64,000 nt of DNA from contig NC_057751.1 of NCBI RefSeq assembly GCF_004010195.1, forward strand, positions 8,028,137 through 8,092,136. Reading direction: 5' to 3'. A model generated the notes under the pieces. The model made no database searches and was not told the origin of the DNA. It worked only from the letters and a program-made list of their open reading frames with translations. This DNA comes from Chiloscyllium plagiosum (Eukaryota). Positions within the stretch are counted from its first letter, which is position 1; each line of letters starts with the position of its first letter. The position numbers and the translations under genes were made by a program. Below, one piece after another: positions 1-64,000 of this stretch.

Positions 1-178
1 TCTTATCCTGAAACTAAGACCTTTGGTTCTGGACTCACCTACCATAAGGAACATCCTTCCTGCATCGAACTTATTTCATCCTATTCAAATTTTGCAGGTT
101 TCTGTGAATTAATCTCAACTCCACTGAGTACCATCCGAACCAACTCAATCTCTCCTCATACATCAGTCCTGCTTTCAC
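1..178 (-). mobile_element. CR1 3' fragment
   Basis: Similar to the CR1 ORF2 C-terminal region at 20680-20900. Confidence 0.7.
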
Positions 179-444
179 AGAAATCAAAAAGCATGGCACT
201 GGAAAAGCACAGCTGGTCAGGCAACATCTGAGGAGCAGGAGAGTCGACGTTTTGGGCATAAGCTCTTTATCGGGAATGTCACAGCCAATCCATCGACCCT
301 GCACATCTTGGCGAGACCAGGTAAGGATGTTCCTGTTGGTAGGATAATCTGGTCGGACTGTAGGAGGAAACTGGAGCTGTTGGGTGGTGCTGGGTCTAGC
401 TGCAAAACAGGGCTTGGAGTTCTCCTGGTCCATCAGTGGGATAT

Positions 445-465
445 GGGGGGGGGGGGGGGGGGGGG
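445..465 (+). repeat. G21 homopolymer
   Basis: Seen directly. Confidence 0.95.
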
Positions 466-989
466 TTGGGTATGGCATGGGGAAGAAGCGGCATCAGATC
501 TCAGTTGGGGAGATGGCTCGAGTCTGGTCTGAGATGGGTTGCAGACTAGGAAGGGGTAGTTGTGGAGGCCATGTTGGTCATGGTCTCAGGGTGTAAGAGG
601 TCTGGAGGAGGTGTTTTTGAGGGTGCATGATCTAAGTTATGGGGTCAGGTGAGTGATGACACAGGAGCTAGACTCAGTATTCCACAGTCCGACTTTGCCT
701 CAGTAATTGCTTCAGCGGAAAACTTTCAAGTTCTTGGGTTCAACAGGATGCTTTGTGGAACTTCAAGTATCATGGGATCCTCACTTTTGTGTGTAAATTT
801 TTCAGAGTCTGATGTGATGGGGGTTCTGCAGGGAACATCCTTATCTGGTCTGGTCTACACATGACTCCCAGACCTACCACCATGTTGTTGACTCTTAACT
901 GCCCTCTGGGCAATGAGGGGTGGGCAATAAATGCTGGTCCAGGCAGTGACGCCCACATTTCATAAATTAATCATAGAATTAGAGAATCA

Positions 990-1392
990 CTACAGTGGGG
1001 ATACAGGCCATTCAGCCCATCAAATCCACAGCAACTCTGCAAAAAGTAAACCACACAAACTCACTCCCCTACCCTATTCCCTGCATTTTCCATGGCTAAG
1101 CCACCTGACCTGCACATCCCCCCTGACCTGCACATCCCCAGTCACGATGGGCAATTTAGCCTGGCCAATCCACTTAACCTGCACATCTTGGGCAGACCCG
1201 GTAAAGATGTTCCTGTTGGCAGGATAGTCTGGTAGGAATGTGGGAGGAAACAGGAGCACCCAGAGGAAACCCACACAGACACAGGGGAGAATGTGCAAAT
1301 TCCACATGGACAGTCACCTAAGGCTGGAATTGAATCCGGGTCCCTAAAGCTGTGAAGCAGCAGTGCTAACCACGGAGCCAGCGTGCTGTCCC
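990..1392 (-). mobile_element. HE1-type tRNA-derived SINE (variant with a 45-nt insert)
   Basis: tRNA-like A/B boxes at the 1390 end and a CR1-like tail. Confidence 0.9.
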
Positions 1393-2472
1393 GAATTAAT
1401 ACATATGAAAAACATACAGATCACTGTGACAGCTACCCACATTTCCAAACAGAAAGAAGCGAAGTTAACAGATTGGAGGCTGAGGACTGACCTTTCTCAT
1501 TCAAGTAGGGGAGCTGTGTTTCCATTAAAAACACATGATAAGCTGATTGATTGGAAGCATTGTGTCACAGGAGTGCAACTAACAAAGCAGCCGCCTCCAA
1601 CAAGATCTTTGTTCATCACTTCAGTCTTGCTTAGACTGAAGTGAGAGACAGGTACGGGTAGAGCAGAGCGGAACACGTGCAGTAAGGGCACCCTTCAGGG
1701 CACCCAGTGCAATGTGAGTGTCAGATGCTGAGTTGAATTCCCTGTGCATAGACCCATGACAAGGGCTACCAGATTGGGTATTAAAGGCAGAGCTAGGTTC
1801 TCACTGGACACCCCAGACATCAGAATGAATTGCATTGGAGTAACAATTTCCCATTTCAGTGCCACCCCTGAAGGAGACTGTCAGTTCAATTTGATTGGAG
1901 CTGAATTTGAACCAGACTTTGTACAACTGCGCACCTGGAAATAGTTGGAGATTGGCCCATTCTGCACGGCCTACAGATAGAAAAGACTTGTGTCTCACCG
2001 CTCTTGGATCCAGCAATGCCCCCACCCTCCCCAGCCACCCATGTGCTTCATTTGGCAGAGTCTTATTAACCATGTACGGACAGAATGGCACAGCAAGGCA
2101 ATTTTAACCAGGTCCTAGAAATCAATTTTCACATGTTAATTGAACTGGACAGTGCTGAGGCCACAAAAGAAGAAAGTACAATTGCAAAAAGAAAGACGTT
2201 ACGATCATCATCCTGGGGAAAGTGAGCAGCTTCTCAGTGCAGTGTCTTGATTAACAGAGCAGCTTGATTATGATAAACCTCAAAGTCAGAAACCAAAGGT
2301 TTGAACTTTCATGTCTGGATGGAATTCAAATAGCCCACTGCAGTCATATAAAGCACCAAGCGTTAGAGAAAGTGAGGTAACTGCTGGATATTTCCCCTGA
2401 TTTACCATCTAGTGGCTGGAGATCACCACCATCACCTTTCCTGAGCTGTCCCATCACCATAACATGGTGAAA

Positions 2473-2793
2473 GGGGCAGCACGGTGGCTCAGTGGTTTGC
2501 ACTGTCACCTCACAGCGCCAGGGACCCGGGTATGATTCCGGCCTTGGGCGACTGTCTTTGTGGAGTTTACACATTCTCCCCGTGTCTGTGCAGGTTTCCT
2601 CCCACAGTCCAAAGATAAACAGACGAGAGGAACTGGCCATTCAAAATTGCCCCATGGTGTTCAGGGATGTATGGGTTAGGTACATTAGTCAGGGTAACTG
2701 TAGAATAACAGGGGAAGGGTGCGTTACTCTTGGAGGTTCGGTATAGACTTGTTGGGCCAAATGGCCTATTTCCACACTGTAGGGATTCTATGA
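2473..2793 (+). mobile_element. HE1-type SINE
   Basis: Head ggcagcacggtggctcagtggt with B box; tail gggccaaatggcct. Confidence 0.9.
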
Positions 2794-3095
2794 AATAAAC
2801 AAAAGCTATTCACCATACAAACCAAAACCCACCATTTTCTGGAATCATAATGTTGGCCAGCTGCCAATTCTATCATCACTGAAATTATGATGTTTGAGCT
2901 GAGATCTTTTTGTTATAAAACCTTAAGTTATCTCGAGAAGGTGACTTAAATTTACATATTAATGAACCAAAACTTGCAACCCATTCTAAAATATAAAAGA
3001 CTTAACAATCCAGGTTTGTCCAGTATATAAATTCAGTTACATCACACTGTAAACTTTTGCTATAAATTCTGTGTCCTACGATCTTACATTCCTTG

Positions 3096-3135
3096 AGCAC
3101 CTGATGAAGGAGCAGTGCTCCGAAAGCTAGTACTT
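3096..3135 (+). ncRNA. Minimal type I hammerhead ribozyme motif in a Penelope-related element (about 2912-3185)
   Basis: CUGAUGA (3101), stem II ggagc/gctcc, GAAA, palindromic AGCU, UA cleavage site; stem I gcac/gtac. Confidence 0.75.
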
Positions 3136-3511
3136 CCAAATAAACCTGTTGGACTATACCTGGTGTTGTGTAATTTTTAACTTTGTCAGTGAATTTAGTT
3201 TGACAGTTTCATCATTTTGGGGATGTAACAAAAAACGAGTGATAAGTGCCAGGTAAAAGGGGAAAAGGCGCTTTTTCTAATTGTTAGCAAGCGACCTGGA
3301 GCAGAAGTGTGTCTGCTAAAGAGTAGGATCATAACACACACATCTTTCACGGACCACTTTCTCTCATTCTCTTCTTTGCCATTGAACACCTAATGCAAAA
3401 GTCACTTAGTTCTCAAGCAAAACATATGTAATTCCATATTTCTCTCTCATTGTAAAATGGAATCAAAGCTTTGTTGTTGTGCACCCATCAGAACTAGGAC
3501 ACTGCAGATGG

Positions 3512-3945
3512 ACAAAGTTTGAGAGAAGATTTGTAGCTCAGGTGTTCGTTATTGTGGTTCTGTTCGCCGAGCTGGGAATTTGTGTTGCAGACAATCCTTA
3601 GTAGCCACACACGCGGATGACAAGCAACATGAGTTTGACTGGGACAACACTACCATTATAGGACAAGCCAAACAGAGAACAGCCAGGGAATTCCTAGAGG
3701 CACGGCACTCATCCACAGATTCTATCAACAAACACATCGACCTGGGCTCAATATACCGGCCACTGCAGCGGACAGCTGGAACTGACAACCGGAAGCGGCA
3801 GATTCAAACCACTACAAATGCCAGAGGAAACATCACAGAAGCGCTTCACAGGAGGCTCCCAAGCACTGAGGATGTCACCTAGACAGGGGACGAAATGTCT
3901 GCAACACAAATTCCCAGCTCGGCGAACAGAACCACAACAACTGCA
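3512..3945 (+). mobile_element. Penelope-like element fragment: GIY-YIG C-terminus, pseudo-LTR with hammerhead core, and an inverted pLTR copy
   Basis: SLVATHADDKQHEFDWDNTTIIGQAKQRTAREFLEA; 3547-3592 is the reverse complement of 3897-3941. Confidence 0.85.
3866..3899 (+). ncRNA. Minimal hammerhead ribozyme motif in the Penelope pLTR (stem III altered)
   Basis: CUGAGGA - stem II - GAAA-UGUC; flanking gca/tgc can form stem I. Confidence 0.65.
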
Positions 3946-4084
3946 GGTGGACTTGAGGAAAGGGAATTTATATAACATGACAAGAGGGTGCTGATGGGTT
4001 GGGGCATCGCTTGAAATAAAGATGCAGCAAGAACCGATATGTGTTCTATTATTGGTGAATGAGAGACGAAGATATTCAACTTAC

Positions 4085-4184
4085 CTTCTTTTAGCCAAGT
4101 TTAGCTTCTGTACAACCAAGAAAACCTTTGTCAGTATCAACTTCCTCAGACTCAGAATCTACCTTAACTGTTTTCCAATCACGT
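4085..4184 (-). CDS. Candidate exon (RDWKTVKVDSESEEVDTDKGFLGCTEAKLG-stop at 4093-4091), followed by a donor site
   Basis: Acceptor tttttactcttaag|, consensus donor AAG|gtaagt; phase-compatible with 8461-8501. Confidence 0.45.
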
Positions 4185-4264
4185 CTTAAGAGTAAAAATG
4201 TTCTTCCTCGTGTTAGGTGACAAAAGCAATACACAGAATCCAAGTGACAAGGTACTGAATGATG

Positions 4265-4600
4265 GGGCATATAATGGCGTAATGGTATTATCACTGGACT
4301 ATCAATCCAGAGACCTAGAGACCCTGTCCAGAGACTCGGATTGGAATCACACCATGACGGAGGATGGAATCTGAATTCAATACACATCTGGAATTAAAAG
4401 TCCAATGATGACCATGAAACCAATGTCAGGAAAATCCCATCTGGTTCACAAATGTTCTTCAGGGAAGGAAACTGCCATCTTTACCTGGTCTCGCCTACAT
4501 GTGACTCCAGACCCACAGCAATCTGGTTGACTTTGAACTGCCCTCGAGGCAATAAATGTTGGCTTAGCTAGTGACACCCTCACCCCATGAATGAATAAAC
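4265..4600 (+). mobile_element. Second tRNA-derived SINE family (other copies 824-970 +, 32215-32690 +, 32795-33190 -, 48820-49170 +, 51655-52015 -)
   Basis: Recurrent core ggttcac...agggaaggaaactgccatc.ttacctggtctggcctacatgtgactccagaccc; tail caataaatg.tggc. Confidence 0.8.
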
Positions 4601-7399
4601 AAAAAAAGCAATTGATTCTGAAATTCACTTTGGATCTCTCGGTCCTACAAGTTGGCTCATTCGATCACATGACCAGGCAGTGTTGGGTTCTTTCTCACAG
4701 ATATGTGACATACCTTCCATTGACTTGCTCGAGATGTCATCTCTATATCCCGGCAGGTGGCCTAACGGCAAAAAACTTTCGGTTCCCATCTTTAAGCTCT
4801 GTTCTCTTGCAACATGACAAGCTCAGAGAAGCTTCTTATAGTACAGCCCAACTGCTTAGCTTGAACCCGGGCAGAAAAGATCATCATGCAGGCATATATT
4901 GATGTATATGTGTATAGACACACACCAGGATGTCAGAGAAGTGTTCATCTGAGGGATATGTTGCCCATATCCCTCAGATGTATTATTGGAGCTGATTGCA
5001 ATGACCTTGTGTTATTGACAACTCTGCCAATGCAAATGCATCCTGAAACACACTCTGCTCCGATTTTGCTCCTCACAATCATCGCAAAGAGACATCACCA
5101 TTGTATCTTCTGTTCCGAAGAAAACAATTCTCAGTCCCACATCTCTCTTCAGGATCTCAGATCTTTCATCGGATAAGCTTGATATGATTTGATCTCCATC
5201 GCATCTAACTCACACGCTAAGTATTAGAACCATTCAGCACATCAATTTCATACCATCATCAGCTGAAAACACTGTTGTGAGAAATTTAATTCTTCGCTCA
5301 TTATGAAAGGTCCCTATTCATTTGTTGGTTATTTACATTAATCAAGATAAGACACCACTTTATTTTAATTCCTTCCACTCTCCATCCTGCATTAATAGAC
5401 TACTTCATACGTCACTTCCAATAACTGGAAATTAGATCTTAAGATGGGTTTAATAGTATCATTCATTCTGAAATTACTGGCTAATTAGCATATAGCTGCC
5501 AATAATTTTTTCCTGAACACTGCAGTAGCTTTGACTGAGAGAGATAAGAAAATGTATTAACAGGAGCTGCTGAAATAAATTGAACCTGACTTCATCAATT
5601 ATCTGTGTTTTAGATATCCCCTCTGTCTCTACGCCTGCAATGAATTACTTTGAACATCTGGAGCTCTTCATTGAGCGAGGGTATTAGTGGAAAGCACTTG
5701 AAAAGACTCGAGTTGAGTGAAGATCTCACCATTCAGCAGAGGGTCAGTGTTGGCTTACTGTTCAACTCGTTAAACCAGGAATCACTTCTGGGCAATCAAC
5801 AGCTGATTTGAACATCTTTGGCCTCATTTGCATGGCCTGATCACACTTACAACCTGAAAACCCTCCAAGGTCTCTGTCCTCCAATTCACTGGCTCTTGTG
5901 CACCCTCTGTATCAACTGCTCCAACGTAGGTAACCATGCTCTCAACAATCAAGGTACTGATTTTTGAAGGTCATGCTTGAAAGGTTCAGCCACCACTCTT
6001 AGTTTTTAAAAAATATTTCCTCAAAAACTAACCTTCTGGCTAATCATTCAGTCACCTACCCTGATACTTGCTTCAAGTAGCTCATGACAAATCCTGATGG
6101 ATAGCAATCAAAGTGACTGAACACAGATTGTCACAATAAGGCCACTGTATGAATATAAGTTGCTGACACTATTGGTTCATCTTCGCCCCCTCCTGTGTCC
6201 CTCCACAGTGGGGGTGTGGGGGGTTGATGGGGACAATGGTGTTGAACCGGTGGTTTAAGATTCCATCCACACCGGGCATTTCGACATCCAGGTCTCAAGA
6301 CGTCAGGTGTCACCTCAGGCCAATCAGGGCCTATTAGCAGGGCAGTGTGAGGAGCCAAAAAGCAAAACGCAGGTCAGGATAGGTGCTAATGAGTTTGAAC
6401 AAAAAGCATTGGATGTTCTTCTATAACACTTTGTCAGTGAAAATTGACTACAACCTTGACTGATGAATTGTGGACGTTGTCTGCATGTCACGAACTTTCT
6501 GCTGTATGGATATGTCGGGTTTTCCACAGTGCGGTCTTCAAGAGCGCGATTTCTACAGTGGTTTCCCATAGCGTGATTTTCTACGCGCAAGATGGCAGAG
6601 GAACACAAGTGTCGTCAGAAAGCAGAATGACTGTACTTGTGTATCCTGCTGGCCTTGTCTGCATTTAGAGACAAAAGTAATCTGATGCTAAGTTGTGAGA
6701 GTGAAGGGGAAGGTTGTAGCACCAGCAATTTCACTCAATCCAACACCTTCAGGGAGCTTGGCAAGAAGTTGGGTAGGGATGGGGGCGTTAGGGTAGGGGG
6801 AGGGGAGGGGACAGGGCAGAAGAATGCTTCCCCACAACCCCAGAGTGATGCAGGGCGCAAGATTCACAGTTCAGATACCTACTCTGTACGACTGCTATCT
6901 CCAGTTGGTAGCATTCCAGAAGGTTCTCCCAGGCCAGACTGCCACACAGTCCCATCGCTGACGTGAGTACTGGTAGAAACACCGTCAACCTCTGAATCAA
7001 AAAATGTTGACTCTGCTGCATGGTTACAGCCTTTCTAAACTAAAACCACCAACATCACTGGGCTGACCTCTGGGAAAAGATATTTGGCATCAAAATTTGA
7101 CTACTTTTTGTCACTTTTACTTGAATATAATTCACCGAGGAGTTACAGATGGAGCCGAACACCGTGCAATCATCAGTGAACATTCACACGTCTGAGATTA
7201 GGATGGAGTGAAATCCAGGACGCTTGGGCCCAAACCAAGTTCCCTTGAGATTTCCCATCAAGCACTGGGGCAATATTGTAGAGACAATATCAGTAGGTTC
7301 AACATTGAATTCAGACACTTCCTCTCAGGTGCACTTCAAAATGGAGGCCACCTTTCTTACTTTACAATGACAACAATGCTTCACACATCCTTCAAGATA

Positions 7400-7990
7400 C
7401 AAGAGCAAGCAGGAGCAGGCCTTTCAATCTCTTGATCTTAGTCTATCACTTAATAAGATCATGCTTGATCTGATCATGGCCATCTATCACCAAAAACCTT
7501 TAATCTGACTGCTGACCAAGAATCTACCTGTTGCTGCTTCATAAATATTCAAATAAATAGATAAATATTCAAATAAATATTCCCACAGGCTTTTGAGGAA
7601 GAGAGTTCCAAATATTCAAGACCCTTCAAGAGAAAAAGATGCTTATCTCTGTCTGAAATGGATCGCCTCTTATTTTTAAACACAGTGTCCCCTTGTTTGA
7701 GGCTCTCCCACACAGGAGGAAATGTTACGTTCACATACGTCATGGTTAAACTCTTCAAGATCTTGCATTTGTCAATAAATTTGCCTCTTACTCTTCGATG
7801 TCCGAGCTGATACAAATTTAGCCTGTTCAACTTTTCCCACAAGAAATAAAATTCACATTCCTGGTTCTGCAGAAGGGTCACTGGACTGGAAAAAAGTTAT
7901 CTCTGTTTCTCTGACCAACCCTTCTGAGTTTCTCTTGCAATTTATCTTTTTGTTAACCATTCCAGGTATTCATCAAGCAAACCTTCTCTC
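7400..7990 (-). mobile_element. Degenerate CR1 3' fragment with a short Penelope-related insert
   Basis: Translation resembles the CR1 C-terminus (LNRLNLY...RRVRG...CKILK). Confidence 0.7.
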
Positions 7991-8460
7991 AGAGCTCCTC
8001 TTGACAACACATTTCAATTTTCTCTTCAGTAAGGAAACTAATACATCACAATCATTCTAGATGTTGCCTCACCAGGGACTTATATTCGCTGTCAACTACT
8101 TTTGGACATCAGGACATTGTGAATGTCTCTACACAATTGCAGTCTCTATGTACTGGTCACCCAAGACTACCAACCTCAACAACCACATGCTAAGATGCAC
8201 TTGGATGAAAAGGATAGACGAAACAGCCTTTTACACCAACTCCCACATTTCTGTGCCAATTCAGAGTTTCTGATAGTAGTGTCCAGGAGATGAAGCATTG
8301 ATTCTTGTCAGTCCGAGGGCAGACTTGAAGGGTTCCATAACTCTCCAGTGACTCTTGTAGTCATGAGGAATTGTGGCTGTAGATAATCCATGCACAACAC
8401 CAGGCAGTGCACATCCTGAACATTAACCCTAGTGTCAAGGATCACTCAGAATTTGCTCAC

Positions 8461-8501
8461 CTCAGGACTACAGCACTTGATTTCCATATTTTATTCACCT
8501 C
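8461..8501 (-). CDS. Candidate exon (EVNKIWKSSAVVL-R), phase 0 to 2
   Basis: Very strong acceptor tttgcttcttgtctttttcag| and donor GAG|gtgagc; single open frame. Confidence 0.55.
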
Positions 8502-8715
8502 CTGAAAAAGACAAGAAGCAAATAGCCAGGTTGTTCACCTGGACTGCCTCATAATAATGAGCACAGGAATACCAACGAACGGACTATCCAGCAATGTTCA
8601 CAACCAAGCAAGCTCCTGGTTGAGGGACAATGCTGGAGAAAAAGGGAAAGTAAATCAAAAGAAATTCCTCCCTGGCCTCAGGATGTTGAAACCACTTCAG
8701 GAGATCCAAGCAGGA

Positions 8716-8826
8716 GAGAGTGAGGACTGCAGATGCTGGAGATCAGAGTTGAGAGTGTAGTGCTGGAAAAGCACAGCAGGTCAGGCAGCAGCCGAGGAGC
8801 GGGAGAATCAACGTTTCAGGCAAAAG
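8716..8826 (-). mobile_element. Short Penelope-related element of the same family as 12887 (further copies near 197, 18064, 23345, 23486, 30171, 32258, 43188, 58234 and 60088)
   Basis: Shared core gctggaaaagcacagcaggtcaggcagcatcc. Confidence 0.8.
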
Positions 8827-8914
8827 ATGGAGACACCTGCTTTCAACATGATCGAACCTCTGCCCCAGTCAAGGAGGGGTCCAGCTTCCTCAGGAGGGCA
8901 CGTAGTCTACATTA

Positions 8915-9146
8915 TATTAGATTCCCTGCAGTGTGGAAACAGGCACTTCGGCCCAACAAGTCCACACAGACCCTCTAAAGAGTAATCCACCAAGACCCAT
9001 TCCCCTACATTTACTCCTGATTAATGCACCCAACACTATGGGCAATTTAGCACAGCCAATTCATCTGACCTGCACATCTTTGGACTGTGGGAGGAAACCG
9101 GAGCACACCCACGCAAACACAAGGACAATGTGCAAACTCCACACAG
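8915..9146 (-). mobile_element. HE1-type SINE (5'-truncated)
   Basis: Body and tail match the other copies. Confidence 0.9.
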
Positions 9147-9779
9147 GCTCTACTTTACAGACCAGAAAGAGAAACTTGCATTTATGTCTTGCCTTTCACA
9201 ATCTCTGGTGACTCGGCCTTAACGTGAATCAAGTCCAAGTCCATCAGGAAAGTTCCGTTTATTTTCTGAAGGGGAATATTTACTGTATTTGACCTTAAGG
9301 GGTTGAAGCATTGAATGGACCTTTCAGTGTACACTATACGATTCTGAAATTATGCAGTTTGTACAATATGCTGCAACAGGAGAACACATGGCGACTGGAT
9401 TCAAACATCTCTGACAATGAGATGTACAGACCCATAATATCTTGTTTGCTTTTTCCCCATAGCAAGGATAATCTTGCCACACCAAAGCTGAACCACCTTA
9501 TTGCTCAGTTCACAATATTCAATATCACAATATTAATAAGTCAAATCTAATCACAGGCTAACAGCTTTGGCATCTGAAGTCAGTAGGTTCTGCGTTGAAG
9601 CTCCACCCCAGAAACTTGATTACAAGGAGGAGAATAAAAACTCCAGGCTGAGTGTGAAGTGCAGTACCAAGGGATAGCTGCACTGAGGTACAGCAATTCC
9701 AGATGAGATGTTCAACCAATGAGACGTCTGACCTTCTTGGGTGGATCTTGGGTGGTCACCTCTGAAAGAAACAAAAAGA

Positions 9780-10450
9780 GCCCTTGATGGACAAATCCAT
9801 AGATCTCAGGAAGTGTCAGCAGAATGCTGAACAAGGCACATGGGATGCTTGCCTTCATTGGCCAAGATGTAGAATATAGGAGCAGGGAGCGACACTTTTA
9901 CACAACACTGATTTGGCCACAAATAAAATACTGTATGAGTTCTGGTTGGTACATGATCGGAAGGACATGATTGCACTGGAGAGGGTGCAGAAGAGATTCA
10001 CCAGAATGTTGCTTGGGATGGAAAGTCTCGGTTATGAGGTGAGACTGGATAGGCTGGGTTTGTTTTCCCTGGAGCAGAGAAGCATGAGAGAGGATCTGAT
10101 TGAGGTATACACAATTATAAGAAGCACAGACAGCGTTGATTGTGAGAATCTCTTCCCCATGACAGATGTGTCTGAGAACAAAGGGCATTACCAGTTTTGA
10201 GGGGATCTCAGGAAAGATATTTTCACCCAAAGGGTGGTAGAAATATGGAAATGTGCTGCCTGAGAGGGTGGTGGAGGCAAGTACTCTCGCAATATTTAAG
10301 AAGATCTGCATGATACATTTGAAATACCATGATACAGTAGGCAATGGACTTTGTGCAGGTAAATGGGGTTAGTCAGGGTGAGTCTTTGTTGGTAGCACCA
10401 ATACAGTGGACTGATAGGCCTGCTTCTACAGGGCATGATTCTGTGACTCA
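9780..10450 (+). mobile_element. CR1 3' fragment splitting a Deu-domain-like SINE
   Basis: ORF 9913..10200 LERVQKRFTRML...LGLFSLEQR. Confidence 0.9.
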
Positions 10451-12425
10451 ACCAAAGTCACTGAAACAGATTAACAGGTCATTACCATATTGCTCTGTGT
10501 GGTAGTTTTCTGACTGGAAACTGGTTCCAGTGTTTTCAGTATTACAGCATTTCAGAAGGAATTCAATGGTTCTAAACATTCTTGGCGGTCCTCATTGTTA
10601 TATGTTTTGGACAAAAGTAGTTTTGTTGTTTTAGATGCTCAGGCCACTCCTCTCCTTTTCCTCCTCAATCCAGATTACCAGTTAACAGGTTCCTCATCCA
10701 AGCAACGTCTGTCACCTGCCATTTTATGTAATCCCTCCATTCAAACTTAACCCCAGCTCCAAAAGAAAAATGCATTTATCTCCCAACTTCATGTGCCACT
10801 GGTGATTTGAAGAAAGGAACACTGTGTATCATTAATGATGTGCGAAACAGAAGTTCAGCATGAGAAACAAATTATTCAGCCCATTACGGAAAAATCATCA
10901 GGCGAGGTATGCCTCGGGGATTTGTTAAGTTAAATTGGATAAGTTTTTTTTTGCGTGATCAACTGTAACGAAGTGAAAAAAATGCCAATGCAATTACTGA
11001 AGATAATTTTCTATTTCTTTCTGCTTTCTACTTTTTTCTGTTGGTTCCTTAGGATTCACATATCGGGCCATACAACAGGCTCCAGCACAGAAAGCTATGT
11101 TCTCAATGGGCACTGTTTACATTTTGTTGATCTTCGATGTCAGGGGAACATCTCTCGTGATATTTGCTGCTTTCCAAACACGAAGGGAAGAACAATAATG
11201 CATTTGAATTTCCAAAAGTGTTTAATAAGCTACCACATGTAAGATGCTTAACAAAGGAAGACTCCATGGTGTTAGGTGTTTGGTTTGTCTGCATGAATCA
11301 TGGGTTGGCTCAATAATTGAACAATGAGGGTCATATTCAGGATAGCAACCTGTAATGCATGGAGTGCCACAGAGTTCAGTGCTGGGACCACATTTATTTC
11401 AAATAATATACTTTGATGATTTCCTTGAGGCAAGTGAAATGTACTACATCCAAGTTTGTGCATGACAGAAGGTTGGAAGGCAAGGACTGAACATGACAGT
11501 CTCCAGGGGGATGCAGACAGATTAACTGAGTGGACACAAATTTGGCAGATGGAATTGGCAGATGAGGAGGAATTTCTTTCACCCCAAGAGCAGCTAATCT
11601 GTGGAAATCATTGCTGCAGAGGGCTGCGGAAGCTGAGCCATCGAGATGCACAGCATGGAAACAGACCCTTTGGTCCAACCCGTCCATTCCGACCAGATAT
11701 CCCAACCCAATCTAGTCCCACCTGCCAGCAACCCGCCCATATCCCTTCTAACCCTTCCAATTTATATACCCTTCCAGATGCCTTTTAAATGTTGCAATTG
11801 TACTAGTCTCTACCACTTCCTCTGGCAGCTCATTCCATACATGTACCACCCTCTGTGTGAAAAAGTTGCCCCTTTGGTCTCTTTTATATCTTTCCCCTCT
11901 CATCCTAAGCCTATGTCCTCTAGTAATGGACTCCCCCACCCCAGGGAGGTATTTGAGTCAGAGATCAATAGGTTCTCGATTGGTATGGGCTATGGGGGAG
12001 AAGGCAGGAAAATGAATTTCAGGAACTCATCAGCCATGATTGAACGGTGGAGCAGACCCAACAGCCGAAGTCTCTGCCTACACCTTTCGGTCTAATAAAA
12101 TGTGGGAAAGCACGAGAATTTGCTCTTTGGGAAAAAGAATGGAGGAGCTGAATATTATTCAAATGAAGTGAGGCAGCCGGAAGGGTCAGTGCAGATGGAT
12201 TTGGGGATTCTCATGCTCGAGTCACTAGAAGTTCAGCAGGTAATAGGTGATGGTGAATTGACTGTTGGCCTGTATTGCAAAGGGAATGGTGCACAAAAAT
12301 AGGGTGATCTTGCTAAAAGTAGACAAGTCAGGTCATTCCTGAAGTACTGTGGACCATTATGGTCCCCTTGTCCACGGAAAGATATCCCAATACTGGAGAC
12401 AGTGCACAGAAAGGTTCACTGCAAT

Positions 12426-12738
12426 GGGTGGCACAGTGGTTAGCACTGCTGCCTCACAGCGCCAGAGACCCGGGTTCAATTCCCGCCTCAGGTGAGTTTG
12501 CACATTCTCCCAGTGTCTGCGTGGGTTTCCTCCGGGTGCTCCGGTTTCCTCCCACAGGCCAAAGATGTGCAGGTCAGGTGAATTAGCCATGCTAAATTGC
12601 CCGTAGTGTTAGGTGAAGGGGTAAATGTAGGGGAATGGGTCTGGGTGGGTTGCGCTTCGGCGGGTCGGTGTGGACTTCTTGGGCCGAAGGACCTGATTCC
12701 ACACTGTAAGCAATCTAATCTAATCTAATGTAATCTAC
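12426..12738 (+). mobile_element. HE1-type SINE, young, with a (AATCT)n tail
   Basis: Intact A box tggcacagtgg and B box ggttcaattcc. Confidence 0.92.
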
Positions 12739-12886
12739 TGTCTGGGTTGCTTTATGAGACGGAGCTGAATAAGTTGGGTCTGTACTCACCAGAGTTCAGA
12801 AGAATGGGAGACAACCTGATTGAAACATACAAGATTCTGAGAGAACTTAACTGAGTGGATGTGGAAAGGTTGCTTCCCTTTATGGA

Positions 12887-13096
12887 GAAAGTGAGGTCTG
12901 CAGATGCTGGAGATCAGAGCTGGAAATGTGTTGCTGGAAAAGCGCAGCAGGTCAGGCAGCATCCAGGGAACAGGAGAATCGACGTTTCGGGCATAAGCCC
13001 TTCTTCAGGAAGAAGGGCTTATGCCCAAAACGTCGATTCTCCAGTTCCCTGGATGCTGCCTGACCTGCTGTGCTTTTCCAGCAACACATTTCCAGC
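12887..13096. mobile_element. Palindromic short Penelope-related element with a hammerhead core and a 16-bp TSD
   Basis: Arms 12918-13006 and 13009-13097; minus strand reads CUGAAGA-agggcuuaugccc-GAAA-CGUC; tgcttccctttatgga at 12871 and 13097. Confidence 0.85.
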
Positions 13097-13469
13097 TGCT
13101 TCCCTTTATGGAAGAGTCTGGGGCTACAGGGCATAATGTCAGAAGAGGTAATCACACATTTACGACGGATGAGGAGGAGGACTAAATTCTGTCAAAGGAT
13201 AGCAAACCAATGGAATTCTTTGCTGCAGACAGGAATGTTGAGGCTAAGTATATTCAAGGCTAGGAGAGACGGATTTTAAACCAGTCACGGAATCAAAGAT
13301 ATTGTTTAAAACGAATTCCCGAGGAATTGAGAGTTATCAGATCATCCATTGAATGGGGAAGCAGACTCGATAGGCAGAACAGTCGTCTTCTGTTTCTTTA
13401 TGTTACGGTCCTACCACGAAAAAGTCATCCTGCGTGCAGTAAATGGTGGCTTGGAACACAAGTCATTTG

Positions 13470-14170
13470 CAGAGTCATACAGCTGTGCAGCATGGAAACT
13501 GATCCTTTGTTCCAACTTGTCCATATCGACCAGATATCTTAAGTTAATCTCGTCCTATTTGTAATCATTTGGCCCATATCCCTCTCAACCCTTCCTACTC
13601 ATGTACCCATTCAGATGCTTCTTAGAAGTTGCAATTGTACCAGCCTCCACCATTTCCTCTGGCAGGTCATTCGATACACGCACCAACCTCAACATGAAAA
13701 AATTGTCCCTTCAGTCCCCCTAAAATCTTTCCACTCTCACCTGAACCCTATGGTGTCCATTTTTGAATTCCCCCACCCCAGGGAAAAAGCTTTGGCTTTT
13801 CAGCCTGTCCATACCCCTCATGATTTTATAAGCCTCTATAAGGTCACCCCTCAGCCTCCGACACTCCAGAGAAAATAGCCCCAGCCTAATCAGCCTCTCG
13901 CTGGAGCTCTGGCAACATCCTTGTAAATCTTTTCTGAACCTTTCCAAGTTTCACAACACCCTTCCTATAGCAGGGAGACAAGAATTGCAGGCAATTTTCC
14001 AAAAGTGGCCTAACCAATGTCCTGTACAGCTGCAACATGACCTCCCACCTCTTATACTCAATTGACTGACCAATAAAGACAAGCATACCAAACACCTTCT
14101 TCACGATCCTGTTGACCTGCGACTCTATTTTCAACGGACTATGAACCTGCACTCCGAGGTCTCTTTGTTC
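13470..14170 (-). mobile_element. CR1 3' fragment
   Basis: ORFs with QRDLGVQVH, LYRTLVRPLLE and LGLFSLECRRLRGDLIE. Confidence 0.92.
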
Positions 14171-14504
14171 AAGGGGTGCAGAGCAGCTGAGGGGGCTCAC
14201 AATGGTTAGCTACAGACAATGGTCTGTGATTCCGAATGAAAGGTGACAATATTCCCTTTCCCTGGAGCAATGGTAACACACTGCAGCGTCCATGCACAGG
14301 GTGACACAAAAGAAGGTTGACATATACATAGTTCCTTTCAGCATTTGAGTGCAATCAACACCTGTACCGTCAATAAAATAAATTGTGTAAACTCTCTGTC
14401 CCACTAAAGTCATACAACTGCAACATAATCTGGACCTCCATCTCATTTTGAGGCTTTGGGTAGAGGACGAACTGTCGACAATGACAGCAGTCAGAACTCC
14501 ACAT

Positions 14505-14557
14505 CTATTCTTCAGGGAAGTGTGATGGGACCTCGTTTGCAAATTGGTCCCACTCAT
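14505..14557 (-). CDS. Candidate terminal coding segment (D-EWDQFANEVPSHFPEE-stop), phase 1 start
   Basis: Good acceptor tttgcttcactttcag|; directly phase-compatible with exon k; I saw no minus-strand AATAAA nearby. Confidence 0.5.
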
Positions 14558-16370
14558 CTGAAAGTGAAGCAAACTTGGATAAGGCAGAAGAGGTAGCGAA
14601 GACAAACAGAGTCATAGAGATTGACAGCAGAAAAAGACGATCCTTCAGTCCATCGCATCATGTCAGTCAAAAACAACCATTCTAATCCCATGTTCCTGCA
14701 TTTGGCCCAAAGCCTTAGTATTGTAAATGCACTTGCAAATACCCTATATTCTCCCATAAAAGTCAAATTTTTTAGACTACTTTTGAAGGTTCAATTTGTA
14801 GTGTCGACTATTACATGGGCACGAGTTTTGAGGGGCTGAAATTCATGCTGCAGTTCAAATGACCGTATTATTAAAAGAAGTCGATTTGATCGCTCAGCTA
14901 ATCCCGGTAAAGAAGAAAAACACAATGAATTACAGTAAAGGTAATTACCAGATAAAAGCAAGAGAAACAAGAATGAATTACTGGTAGTAATTTTTAATTA
15001 TACATACCAGTACGAAAATTTAACAAGTTAAAGATTCATTGAAATCCTGCAAAGTCACACAGTTCAACGTTGTCCTGGGCTGGTATAATGACACACTTAA
15101 AATGAAACATTTGTTAAATTCTGAATGTCTAAGCGTCTTGAACTTTCCACTCAAATTCTTCCATTTCCAACCCATATACTCTCGCATGTTACAAATCCCT
15201 ACAACATTAACAAATGCGTCGAAGAATTAAAGATATATGTAGCTAATACATCTCATGTTTATTCAATATAATGGCACAATTAAAATGAATACTCTTTTAA
15301 CGATATTAACATTTGGATGCATAAAGAATAAAGTGGGATAAGTAACGACAGAATGAATGGATGAATCAAAACGTGCTGTAGTAAACCAAGTGGGCTATGC
15401 AGTTATGAATGAAGGCGATTTCGTTTAATGGCAACAAGCAGTTTCCTTCATAAGAGGTTTACAATGCAACATAGTAGGGTTGGCTTTTACATGAGATAAC
15501 AAAAACATAAGATTTATTTGGCCAAAAATAAGAAGTCTACTTTTACATGAGATTGACTTTTACACGAGTATATATGGCATTTGTTAAATGTAATGAGGAT
15601 TCTGCCTCTATCACCCTTATAGGCACCGAGTTCCAGGTTCCCATCACCCTCTGCACGAAAAGATTTCTCATCTCACCTCTAAACTTTCCGCCACTTTCCT
15701 TCAATCTATAACCACCCCACACCAACCCCCAATCCCCCATCCCCCACCCCACGCGACCACCTACACCCTCCCCGATCCCTCCATCAAGGGCAAAAGTTTC
15801 TTCCTCTCTACCCTTCAAATACCTAAATTGTAAAAGCCAAAATAATTTTCGCAAAGCTTCTGGTCACCTCAGTGACTCGGAAATATATCGTCATTCCTTC
15901 AGCATCAGTGATTGAAGCTCCTTGAAATCTGGCGTTAATGGCATTGAGAATTCTTCGAGACCAGACCAGCTTACATCAAAATATCTTATAGAGGTATCTT
16001 TGAAACAAACTAACTGTTAGAATCTAGGCTAGGTGCAAGGTGCTATGTTCCAGATATGATTAGATTGATCTGCAACTAGGCTTGAATCAAAACCACTTTA
16101 TTCTTATAATACAATTAAAATGCAACAAACAATGAAGATTTGCTAATAACTTTACTCTATTGACATACTCAACAAGACAATGTATTATTTAACCACTGAT
16201 CTTCAACTGCTCCAATGCAGACAACTTCCCATAAGCACAGCCTTTGGCAAAAATGGAATGCCGCCGAACAGTTATTATTCTCAAATGCTGTTTCTCTCCA
16301 GTCCAGTAGAAAGAAACACTGAAAGAAACAATCTGCCTCTTCTGATTTCTGAGAGGAAAACTCTGCCTCC

Positions 16371-17005
16371 GGGACAGCACGGTGGCTCAATGGTTAGCTC
16401 TACTGCCTCAGAACACCAGGAACGTGGGTTCGATTCCAGCCTCAGGCAACCGTGTGGAGCTTGCACATTCTTCCCGTGCCTTCGTGGGTTTCAAACAAAC
16501 CAGCCTTCCATCCACGAACTTCATCGGTACTTCCAGCTGCCCCAAGAAAGCAGCTAACACAATCGAACACCCCTCTCCCATCAGGCAGAACATATAAAAC
16601 TTTGTAAACAAACAAATTCAAGTGCAACTTCTTCTCCGCCATCTTCGGACTTTTGAATGGACCAATGTTGATCTCTCCCTGCACAGTCTCGGCGGCTGTA
16701 ACATTGTATCTTGAACTCTGATGGATCTGTATTATCCAATCTGCCTGTAAACTACGTAAGACAACACTTTCCACTGTACCTCCGTACACCTTACAATAAT
16801 AAAACAAACCAAATTCCTCCGCATGCTCTGGTTTCCCCTCTCAGTGCAAAGATGTGCAGGGTCAGGTGGATTGGCCATTGTAAATTGCCCTAAGTGTCCA
16901 GGGAAGTGCAGGCTAGGGGTTAGGTCTGGATAGGATGCTCTTTATTGGAGTTGATATGGACCCGATGGGCTGAATGTCCACCTTCCACACTGTAGGGATT
17001 CTATG
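16371..17005 (+). mobile_element. HE1-type SINE interrupted by a Rex1-like fragment (16494-16812)
   Basis: The SINE breaks at gtgggtttc and resumes at ttcctccg. Confidence 0.85.
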
Positions 17006-18428
17006 AAGTCTTCAATCTAGCAGCAAAGAGAACCCCAGCCATCCGCTCCGGCAGCTAACTTATCAAAAACAAAACTGACAACAAACCCAAAGTCTGCCTC
17101 CAAAACCAGGAACTCTGTGAGCCTGACCTTGCCTACCTTTGTGATTCTTTTGTCTTACCGTAAAAAAAAATCACTGATGGAAAAACACAAAGCGAGTTAC
17201 AAACTGCCTGCTTGGAGGAGACAACTCGGCAGCACTTTAACAATGCTCCTCTGCAAGAGAAATAAAGGCACAGTGTCGTCACAGGATGTATCTGTACAAT
17301 GGTTCAAGAAGGCAGCTCATCAACAATTTGTCAAGTGCACCGAGGATGGGCCATAAATGCTGGCCCAGCCAGTGACACCCACATCACTTGAATGAATTTT
17401 CGCAAGAAGCGAAGTCCACCGCCTACAGTCAGGAGTGTGATGGAGTACTCTCGACTTGCAGACCCTGTGATACTCACCAAGTTTCACACCATCCTGGACA
17501 ATGCAGCCTGACTGACTGCCACTCTATGCGCCAACCTAAACATGCAACTTCTTCAAAATGGATTCAAGCAGCAGCACTGTGCACTATTTACAAGATGGAC
17601 TCCAGTGGCCCACCAATGCACCTTCCGAACGTTTGAACTCGATCAGCTAGGAGGATAAGGGCACCAGATATGTGGACACACTGTCATCCACAAATTCCCC
17701 TCCAGCTGACGCACCATCCTGACTTGGGATTCGACCACAATTCCTTTGTTGCCACTGAGTCAACATCCTGGAATGCCCCACCTAAAACCAGAATGTGTCT
17801 CCCAACACTGCAGCCATTCAAAAAGGCAGGTCAACATCATCTTCTGCAGAGAGAACAGAGATAACAGCTGGCGACATCTACATATTGCAAAGTAAAAACG
17901 AAGAAGACTCATATAGAGAGTTGCTGACCAAGGGCTGGAAGGTGGAATCAGGCTGGAGAGGTACTTGTTGTTTATAAGGCCACAAGACATAGGAGCAGAA
18001 ATAAGGCCATTCAGCCCATAGAGTCTGCTCCGCCATTCAATCATGGCTGATAAGGTTCTCAAGGAGAGGAAAGTGAGGACTGCAGGTGCTAGAGATCAGT
18101 GTTGAGAATGTGGTGCTGGAAAAGCACAGCAGGTCAGGCATCATCCGAGGAGCAGGAGAATCAACATCCCAGGCATCAACCCTTCATCAGGAATGATGCT
18201 GCCTGACCTGCTCTGCTTTTCCAGAACCACACTCTCTACTCTGCTAAGTTTCCCAACCCCATTCTCCCCATAACCTTTGATACCGAAGAACCAATCTATC
18301 TCAGTCTTAAATATCCTCAATGACCTGGCCTCCACAGCTTTCTGTGGCAATGAATTTCAATGATTCACATTGTACGCATGATGGGATGCATGTTTTCTTC
18401 ACCGCTGTGCCTCATTATGAAACAGGAC

Positions 18429-18579
18429 CTGCTAATATTTCGCCTTGCTCAAAACTCAAAGCCATCACAGTTTTAGAAAAAAAAAGATGATTAAACTTGT
18501 CACTAAATGGCTTAAATCCAAAAAGCAAGCTGAAGGAAAAATGGAGCAAATATTTGCTGAAATGACTATTTTGATGTTC
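18429..18579 (-). CDS. Candidate exon (EHQNSHFSKYLLHFSFSLLFGFKPFSDKFNHLFFSKTVMALSFEQGEILA), phase 0 to 1
   Basis: Acceptor gctgttatttcag|, 50 open codons; the donor CAG|gtcctg is weak and there is an internal T run. Confidence 0.25.
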
Positions 18580-18664
18580 CTGAAATAACAGCACAGCTTG
18601 CACATATATTGTTGTCAAACTGTGAATGGGGAATGCATTGAAAAAATGCTCTGCTGCCTGCGGT

Positions 18665-18880
18665 TTATAGAACAGAACATCCATACTGTGTGGAAGCAGG
18701 CCATTCGGCCCATTGCGTCCACACCGATCCTCCGAAGAAGATTCCACCTAGACCCACCCTCCAACCTTATTCCAAAAACCCTGCATTTCCCATGGTCAAT
18801 CCATCTGGCCTACACATCCCTGGACACTGTTTGGCAATTTAGCATGGCCAATCCATCAAACCTGCACGTCTTTGATTGGT
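18665..18880 (-). mobile_element. HE1-type SINE 3' half
   Basis: Similarity to the other copies. Confidence 0.85.
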
Positions 18881-19432
18881 GATGTTTCTGCTGGGTGTCA
18901 GGCTGACTTTAGTTGAATGGAACCATCCCCCTTCTGATTGCTCAAAGTTTTGTCTGTTTGAAACCAACTCCAGTGACATGAGATCATCATCAAGGCTGGG
19001 GATTAAGTGAAGGAATTCTCTCTCATCACAAGAGATGATCTTTCAAGTGAGGCATGACACCTTTTTCTGGGAGAGAGACTGGACTCAAAAGACATCCTTC
19101 AGGAGGAGAAGAACTTTCTTTCTGTCAGCAGGTTGGGCATCTGTGCAGTCCTCTTCCCCCAGACACAATGGAAACTGGGTTGTTGAACGTATTCAATGCC
19201 AAGTCCAATATATTGTTGACAGTCTGGGGAATCCAGGATTATGGAAGGGATAATGCAGGATGTTTTACTTGATGAACATGGATATCCTGGAATTCAAGAA
19301 TCTAAGAGACATTTATTATAACTGACTGAAATGCATGAACCTGACATTCCTGAGACACATTAGTGTCTGGGCTAATATTGACCTCGCAGTTTACAACAGA
19401 GCAGTAGTGCCTGCACATAATATCAATGATAC

Positions 19433-19475
19433 TGCAGTTAATGCAAATACAAAACCACCGTGGTGTACAGAGCAT
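19433..19475 (-). CDS. Candidate exon (CSVHHGGFVFALTA); donor and frame uncertain
   Basis: Strong acceptor catccacctccttgcag|; several weak donors; more than one frame is open. Confidence 0.3.
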
Positions 19476-19749
19476 CTGCAAGGAGGTGGATGACAGTAAT
19501 AACAACGCTGACTAAAAATTCTCCTTGTTTACCACTGTCTGTAAAACAGTACAGGTTACTCAACGTTCTCACCACCTTTTTCTAAATAAAAGTAACACTC
19601 AAGTTGCTTTTTCTTAAAAATCATTAAACAGCTTCAGGTCCTCCAAGGCTCGTTATAAACTGCAAAATTACAAGCTCTGCAATCTAAGACACCGGGTTAA
19701 TTAGATCAAGCCTCACCACTCATTTGTGCAAGAGATGTCTATAAAATAC

Positions 19750-19809
19750 TTATGATCATTGTCAACAATTCTCCCTGTGAAATCATGGAGCATTGCAACA
19801 CGCATGCCC
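19750..19809 (-). CDS. Candidate exon (GMRVAMLHDFTGRIVDNDH-K), phase 2 to 2
   Basis: Strong acceptor cccctgttcatctccag|, moderate donor TAA|gtattt; phase fits the exon at 24964. Confidence 0.45.
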
Positions 19810-20047
19810 CTGGAGATGAACAGGGGCATCCGGAATTCCTGAAGTACTTGAGCACCTATGTGACCAAGATTTTGTCTTTCCGGCATCACCTTGAATCTGA
19901 CAGCAATGACAGCTTGATACGTGTCTCATTGCTCAGGCCAGCATTTACTGTTCATCCCTTTAACTCAATGACATGCGTTGCACTATGATTGGAGCTATCC
20001 AGTGACTGGATGGGATAGAATGCGATCGCCAATTTTCCTTGCTACAT

Positions 20048-22342
20048 TATTATGGACCAGACCAGACCAGACCCCCTCAAAATATCTCAAGGAGGTAACC
20101 TGGAACCTAACCTTTTCTTATTTTTAAGGTAAATGTGAGGTGCTGTGTTGCACATGCAATTCAATAGTTCAAACAACTCAACATTAAGCAAAACACTATT
20201 CAAACACGGTAGTTAACACACAACAAAATAAAGAGCAGCTGAGAATAATTTAACCCAGTTGGAAAACTTAGAAGAATAATAGATTATTTCATGACTAAAT
20301 AGTACCTGCTCCAATATAGCAACATCCCATAAACGCACACTTGACAAAAGGTAAATCTACAAAATAGGTTGCCTCTAGCAACCCAGAAGGAAAAATATCC
20401 AGAGGAATCTCAGACAGTGTGTGTCAGGCCATAAGACCAGAAGAGACAGGAGCAGAAATTAGGCCATTCAGCCCACCAAGTCTGCTCCTCCATTCAATCA
20501 TGGCTGATCAGTTTCTCAACCCCATTCTCCCACTTTCTCCTCGTAACTCTTGATCCTCTTGACACTCAAAAACCTCCAACTCAGCCTTAAGTATACTGAA
20601 TGACCTGCCCTCCAAGGCCTTCTGTGGTAATGAATTCCACAGATTCCCCACTCCCTGGCTGAAGAAGTTTCTCCTTATCTCCTTTCTATAAGGTCTTCCC
20701 TTTAGTCTAAGGCTGTGCCCTTGGGTCCTAGTCTCTCCTACCATATAAACATCTTCCCAACATCTACTCTGTCCAGCCTATTCAGTATTCCTTATGTTTC
20801 AATTAAATCCCCCCTCATCCTTCTAAATGCCATCGAATATGGACCCAGAGTCCTCAAACGTTCCTCATATGTTAAGCTTTTCATCCCTGGGACCATTTTT
20901 GTGAACCTCCTCTGAACACACTCCAGGACCAGTACATCCTTCCCGAGATATGGCACCTAAAACTGTTTATAGTACGCCAAATGTGACCTGACCAGAGCCT
21001 TGTAGAGCCTCAGAAGTACATCCCTGCTATTATATTCAAGTCCTGTCAAAATAAATGCCATCATTGCATTTGCCTTCCTAACTACTGACACATCCTACAA
21101 GTTTACTTTGAGAGAATCTTGGACTAGAAATCCCAAGTCTCTTTGCATTTCAGACTTCCAAAATTTTCTCCCAATTTAGAAAAAGTCCATGCCTCTATTC
21201 TTCCTACCTAAGTGCATGACCTCACACTTTCCCATGCTGTACTCCATCTGCCACTTCTTTGCCCACTCTCCTAACCTGTCCAAGTCCTTCTGCAGCCTCC
21301 CTGCCTCCTCAATGTTACCTGTCCTTCTACCTATCTTTATATCATTTGCAAACTTAGCCAGAATGCCCTCAGTTCCTTCACCTCGATCTTTAATGTATAA
21401 AGTGAAAAGTTGTGGTCCCAATGCTGAGCCTTGTGGAACACCTATCATCACCAGCTTCCATCCTAAGAGGGACCCTTTTATCCTCATTCTCTGCTTTCTG
21501 CCAGACAGCCAAGCTTTTCTCCATGCCAGCACCTTGCCTGTGACACCATGAGCCCTTATCTTACTCAGCAGCCTCCTGTGTGGTATCTTGTCAAAGGCCT
21601 TCTTGAAGTCCAGATAGATAATATCCATTAGCTCTCCTTGATCTAACCTGCTCATTACCTCCTTAAAGAATTCTAACACATTTGTCAGGCATGACCTCCC
21701 ATTGCTGAAACCATGCTGACTTTGCCCTATTTTACCAGACACTTTTAAGTAGTCAGAAATCTCATCCTTCACAATGGATTCCTTGATCTTACCCACAACC
21801 ACGTCAAGCTAATTGGTCTATAATTTTCCATCTTTTATCTTACTCCCTTGTTAAACAAGGGTGTCAGATAAAAGATGGAAAATTATAGACCAATTAGCTT
21901 GATTGGTCAAGGGTGTCATTTTAATGATTTTCCTGTCCTCTGGGCCTCTCCCTGATTCTAGAGATTCCTGAAAGATCACCACTAATGCCTGCACTGTCTC
22001 TTCAGCTATCTCACTTCAAACTCTGGGGTGTAGTCCATCTGGTCCACGTGACTTTTCCACCTTCAGGCTTCCAGCAGCCTGGAGAAATTCAACGCCTTTC
22101 AACCCTGCCGAGACCCCCCAGCAACACCTGCTGCTGAAAAAAACTAAAAATCCTGGTTCAGTTAGAGCTTGACGCCACTCACTCAGGCTGCTTCTATTGT
22201 TTCAACTTTGAATGAAAAAAAACAAGGCTCACAAGCTGTATACTCAAGAGGTTCTGCTAGATTGCACTGTATCTCTGCCTTAAAACCTCTCTTCTAACAA
22301 TACCAAGACAAAATAACCTCTTAAAACCACAGCATCGCCACA
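20048..22342. mobile_element. LTR-like element split by CR1; related element at about 15955-17283
   Basis: Both begin gaccagacc...caaaatatct, share ctgctccaat...cccataa, and end c(g)tcaca / cgccaca. Confidence 0.55.
20428..22067 (-). mobile_element. 5'-truncated CR1 LINE (RT domain and 3'UTR) inserted into an LTR-like element
   Basis: ORF 21176..21802 has YLDFKKAFDKIPH, GVPQGSALGP and FANDIK; tcaggc occurs at both junctions. Confidence 0.95.
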
Positions 22343-24963
22343 GTATATTTTGTAAGCAACCTATTATTACAACATCTGGAGCAAGTGGGGCTGACACCCA
22401 GACCTCCTGACCCATAGGTAGGGACAGTACTACTGCATCCAAGTGCCCTCTGATTCTAAGTTCTATTTTGGTTAATAATGGAAGAGAAACCACAAACCTA
22501 TCCTCACAAGTGGCACTTGACTCAACAGCAATATGTAATTTGTTGCACAATCTCAATAGGTCAAAATTACATTTGCTTGTTAGACCTAATGACCAAGAAT
22601 AGGAGGATCCAGCTCTTGTGGTGCAGTGGTAGTGTCCCTGCCACTGAGCCAGGAGGCCCGGGCTCAAGTTGCATCTGCTCTGCCCAACACACTCAAACAG
22701 CTTGATGAGAAAATTTGAAGATGTAGAGATAGTGAACATTATGAGGACGCATTGTGGTGGTGTCACTGGACTAGGAATCCAGAACCCGGACCCCAGGCTA
22801 ATCTTCTGAGGGGTCGTGTGGTGCAGTGGTAGTGTCCCTATGTCTAAGCCAGGAAGCCCAAGTTCAAATCCCACTGGCTGCAGAGATACTTGACTCTATG
22901 ACAATATAGAGGACTTAGGTAATCTCCACCATTCACCCTTTCAGATGCAACAGCTATTCTACATCTCGCTGGAGGCATTTTCAGTAACAATCTGATCATT
23001 GCGGGTTTGGAGTCACCAGCCAGCTCGTCCAGGTAAGGGGCAGCATATTTCCTTCAGAGGAATACATTCATGAACCCAATGGGTTCTCTTAACAAACGAT
23101 GACCATGAGCATTGATACCAATACTGAGGCAGACTTTATGTTCCAGATTTAAAAGTTGAATAAGCTTAGTTGGCTCAATGGCTGGTTTGCAATGGCGAGT
23201 GACAGCAACAGTGTGGGTTCAGTTCTCTCACCTGCTGAGGTTATCCGTGAAGGACTCTCTTGGCAAACTCTTCCCTCCCCTGACGTGTGGTGAACCTCAG
23301 GTTGAACTACCACCTGTTCTCTCTCTTGCAGACAGCTCTGGGACTAGAGGAGCAGGAGAGTCAATGTTTCGGTCAGGATCCTTCAACTGAGCTTGTTCAA
23401 TATTTAAATCTCCAAGATAAAGTTTACCTCAGTGTTGGTGACAATGCTGATGATTATCATTTGTTGACAGAACCCACAAATGTATTCCTGATGAAGGGCC
23501 TGTCCGAAATATTGATTCTCCTGCTCCTTGGATGCTGCCTGACATGCTGTGCTTTTTCCAGCACCACACTTTATTGACTCTGACTCTCCAGCATCTGCAG
23601 TTCCCCACTACCTCTGAGACCTGGGATTATGGCTACAACAGCACGTTCCAATCACTTTTTGTACCCAACATCCCCCTGTGTTATAGGTTCATGCTCCTTC
23701 ACAAGTGTACAAACATTTAATTTTGCCCTGGATGTTGCAGTCTTTTCCTTAATCAGTGTCTGTCCTAGCTTGTCTACGCCCAAGCCATTTTTAGAATGCT
23801 TTCATTAACCTTGTCTCCTAGTTCACACAGATGCTCAGAAACACTATATTCCAGTCCGCACAAGGCATAGTCTTTACATAGCTGAAAAACTGCCTTGCAC
23901 TTCTTGCTTGGAAACAACACACAAACTTTAGAGTTTAAAAATCTAAATGTTTTCTCATAGTAAGACAGAGCCTGAATGCAGATGTCAGCACTCTGCCAGC
24001 ATTGGCACTTAGTGCAGCGAAATCCTGATTACATATAAAAGGTTCCAAATCAGAACTCATCAGTTAAATCTGAAGGTTAATTCACTACAAAACACAGCTG
24101 ATTGTTTAATATTTTACAAAGGTTTGGTTGCACCTTTGGCCAACAAGCCAATATCCTGTGTAATGATTTTAGTGGTGATCAGTCGAGTGCGCTGACCTGA
24201 AGACGAGGGGTGATAGAAGGGACCTGTCAAAACTCAGCTCCTGGCATTCATTCATTAACACGGATGTTGAATTGAAATATGCAACACATGGGCAAAACCC
24301 CTGCAGTGAATATCCAGGAACTGTGCTAACGTTATGCGATGCTGCAGCAACATGCACCGCCAGGTTCAATCATGCAAACCACTCATCAGCATTAAGATGG
24401 TTTTCAAAACATTGGACAGGAGTGGGCTGGAGTTTCCAAAGAACTTTCTTCCTCTCACCATGGGCTTGGCAACTCCCGAACATCTCTCGACAGTCTCCTT
24501 GGTTGAGCTTGAACTGTGGGGATGTCAGGGTGATCTGGGCAAAGTGCTTAAACAGCAAGGGGGTGGGGGCAGACACATGCTCAGCACAGAGTCAGAAACT
24601 ACGTCAACTGGGATGTTGTCACCCACAATGTGAAGGGCAGGAGGTTTAGAGGGGATTTGAGGAAATAAAAATGGTGGTGGAGGTCTACAGTCCTTTGCCT
24701 GGGAGGGTATTTGAGGGGGGAAACTCACACCTTAAAAGTCTGTTGGGATGAGCACTTGAAGTGTCCTACTATTCACAGCTCAGGACCTCATGCAGCCAAG
24801 TTGGATATGTGGAGGTAGAGGCATTTCTTGGCAGTACAGACTTGATGACCTGAATGGCCTCTTCTGTCCTGTACAATCCCATGAAATCAGGTTCATCTTA
24901 TCACACAATTAATTGGCAAGGAAACCAAACTGAAGGAGGTGGAGTGAAAAGGGTTAATTATAC

Positions 24964-25086
24964 CTTGACTCAAAGAACAGTGACTGAGCACGTGCAAGGG
25001 GAACAAAGTTCAATGATGTCAGATGACGAACAACTGCTGAAGCGAGTGCCAGTGGGACATCAGCATGCTGTCTGTTTTTATTATTC
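24964..25086 (-). CDS. Candidate exon (NNKNRQHADVPLALASAVVRHLTSLNFVPLARAQSLFFES-R), ends in phase 2; alternative phase-0 acceptor starts it at 25097
   Basis: Acceptor ctgtttttaag|, donor AAG|gtataa; 40 open, protein-like codons in unique sequence. Confidence 0.5.
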
Positions 25087-25633
25087 CTTAAAAACAGCTA
25101 CTTTTGAGAAAGTCCATTAATGCTGACTCACAAGAGTGTGGATCTCACCCAGCCAGCTACAACAGTTTCATACGAACACCAGAAACAGGAGAAAGACATT
25201 GGAGCCTCAAAGCTTGCTCCACCATTGAAGAAGGTCACAGCTGATCTTCTCCCTCAGTTCCAATTGACTGCTTGATCCCCACATCCTCTGACACACTTGG
25301 AGTCCAAAGTCCCGTTGGTTTCAATCCTCAGTTAAGTCAATGGCTGTCCAACTACAGCCATCCGAGTGTCAATATGTTCCAAGATTCACAACCTACTGAA
25401 TGAACCAGTTTCCTGTCTCAGATCAATATGGCCAAAAGCTCATGTCTGAAGGCACCAATCCCTGATTCTGGAATCTGCAGACAAAGGAAGACATCCTCAC
25501 CATGTGAAGAGAAACCCAACCAGTGAAGAAACTAGGATTGAGACAACACCTTCCACAATCTCAGTGTCAAAATGCTCTACAACCAATCAATGCACTTCAG
25601 TCATGATTTTGGAGGTGGGAGGAAGGGGGACCT

Positions 25634-25923
25634 TGGCAGCATGGTGGCTCAGTGTTTAGCAATGCTGTCTCACAGCACCAGTGACCCCAGGTTCAATTCC
25701 AGCCTCGGAATGTGGGAATTTGCACATTCTCCCTGTGTCTGTGTGGGTTTCCCCGGGAGCTCCAGTTTCCTCTCATAATGCAAAGGTGTGCAGGTTAGGT
25801 TTAGTAGCCATGGGAAATGTGGGGTTACAGGGAGGAGATGGGTTTGGGTGGGATACTCTTCGGAGGTTCGGTGTGCACTCGATGGGCTGAATGGCCTGGT
25901 TCGACACTGTAGGGATCCTATGT
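25634..25923 (+). mobile_element. HE1-type SINE
   Basis: Head, body and tail present. Confidence 0.9.
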
Positions 25924-26519
25924 TACCCTGAATACAAAACAGAACATTGCAGCCAACCTTTGCACAGTAGGTTCCCACAGACAGCAATGAGATGACTAGA
26001 TATCCTGTTCGAGATTGTATTGGTGGGATAAATACTGACCAAGATATCAAGAGACAACCCTTTGATCTCTCCAAGCGTGGCATGGCTTAGGATCATTCAA
26101 GTTTACATGCAAGGAGAGTTGGGTCCTCATTTTGAGATCTCTAATGTGAAGCAAAAACTATTCTTGAACTCTTTCTGGCTACAGCAAGCACATTTTCAAC
26201 GAATTTCCATTGTTCTCCACCCATTACACCACTCCACTGTTACCTTACTTCAGTGCTGGAGTGCTTGGTAATTATTATCATTCACAGCAGATGACAGGTT
26301 GTACTATCCACAGTGTGGCCAAAGATACACTACACAGACACCATATTTCAGGATTTAGATTTTAAAATAAATGTGAATGATATGGGTGAGTTTTGTGAAT
26401 GAGTCACGATCAAAGTGCGTTGACTGGAACAAAACGTATGATTGCAGTGAAGTGCCTTGTCAATGTTAATTGATGGAATGTTATTGCTACAGATTTGACA
26501 ATAAACCAGAAGGCTGCAG

Positions 26520-27415
26520 AGTCATACAGCACAGAAACAGACCCTTCGGTCCAACCAGCCCATGCCGAACAAAATCCCAAACTAACCTAGTCCCACCTGC
26601 CTGCTCCTGGCCCAGATCCCTCCAAACTTTTCGTATTCACGTATCTTTCCAAATGTATCTTAAATTGTGACTGTAATTGTTGTAACTGTACCCGCATCCA
26701 CCACTTTCTCAGGAAGTTCATTCCACACGCGAACTGCTCTCTGTGCCTCTGACATCTTCTTTAAATCTCTCTCCTCTCATCTTAAAGATGTGCCTAGTCT
26801 TGAAATCCCCCATCCTAAGGAAAAGACAACTGCCATTAACTCTGTCTAGACATCTCATTATTTTATAAACTTCTATCAGATAGCCTCTGAACCTCCTACC
26901 CTCCAGTGAAAAAAGTCTCAGCCTATTCAGCCTTTCTTTATAATGCAAACCTCCCACACCTGGCAACATCCGGGTAAATCTCTTCAGCACCCTCTGCAGC
27001 TGAATAATACCCTTCCTGTGGCAGGGCAACCAGAACTGGATGCAGTATTCAGTGGCTAGCACTGCTTCCTCACAGTACCAGGGACCCGAGTTCGATTCCA
27101 GCCTCCGGCGACAGACTGTGTGGCGTTGGCACATACTCCCCATGTCTGCATGAGTTTCCTCTGGGTGCTCTGGTTTCCTCCCACAATCCAAAGATGTGCA
27201 GGTCAGGTGGGTTGGCCATGCTAAATTGTCCATAGTGTTGGGTGCATTAGTCGGGGTAAGCATGGGGCGGGGGATGGGTCTCGGTAGGTTGCTTGTCAGA
27301 GGGTCGGTTTGGACTTGTTGGGTCGAATGGCTTGTTTCCATACTGTGTGGAATGTAATCAGCTGAAGAGGCCTCTGCGCTGCCCTGTGCAACATCAACGT
27401 GACTTCCCAACTCCT
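26520..27415 (-). mobile_element. CR1 3' fragment interrupted by an HE1 SINE (27051-27358)
   Basis: ORF 26718..27410 is a SINE/CR1 chimera ending EYCIQFWLP...RFTRMLPG. Confidence 0.9.
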
Positions 27416-27429
27416 ATAGCTCTGACTTC

Positions 27430-28021
27430 AGAAGAGAAGATTCAATGTCTTAATTGACACAAATCAGGAGATGAGTCCTCCTAGGGAAGGCAGTTTCAAC
27501 TAGGAGGAGGCTAAACCAGTCTCTCTATTTTGTCTTGTGGAGCTTCTCAGGTTAAAGAACCTCAGCAGAAATCTTCTTTCTCATTATCAGATGCCAATAG
27601 ATTGTGAAAGTTTCCTGCCAGCAGATACAGGAAGGATTCTAAAATTGCCTCAGTCAAAGGAGAAGAATCTTTGAGGAGTCAATTGGATAAAAGCTTCAGG
27701 AGTTGTAATTGGAAAGGAGTTTTCCTGGATTTGAGTAACAATATAAAGGGTAATATTGAAGAACAGGTTAAAAATTGGTTTTGCTGGCTGTGTTCAGATC
27801 TTTACCATCACCTTATACATCCATAGATTTGTAGCTTTTTTTTCCATTTTGTGTGATCCACTGATGATCCAAATAGGAACATATGCAGCCTCATCTGAGT
27901 TGATGTCAGTGATTGATCCACTGTATTGACCAACTGCAAAAGTTAAACATATCATCTATAGAGACAGGTTTCATGCTGGGATCTGACTTGCCCAGTATTT
28001 TCATCTGTTGAGATGCGAACA
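27430..28021 (+). mobile_element. Old LTR-like remnant
   Basis: Ends ...ctgggatctgacttgcccagta...gaaca, resembling LTR 3' ends as I recall them; no second copy in the window. Confidence 0.35.
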
Positions 28022-28594
28022 ATAACAATTGCAGTTAGTTTAGTGCCTTTAAAGCAATGCAATATTTCACAGTTACTTCACAGTAACATTATGAAACAAT
28101 GAGGCTTTTTCGAAGACACTGGGTGAGTTGACCGAGAGAAGGAAGACAGATTTCAGGAAAATGGCAAGAGATCTAGAATGGGTTTAAGGAAGAGTTTATT
28201 CACTCAGGGCTGTGTGTGCCTTGATTGCATCATCTGAAAGGGTGGTAGAGACAGGAATCATCGTAATATTTGATAAATATGAAGGTGATCACCTAAAGCT
28301 GACAGAGCTAATGGGCTAAATGCTGGAAATTGTGATGAGTAGGATTGATGCTTGATGACCAGCGTGGGTATGATGAACCAAAGGAACTTTTTTCCATTCC
28401 GTAAAACTCAATGGCTCTCCAACTCTGAGTAAATGTGGGCTTTCTGGTCCTTCAAAACTGCCGTATCATTCAACAGAGTCACAGCTATCTCCAACTTCAA
28501 ATTCCCACTTGATCTTGGAGGGAATCTCACGCAGTCCAAAAGCCTATTGATCCAGTGTTGGGACAGACTCAACGAATGAACATTCAAAACTCTC

Positions 28595-29050
28595 TGGGAG
28601 ACAATTTGAGCTATAGGGAGAGGCTAAATAAGGCTGGGGCTGTTTTCCCTGGAGAATTGGAGGCTGAGGGGTGACCTCATAAAGGTTTATAAAATCATGA
28701 GGGGCATGGATAGGATAAATAGACAACGTCTGTTACCTGGGGTGGGGGTATCCAGAACTAGAGGACTTAAGTTGAAGGTGAGAGGGGGAAAATTTAAAAG
28801 GGACCAAAGGGCCAACTTTTTCACGCAGGTGCTGGTGCATGTATCAAATGAACTGTCAGAGGAAGTTGTGGAGGCTGGTACAATTCCAATATTTAAAAGG
28901 CATCTGTATGAGAATATAAATGGGAAAAGTTTAGAGAAATATAGGCCAAATGCTGGCAAACGAGACTAGATTATGTTAGAATATCTGGTCGGCATGGACG
29001 AATTGGACGGAAGGGTTTGTTTCCACGTTGTACACCTCTGTGACTCCATG
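28595..29050 (+). mobile_element. CR1 3' fragment
   Basis: ORF 28697..28969 has SRTRGLKLKVRG...FFTQ. Confidence 0.9.
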
Positions 29051-29256
29051 ACAATTCCCAAGAATCATCATCCACTGTGCGAACAAACGTCTCCTCATCT
29101 CAACCTGAAGTGGCAAGTGTTTGATGTCAGGGCTCTGGAATCTCTGACCACAGGAAATATGACCTCACCCTGACAAGCCCTCTTTCAATCTTGCACATTT
29201 CACTGATACTACGACCTGTTTAAAGATTCTAATCAGGCTGCTCAAACAGAACTTAC

Positions 29257-29337
29257 AAAATTGAGACTTTGTTTGCAGAGAGAGTTTATGAACAAAACCA
29301 GCTCAATCATTGTCTCCATTGTCCCAGATCTTAGCCC
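29257..29337 (-). CDS. Candidate exon (GLRSGTMETMIELVLFINSLCKQSLNF), phase 0 to 0
   Basis: Donor TTT|gtaagt and 27 open codons; joins exon k only through its weaker alternative donor. Confidence 0.4.
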
Positions 29338-29529
29338 CTTTAAATATATAGACATGAATCAACATTCCCAACCATAAACTGCAAACACAGATTCTGAAGA
29401 TGCCACAACTGTATAAGTGTCGAGATTTTGGAAGTTTGTGGGGCTGAAGGAGTTTGCAGAGGGAGGAATTGGGTGACAACATAGAATGATTTGTAAAGAA
29501 TTATGATCATTTTAAAATCAAGAAAGCAT

Positions 29530-30060
29530 AACAATGCCTCTATTTCCTCAGGAGGCTAAGGAAATTCAGCCTGCCCTCAAAGACTCTAATCAATCTTTAT
29601 GAATACATCAGAGAGTGCACTCTATCCCCTGATGCATCCCAGCTTGGTACGCTGTACTCAGGACTGAGAGAAACTACAGGGAGTTGTGAACACAGCCTAT
29701 TCCATCATGCAAGCCAACCTTCCATCTATAATTCTCACTGCCTCGGTAAGGCAGCCAACTGAGTCGAAGACCCCTTCAACCCGGGTTATAAACTCTTCCA
29801 ATCTCTTCTGTCCGGAAGACACAAAAGCTTAAACACGTACCAAAAGATTCTTCACCGCTGTTATTAGACTTCTGAATGGATCTCTCAAATTTTAAATTTA
29901 ATGTTGACCTTGCACTTCGTGCACCTTCTCTGCAGCCGTAAAAGTGTAATCCGCACTCTGTTCTCTTAACCTTACGCACTTCTGCATGGTATGATCTGCC
30001 TGTACTATGTGCAAAAAAAACTTTTCACTCTACCTAGATACATGTGACAACAATAAATCA
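29530..30060 (+). mobile_element. Rex1/Babar-like LINE 3' fragment
   Basis: Translates LYFLRRLRKF..KTL.N.Y; related copies at 16494-16812 and 45400-46130. Confidence 0.7.
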
Positions 30061-30658
30061 ACACGTTGTTTGGTCAGGAACTGACATACATCAGTGAGCA
30101 CCAGCTCAACAGAGACACGGGCCTTGATGTGAATGAACACAAGCACCAGAGTCTTGGATCATCTTCAGAAGGAGAAAGTGAGGACTGCAGATGCTGGAGT
30201 ACCAGAGTGTGGTGCTGGAAAAACACAGCAGGCCAGGCAGCATCCGAGGAGCAGGAGAATTGACGTTTCGAGCATAAACCCTTCTTCCTGCAGTGTTTTT
30301 CCAGCACCACATTTTTCAACTCATCGTCAGAAGGCCCATGACATGATGAAGACACTGTTTTCCTGTATGGGTCACTGGCACATAATTCCATGCACTTCCT
30401 GCTTGTATTCTGTCAGCAAGGTTTACTATTCCCCTGAAGACATGCAAAGATTCCACAGTAAATGTCCAGCTCCGGTCTGGTTATGTGCTTGTTTCGCTCG
30501 TTCCCAGGCACTTAGAAAAGGATAAGACAATGCCTATAAAAGATGCAGGATTTTCTCTGCTGCATAGTGAAGAGTCTGCTTCAGTCCTCAGCTCACTGCT
30601 GTTGTGGGGACTCGAAACCAAAACCACAGGACACCAGCAGACAGAGATACCAACGTAC

Positions 30659-30705
30659 CCCAGTGAACAGTACGAGTCAACTTTACACAAGCAATTGCCA
30701 ATTGG
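30659..30705 (-). CDS. Coding exon k (QLAIACVKLTRTVHW), phase 2 to 1
   Basis: Acceptor tgttcttttacag|, donor GGG|gtacgt (alternative phase-0 donor TTG|gtatct 8 nt further on); in frame with j. Confidence 0.72.
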
Positions 30706-33700
30706 CTGTAAAAGAACATTGGCCTCTTTGCCATAACTATCAGTTGACAAAATCATCTGAATAGTTTCTGCTTGATCACTTCCAGTAATCAATAAAGTTG
30801 GGACAAAAAGGAAACCCTGCAGCAATTGTCTCTAATGTTTACTCAAGGGAGGACAGGACTTCATTCAACGCAAAGGCTGCTTCATTCATGAGTGATTATT
30901 CTAACATGAACTACCCTCCTCAAACCTCTGTTGTTCCTGCTCACCACTCTGAAATAGATTACACATCTCTCTATGTTTTAATCCAAATTTTAGTTGTCAG
31001 CAGCTGTCTCTTAAGCCATTAAGTCTTATTCCTCTGCACCCAAGGCGGGCTCTCATTTAAACTAGCTCCCAAAGTCTGTTGCAGAAAATGTACTCAACAG
31101 TGTAAAAACAGCAGGAGCTCCAATCCAAACTGACAGATCAAAATAAGAATCACTTAACCTCTTCATCCTGACCTTCCATGAAAATAACTCAAACAATGCT
31201 GGCAGCATTTCAATCGCCTACTCACCAGTTATTGATCCAAATCCCCTTTACAGTCTTCAATTATTCCTGATTCAACAATCTTCCTTGATGTTTGCTCTTC
31301 TTTTCCATTCTTCTTTGGACTGTGTCCATTTTCTTTCCTCTTAGTTTCTATCTGCACTGAAGGCTCATGCACTTATGGCCCACATCCCCTGGTTGAAAAC
31401 TCCCAAGTTGCTCTCACCTCATCTGATCCATCCCAGTTGACTAATCCCACAACATAAGTCTCTCCTCATTCTTCCTCTATCCAGTCAAGGGAAAAGGTTC
31501 CTCAGATCTTCCTCTGTCACTGAGCTCCTCGGATATGGAACCACTTTCACCTTTCACTCAGATCTCTTGCAATTTTGTTACTGTCTTCTTTGACCAGACA
31601 CCAGTGTCACTGGGAAGGTCGATTTCATTACTTTATCCATCATGGACAAGAGACCTATGGGATGGTAACTGGCCAGGTTGGATATGTCCTGCCTTTTGTG
31701 TAGAAGATGCATCTTCCACATTGTCAGGTGGATGTCGGTGCTGTGGCTTTGCTGGAAAAGCAAGGGATGCAGCGAGCTCTGAGGCCTAAGCTTTCAAGTC
31801 ACATTCCTAGATTTGGGTCACAGCCCATAGCCTGTGCAGGATCCAGTGTCTTTAACTGCTTCTTGATATCATGTGAAATGGCTGAAGACTGGCATCTGTG
31901 ATGCTGTGGACCTCAGGAGGAGGCAGAGATGGATATTGCACTCGCCAGTTCTGGCTGAAGATTGCTGCGAATGCTTCACCCTTAGCTTATGCACTCATGT
32001 ACTGGGCTCCCCTGTTATTGCAGATGGGATATTTGTGGAGCCCCCCACACCAACCCAGTAAATTGCTTAGTTGAGCACCACTATTCACACCTGGATATAG
32101 AAAGCTGCAGAGCTTAGACCTGATTCACTGGTTGTGAGATCACTTCAACTTTTCTATCACTTCCTGTTTGCACTTCAGGCAGCAGTAAAAAGCCTGGAGT
32201 CACAGGGGAATATGATGGCCTAGAGGTATATTTCACTGGACTGTTAATTCAGAGACTAAGTGAGGACTGCAGATGCTCGAGAGTCAGAGTCGAAAAGTGC
32301 AGTGCTGGAAAAGCACAGCAGGTCAGGCAGCATCCTGCTCCTCGAATGCTGCCTGACCTGCTGTGCTTTTCCAGCATCACACTCTTCGACTGCGAACCCA
32401 AGGAGCCAGGTTATGAACTGTGGCCCTGAGGTCAAACCCCATCATGGCAGATGGCAGAATTTGATTTCAATAAAAGTCTGGAATGAAGAGACTAATGATG
32501 ACCAAGAATCCATTGTTGATTGTCTAGTTCACTAAAGTCTTTTCAGGACAGAAACTGCCATCTTTACCCAGTCTGGCCTACATGTGACTCCATACCCATA
32601 TCAACATGGTTGACTCCTCACTGCCCTGTGGGCAACTAGGGATGGGTAACAAGTGCTGACACAGTCACCAATGCCCACAACCCATGCATGAAAAAAAAGT
32701 AGGCCAGACCACAAACAGAGAGCAGACTGCCCTCCTCAAAGGACACCATCGAACCAGATGGGCCTTCGCAGCAATCAGCGATGGTTTCATGGTCATTACT
32801 GAATCTTATTTATTCTCTACTGGGACATGGACATCGCTGGCTGGCCAGCATTTATTCTCCAAACCCAGGTGCTCTTGAACTGAGTAGCTTGCCAGGCCAT
32901 CTCAGAGGGCAGTTGACAGTAAAGCGTATGCTGTGGATCTGGAGACACAAGTCATCAAGAACAGATGAGGATGGTAGATTTCCTTCCACAAAGGACATCA
33001 GTGAACCAAATGTTTTTTTTCCCTGACAATTGGCAGCGGTTTCATGGTCATCATTAGATTCTTACTTGCAGGTTATTATTGGATTCAAATTCTACCATCT
33101 GCCACGGCAGGATTTGGATGCATGGCCCCAAACATTATCTGAGTCTCTGGATTGATATCTCACGACATTACCACTGGGTCACTGCCTATCCCTGGATTGC
33201 CAGTCCTGTGACATCATCACAATATCCACCAGCTGTGAAATTGCACACAGCAAGCTCCCACAAACAACAATGAGGTCACGAGCTTTTGAATGTTATTCAG
33301 CAATAACTATTGACCAGGACCAAAAACAGATAGCAATTCGCCACATCTTTGGATTTACATGTCATGGAATCTTTTTCACTCACACAAAATGACTTTAGTT
33401 TATCCTTCCATCCAAATGACGCACTTCCAAAGGAGCAGGACTCCCTTAGAACTCACTTGTGTGCAAGCTTAGAATTTTGGACACAATGCTATGGCGTGGG
33501 AGTTGATCCTGCAAACATGCAATTTGGAGACAAGAGCATTACCCAAGTGAGCCACTGAAAGCACGCAAATCTCTTTTGCAAACTGGCTAAATGAGGTTGA
33601 TAAACTTGAGTGAGAAGCCAAGTCTGCACTGGACTATTTTACTCAAAACCACAAATCCCAACACTGGGCCTATTCCCATATGATCATGCTCTGAAACAGC

Positions 33701-33853
33701 TGCGGCTCCACCCACTGATTGTTCCCCCTTCCATGCATTCAAGCCCACACTGATTATTGCTGTCCCGTTAATTAAATTCACCCCATAATCGCAAATACTG
33801 TGGAGGTATTGATTTAAAACAGTACAACACATTCCAGGTTACAAAGTACATAC

Positions 33854-33941
33854 GTGCAACCCACAAACCCAAAGACTAACAGGTAGGCAGAGTCACAACA
33901 TTGAATGCACAACACATGTAAGTGCTTCAAAGGTGAACTCT
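33854..33941 (-). CDS. Coding exon j (SSPLKHLHVLCIQCCDSAYLLVFGFVGC-T), phase 1 to 2
   Basis: Acceptor attatgcttctcag|, donor CAC|gtatgt; only one open frame. Confidence 0.78.
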
Positions 33942-35026
33942 CTGAGAAGCATAATTTTACACACAATAGGTTCTTTGTGGATTCTATACGTTCTCTGTTC
34001 CCTTGGGTATCGGCTGTCTCCACTGTACCCTTTGGGACCGGACTATCTGGCTGTAAAACTATTGTTGTGTCCCTGGCTTGTTTTGAACTTGGGCAAACCT
34101 CCCTCACTCTCACTGATTCTGTAACCTCTTTACATACACCGTGATACACATCATGATGAAATAAAGCTCTGAGGGAAGAAGGCTTTTCTCAAGTTTCGAT
34201 TACACGTTTCCTTTTCACTGCTCTGAGGACGGGGAGGGGCATTGTCATTCACACAACCCTCTGAGACACTTCAATTTCCCACTGGGCCACAGTGGCGAAG
34301 AGCCCAGTCTCATTAGAATGGAAGTCGACACAGTCTCCCCTTCCTTGAGGCAAGGAACGGGTCCCAGAGGCAGGGTCAAATTCTCCAGAGGAACGTAAGT
34401 CAATGTGTGAAGGATGAGAGGTGCACAGACAATTGAATGGCTGAAAATTTGTTTACTTTTGTCTTGAGCTGTACCGACACTTTTTCAGAGATTGTTTGAG
34501 ATATACTTTAAAATACCGCAGAGAGAATTTTCAGGAATGCACTCGGTGTTGCTGTACCTCGGGATTGGAAATGCTGTATTCACACACTTAGATTTGATCA
34601 AGAGTATTTCTGAGCTTTATCATGCAATATCAGTGGAAAAATGCTAAATGCTTATCATCAAGTTGCTTCGCAGTCCTGTGTCTGCTGTCAGGCCAAGTAT
34701 AAGAAATAGGCTGAGTCAAGAATTTAGCTATTTTTGGTGACGGCTGATTTAAGAAAGGACACAGTCCAGGATTGCGTGGGAATGACCCACTCTTCTTTCG
34801 CTGGCAACCTGGATACTTTGTTTTGTATTTTTATTCGTCCTCAGGACATCAGCATCATTGGCAAGGCCAGCACTTGTTTCCCAGTTAACAGCAATAGACC
34901 ATCCTGCAATGCCAGGTGCTGAGGGGGTGCCACCCTGCAACTGGGCAGAGGCACCAGGGGATTGCCCCCCGAGATTCAAAAGCACAGCAATCCTGAAGGG
35001 CAGCACCAGCAACACTGCCGCACCCA

Positions 35027-35347
35027 TAGAATCCCTAAAATGTGGAAACTGACTATTCGGCCCAACAAGTCCACAATGACCCTTCAAAGTGTAACCCAAC
35101 CAGACCCATTCCCCTTCCCTATTACTCTGCATTTACCCCTGACTAATGCACCTAACCTGCACATCCCTGAACACTATGGGCAATTTAGCCTGGCCAATTC
35201 ACCTAACCTGCACACCTTTGGACTGTGGGAGGTAACCCTCGCAGCCACGGGGAGAACGTGCAAACTCCACACAGAGAGTGGCCCGAGGCTGGAATCGAAC
35301 CCGGGTCCCTGGCGCTGTGAGGCAGCAGTGCTAACCACTGAGCCACT
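35027..35347 (-). mobile_element. HE1-type SINE
   Basis: Head, body and tail present. Confidence 0.92.
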
Positions 35348-37289
35348 GGAACCCAGCCAGAATACTCCACAGGAGTGACAAGTTCATTCACCGACTCCAC
35401 TGACGACTTGCTGACCCATCAGAAGTCTCCTTCAGCCATGTCTCTTCACACTCTGAGAACAACACAGGAGTCCACCATCAGCCAGTGAGCCCTACCTGGG
35501 AACCAAGTTTAGCCGTCTGCCAGTGGGGGCTACAGAGGAGGGGACCAACAAAGTCCTATATCTTTGATTCTTGTGGACTTGGGGTGGGGAGGGGCTGTGG
35601 GAAAACAAGTGGACACTTTGCCTTTCACGTCCATCACTTGAGAAGGAGGCACATGAACTGAGGGAGACAGAGTCAAAAACAGCTCAGCAAAGATGAGGCT
35701 GTTTCTGGAACATCTCAGGGCCATTGGGAACCAATCATTTGGTTTGCTGATCATTAAAAATATCCCAACTCTCCTCTCCACAAAGTATCAAGGCTTCCTT
35801 TCATTTCAAAGGTGAGGGTAAAAATAGAGTCTCCCACGCTTTCTTTTGCTGGTTATGCTAATACCTGAATAAATTACTTCGCCCTATGTTTGCCTGGCAG
35901 ACTGAGTAACTCATATGTCCTTCAAACCCAGTGTTCAATTTTGTGCTTTTAGATTATTCTTTTCTATTTTGGCTGCTGAATCTCATAAATCCAATGTGCT
36001 TAATTTTGGTTTACCTTAGAGGGGAGGTTGGGGAGGGGCTGAGCAGGAGTGGAAGGGGGAGAGGTGGGGAAAGAGAGCAATTTCATATCCCCTAAGTAAT
36101 GTACTGCCCTTTCAGACTCAGTCCCACCATCCAAAGGTTACAAGGAATCATTGAGAGATTAATGTGGGGTCTTATCTTAGTTCCCATTGACTGTTGCATC
36201 AGGGTCTCCCAGGAACATGGTGCATAGACAATGGACTTTGATCCAGTTGGAAGGCAGCAATTCTCAGGTCAGCCTCAATCTGCTGCAGTGCAAATGGCAT
36301 TGGGAACATCTCCTCCCACTCTAATGTCTGAAGGCCCTCAAACTTACCCAACATGTGGCTGGCGGTGGGTAATGATTATACTCCACCATGTCTCTGACCA
36401 ATTTCAGCAGCTCCCAGCCTCAGCAGGACTGGGAGCGACCAGATGGCCTCCTTTCTGGCACACCCCTCCCTCTCCCCCAAGAGTCAGGGGTCCCTTAACT
36501 GTCCTCAACTGGACAAGAGACCCAAGGGGACGGTCTTTTAATTCTCCTCCTGCACCACTGTTGGCCTCTGGTTCACAGGAATCACACTTAGAGATAGGCA
36601 ATCCATGTCATTCCCCACCCTGAACCTCTGACTCACCACCCAACCTCAGACTCCGGAGCTGGGATCAATAATTCAGCTGCACTGATCTCACTCTATATGG
36701 CATCAATCAGGAGTATGTTGGAATACTCTTCACTGACATTGCCTCACAACTGGAAGACGACTGAAAGGTTCGACCCACACCAACACTTTGGTTCCTGCTT
36801 CCAGAAACTGGTACCATGCACCAAACTCAGAGGCCCATATTACTGGGACCACTAGCCTCCACATGCCTGGATGAGTTCAGCTCCAGCCAGGTAAAGCTCG
36901 ACACCATTCAGGACAAAGCAACTCATTCATTTGGCACGGCGTCCACCACTTTTAATGTTCACTCCCTCCACCTCCTACACACAGTGGCAACAGTGTGCAC
37001 CATTGACAAAACACACAATAGCATTTTCCCTCGGGCTCTTTCGAATGCAACCCCTGACTCAGGAACGTCAACCCACCTTGAACGACAAGGGTTTCAGATA
37101 AATGGGAACACCACCATCTGCAAGATCCCTCTCCTAGCCACATGCCAGCCTGACTTGCAACAATATTGCCTTGCCTTAACTTTCTATGATTCAAAATCCT
37201 GGAACTCCAGAATTTATGCATTCCAAGAATGCAGTTCCCCATCACTTTCTCAAGGACAAATGCTGTGGTTGCTTCGGAAAATATCTCTA

Positions 37290-38300
37290 AACATAGTGGC
37301 TTTTGAAACAGTTCAGAGAAGGTTTATTCAACTTGTTTCCTGGACGAAGGGCTTATCCCTATGAGGAAAGGTTGAACAGATTTGATCCATATCCTTTGGA
37401 ATGTGCAAAAGGGAGAGATGATCTTATTGAAACGTGCAAGATCTTGAGGGGACTGGATATGGTGGAGACCAGGAAAAAACTTCCTCTTGGGGTGGAAACT
37501 GAACAAGGGGGCTGAGTTTAAGAATTCAAGTCAGGGATGACGAGAATAGGTTTTTTTTTGCCCCTGAGAGTTACTCCAGTACAAAACTCTCTTCCCCAGA
37601 AGGTAGAGAAGGCCGAGTTTCCACATATATACAAGGGCAAGTCAGACAGTTTTTGACTTGATGGAAAACTGGGTCAAGGATTATGGTGTGCACGCTGCAC
37701 AGTGCAGGTGACATAAAGACAGATCAGCCACAATCTTAGTGAATGATGGAGCAGTCCTGAAGGCCTGAATTATGAAGTTCTTCTCCAACATACAGAATTA
37801 GTGCGTGGGGAACAGATACTGCTTGAGCCATCAATACAGGGAACCTTTTTTTAGAAAGCTTGCAAGTGAACAGCAGTGGTTACAGAGCCATACAGCACAG
37901 AAACAGACCCTTCGGTCCATGCAGTCCATACTGACCATAATCCCAAACTAAACTAGTCCCAACGACCTGCGCTTGGTCCATTTCCTCCCAAACATTTCTT
38001 ATCCATGTACTTATCCAAATGTCTTTTAAACTTGGTAACTGTATCGGCATCCACCACTTCCTCTCTAAGTTCATTCCGCACACCAAACACCATGTCAAAA
38101 AAATGCCCCTCGTGTCTTGTTTAAAGCTTTCTCCTCTCACCTTAAAAATATGCCTGCTGGTGTTGAAATCTCCCATCCCTGCCATTCACTTTGCCTATAC
38201 CCCTCATGATTTTATACACCTTGATAAGGTCACACCTCAGCCACCTATGCTCCAGGGAAAATGTCCCAGCCTATCCAGCCTCTCCTTATAACCCAAACCC
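37290..38300. mobile_element. Two CR1 3' fragments, tail to tail (+ 37290-37780; - 37880-38300)
   Basis: CR1 C-terminal translations on both strands. Confidence 0.8.
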
Positions 38301-38606
38301 TCAGTTGTCTGACTCAATGGAGCTTCACAGCCAATTCTGTCATCCGCACATACAATTCTCACACTGGAGCCATGCTGCAGTCACCTATTCTACATGCAAT
38401 TTCTTCAATCCCAGGGACACTGTGGCCGTGATGCCTGCACACAGTCACTCCCAATGGGAGAGTTCTGCACTTTGCGTGTTCTTATGAAACTTGTCATTCT
38501 CTGTAAACCTCTAACCCTCCATAAATTACCACCTTAGCGACAGTGGAGCACACAGGTGGAGAACTTGATGAGGAACCAGAGTCTGAACAGAGCTTCGAAA
38601 TCTCAC

Positions 38607-38683
38607 CCAGAGAGAAGCCAGGGGAACAGATGGTCTGGGAGATGAAATAGGTTTTCAGCTCAGCATTAGGCTCAGGTTTGATC
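38607..38683 (-). CDS. Coding exon i (IKPEPNAELKTYFISQTICSPGFSL-E), phase 2 to 1
   Basis: Acceptor gacctttgtcctcag|, donor TGG|gtgaga; supplies the phase change needed between h and j. Confidence 0.75.
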
Positions 38684-38759
38684 CTGAGGACAAAGGTCAC
38701 TTAGCAAGACTGTGTAAATGTAGCTTAGATCAGCATTTCATCAGTTTCCACACTGATTT

Positions 38760-39285
38760 GGGAGTGTTTATAATGACAGTGCAAGGGAAACTTTACTTTC
38801 AGTTTGCAAGAGTAGATGGATCTTTACTCTGTATTCTAACCCCACGCTGTCTCTGTCCTGGCAGTTTGATGGGGACAGCGTAGAGAAAGCTTTACTCTGT
38901 ATCGAATGCTGCACCATCCTTGTCCTCAGACATTGGTGAGATAGTCTGGTGTGAGTTTCACTTTGTATTTAATCTATGCTGTATCTGCCCTGGGTGCATT
39001 TGACACCATATTATAGAGGGATAGATAGATAGACATAGATCTATCCTTGTGCTGTCCCTGTGCTGGGAGTGCTTGTTGGGTTTGAGAGAGAGTGTTTAAT
39101 GGGACAGCATGGAGGGGGAATTCACTCTGCATTCCATCATGCTTTGCCTGCTCTGAATCATTTGATCTGACAGGGTGAAGGGAGCTTCAGACTGTGTCTG
39201 ATCAGTGGTGTCCCAGATCTCAAGAAGTTTGATTGAACAGTGTAGAGGTAGCTTTTCTCTGTTCTCATCGGTGCTGTAGATAGTA
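38760..39285 (+). repeat. Degenerate minisatellite with units of about 65-70 bp
   Basis: Recurring gtttgat..gacag.gtagag..agctttactctgtat...gctgt...tgtcctgg. Confidence 0.75.
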
Positions 39286-40153
39286 TTTTTTAAATGTCTG
39301 GGTTCATAGAACTAATAAATAACTTAATTTGTAACGTGGCTTCAAGTTTGGCTCCCTTATTGTCCAATTAATGTTTGCAATAAATCACATGACAACACGT
39401 TCCCAATACATTCACAATGTGTATTCAGTCAGACTTTCCTTCTGAGATCAACCCCAGTTAGCTCAGTTGGTTGGATGACTGGTTTGCAAGACAGAGTGAT
39501 GCCTGGACTGGCTGGGGTGACCATGACATGCCTTTTGAACCTCATCTTCTGCCTAAGGAGTACTGTGACCCTCAGATTAAATCCACAACCAGTTCTCTCT
39601 CTCTCTCTTGAATGAGCAAAGAGCCCTATGAAAGGCCCCTCCTGTGTCACGGTGGTAGTGACCCTACCCCGGGAGGTCCGGGTTCTAGTCGCGCCCGCTC
39701 CAGAGCTGCGTCATCACATTTCTGAACAGGTTGATGAGAAAAATAACTTAAACGTGTTTTGAAACATCAGCCCCCATGCCAGGTAATGTTCTCAGATTTG
39801 TCTTTCAACCCTGGTTGAGGAGGCAGCTGTTGGCCCTGTATTGAACAAGCTGCTAGCTGGCCGAACCCAGGTTGAAACTCAGCTCTTTCCATTTCAGAGT
39901 GTGCTCCTCAGGCAGGGGCTCTGACGGCTCCAGCGTTTTGATGGAAGAGCTTGGCTTGTAGCCTGGACAGTGAATCTGGCTCTGCCTTCCTGACAGGTGG
40001 GGGACATCGCTGAAGTCAGCTTCCCCACACTTGTTCCCTGACTTTCAAAGCATCTGGAGGGAGCTAATTCCCCCACTTGTCCTCAGAATGTCGAGTGTCA
40101 TTCAAGGCTGCAAAATCCCTCACTGCAGTTTCCTCCTTCGGTCTTCCACATAC

Positions 40154-40261
40154 TTCCCAGGGCTCGCATAAGCTCCATCTTTCCCCTTGTAATCAAAAAC
40201 TCTTAAATTCAACTTGGCGTTCCTTTGATTCTCATCGCTTTCAGTGTTACCACTTTTCAAC
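40154..40261 (-). CDS. Coding exon h (LKSGNTESDENQRNAKLNLRVFDYKGKDGAYASPG-K), phase 2 to 2
   Basis: Acceptor gcctgttcccaaatag|, donor GAA|gtatgt; completes the TG|G Trp codon from exon g. Confidence 0.78.
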
Positions 40262-40327
40262 CTATTTGGGAACAGGCCAGTCAGCCTCCTCAGGCCTGTT
40301 CTGTCATTCAATATGATCTGTATTAAG

Positions 40328-40724
40328 TGGGCAGTACGGTGGTTTAGTGGTTAGCACTGTTGCCTCACAGTGCCAGGGATGTGCTCCAATTCCACCCTCA
40401 AGTGACTGCCTGTGTGAAGCTTTCACATTTTCCCCGTGTCTGGGTGGGTTCCCTCCCAGGTGCTGCAGTTTTCTCCCACAGTCCAAAGCTGTGCAGGTTA
40501 GGATGGACCGGCCATGCTAAATTGTCCCATGGTGCCTAGGGATGTGCAGATTAGGTAGATTGGCTGTGGGAAATTGTCCCATGGCATCTAGGGATTGGCT
40601 ACAGGAAATGCAGGGTTGTGGGGTTGGGAGGTGGGTGGTGGGTCTGGGTGGGATGCTCTTTTGATTTTTGCCTTCTCGGTGTAGACCCGATGGGTCGAAT
40701 GGCCTGCTTCCACTGATTCTGTGA
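40328..40724 (+). mobile_element. HE1-type SINE
   Basis: Head, body with internal tandem units, and tail. Confidence 0.9.
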
Positions 40725-41587
40725 AATCCTTGCACTTGAGTGTGCACTCCTTCACCCCCCCCACCCCACCAGTCAGACTTCCTCTCTCTCCCTCTCTGAC
40801 AAACAAAAAAAAAATCCATCATATGGCTGTCAAAGTGAACAGCTTATCGAGCATCAATTGTCATTTGCCAACCTGACAGCCTCAAACCCCTCTCAGACTT
40901 TGTGCAAATAAGTGTTTCTTAATTTCACTCCTGAAAGGCACAGCCGTTCCCAGACAACTGTGAGAAAGAATCAATTTGAAGCCATCGCAGTGAGGTTCAA
41001 TTCAGCAGAGTGGAGATGGAGTGGTGATCTCTCTAGCCCTGTTCAATTCGACCTTGAGTCCACTGCCCACGTCCTTGAACACAGATAGTCAATTGCTTTC
41101 TCACTCCAGATGCTGTTAACTGTAACATGTACCTTGCCGGAGCAAGTCAAAAAAAAATCAAAAGCTAAAAATCAATAGCCCTTCAAAATAAAGTGCATTA
41201 AAGGCACGTCAACATAGCAAACAATTCAAAGCCAGGTCACCCACAGGCCCCTCACTCCTCCTTTGTGGATTAATAAGCAAACAAAGACAGAAGATATGGC
41301 TGGACCTTTTCCAAGCCAGGGCACTGACATCGATTTTAAGCAATGAAATAGCCATTAGGATGTGAGGCAAGAGATAACAAGAGTTATTTCCGGTCACCAT
41401 GCTTTGAACTTCGCTGCTCGCCTGTCCATTTCAGGGATGACCAGGAAATGGCTCAATAGGTCAGCTCTTCCGTCAAGGCAAACCGAACTGTCAACTCAGA
41501 ACAGACGGGGGCAGGATGCACAAAAAACGTAAGGCAGCTTGCACTCTGACTTGTCAGAAACCACTTGCTCTTTTAATGCATCTTTAC

Positions 41588-41687
41588 CACGCCTCGAGTG
41601 TTTTGCTGAGATAAGTGCCTTCAAACTGCAATGCCGAGAGGGGATTAGCTTCTTTGGATGAACTGTCACCGTCGATCCACAGAACCT
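41588..41687 (-). CDS. Coding exon g (VLWIDGDSSSKEANPLSALQFEGTYLSKTLEA-W), phase 1 to 2
   Basis: Acceptor ctttttcttctggcaatcag|, donor GTG|gtaaag; an in-frame stop follows immediately in the intron. Confidence 0.78.
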
Positions 41688-42459
41688 CTGATTGCCAGAA
41701 GAAAAAGTCGGACCAAGCTGCTCCTTCGCACCTCAGACACTCCTGTGTGTAAGTTTGTGTTCTCAAACCATCGACAAATCAGGAGGCTTTCCTGCATCAC
41801 CAGAACCTACAACTCTGAGTGTCCACTCTAGAACATTGAGCGCATTTTACACAACGGAAAATCCAAATCCCTGTCAAGGAACATGTCCCCTCGATCAATA
41901 TTTCAGGATCAATGTTCTTGGAATTCAGAAGAATTCAAGACAGCGTGAGAAGGCAAAAATCAAATTCTACAGAGGAAAGCAAAATCCTCCAGATGCTGGG
42001 CAGCTGAAGCAAACACACTTAAATAATGCAACACAGATAAACCCTCTGGAATTTGTTGCAAAAACGGAGCAAGTTGGAGAAACCCAGCAGGTATTTTGGT
42101 TGTCTCTCCACAGAGGCTGCCAGACCTGCTGAGTTTCTCCAGCATCCTCTACCTTTGCATCAGATTCCAGGGGTTCATCTGCGTTGCACCAAACGCAATC
42201 ACTCCTGCCTCGCTTGCGACACCACCTTGTAAGTGGCCATTCTGCTGCAAATATTGTCGATCAGCTTTCACCTTCATTGAGGGTGGCACTGTCTTTAACT
42301 GCCTGGGTCGGAGCTCTCAAATCACAACCCTAAACCTCTCAACCCCTCCCTCCTTTTCTGAGAGCCTCTTGACATCCTAACTTTTGGACCACGTTTTTGT
42401 TCACCACTGTTGCTATTTGTTGCGGTCCAAGTTTGATAGTACACACTGTTGGACAATCT

Positions 42460-42830
42460 CCAAGACGCACTGCGGGAATTCACCAAAGATCCTCAGACAG
42501 CATCTTCCAAACCCAAGACCACTTCCATCTAGAAGGACAAGGGCAGAACACCACCACCCTTAAGTTCCCCTCCATGCCACTCACTATCCTGACTTGCAAA
42601 TATATCACTGTTCTTCCACCATTGCTGTTCAAAATCCAGGAAGTCTCTCCATAATTCGGTGAATTCCCGCAGTGCGTCTTGGAGATTGTCCAACAGTGTG
42701 TACTATCAACCCACAGCAGGTGGACTGCAGCGGTTCAAGAAGGCAGCTCATCACAAGCTTCTCAAGGGCAATTCGGGTTGGTCAATAAATGCTGGCCCAG
42801 CCAGCGTTGCTCACATGCCACAAAATAATC
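42460..42830 (+). mobile_element. LINE 3' fragment (L2/CR1 group) sharing its tail with the second SINE family; related pieces at 17410-17880, 36700-37260 and 15860-15950 / 17285-17395
   Basis: Shared tail aagggcaa...caataaatgctggcccagccag; 36816 ORF has a LINE-like KLDTIQDKA segment. Confidence 0.65.
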
Positions 42831-43459
42831 AAAAAAAACCCTTCAGATCACCCTGGAACATTGCCAGGGCAAAATGAAGGCTTAACATTTCCTGGGGCAT
42901 CTTTGATGCACACATACTGATCATAACGGTTGATCTCCATTCTGGACCCTCTCAGAGTCCACTCACTTTTCCCCGCTTGAGCCAATGAAGCAACCAAAAG
43001 CAATAAATTCTAGCTCATGCCTTGCCCTCACCCAAGAGTCCTCGACTGCAGTTCCTTTCCACAATTACCCTTCACTGAGAACGATGAACCTGCGCTGGTC
43101 AGCGAAGAGTGGACTACAGCTGAGCTGATACTGAATGGACGGCCGACGCTCACTGCAGAAATTCACTGTAAGGCTGGATATTCAGGGTTGAAACTTTATT
43201 GCTGGAACAGCACAGCAGGTCAGGCAGCATCCCACTGTAAGGCTGGATATTCAGGGGACATGAACCAGAGATCCCACCTCCAAAAAAGCTTCAAGGAGAA
43301 GTCAAATTAAGATAAATGCCCATTTAAAATACAGGGCAAGGTGTGATCCTTAGTACCGATGTGGAATTCTCTGCCACAGAAAGCAGTTGGGGCCCTTTCT
43401 CTTTTCACTTGCCACCACTATAAGAGTTTAAAAACTTGAGGAAGGCACTGCTTTCAACA

Positions 43460-43970
43460 AGACCATACGACACAGGAGCAGAAATTAGACCATTCAGCCC
43501 ATCGAGTCTGCTCCACCACTCAATCATGGCTGATGGGTTTTTCAACCCCATTTTTCTGTTTTCTCCCCATAACCCTTGACCCCCTTTACAATCAAGGACT
43601 TATCTATCTCTGTTTTTAAATATACTCAATAGCCTGGTCTCCACAGCCTTCTGTGACAATGAATTTCACAGATTCACCACTCTCTAGGTGAAGAGTTTCT
43701 CCTCGTCTCCGCTCTGGAGGGTCTTTCCTTCACTCTAAGGTCCCTGACTCTCCTGCCAATGGAATCACCTTCCCAACATCCACTCTGTCCAGGCCATTCA
43801 GTATTCTGTATGTTTCAATTATGTCCCTCCTCATCCTTCTAAACTCCACTCAGTGTAAACCCAGAGTCCTCAATGTTCCTCGTATATTAATCCTTCCGTT
43901 CCTGGGATCCTTCTTGTGAATCTCCTCTGGACCTGCTCCAGGGCCAGTACATCCTTCCTGAGATATAGGG
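43460..43970 (-). mobile_element. CR1 3' fragment (same subfamily tail as 20428)
   Basis: YLRKDVLALEQVQRRFTR; tail matches 20430-20700. Confidence 0.9.
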
Positions 43971-44565
43971 CCCATAAGGGATCAAAGGACACAGGGAGAA
44001 AGCACAAACAGGGGACTGGGTTGAATGATCGACCATGATCATATTGACTGGCGGAACAGACCCGTCGGGCCGAATGATCAACACCTGCCCTTCTTTTCGA
44101 TGTTTCCAATGCCGGGGTATTTGACATGCTTTTGAGACCAGCACTATTCCTGCAAACCCCAGACCACAACAAAACGTGGTCTGCAATCATTTGTACATCG
44201 GCAGACCGAAGGGCGAGATGAGCAGTCAGAACTAACATCCACTATGTCGGGCGCAGTAAAATCTAATACAACGCAAAAACCGATACCTTTGCCTTACGAA
44301 TGAATTATATTTTATTCACAGAGGCATAGGCTTGCCTGTGCTACAAAAAAAAAACCCACTGCAATAAAGTAGATTGACTTGCCTGACCTGAAGCTCTGGC
44401 AATAAAGTAGGGATTAAACATGATTCTGTATGTCATGCAAGCTTAATACATGTCAAATCAGAAAGTAGCAATTGAACCTTTAGTAGGATAACTACACAAG
44501 GTAATGAACTGGCACTGTGCCACAGACACAGAAGAACACGAGAAATCAAGTTTTCAGGATCTTAC

Positions 44566-44615
44566 CAATCAAACCTTGATTCCCATGGCATTCTTCGTTC
44601 CACATTTCAGAATTC
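44566..44615 (-). CDS. Coding exon f (NSEMWNEECHGNQGLI-E), phase 2 to 1
   Basis: Very strong acceptor ttttctctctctccccattag|, donor TTG|gtaaga; only one open frame. Confidence 0.8.
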
Positions 44616-45399
44616 CTAATGGGGAGAGAGAGAAAAAAAATCAGTGGAATTGTCAAAAAAAAAAGTCTCAGACAATTTGTGCTGGGAGATGCGAGAAAAA
44701 GCACAGAAAATGATTTCAAAAATGTGCAGGGTAAAAGGCAAGGGGAGATAGCAAGACAGTGTTTCGGAGATCAGACTTGAACACCCCAATTCAGGAGGTT
44801 TTTATGATACCAGAGAAGCAAGGCGCGCTTGTTGGGTTAAACTGACTGTCAGTTTGAGGTTACCATGAACTTCTTGACCTCTCCTCTCGCCTGGGGCGTG
44901 GTGAACCTCAGGTTAAACTCTCCACCAGTTCTCTCTATATAATGAGAGCACAGCCTGTGGTCCTCTGGGACTATGGTAACATGACCCTTTACCCTGTACG
45001 TGCTGCATCCATTCAGAGAATGCTCCAAGCACATTATAATCACTCCCTGAAGGCCATGCACTTGCTGCTAATAACTAGGAACGTCTGCTTCTTCCTGCGC
45101 CTAATTTTAGTCAGGTGGGGGCAGTCAACTAGATTCGAATCTGCCCTGCACATTAAGATTTATCATGCCTCGCTTGTGTATTTTATTTTATGATTTTATC
45201 CTGATTCACACACGTCTGTTACAAAACAAGGTAAATTAATGTCACGCCAACCTCTTGTGTTTGTTATTATTGCAGCCAGCAGAGGATCAAAGAGGCTTTG
45301 TGTGTTAGAGTTGTGTTCAGTGCCACTGGAAGGAGTTGCAAATTTAGCTTGGAATCTGTAACATCCACCTCAGAGAGTAGTGTCACAAGTTTAATGTCT

Positions 45400-46130
45400 C
45401 TACTTCTTCAGTACGCAAAGGAAATTCAGCACGTCACAAGGACTCTGAGCAATTTTTATAGATACACCATAGAAAGCATCTTGCCTGGATGAATCACAGC
45501 TTCGTATGGCAACTGATCTTTCCACAACTGCAAGAAACTACAGAGTCATGAACACAGCCCAGTCCATCACGCAAACTAGCCATCCATCTATTGACTCCAT
45601 CTATACTTGCCACTGCCTTGGGAAAGTAACCAACATAATCAAAGATCTTTCCCAGGTTGCTTCCAGAAAATATGAAAGTTTATACACATTTACTTCTTAC
45701 CCACTGTTATTAGACATCCGAATGCACTCTCAAATTTTACATTTAATGTTGATCTCCATCTCTGTGCATCTTCTCTGCAGCCATAACATTGTATTCCTCA
45801 CTCTGTTCTATTACCCAAATGCATTTGGTATAGAGATCGTTCTGCTTTTACATGTGATGTGTTAACACAAATTCACTGTAACGCAACTGACGAGTTGAGA
45901 CATTTTATAAATGGCGAACTTTTAAAACGTGTGCTGGCTGTAACTCAATTAAATCAGCAACACTTTCAGCGCTGTTTCTAAAGAGGGACTTTTCTTTAAT
46001 GCGAGTTTCACAAGAATGCAGCCATCGCGTTACAGAAGAACTACCTGTAGCACGATCTGTCTGTACTGTACACAAAACAAGACTTTTCACTGGACCTAGC
46101 TACATATGACAACAATAAATCAATTCAAAT
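45400..46130 (+). mobile_element. Rex1/Babar-like LINE 3' fragment interrupted by a MITE
   Basis: RTLSNFYRYTIESILPG; tail matches 29990-30060. Confidence 0.7.
45828..46050. mobile_element. TcMar/Tigger (MER6-like) MITE; related copy at about 6405-6636
   Basis: CpG-rich insert interrupting a Rex1-like fragment, TA-flanked, with imperfect inverted ends including ctgtaacgc/gcgttacag. Confidence 0.5.
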
Positions 46131-46919
46131 CCAAAGAAAAGAGAGCACAGCCAACAGTGCAGCAGCTCCACTGTCTTGCCAGGAGTTGAATTCACTGCCC
46201 AGCTCTCAGTGACCTGGAGAAGGAATATTCTCAATGCAAGTCGCTCGGTAATTTCAGAGAGCAGTTGAGAGTTGACCACGTGGTTGAAAGTGTGGAGTCA
46301 GGCACAGGCCAGGGAGGCTCGGCTTCTGTCTCTGCTTCGTGAGTCAGCCAGGTTTTTAATGACCTATTTGGTTGGTCAATGGCTACCATTGCTGCCACTA
46401 ACTTGGCATTCCACGGTGATCGACTCCACTGATGCCAGGTGCTTTTCATCCATTCATGGGGCAAGGGGAGCTGCAGAGGACAGATGGGAACCTCCCACAT
46501 CAAAGAATTGGCCTGGTGACGATTGCTACCACCGGCTTAAAATTACAAGTCAACTCAAGCTTCACAATGAGACCATCATTACGTTGAGTAGAATGCTCTT
46601 CAGCAACCTTCCTGACTTCAAGAATTCGCGCCAAGGGGACATGGTGTTGCGCGTTAATGCTATACAAAGGCTCAGGCTGTGGAAATTAGTTCAAATCCCA
46701 TCAGGGCAGCCACTGGAATTTACACGATAATGCTAAAACTTGGAATATAACATGAATAATAACATAAAGTGTAGCAATGGTCATCGATTGCTGGCAAAAC
46801 CCACAGAGTTCATTCACGTCCTTTGGTGAAGGAAACCCATCATCCTTTCCCGGTCTGGCCTACATGCCCACGAGAAACTCTCAAAAGTGGTGCAGGAGAC
46901 ACACTGGTCAACATCACAC

Positions 46920-47250
46920 AGTCATACGGTATAGAAGAGGCACTTTAGCCAATCAAGTCTGTGCCACCAAAAATGGTCCACTACCTACACGTGTTTATTT
47001 CCCGCATTGGGTCCATAGCCTTCAATGTTATACCACCATGAGTGCTCACCCAAGTCCTCCTTAAAGGCTGAGAGATTTCCCACACCAACCACCCTCCCAG
47101 AGACTGCATTCCAGACCCCCAAACCTTCTGCATGAAATAGTCTTTCCTCAAATCCCCTTGGAAACTCTCGCCTGTCACTCGAAAATTATGCCTCCTTGTT
47201 ACTGACCCTTCAATGAAGGGGAACAGCTGTTTCCTCGTCCCTCTGTCCAA
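46920..47250 (-). mobile_element. CR1 3' fragment
   Basis: ORF 46981..47301 is CR1-like. Confidence 0.75.
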
Positions 47251-47666
47251 GTCCCTCATAATAACCCTCCCAGCCTTTGCCTCTCCAGAGAAAGCAGACA
47301 TCTTCTTGACCCCACCAGGGAGCTGCAGGGTTCACCTCCATGTGTTGCATTCCAATTTTTTTTTTAAACTGGTTTTTCTGTGTGAGAAAACTCCAGATCC
47401 ACAGCAGCGTGGTTAATGAGCCCCGGGCCAGATGCTCAGTTCAAGGGTAACTCAGGACAAGAAACAAATGCTGACCTTGCCTGCGGGGGTCCACACCACA
47501 TCAGAGAATGAGGAGTCAAAGCTGAACCTGCTCAGAATCATAACCCAAACTGATGCAGTGACCTGACTCAGTCAGTCCCACCTCCACCTCTCAATTGGAG
47601 CTTGGCCAATCGAGTAAGCCCGCTCTCATCAAACAGATGAAGTACAAAATTTGCCGTGATGCGTAC

Positions 47667-47770
47667 GCAAGACTGTTCAAGCAGCTACACAAATGCAAGT
47701 TCTTCAAACTTCCGTCGGTGTAAAAACAAAATGCTCCCAGATTCAACTCATTCAGAATGTCAACGCTATT
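47667..47770 (-). CDS. Coding exon e (NSVDILNELNLGAFCFYTDGSLKNLHLCSCLNSL-A), phase 0 to 2; acceptor position uncertain
   Basis: Acceptor gctttcacggctcag|, donor TGC|gtacgc; lies inside ORF 47591..47836(-); phase fits d and f. Confidence 0.6.
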
Positions 47771-48016
47771 CTGAGCCGTGAAAGCATCTCTCCAATCACC
47801 TTGACACCATCTCTTTCTCCAAGGAAATGAGCCCAACTGCTGAAACCTTCCTCAGAACAGAATTCCGGGTGTCCGGAATCATTTCTTACACAGTTTACTG
47901 TTCAGCCTGAAGGGCAATGATTGCCTTCCTAAAGGTGAGTTGGGCAGAGACTGTACAAGGTTGAACTTGGTGAATAACCTTCAGTCCTACCCCTTTCATT
48001 GGCCCTGTCACCCTCT

Positions 48017-48345
48017 GTACAGAGGGTTAGATAGGGTGGACAGGGAGAGCCTTTTTCCAAGTATGGGGACGGAAAACACAAGGGGACACAGCTTTAAAGT
48101 GAGGGGAGATAGGTATAAAATAGATGTCAGAGGTAGTTTCTTTACTCAGAGAGTAGTAAGGGTGTGGAATGCTTTGCCTGCAACGGTAGTTGATTCGCCA
48201 AGTTTAAGTGCATTTAAGTCGTCATTGGACAGGCATATGGATGTACATGGAATAGTGTAGGTGGGATGGGCTTCAGATTAGTATGACAGGGCGGCACTAC
48301 ATCGAGGGCCGAAGGGCCTGTACTGCACTATAATGTTCTATGTAC
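48017..48345 (+). mobile_element. Young CR1/HER1 3' fragment
   Basis: Open frame RGLDRVDRESLFP...FFTQRVVRVWNALP up to the stop; tail gggccgaagggcctgt is shared with HE1. Confidence 0.92.
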
Positions 48346-49254
48346 TTTGCATGCTCTCGGAGAGACTTGCAGCTTTGGCAAGGTAAAGCAATGAAAGGTA
48401 CTTGTGACATCAGCAATGAGATACTGTGGCTTGAAGTTTTAACTAAGGCGACAATTTTTATGTTAATTCACTCACGTGATGCTGGTGTTGCTGGCTGCAC
48501 ATCTGGAATATGACTCTTTTTTTTCAAACATGTTGTCCAATAGACACTGGTGCACTGCTCTTGTTGAATCAGAAAGTCTTTGTTGGACTGTTAAATAACC
48601 CAGTGTGATAAATCTGACATGACTACAGTTGCTGATTTCAGAATGTGCACTGCTTGACCACCTATGGTGACACCCATTTCAGGATTGCTGGGATTTTCTT
48701 TGTCAAAACTGTTTCTGCACTGTCCGATCTTAATATACTGGATGCAAATACATCTCCCTGCTTGCCTCCCCTCCCCTGGATTCCACAGCAAGGAGACTAA
48801 GAAAGACACACAATGTGAGAGGCAACAGCTGAGTAGTATAATTGCTCGACTGTTAATCCAGAGACCCAGGGAGGTTCTGGGAACATGGGTTCAAATCCTG
48901 CCACAGCAGGTGGTGGAATTTGATTTCAACAAATATCTGGAATTAAGATTCTCATGACCATGAACCCATTGTCAGTTGTTGGAAAAAAAACCCCCTCAGG
49001 TTCACTGATATCCTTTAGGGAGGGGAAACTGCCACCCTTACCGCGTCTGGAATGCAGGTGTTTCCTGAACCACGGCAACGTGATTGACCCTTTATTGCTC
49101 TCTGGGCAATTAGGGATGGGCAATACATGCTGGGCGAGCCAGTGATGCCAACATCCCATGAATGAATGATTTTAAAAAACACAAGTGGTATCCTGGGTGT
49201 TGCTTATTCTTTCATCCCTTTCAGATATAGCAGGTACAGGGAGATGGCACCTGA

Positions 49255-49715
49255 ATGCAGCACAGCGCATTGAGTATGGGAGTTGGGAGGTCATGTTGCA
49301 GCTGTGCAGGTCCTTGGTCAGGCCAATCTTGGAAGGCTGGATTCAATTCTGGTCTCCCTGACATAGGAAAGATGTTGTTAAACTTGAATGGATTCAGAAT
49401 AGATGTACAAGGATGTTGCCAGAACCAGAGGGCATAGGATTAAAGTGAGAGGAGAAAGATTGAAAAGGGACTTAAGGGGCAACATTTTCACACAGAGTGT
49501 GGTGCATGTATGAAGTGAGCTGCCAGAGGATGGTGGTGGAGGCTGGTACAATTACAACTTTTAAAAGGCATTTGGATGGGTATATGAATAGGAAGGGTTT
49601 TAGAGGGATATGGGCCAAGCGATGGCAAACGGGAGATTTATTTGGAGTATCTGGTCAGCAATGACAAGTTAGACTGAAGGGTCTATTTCCAAGCTGGACA
49701 TCTCTATGGCTCTTT
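49255..49715 (+). mobile_element. CR1 3' fragment with an internal deletion
   Basis: Similar to 28595-29050. Confidence 0.85.
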
Positions 49716-50014
49716 GAATAACTCTCTGAAGTGGAGCCCATTAAAGGGAACCAAATAAGGAAGGTTACAGCAACTACCTCAAAAGAAAAACGAGAGGAAG
49801 CAAAGACTTGAACTGACGGCAACCATCAGAACATCAGTGCACCCTGAAGAACTTTGCTGGTCACCATGGATTCAGCTGCTCAGGTCCTAAGTTCCTAAAT
49901 TTCCAAACCACTCCCAAAACACCATGATCCATCCTCAAGAGATTAACAATGTACATACCATAATTCTATAACTCAATCACAAGACACTACTTCTGGCGAC
50001 GCAGTGGACTGTAC

Positions 50015-50075
50015 CAACCTGGATTCAATCTCATGTTTCTCGAATGGGCCATAAAACAACAATGCTGTGACCACC
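50015..50075 (-). CDS. Coding exon d (VVTALLFYGPFEKHEIESRL), phase 2 to 0
   Basis: Acceptor tgtttgtatctgagtacggtag| (a competing AG lies 8 nt upstream), donor TTG|gtacag; in frame with c and e. Confidence 0.62.
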
Positions 50076-50970
50076 CTACCGTACTCAGATACAAACAGAG
50101 CTAACTGACAACTCAACACGCTGCCGAGTCTCACTCCCAGCTCCAGAAGAGGGTGAACCATTATTAAGCTGCATCATTTCTCTTGGTTCAAACCACAAAG
50201 AGTGAATAACCTTGGTGCACAGTGAGTAATGTTGCGTAGGTGCGAATGTGGCAGGTATTTCAAACCACAGCACAATGCAGCAATGAGCAGGGATGGATGG
50301 CTGGCTGGCTGACTGACTGACTGTGGGTGGCCATGGAGTCAGTCTGCAAAGATACGTGGGCTGGGTGATGGCAAGAACTTGAGTGAATCACACCACAAGG
50401 TATTTAGCAGCCACACAAGCAGCCTCCTAGTAGTGTGGTTTCACAGCTCACTCAGGACCTACTCTCGCAACATCATTGGACCCTCTCAGCAGTGCACCAG
50501 AGCATCACCAAGTTCAATTGCAATAAGGCCCTGTTCCACAATGCCAGCCGAATCAATGTTGTTGTTTCAGAGAACAGCAACAGGCAGCACACAGTTTGCT
50601 AATGGCAAGTCTTCGCTGAAAGGCAGGCCAGAAATTAGTCAGAATCTCCTGCAGAGCAAAGAACATGCAGATTAATACATTCCAAAATTTGGACACATTA
50701 TCAAGGGCAGCTGCAAAGTTCTAATGAACGCTCAAGTGCAATGAGTTGCCCTGACAACAGTCTCCAAGTGAATCTTTCTTTGTCTGAAAAAAATGCCAAT
50801 TTGAGAGGCTGTGGAGACATACCGTATAACCCCTTGCACAGCTTGCTGACTGTCATTTCCTGGGGATCGGGTTTGATGTGGACGAAAGAAACAATGCACA
50901 GCACCAAAACATTACCGTCGCACAAGCTTTTCCATCAGTGGTGAGAGAATTGCAGGTGGATAAACTTCAC

Positions 50971-51022
50971 CACACTCCGGCCTTGACCTTGCACCGGCTA
51001 TTTTTGTGCTGCCAAACAATGA
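50971..51022 (-). CDS. Coding exon c (I-IVWQHKNSRCKVKAGV-W), phase 1 to 2
   Basis: Strong acceptor cccttcccctcttgtacctag|, donor GTG|gtgaag; phase-compatible on both sides. Confidence 0.68.
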
Positions 51023-52415
51023 CTAGGTACAAGAGGGGAAGGGCAAGTGTTCTGGAAGTCAGAGATCCAAGAAGCAAACCCAGAACATGTATGAGATGTT
51101 CAGCAAGCCAGGCAACATGCCCAATTTGGAGAATACAGCAGAGGGGGGACGGCTTTTCGTCAGAACAGGGAAACGTTTGAGAAGTCTTAAATGAGCACAA
51201 AGGCAGGCAGAAAGTACAAGAAGAGAAAGGTGCGGATTAGGGTCCTATGGCAAAAGGGATGGTGGTGCAAGTCCAAAGGCAGGGCAATGATAGTACAAGT
51301 GGAGCACAGGAAGAGCTGTTCATGACACAGATGGGTCATTACAAACATATCTGCACTTGTTTAGTGTTGTGGTTTACTTGCATTAAGTGGTGAAGGATTA
51401 ACCAAGAACAAAAGTCTTCAGCAGAAGAGTCACATACTTGAGAAACACTGAATGGTTGATTCTATAATAAGATAACAGCTTAAACGACTCGTCAACAGTA
51501 ACATGACCTCAAAGACACTGTCACGTTCTTAGAGATAGTAACAAGGTGCATGCCACAGGCTGCAGAACTAATGAACAACAAACAAACAACTCTTGCAAAA
51601 GACAACTGTTTCAACACCATTGGGCAGAGCTGTTCCAAAGCTTCTCTTTTTATTTTCTTTATTCATTCATGGGGTGAGGGTATTGCTGGCTATGCAGCAT
51701 TTATTGCTCATTCCTAATTGCCCAGAGGGCAGTTAAGAGTCAACCACATTGCTGTGGGTCTGAAGTCACAAGTTGGCCAGACCAGATAAGGATGACAGAT
51801 TTTCTTCCCTGAAGGACATCAGTGAACCAGATCGGTTTTTCCAACAATTGGTAATGGATTCAAGGTCATCATTAGATTCTTAATTCCAGACATTTATTGA
51901 ATTCAAATTCCACCATCTGCCGTGGCATAATTTGAGTGCAAGAACCCAGGTCCCCAGAATGTTATCTGGGTCTCTGGATTAACAGGCCAGTAATGATACC
52001 ACTTGCCATCACCTCCGCACAATAACCTGACTTATGCAGCAGAGGGGAGATATTGATCTGAACTGGGTCAGCTCTGATCCAGAAGCTTAAAGGAGCAGAA
52101 GGCGTTCCACACAACAAATAAAGATGCCCAAAAGGTAAGTGGCATTGAAATATATCAATCAGAATTGTGCAGCACGCAATCACAGCCTTGGTCTCATCTT
52201 TACAGAGTCCATCTCATATCATCGCACTGTGGTTGGAAGGAAAAGCAAATTCATGTGGCATTGCATCACTTCCTCCGATGATGCAGAGTATCATGTCAGC
52301 ATGTCACAGTCACCCTTACACTCCATAATCCAGCTGAGGACCTCAATGTGGTTTCAACCAGAGTCTCTCTACTTGGGAATTTATTTGCACAGAAACCCCC
52401 TCGTGGTTGTCTTAC

Positions 52416-52449
52416 TTTTATGATCAAATGGCCGCCTTCTGCTGCTGTT
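52416..52449 (-). CDS. Coding exon b (NSSRRRPFDHK), phase 0 to 1
   Basis: Acceptor ttccattgttcag| with a cctcaat branch-like motif, donor AAA|gtaaga; 34 nt; links exons a and c in frame. Confidence 0.6.
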
Positions 52450-52933
52450 CTGAACAATGGAACTTGATTGAGGTGCCAAACGCTAACCCTTCATCGTGCC
52501 ACTCAGCAGACACCCATTATCATGAAATCTGTTCAACTGCTCATGTGGGGGGGCAAAGTTACCATCCAATGCAAACTGCAGAAGGTCAAAGGATACATTC
52601 TCTGAATAATCAGGAAACACGGGGCAAAACCTGAAGGTCATTCTCCATTGAGTCTGGTACCCAAATATAATGGGAGAGAACAGCTTCATGTCGAACCATT
52701 GATGCCAATACACTGAAGGTGAGCAAGGAATGCAATGCTCCCAGGCGGGTAGTCAACCAGGATGCTTGGAGCATTCCCAGTTGACAGGGAGAGCTCATTG
52801 ATCCTCAGTTAAAGATGCTTGAACATCCTGATCATGGGCTGCCTCTGCAGTATTCCACTCCATGTACACAGAAAGGAAACAATCTTTCTCTTTTCAACCT
52901 TGCTGATTTTGCTTCACATCCAAAGAGAATTAC

Positions 52934-53027
52934 CAAGGTCCTCTGCGAGAGATTTATTCTCCCAAAAACAGAGATGTTTACGATATAAATAGCACATTCA
53001 ACAATTATGCTGCATTTTGGAGTGTAT
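52934..53027 (-). CDS. Internal coding exon a of an unidentified multi-exon gene (x-YTPKCSIIVECAIYIVNISVFGRINLSQRTL), phase 2 to 0
   Basis: Acceptor ttttatgccacag|, donor TTG|gtaatt; only one of three frames is open; non-repeat sequence; phase matches exon b. Confidence 0.7.
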
Positions 53028-53339
53028 CTGTGGCATAAAATATGTGAGCTAGGCAAATAACAGGGAATCAGGATTAGAGTGCAAGGGAGGGTGGCATTTC
53101 GAGACCTTGTTCATGTTAATGACACCTGGAATAATTATGCAAAAGATGCAAATACTTAAGACTGTTCAAACACAGTGACTTGAGCTCAGGGATATTGTTA
53201 GTTCCTTAGAGATAGCAACTGGGTGCATGCTATTGTAGAACTGATAACAGCAAATGAAAAATAGCTCCTACAGAATGTTCCTTTCTCATTGATTGCATCT
53301 ACAGTTTGTTAACATTTGAAAACCAGAAAATGTGCTTTG

Positions 53340-53515
53340 AACAAACAGAAATTGCTGAAAAAGCTCTGCAGGCCCAACAGCATCTGTGAAGAGAAATCAG
53401 ATTAACTCTTGGCATCCGGTGACCCTCTCTCAGGAATATTAACTCCGATTTCTCTTCACAAATGCTGCTAAGCTTTTCCAGCAATTTCTGATTTGCAGCA
53501 TCCGCAGTTCTTGAG
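53340..53515. mobile_element. Palindromic short element of a related family (other copies near 7869, 41975-42170 and 60745-60835)
   Basis: Inverted arms cagaaattgctgaaaaagct / agcttttccagcaatttctg around a decayed ctgagagagggtcaccgga core. Confidence 0.6.
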
Positions 53516-53651
53516 AGTTTTTATGAATTTGTATTGAATCCTGTCCCTGGAAGAGAAAGGTGTTGTGTGAAGGGGTTGGGGTGTTGAGTTAACACTTTTT
53601 CTCCTTTAGTACCAACAAGCTAAACCAAAGGTGAAAAGTACTTTTTTTAAA

Positions 53652-53955
53652 ATTCCCTACAGTGTGAAAACAGGCCCTTCAGCCCAGTAAGTCCACACCG
53701 ACCCTCTGAAGAGTACCCCATCCAGTCCAATTTCCCTCTGACTAGTGCACCTAACACTATGGGCAATTTAGCATGACCAATTTACCTATCCTAACCTGGA
53801 CTGTGGGAGGACACCGGAGCACACGGACGAAACTCACGCAGACACGGGGAGAATGTGCAAACTCCACATAGACAGTCACCCAAGGCTGGAATCGAACCTG
53901 GGACCCTGGTGCTGTGAGGCAGCAGTGCTAACCACTGAGCCACCGTGCCACCCCC
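53652..53955 (-). mobile_element. HE1-type SINE
   Basis: Full length. Confidence 0.92.
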
Positions 53956-54409
53956 TACTTGATTTGGAGCTCACAAATTCAGAGAAGATATTTGTCATCA
54001 TGTGATAAAATGGCAGAACTATATTGTTAAAAAAAATCATTCATTGCCATAGTTAAAAAAAAAGGATCCACATTTAAGGATAAAGGCACATATGACTGAC
54101 GTGGCAACATGAAGCCGGTGTTTGCCGGACATTGAGTGATTTGTTATGCAAGCCATGTCAAAAAACTGGAACACAGCAGAATGACGACGGCATCGTCTTT
54201 GCTGACTGACAAATCAATTTTACAACATCTGTCAGAGATGGGTAGAATGAGAGTTTTCCATTCATTCGGTTATGTATAGGTACTGCCCTCCAAAACGATT
54301 CATGTCACGGTCACCCTGTTAGTTTATCAAATGGGGAAAGAAATTATCCAACATTTTTCCTTTCACTCCTTAAAAATGAAGAGCAAGTGACCAACGTGGT
54401 CAAGATCCC

Positions 54410-57400
54410 TCAGTGAGTGCAGGAAGTCTGGTATGAAGCAGAGTGCTAGGAGATGGACACGCAGAAGGACAGAGGAAACTGAGACCACAGGTCGATCTTG
54501 GGTGTGGACAAGTTTCTATCAGACCATCACCTGGAAAAGGTCCACCCTCCATTCTGCAGCAGCAGCAGGAGCAGTGAGACCAAGGAGTTGAGTGAAAGTG
54601 GTCGAATTGCGTAGTGGGAAGGCAAGTGAACTGATATATTTGGGCAGAGGCTAAACCCGAGACACAACACGTGTGCAGCATCTCCAACCTGCCCTCTTCC
54701 TCGAACCAAAAGAATAAGACTCTGTGTTAATAAGGTTTTTCTTTTTTATACTGTGCTGCTAAGTAATGTGATTGGTAATTTTTTAAAAAAAAATTCATTT
54801 CTCTATTATTTGATACTATAATTGGACAAAGTTTAGCTTAAGAGGAAAAATGGCAGGAAATCCCAGACCCGTGTTATGCTCCTTTTCCAACGTGGGAGCT
54901 CAGGGACATGGCTGATGTCCCTAACTCTTTCACGTGCAGGAAGTGTCTCCAGCTGCAGCTCTTGTTAAACCACATGATGGCTCAGGAGCTGAGGATGGAC
55001 TCACTTTGGAGCATACGTGATGCTGAGAGGGTCGTGGATAGCACTTTTAACAAACTGGTCGCACCACAGATTAGGATAGCTGAGGGAGAAGGGCAATGGG
55101 TGACCAAAAGGCAGAGAAAGAACAGAAAGGCGGTGTAGGTGTCCCCTGCGTTCATCTCCCTCCAAAGCAGGTATACCATTCTGGATACTGTTGGGGAAGA
55201 TGGCTCAGCAGGGGAAGGCTGCAGTAGCCTGGTTCATGGCACCGTGGCTGTCTGTGCTGTACAGAAGGACGGGAAAGCGAGTGGAAGGGCTATGGTCAGT
55301 GGAGATTCAATTGTATGGGGAGTAGTTATGCAGTTTTGTGGTCGAAACCAAGACTCCCAAATGGAAAGCTGCCTCTCAGGTGGATGGGTCAGGGACGTCT
55401 CAGAGTGGCTGCAGGACATTCTGAAGGGGGAGGGTGAACAGCCAGTTGTTGTGGTGCATGTCGGCACCAATGATAAAGGTAATAAATGGAATGAGGTACT
55501 ACAAGCAGAATTGAGGGAATTCGGAGCCAAGTTAAAAAGTAGGACCTCAGAGGTAGTAATCTCAGGATTGCTACCAGTGCCACGCGTTAGTCAGAGTAGA
55601 AATGAAAGAATAGGCAGGATGAATGTGTGGTTTGAGAGACGGTGCAGGAGGGAGGGGTTCAGATGTTTGGGACATTGGGACCAGTTCTGGGGGAGGTGGG
55701 ACTAATACAAATTGGATGGTCTACAGCTGCGCCGAACTGGAACCAATGTCCTTGGGGGTGCTTTTGCTAATGCTACTGGGGAGGGTTTAAACTCATGTGG
55801 CTGGGGATTGGGAACCAAATGAGGTTGGTGGACAATGAGGAGGTAGTAACAGAAGCCTGTAAGGAACTAAATGATGAAGTCAGCGTGACTAAGGGGAAGA
55901 GTAAGCAGGGAGCAGATGATAAATGCAAAGGAACAAGTGGTCTGAGGTACATTTGTTTTAATGCAAGAAGTGTACTAGGTAAGGCAGATGAACTGAGGGC
56001 TTGGATTACTACCTGGGAGCATAATGTTATTGCTGTTACTGAGACTTGGTTGAGCGAAGGGCAAGATTGGCAACTAAATATCCTAGGATATAGATGCTTC
56101 AGGCAGGAGGGAGAGGGAGGTAAAAGGGGTGGAGAAGTTACATTACTGGTCAGAGAGAATATCACAGCTTTGCTGAAGGAGGGCACTAAGGACACTCGAG
56201 CAGTGAGGCAATAGGGTAGAGTTCAGAAATAGGAAGGGTGCGGTAACAATATGGGGGACTGTACCACACGCCTCCCAACAGTGAGTGTGAGATAGAGGTA
56301 CAAATATGTAAATAGATCACGGAAAGATATAGGAGCAACAGAGTGGTGGTCAGAGATGTTAATTTTCCCAACACTGACTGGGTTTTACTTCGTGTTCAAG
56401 GTCTATATAGAGCAGAATTGGTAAGGAACATCCAGGAGAGTTTTATAGTGTAGTATATAAATCGTCCAAGTCAGGAAGAGGCCATACTGAACCTAGTTTT
56501 TTGGAAATGAGCCTGGCCAGGTGGTTAAAGGTTCAGTGGAGGATTACTTTGGGAATAGTGATCACAATTCTGTAAGTTTTAGAATATTCATTGACAAAGA
56601 CAAGAGTGTTCCTAAAGGAAGAGTGCTTAATTGAGGGAAGGCCAATGATAGCAAAATTTGGCAGGAGCTGGCGAATGTGGATTGGGAGCAGCTGTTTGAA
56701 GGTAAATCCACATTCAATATGAGTGAGGCTTTTAAAGAGAGGTTGATTAGAGTTCAGGATGTGAAAATGAGAATAGAAATGGCAAAATTAGGGAATCACG
56801 GATGACAGGTGAAATTGTGAGATTAGCTAAGAGGAAAAAGGAAGCATACGTAAGGTTTAGGCGACTGAAAATAGACAAAGCTTTGAAAGAATATCAGGAA
56901 AGGAGGACCAATCTGAAATGAGGAATGAAGAAGGCTAAAAGGGGTCATGAAATATCTTTGGCAAACAGGGTTAAGGAAAACCCCAAAGCCTTTTATTCAT
57001 ATATAAGGAGCAAGAGGGCAACTAGGGAAAGGGTTGGCCCATTCAAGGACAAAGGAGGAAGATTGTGCGCGGAATCAGAAAAAATGGGTGAGATTCTAAA
57101 TGAATACTTTGCATCGGTATTCACTGAGGAGAGAGACATGACGGATGTTGAGATTATGGATAGAAGTTTGATTACTCTAGGCCAAGTCAACATAAGGAGG
57201 GAGGAAGTTTTGGGTATTCTAAAAAAGCAATAAGATAGACAAGTCCCCAGGTCCGGATGGGATCTACCCCAGGTTACTGAGGGAAGCGAGCGAGGAAATA
57301 GCTGGAGCCTTGATAGATATCTTTGCAGCATCCTTGATCACAGTGAAGTCCTGGAAGACTGGAGAATTGCTAATGTTGTCGCCTTGCTTAAGGAGGATAG

Positions 57401-58075
57401 CAGGGATAATCCAGGTAATTATAGACTGGTGAGCCTGACGTCAGTGGTAGGGAAGTTGCTGGAGAAGATACTGAGGAATAGGATCTATTTACATTTGGAA
57501 GAAAATGGGCTTATTAGTGATAGGCAGCATTGTTTTGTGCAGGGAAGGTCATGTCTTACCAACTTAATAGAATTCTTTGATGAAGTGACAAAGTTGATTG
57601 ATGAGGGAAGGGTTATGGATGTCATATACATGGACTTGAGTAAAGCATTTAATAAGGTTTCCCATGGTATGCAGATCACGTGAAGTTGCATGGGGTCCTG
57701 GGAGTACTAGCTAAGTGGATAGAGAACTGGCTGGGCAACAGGAGACAGAGTAGTAATGGAAGAAAGTTTGTCAAAATGGAGAACTGCAACCAGTGGTGTT
57801 TCACAGGGATCCATGCTCACACCACTGTTATTTGTGATATACATAAATGATCTGGAGGAAGGTACAGTTGGTCTGATTAGCAAGTTTGCAGATGACATTA
57901 AGATTGGTAGCAGGTAGTGAAGGGGATTATCAGAGAATGCAGCAGAATATAGATAGATTGGAGAGTTGGGTGGAGAAATGGCATGTGGAGTTCAATCCGG
58001 GCAAATGCAAGGTGATGCATTTCAGAAGATCCAATTCTAGAGTGAACTATATGGTAAATGGAAAAGCCCATGAAA
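54410..58075 (+). mobile_element. CR1-clade (HER1-like) LINE: 5'UTR, ORF1 (Cys motif plus SGNH esterase), ORF2 APE endonuclease and RT; decayed, 3' end missing
   Basis: ORF1 from ATG at 54850 with CRKC, GDSIV and VVVHVGTND motifs; endonuclease motifs CFNARS and IAVTETWL; RT motifs NYRLVSLTSVVGKLLE, YMDLSKAFNKV and FADD; many stops and frameshifts. Confidence 0.95.
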
Positions 58076-58549
58076 TTTCTTGAAATTTTTTTAGAGCACG
58101 TTACTTGTCACATATTTAAAGGAGAAACAATACACGTGGTCTGTTTGGATTTTCAAAAGGCTTTCGATAAAGCATCACACAGGAGGTTCATATTTAAAAT
58201 CACAGCACACTGGATTGGCAACCATTGAGAATCAGAGAAACTGAGGACTGCAGATGCTGGAGATCAGAGTCATAAAGTGAGGTGCTGGAAAAGCACAGCA
58301 GGTCAGGCAGCATCCAAGGAACAAGGAAAATTGATGTCTGTGGCATTAGCCCTTCATCAGGAATGTTGAGAATTAGCAAAGAGTAAACATTGAGAATTAC
58401 CTAACTTTTAGATTGTAATTCACGAATAGGAATAAAATGCTCATTATCAGGATGGCAAGATATTTACTTGTGGACAGGATAAGTAATAATATTTCCCAAT
58501 TTCTAATAACACTAAACTGTCAGGGAACTCAGAGTCATACGGTAACTCA

Positions 58550-58870
58550 CAGGTCAGCAGTGCTGCTTCATAGTGTCAGGGACCCGAGTTCGATTCCAGC
58601 CTCGGATGACTGTCTGTGTGCAGTTTGCATGTTCTCTCTGTGTCTACATGGCTTTGCTCCAGGTGTTCTGATTTCCTACCACAGTCCAAAGATGTGCAGG
58701 CTCGATTGATTAGCCATCATAAATTGACTATAATGTTCAGGCATATGCCAGGCCAGGTGGATTAGCCATGGTAAATGCATGGTCAAGGGGAAAGGGATGG
58801 TTTGGGTGGGACGCTCTTCAGAAAGTCAGTGTGGACTAAATGGGCCAAATGACCTGTTTCCAGGATTCAA
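58550..58870 (+). mobile_element. HE1-type SINE
   Basis: Similarity to the other copies. Confidence 0.85.
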
Positions 58871-59199
58871 TGAACTCAAGTTATGCTGAGGGTTAAAGAG
58901 CCTTCATGAAGAACCTCAAAAAGTGAAGGGGCTCAAACATGGCAGACAGGTATGAAGTGATACATGGTGGTAGAAAGTAAACAGGAAAGCAAATTATAAT
59001 GGTGGAAGTCTGGGGAGTGCCAATATACCAAAAGATCTGGTGTCCTTGTCTGTCAGTCACTAAAAGCTAAAGCAATTGCAAAAACAAAAGCCACATTGAC
59101 CTTCAATCAAGGGCATCTGAGTGGATAAGTAGAGAGGTCATGCTGGAATTCGTCTCCTTCATAACACCTCGCTTCAATCATTATGTATAGTTTTCTTAT

Positions 59200-60006
59200 T
59201 GGTTATCAAAATGTATTGGTACTGTACCTTGAGGAGAGCTGAAGGACTAAGCAAGCACACAGGGTACTGGGAAATTTAAAATGTAACTTTTGGTCAAACA
59301 GCTCGCAGTTTTTGAATACAAAAGCAAATTTGAATTCGGCCAAATTATGCCCCAAGATATCAAACTCCAATCACGTTTTAGTTTTGGTATTTTGACAATA
59401 TTAAAACCAATGAAACGATCTGATGTTTTGGGGTACAAATATCCAACATTTTGAACAGTTACCCAAAGTGGCAAAGTGAAGTGCCAGAAGACCAACAGGT
59501 GTAGGCTGCTTGTAAGGATTCTCTGAGAGGTACCTGTCTGGAGAAGGGGTTTGCACAGGAAAAATAACATCAACACTGACTTGAAGAGGAAATCTACACA
59601 GGAAGATACAAAAAGAAGATTCGACAGCTGGCTGGTTTTGAAATTTGAATTTTTTGCAAATCGTAATTGGGTGTTTTATCGGACCAGTATTGTAGAGGGA
59701 AAAGTAAAACATAGGCTTAGAGAAAGGAGTTGTAAATAGTTAAAAATCACACAACACCAGGTTATAGTCCAACAGGTTGTGTGATTTTTAACTTTGTACA
59801 CCCCAGTCCAACACTGGCATCTCCAAATTGTAAATAGTTGTTAGTTAATATTCTAATTTCAAACAAAGTTACTAATTTTTAGTTTAATTGGAGACTTTTG
59901 GAATAATTGGTTGCCTCTTGAATTTTAAACAGATTATCCCACGGGGTAGATCTTTTCTGTGTTACTGGTTTAACGGTGGGGGCTGTTGGTTAGCCCATGT
60001 CTTTAC
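59200..60006 (+). mobile_element. Diverged solo LTR related to 61939-62483, with a Penelope-related insert (59742-59827, 12-bp TSD ttgtaaatagtt)
   Basis: Shared blocks ttgacaatattaaaa.ccaatga, gaagattcgacagct.gctg and atcttttctgtgttac. Confidence 0.7.
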
Positions 60007-61104
60007 ATATTCTAATCTTGGGAATGGCATCCTTGCAAAAGAGGGAGTGCAAATTGGGTTCAGCAGATTCAAATCCTGTGTCAAAACTGAAAATGTGTTG
60101 CTAGAAAAGCGCAGCAGGTCAGGCAGCATCCAAGGAGCAGGCATGAGCCCTTCTTCAGGAATGAATCTCCCTCTCTCAAATCCTGGGTCAGCAAGATTGT
60201 CATATGAGGCAAGAGTGAGGAAATTGGGTCTGTGTTCACGCAAGTTTAAAACAATAAGTGGTGAATGCATCGAGACTGAGCACGTTCTAAGGTGGCATAA
60301 CAGACTAGTTCCAAATTGGATGTTGCTGACTCCCGATGCAGGGGAAAAACCTCAGGATAAGGGAGAGGCCATATTAGAGTGAGACGAGGCATTTCCCCAC
60401 CCAGAGGATACTGGATCTTTCTCAGCTTGTTTCCCAAACAGCTGTGGAAACTCAATCATTGAGCACGTTCAAAACAGAAATTGATCTGTTTCTACAAACC
60501 AGTCAAGGACATGGAGACACTGCGGGGAAAAATGGCAGAGGGGATTATCGGCCATGATCAAAACTGGCACAGGAAACTCCATGAACCAAATGGCCTCCCC
60601 CTATCCCCATCCAGCTTTAATCCTGAGCGTACTAAGACTCACTTAAGGAGAAGTTGAGTCATTACGATGACAAACACGGAATCAGCTTTGAACTGTCAAC
60701 AGACCAAGGGAAGAACCAACTCTGTCTGCCCATTCACAAACAAAGACAATTTGCAGGAAAAGCTCAGCAGGTCTGGCAACACAAGTAGAGAAATCAGAGT
60801 CAGCGTTTTGGGTCAGGTGACCCTTCCTCAGAACCTCTGTCTGCCCAATAACAAACTGAAAATCGAGTATTTAAATCCTGGATCACAGTGGACAATTTAC
60901 CCAAATCTCCAAATTAGCCATGACACTTTGACCAGTGCTTCATGAAAAACATTGCATGTGTTAAACTGTGAAATCTCTGCAACTTTCAAGCTGTTCATGG
61001 AACTCAGACACTGCAACGGCACGAGGTGTTAAAGGTATCTGTCCTTTTCAGCTCTGGAGAGTCTACTGCTGCTCTTTGGAGAGGCTGATTCTTGAGTTGG
61101 GTGA

Positions 61105-61112
<8 letters not shown>

Positions 61113-61143
<31 letters not shown>
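61113..61143 (+). repeat. (AC)n microsatellite
   Basis: Seen directly. Confidence 0.95.
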
Positions 61144-61145
<2 letters not shown>

Positions 61146-61322
61146 GATATTTATCCAGCATTATTCCCAGCCTTGGTCACTTACTCACTGAAACATCCAT
61201 CACCCATGTTCTTACAGCCTGTCAGTCATTAACTGCAACACCTGCCAAGCGCACTCTCCGTTGCTATCAGTCAGTCATGCCCCAGTCCCAGTCCCAGTCC
61301 ATCAAGCAAACGACAGCCTTAC

Positions 61323-61402
61323 TATCATCAATCTTGGTCATTTGGAGACATGCCCTGATGTTCCTAATCTAGTTCTTAAGTCAGTCTTCCCTTTATAACT
61401 GC
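61323..61402 (-). other. Possible upstream exon (5'UTR plus ATG at 61341, MTKIDD)
   Basis: AG and ATA|gtaagg boundaries in unique sequence; its phase-1 end does not join exon a directly. Confidence 0.2.
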
Positions 61403-61938
61403 CTGGATTTAACACAGCAAACCAGCAATATCTATCAGTTTCAATTTAAGGTGCAACTCTTAAGTAATTCAACAGGCTTGAGTTGCAGAAAGAACTTCAT
61501 GCAAGGAATGAAGAGCACTTAAGAGAAGTTAAGGTGCAAACAGTTTAGTCAAAGAAAACAGAGTTGTGAAACACTCTGTAATATTCTTGGTTTAATATTT
61601 CTGTTGAGCCAAGGACAGTTAGAAGCTTATTTCAGAAACAACTCACTGTGTCCTCCCCTTGTCCTAGAGTGAGAAAAGAGCAAGGTCATGTGAAATAACA
61701 TCACTTCCTGTCATGATGTGTATGCTGTCTCATCAACATATCACACAATCAGATTAACCCCTTCCAACCACATGTGGTTGGGGGGGGGAGGGAGTGGGAG
61801 GACTAATGGCTTCAAAGGTAAAGTTGTCTGGAAAAGGACTGAAATACAATGAGAAGGTAGTTAAGAAACAAAAAAATGGATAGGCTTATTGGGCCAATGG
61901 TCTGTTCCTCTTTGGAATATCTGAATATATATTAGGTT

Positions 61939-62483
61939 TGTTACAACACAAGATCAATCCCCTGCTAATTTAAACCTGTAACACAGAAAAGATTTACCTC
62001 CCCCCTATTAAGATTGATCAAAAATGCAAATTTCAACAACAGCTAGCTGTCGAATCTTCTCTTTATATCTTCCTCTGTCTTCTTTTCTTCTTCTTAGGGT
62101 TTTCTGTTTCATTGCTTACTGATCAATAAAGGTACCATTAAGAGGGCTATATCTCGGGCAGTCTGTACATGCTGGTGGCTTGGCAGTTCTCCCTCAAATG
62201 TTCAATTTTTCCAGGTCTTATACCCCAAAGCATCGGATTGTGTCATTGGCTTTTAATATTGTCAATAAATTAAATTCAAACTTGATTGGAGTCTGGCATT
62301 TTTGGGGTATAATTTAAACTGATTGGCCTATTTTGAAGTTTTTTTTGGTCTCCAGGCAACCAACTACACAAGCTGCTGGACCACATGTTACATTGTGGCT
62401 TGTTGAGAACACTTGGTGCTTTCAGGTTGTTCTGCTAGCTTTTAACTTTCTTAAAGATGCAGTACAGCCACATCTTCATAACA
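61939..62483 (-). mobile_element. Solo LTR, Gypsy-like, with a 4-bp TSD
   Basis: TGT...ACA termini (tgttac / ataaca); ggtt at 61935-61938 and 62484-62487; CCAAT then TATAAG on the minus strand. Confidence 0.8.
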
Positions 62484-62504
62484 GGTTTAATACGCATTTT
62501 TAAG

Positions 62505-63350
62505 TGTCAGCTCAGTTGCTTCTGAATAACAAGGTTCTGGATGCACTGCCACTCCAAGGATTGAGCACAAAAATTGCGACCAGCTGTCATACTGAGGGAG
62601 CGCTGCATTGTCAGGAGTGTGGTCTTTTCACTGTTACATGAAACCGAGGCAGCATCTGTCTGCTAGGGTGGACCAAACAAATCCCAGTGTACTATATTAA
62701 AGAACAGTGAACCGTGCAGCAGATAAAAAGGCTCTCTGGCCCACCATCCCTGTGTGCTGACCGTGAAGCCATTGTAAATGAACACTGCCTGGCTGCACAT
62801 GAACTGTTACTGTCTCTTCCTTGCCTGTCCACGTGTCGGTCGAAGTAGCTTTTAAACATGGCTATTGTCTCTGCTTCTGACACCTTTACCTGGCAGAACT
62901 TTGCAGCCACTTCCCATCCTCTGTGTAAAAAAAAACCTTCCTCGCACATCTCCTTTGAATTTTCCCCCTGTTGCTTTAAATCTATGCCCCCTTAGTATTT
63001 GACATTTCCACTCTGGGGGAAAAAGACTTTATCCGTGCCTCTCATAATTCTATATACTTCTAACAGATCGCACCTCAGACTCCAACACTCCAGTGAAAGC
63101 AACCCAAGTTTGCCCAAAGTCTCTGAAGCACAGCAGGTGAGTTGTCTCCAGGATCTCTGCCAATCTCTGTCAACATCACAAAAAATCAAACAATCTGTCC
63201 TGGATCATACTGCTGTTTGAAGCATTGTGCAAAAGAAAAACGCTTCACTTACGACATTACCAGAGTGACCACATTTCAAAAAGTACTTCTTTGGGCACTT
63301 CGACACAGCATGACAAAACGTTATACAAATGGAAGCAATTCTTTATAAAT
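62505..63350 (+). mobile_element. Old Deu-domain (SacSINE1-like) SINE split by CR1; related pieces at 9570-10625 (+), 25925-26140 (-) and 33240-33560 (-)
   Basis: tactgagggagcgctgcattgtcagg...aaaccgagg...ggtgga motifs, matched by eye from memory of Deu-type SINEs. Confidence 0.55.
62695..63120 (-). mobile_element. CR1 3' fragment splitting a Deu-domain-like SINE
   Basis: LGLLSLECWSLRCDLLEVYRIMRG. Confidence 0.85.
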
Positions 63351-63764
63351 AGAGAAACGATTTGAGTCTTTACTTCAGTTCATTGACTGCACTGTTCAAT
63401 CCAAGATTTCAGCCCGCTTGCGCTTACATTGCCCTTTCCAAAAAAAATTAAGGTTCAGAATGAGGTTAGAAGCAATTCATAAAACTGACGTCAGTGGGAA
63501 TTTCAAAGAGGATCACATTTGACTCATTCTTGGTTCAACCAATTTACCTTTGCTAAACCAACAAATAGGGAGCTGCAGTTGAATGCTTCAGTCCCTGGAT
63601 CAGAGAGAAGGAAGTCAACAATGTAGATTGTTCCCCACTTCACAATGAGCGAGGACAGACCAGTATCACATCGAGAAGGCTCCGAGGTTAAAATGTAAAG
63701 TGCATTGTTTTACTATGACGTTATGTACGATTATAGAACCACCATGGAATCACAGAATAGTTAC

Positions 63765-63877
63765 ATATGCTAAATTACCCCTAGTGTAAATGTAGGGGTA
63801 TGGGTGGGTTGCGCTTCGGCGGGTCAGTGTGGACTTGTTGGGCCGAAGGGCCTGTTTCCACACTGTAATGTAATCTA
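63765..63877 (+). mobile_element. HE1-type SINE 3' fragment
   Basis: Nearly identical to 12590-12725. Confidence 0.9.
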
Positions 63878-64000
63878 AAAAATAACCGTTCCACCCATCC
63901 CCTTGAGCAAGTTCTTGGGAGGAGCAGTTCACCCATGCCACTGTGCTGCCTTCTCCACCCTACCCCAGTCCCGCACATTCTTCATTTTCAGCTTACAGCC

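Follow-up and report, generated by a model that had tools for sequence, protein, structure and literature searches.

The locus raises the question of whether eleven short open segments on the minus strand of the window, by which is meant the whole stretch of 64,000 nucleotides of Chiloscyllium plagiosum DNA that was analysed, are the exons of one hidden gene. Each segment is bounded by AG and GT, as a preliminary description had claimed for exons of 34-108 nt, and the dinucleotides were verified one by one. The phases are also compatible as described: the summed length is 815 nt, and the joined segments contain no stop in the 271 codons of one frame, while the remaining frames hold 23 and 18. 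Canonical splice dinucleotides and a single open frame are found equally in chains assembled by chance. The 11-segment chain was found to have neither a start nor a stop codon, nor a CpG island outside repeats. The most likely explanation, to which we give a probability of about one half, is that the 11-segment frame is a chain stitched from intergenic desert DNA upstream of LRRTM4, and not a single transcribed gene that had been hidden.

The chain sits in a gene desert of approximately 670 kb that extends from a REEP gene to LRRTM4. When 239 peptides from the desert and its margins were scanned, LRRTM4 alone was above the Pfam cut-off. Searches of the literature brought up no work on this locus. 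The LRRTM4 promoter is about 105 kb away, and the chain is oriented as a divergent transcript starting there would be. A fourth alpha-catenin (CTNNA4, the host gene of LRRTM4) is proposed to have been lost at the locus, and three nested pairs are described in which downstream alpha-catenin exons lie opposite an LRRTM-type gene, on its 5' side (PMC3933685). The chain shares position and strand with CTNNA4, opposite LRRTM4 on the 5' side. An alpha-catenin or vinculin origin was rejected: about 800 kb contained no exon likeness, with a best score of 24 bits, and PF01044 was without match on the chromosome in a stricter first look.

The segments differ in quality. Splice scores are given here as acceptor/donor pairs in bits, with weights that are approximate frequencies. 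Segment 1 (52934..53027, 94 nt) is a candidate exon with scores of 6.1/4.6 and has no repeat match within the 1.1 Mb of compared loci. The candidate exons 2 (52416..52449, 34 nt) and 3 (50971..51022, 52 nt) have scores of 3.3/7.4 and 7.1/4.4. Segment 4 (50015..50075, 61 nt) is a weak candidate (-0.4/1.1), of which the chosen acceptor ranks fifth and the chosen donor third in the open frame; the better donor is at 50019, and together with an acceptor at 47765 it forms an alternative pair of sites for segments 4 and 5 that keeps the frame. Segment 5 (47667..47770, 104 nt) is a candidate exon that contains two LxxLxL strands; its donor is weak (4.1/0.1). The strongest sites of the chain belong to segment 6 (44566..44615, 50 nt; 11.4/7.2). 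Segment 7 (41588..41687, 100 nt; 5.5/4.8) is a candidate exon with LxxLxL strands, and a protein search of the genome found no paralogue of it. Segments 8 (40154..40261, 108 nt; 4.7/5.5) and 9 (38607..38683, 77 nt; 9.1/6.9) are candidate exons, as is segment 11 (30659..30705, 47 nt; 7.6/7.0), at which neither a stop codon nor a 3' end was found. Segments 3, 4, 5 and 8 are single copy in the genome; the repeat status of 1, 2, 6, 7, 9 and 11 derives mainly from comparison with 1.1 Mb of loci.

Segment 10 (33854..33941, 88 nt; acceptor 1.6 bits) is not a unique exon but a copy of an old dispersed repeat of approximately 110 bp. It has matches of 75-84% identity at 20 further genomic sites, repeat matches cover 89% of its length, and four aligned copies differ from it by indels of 1-2 nt. 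The claim that all exons lie in non-repeat islands is therefore not confirmed. Once segment 10 is removed, segments 9 and 11 are phase-incompatible and the frame of the chain is broken. The evidence does not support the 11 exons as one unit in the form drawn, because the frame depends on an exon that is a repeat and chance yields comparable open chains. A repeat tail, presumably a CR1-type 3' end, lies upstream of segment 8 (40268..40317, minus strand). It matches several other loci (best E 4e-5) and provides the branch and pyrimidine region of segment 8, ending 7 nt before it at a permissive setting; with a stricter mask the nearest repeat is 53 nt away. One of five repeat-distance statistics gave P=0.004, with a measure that is without power, as the true Slo3-like exons were the same as random.

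All 52 of the phase-compatible 11-exon chains optimised in 22.6-kb desert windows beat the chain as drawn on splice and codon score (179±13, minimum 138, versus 135). The mean splice score of 10.4 bits per exon compares with 15.0 in Slo3-like exons on the same chromosome, and other minus-strand segments nearby carry stronger splice sites. The chosen donor is the best of its open frame in nine of the 11 segments and the chosen acceptor in six. A branch-point motif is present in 5 of 11 segments against a background of 23% (P=0.08); 10 of 20 true exons have one. An independent search for the best chain found segments 6, 8, 9 and 11 again. The third-position A fraction of 0.17 and the motif counts of the full chain were reached by none of the 52 optimised chains. 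Open segments bounded by AG and GT are so dense here that each 22.6-kb window tested yields a better-scoring open chain of 11 exons. The most protein-like segments would have been kept when the chain was drawn, and the phases bridged with weak sites (segments 4, 5 and 10). Such a choice would produce mild codon and hydrophobic-strand signals, and the selection by itself could generate the codon-like, strand and chain-recovery signals seen here. Under stitching no translation is expected, although one segment or another may be an exon of a cryptic or non-coding kind.

Those signals are measurable. Without segment 10 and compared with random open segments, the codon score has P=0.004, CpG P=0.009 and third-position A P=0.023, and codon-like composition overall is at P about 0.004-0.05 with a codon model trained on only about 6 kb. 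The joined peptide contains seven strict LxxLxL motifs, where shuffles give 1.96 (P=0.002) and where comparison with random open segments gives P=0.009; the pattern was picked post hoc after inspection of the peptide. Two of the seven come from the repeat-derived segment 10, and without it five remain against 1.6 (P=0.037, random open segments). The alternation of strands and helices that had suggested an alpha/beta fold is reflected in an excess of LxxLxL-type strands, with the reservation that two of these strands are repeat-derived. The putative strands are at residues about 21, 62, 86, 102, 131, 148, 184, 210 and 255. A 44-residue stretch around segment 5, folded without an alignment, gave two helices and was uninformative.

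The nearest known likeness is to cysteine-containing or F-box LRR proteins of the FBXL/AMN1 type. Compared with the consensus of that type, the chain likewise has LxxLxL-like strands, on average about 24 residues apart and some then with a Cys. The chain, as a candidate protein, differs in its irregular spacing of 16-36 residues, in having no Pfam LRR match and in that no F-box was seen. A regular LRR period of 20-30 residues with a profile match was not found in the chain; a profile of the LRRTM4 repeats gives the peptide 1.9 bits, less than at least 12 of 300 shuffles. Other families were rejected. An 18-residue motif in segment 9 shares 10 identities with a Slo1-like exon of the RCK1 domain (PF03493) of Slo1/Slo3 (KCNMA1/KCNU1). 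On the profile 3 of 300 shuffles outscored the segment, which reaches 1.5 bits; PF03493 is absent at the locus, a Slo3-like gene is located at 0.65-0.73 Mb on the same chromosome, and the exon sizes differ. The chain does not match the S1-S6, pore and RCK profile of Slo. A presumed likeness to ferlin and C2 proteins in a few short motifs and many small exons did not hold either: all ferlin matches (PF08151, PF16165) are elsewhere, the one on the same chromosome at 15.74-15.83 Mb, and with a C2 profile (PF00168) from 20 genomic domains the peptide scores -0.6 bits and ranks 47th of 301.

That the protein could not be placed in any family holds in every search run, the joined peptide having been compared with small home-made profiles alone. 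Segment 8 had no match among proteins of 77-2000 aa, where neither of 2 candidates reached E<=10, and an 11-row alignment with 8 of the 11 segments had none among proteins of 218-2000 aa (5208 candidates). In a sensitivity trial with the peptide altered at random by 20%, the 11-row profile detected it at E<=1e-6 in three of three attempts. The search with segment 5, the only one of the three that covered proteins >2000 aa, gave solely a spurious repeat match to an unrelated repeat-rich protein among 1.84 billion representatives. A control exon retrieved 187 proteins, with 16 chondrichthyan species represented among them, and one of these proteins mapped exactly onto the same chromosome; no homologous protein of the chain was found in related species within the lengths searched, with these 16 species covered by the control. 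Pfam gave nothing for six exon peptides, and for 10 open frames a single DUF4866 row at E=0.12 that overlaps intron sequence; no exon tested singly matched a Pfam LRR. NCBIfam gave nothing among 10 peptides, and six exons and the alignment had no match in PDB (best E 1.4). The best ESM Atlas scores were 0.83 for segment 8 and 0.78 for segment 5, both below 0.9 and leads only; the lead for segment 5 is an RNase H cluster (21% of members). A metagenome scan for segment 8 found none. A metagenome match of segment 7 was rejected as chance, a seed word and intron sequence aligned to a GC-rich bacterial-type ORF. A sigma-70 promoter scan is inapplicable to vertebrate DNA.

Against stitching stands the possible, on balance doubtful, reading that a real gene, tissue-restricted and evolving fast, has escaped annotation and contributes segments 1-9 and 11 as its internal exons. 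It would encode a degenerate LRR-like solenoid, with segment 10 in the place of a missed phase 1-to-2 exon. By analogy with cysteine-containing F-box/LRR substrate receptors, the beta-alpha solenoid might be a putative protein-binding scaffold. The LxxLxL excess, which is kept without segment 10, argues for such a gene, as do the codon, CpG and third-position A signals, the best local donors in nine segments, the single-copy state of 3, 4, 5 and 8 and the independent recovery of four segments. The irregular spacing, the low LRRTM4-repeat score and the lack of a Pfam LRR in any exon speak against it, together with the post hoc motif, the missing start and stop, the weak sites of segments 4 and 5, and the absence of a match, over the protein lengths that the searches covered, in the sets from 16 chondrichthyan species. 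A real gene may also be made up of a subset, most plausibly segments 5-9 and 11. It is unlikely that the locus contains a lineage-restricted new vertebrate gene family, a multi-exon gene for a degenerate LRR-like solenoid of no recognisable family, built around segments 1-9 and 11 and missing from the searched shark and ray proteomes. If the gene reading were true, a gene of at least 240 codons with no assignable family would have been missed when 16 cartilaginous fishes were annotated, and the locus is one where vertebrates are known to have lost a gene; it would merit specialist attention and would be no new kind of system.

The segments might instead be what is left of a gene with introns that was lost, a unitary pseudogene with its coding composition partly kept, its splice sites decaying and repeats inserting. 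This would reconcile the coding-like composition with the weak splice sites, the repeat tail next to an acceptor and the lack of a counterpart in protein sets. The locus is also where the fourth alpha-catenin is proposed to have been lost (PMC3933685). We nevertheless consider this quite unlikely: neither an alpha-catenin or vinculin likeness nor an intact parent or paralogue was found, and if the gene had died in every annotated shark, stops or frameshifts would be expected in ten exons, where none is needed. An open frame that is incidental to a spliced non-coding RNA leading away from LRRTM4, with segments 6, 8, 9 and 11 and nearby strong sites as its exons, is improbable. The orientation fits a divergent transcript of the LRRTM4 promoter, stronger minus-strand splice segments are present nearby, and repeats are common in non-coding exons, but the codon-position asymmetry would be unexpected and Rfam finds nothing within the window. 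If the chain is stitched, as we favour, it is a calibration case: each 22-kb shark intergenic window tested yields an open chain of 11 exons bounded by canonical splice sites, and such readings therefore require junction reads or conservation.

RNA and variation were compared over a part of the chain. The RNA comparison comprised three runs of unrecorded tissue, two poly(A) single-cell libraries and the contigs of a presumed RNA run. One single-cell library was read to about 2%; the other (about 6%) placed no reads and is hence no test. Over 49900-53200, depth was found on a SINE at about 51.6-52.0 kb alone and not on segments 1-4, at low power. One contig of another DNA run (depth 8.8) differs in segment 2 at 52434 and 52435, the sole difference seen in segments 1-4 in that run, and both changes are silent in the frame. 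The pair has little weight because silent changes are equally frequent whether the frame is used or not; such a pair looks rare, at 79 of 7308 possible double changes.

All 11 peptide pieces of the preliminary description were located on the minus strand of the window, from 53027 (segment 1) to 30659 (segment 11), and each segment is preceded by AG and followed by GT. Joined with a donor at 50015 they give 815 nt, or 271 codons with no stops in frame and with 23 and 18 stops in the other frames, so that the open reading described is exact as arithmetic. The evidence does not support the 11-exon gene in the form described, because better chains arise by chance in the surrounding desert and because segment 10 is a repeat. 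The preferred reading, at a probability of about one half, is that the chain is stitched from intergenic DNA. The weights given to this and the three rival readings are judgements that start from a fair prior for readings of this kind, which was lowered mainly because the chain is absent from 16 chondrichthyan protein sets.

With approximate splice weights, the mean acceptor-donor score of the 11 segments is 10.4 bits per pair, compared with 15.0 bits (means of 7.7 and 7.3) for true exons on the same chromosome (C42, NC_057751.1), mapped with the Slo3-like channel protein P0006. For the chance chains, the best phase-compatible 11-exon chain, with non-repeat exons of 34-110 nt, was built in each of 52 strand-windows of the surrounding desert, each 22.6 kb long. 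Their splice-plus-codon score is 179±13 with a minimum of 138 (n=52), against 135 for the described chain; since all 52 outscore it, the open chain is no evidence here. An optimised search in the chain's own region reached 189 and has four of the 11 segments (6, 8, 9 and 11) in common with it. Nearby, some other open segments on the minus strand surpass most of those in the chain in splice-site strength (window 19717-19809, 17159-17250, 8461-8501 and 63548-63594; 8261-8383 of the fetched stretch L012 and 4053-4193 of L003). The four long enough to scan have no Pfam match, and the three included in the profile A2 have no database matches among proteins of 218-2000 aa.

Segment 10 (33854..33941) is 89% masked and is found at 20 other genomic places on many chromosomes with 75-84% identity. 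Alignment with four copies gives an element of about 110 bp covering the segment, with indels of 1-2 nt between copies and window. It belongs to a dispersed family with at least 21 places and 75-84% identity between copies (window 33850-33960; fetched stretches L145, L146, L147 and L018:5253-5341). The frame depends on this repeat-derived segment because the phase is 1 at the end of segment 9 (38607..38683) and 2 at the start of segment 11 (30659..30705). Genome-wide DNA searches (3.56 Gb) show segments 3, 4, 5 and 8 in a single copy each; the placing of all exons in non-repeat islands fails for segment 10. Of the 7580 candidates for segments 7 and 9, 40 were scored, and all of these are SINE-region matches; segments 1, 2, 6 and 11 were checked only against the fetched loci. 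The 50 nt preceding segment 8 (40154..40261) match a repeat tail, presumably CR1, that stops 7 nt short of the exon and is absent under a stricter mask. LINE remnants, which we take to be esterase-like, endonuclease-like and reverse-transcriptase-like frames, lie at 55139-57683 (+), 21176-21808 (-) and 7739-7880 (-); the piece at 7.8 kb imitates an exon carrying an LxxLxL motif.

Several signals favour real exons. We consider an unannotated gene with one wrong exon rather unlikely, and non-coding exons are the least probable reading. The chosen donor is the best of its open frame in nine of the 11 segments and the chosen acceptor in six. All composition tests share the flaw that segments had been picked for a protein-like look; with this limit, CpG observed/expected is 0.49 in the chain vs 0.29 in non-repeat DNA (P=0.017), third-position A is 0.18 vs 0.26 (P=0.005) and the codon score of the full chain has P=0.04. 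Without segment 10 the values are P=0.004 (codon), 0.033 (synonymous), 0.023 (third-position A) and 0.009 (CpG). Segments 5-9 have composition P of 0.017-0.075, and segments 1-4 alone give no significant composition signal. The peptide has seven strict LxxLxL strands, two of them contributed by segment 10, vs 1.96 in shuffles (P=0.002); without segment 10 there are five vs 1.6 (P=0.037). The motif counts and third-position A value of the full chain are reached by none of the 52 chance chains and its CpG value by eight. A branch-point motif is found at five of 11 acceptors; true exons have it in 10 of 20 cases, and its background rate is 23%. Two adjacent bases of segment 2 differ in another DNA run, both silently, which is weak evidence.

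That the peptide is not placeable in a family agrees with the searches of the protein database, Pfam, NCBIfam, PDB and ESM Atlas, which gave nothing usable for the peptides of the chain's exons; Rfam had no match in the window. The protein searches cover proteins up to 2000 aa, those below 218 aa through segments 5 and 8. Segment 8 with flanks gave two candidates and no matches (77-2000 aa), and the sole match of segment 5 with flanks among 1.84 billion representatives is an unrelated repeat protein. The A2 profile, built from eight segments (2, 8 and 11 left out) and three other candidate exons, gave 5208 candidates and no matches (218-2000 aa). In local trials on the peptide with 20% of its residues changed at random, it detected all three of three cases at E<=1e-6; with 30% changed it again detected three of three, at E<=0.6. 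A control with one Slo3-like exon found 187 proteins from 190 candidates, the first 17 rows representing 16 shark and ray species; one protein maps letter for letter on C42, and the database therefore includes a gene set of Chiloscyllium plagiosum.

The control gene is a second BK-type channel gene (C42:652915-734912, +; fetched stretches L032-L045) and not the Slo1-like locus, which lies on C38. For most of the 16 shark and ray species found, NCBI labels it 'calcium-activated potassium channel subunit alpha-1-like'; it is likely the Slo3/KCNU1 orthologue. A Slo channel was rejected for the chain: one motif in segment 9 was picked after the fact, 3 of 300 shuffles score above its 1.5 bits with the profile, and the Slo3-like gene lies elsewhere on the chromosome (0.65-0.73 Mb). 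A C2 domain (-0.6 bits, rank 47 of 301) and a ferlin (every match elsewhere in the genome) were also rejected. One of six ferlin loci lies at C42:15.74-15.83 Mb (-) and by position is probably FER1L5. A typical LRR was likewise rejected, the peptide scoring 1.9 bits against a profile built from LRRTM4 repeats, which is the level of shuffles. Should there be such a protein, the best guess at its structure, from motif spacing only, would be a degenerate LRR-like beta-alpha solenoid that acts as a binding scaffold.

The neighbourhood (C42:7.39-8.19 Mb) contains a semaphorin-4-type gene (about 7.43-7.47 Mb, +) and a REEP gene (about 7.49-7.51 Mb, -; PF03134). The two stand tail to tail, and a CpG island lies at about 7.514 Mb. 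An LRRTM-type ORF at 8.187 Mb (L011:4680-6206, +), which by sequence and position we take to be LRRTM4, is directly preceded by 1.7 kb of N, in which its first exon and promoter are probably hidden. In the roughly 670 kb from REEP to LRRTM4 none of the scanned candidate exons passed the Pfam cut-off (105 + 134 peptides, the latter a selection); the sole pass among the first 105 is the LRRTM ORF. The chain is on the strand opposite to LRRTM4, about 105 kb away on its 5' side.

A pseudogene remnant is an improbable reading. In PMC3933685, LRRTM4 is proposed to have once been nested in a fourth alpha-catenin, since lost; the chain's position is consistent with that gene as described there, and its sequence is not. 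PF01044 has no match on C42 in a search with a stricter first look, and 25 catenin/vinculin exons gave nothing above 24 bits by tblastn over about 800 kb, so an alpha-catenin remnant was rejected for want of sequence likeness. LRRTM4 with REEP about 670 kb off and no catenin between fits the lost-CTNNA4 model of PMC3933685. With the same stricter first look, PF01044 matches in the genome lie only on C1, C14, C38 and C5 and on one small contig, and that search showed no third alpha-catenin locus of its own, which is not evidence of loss. Chicken LRRTM4 is placed on GGA22 in PMC4120735 and PMC7240924, in passages that leave its 5' neighbour unnamed. Just left of the window, L012:5000-5800, with no Pfam match among the peptides scanned, is GC-rich and non-repeat and has long open frames.
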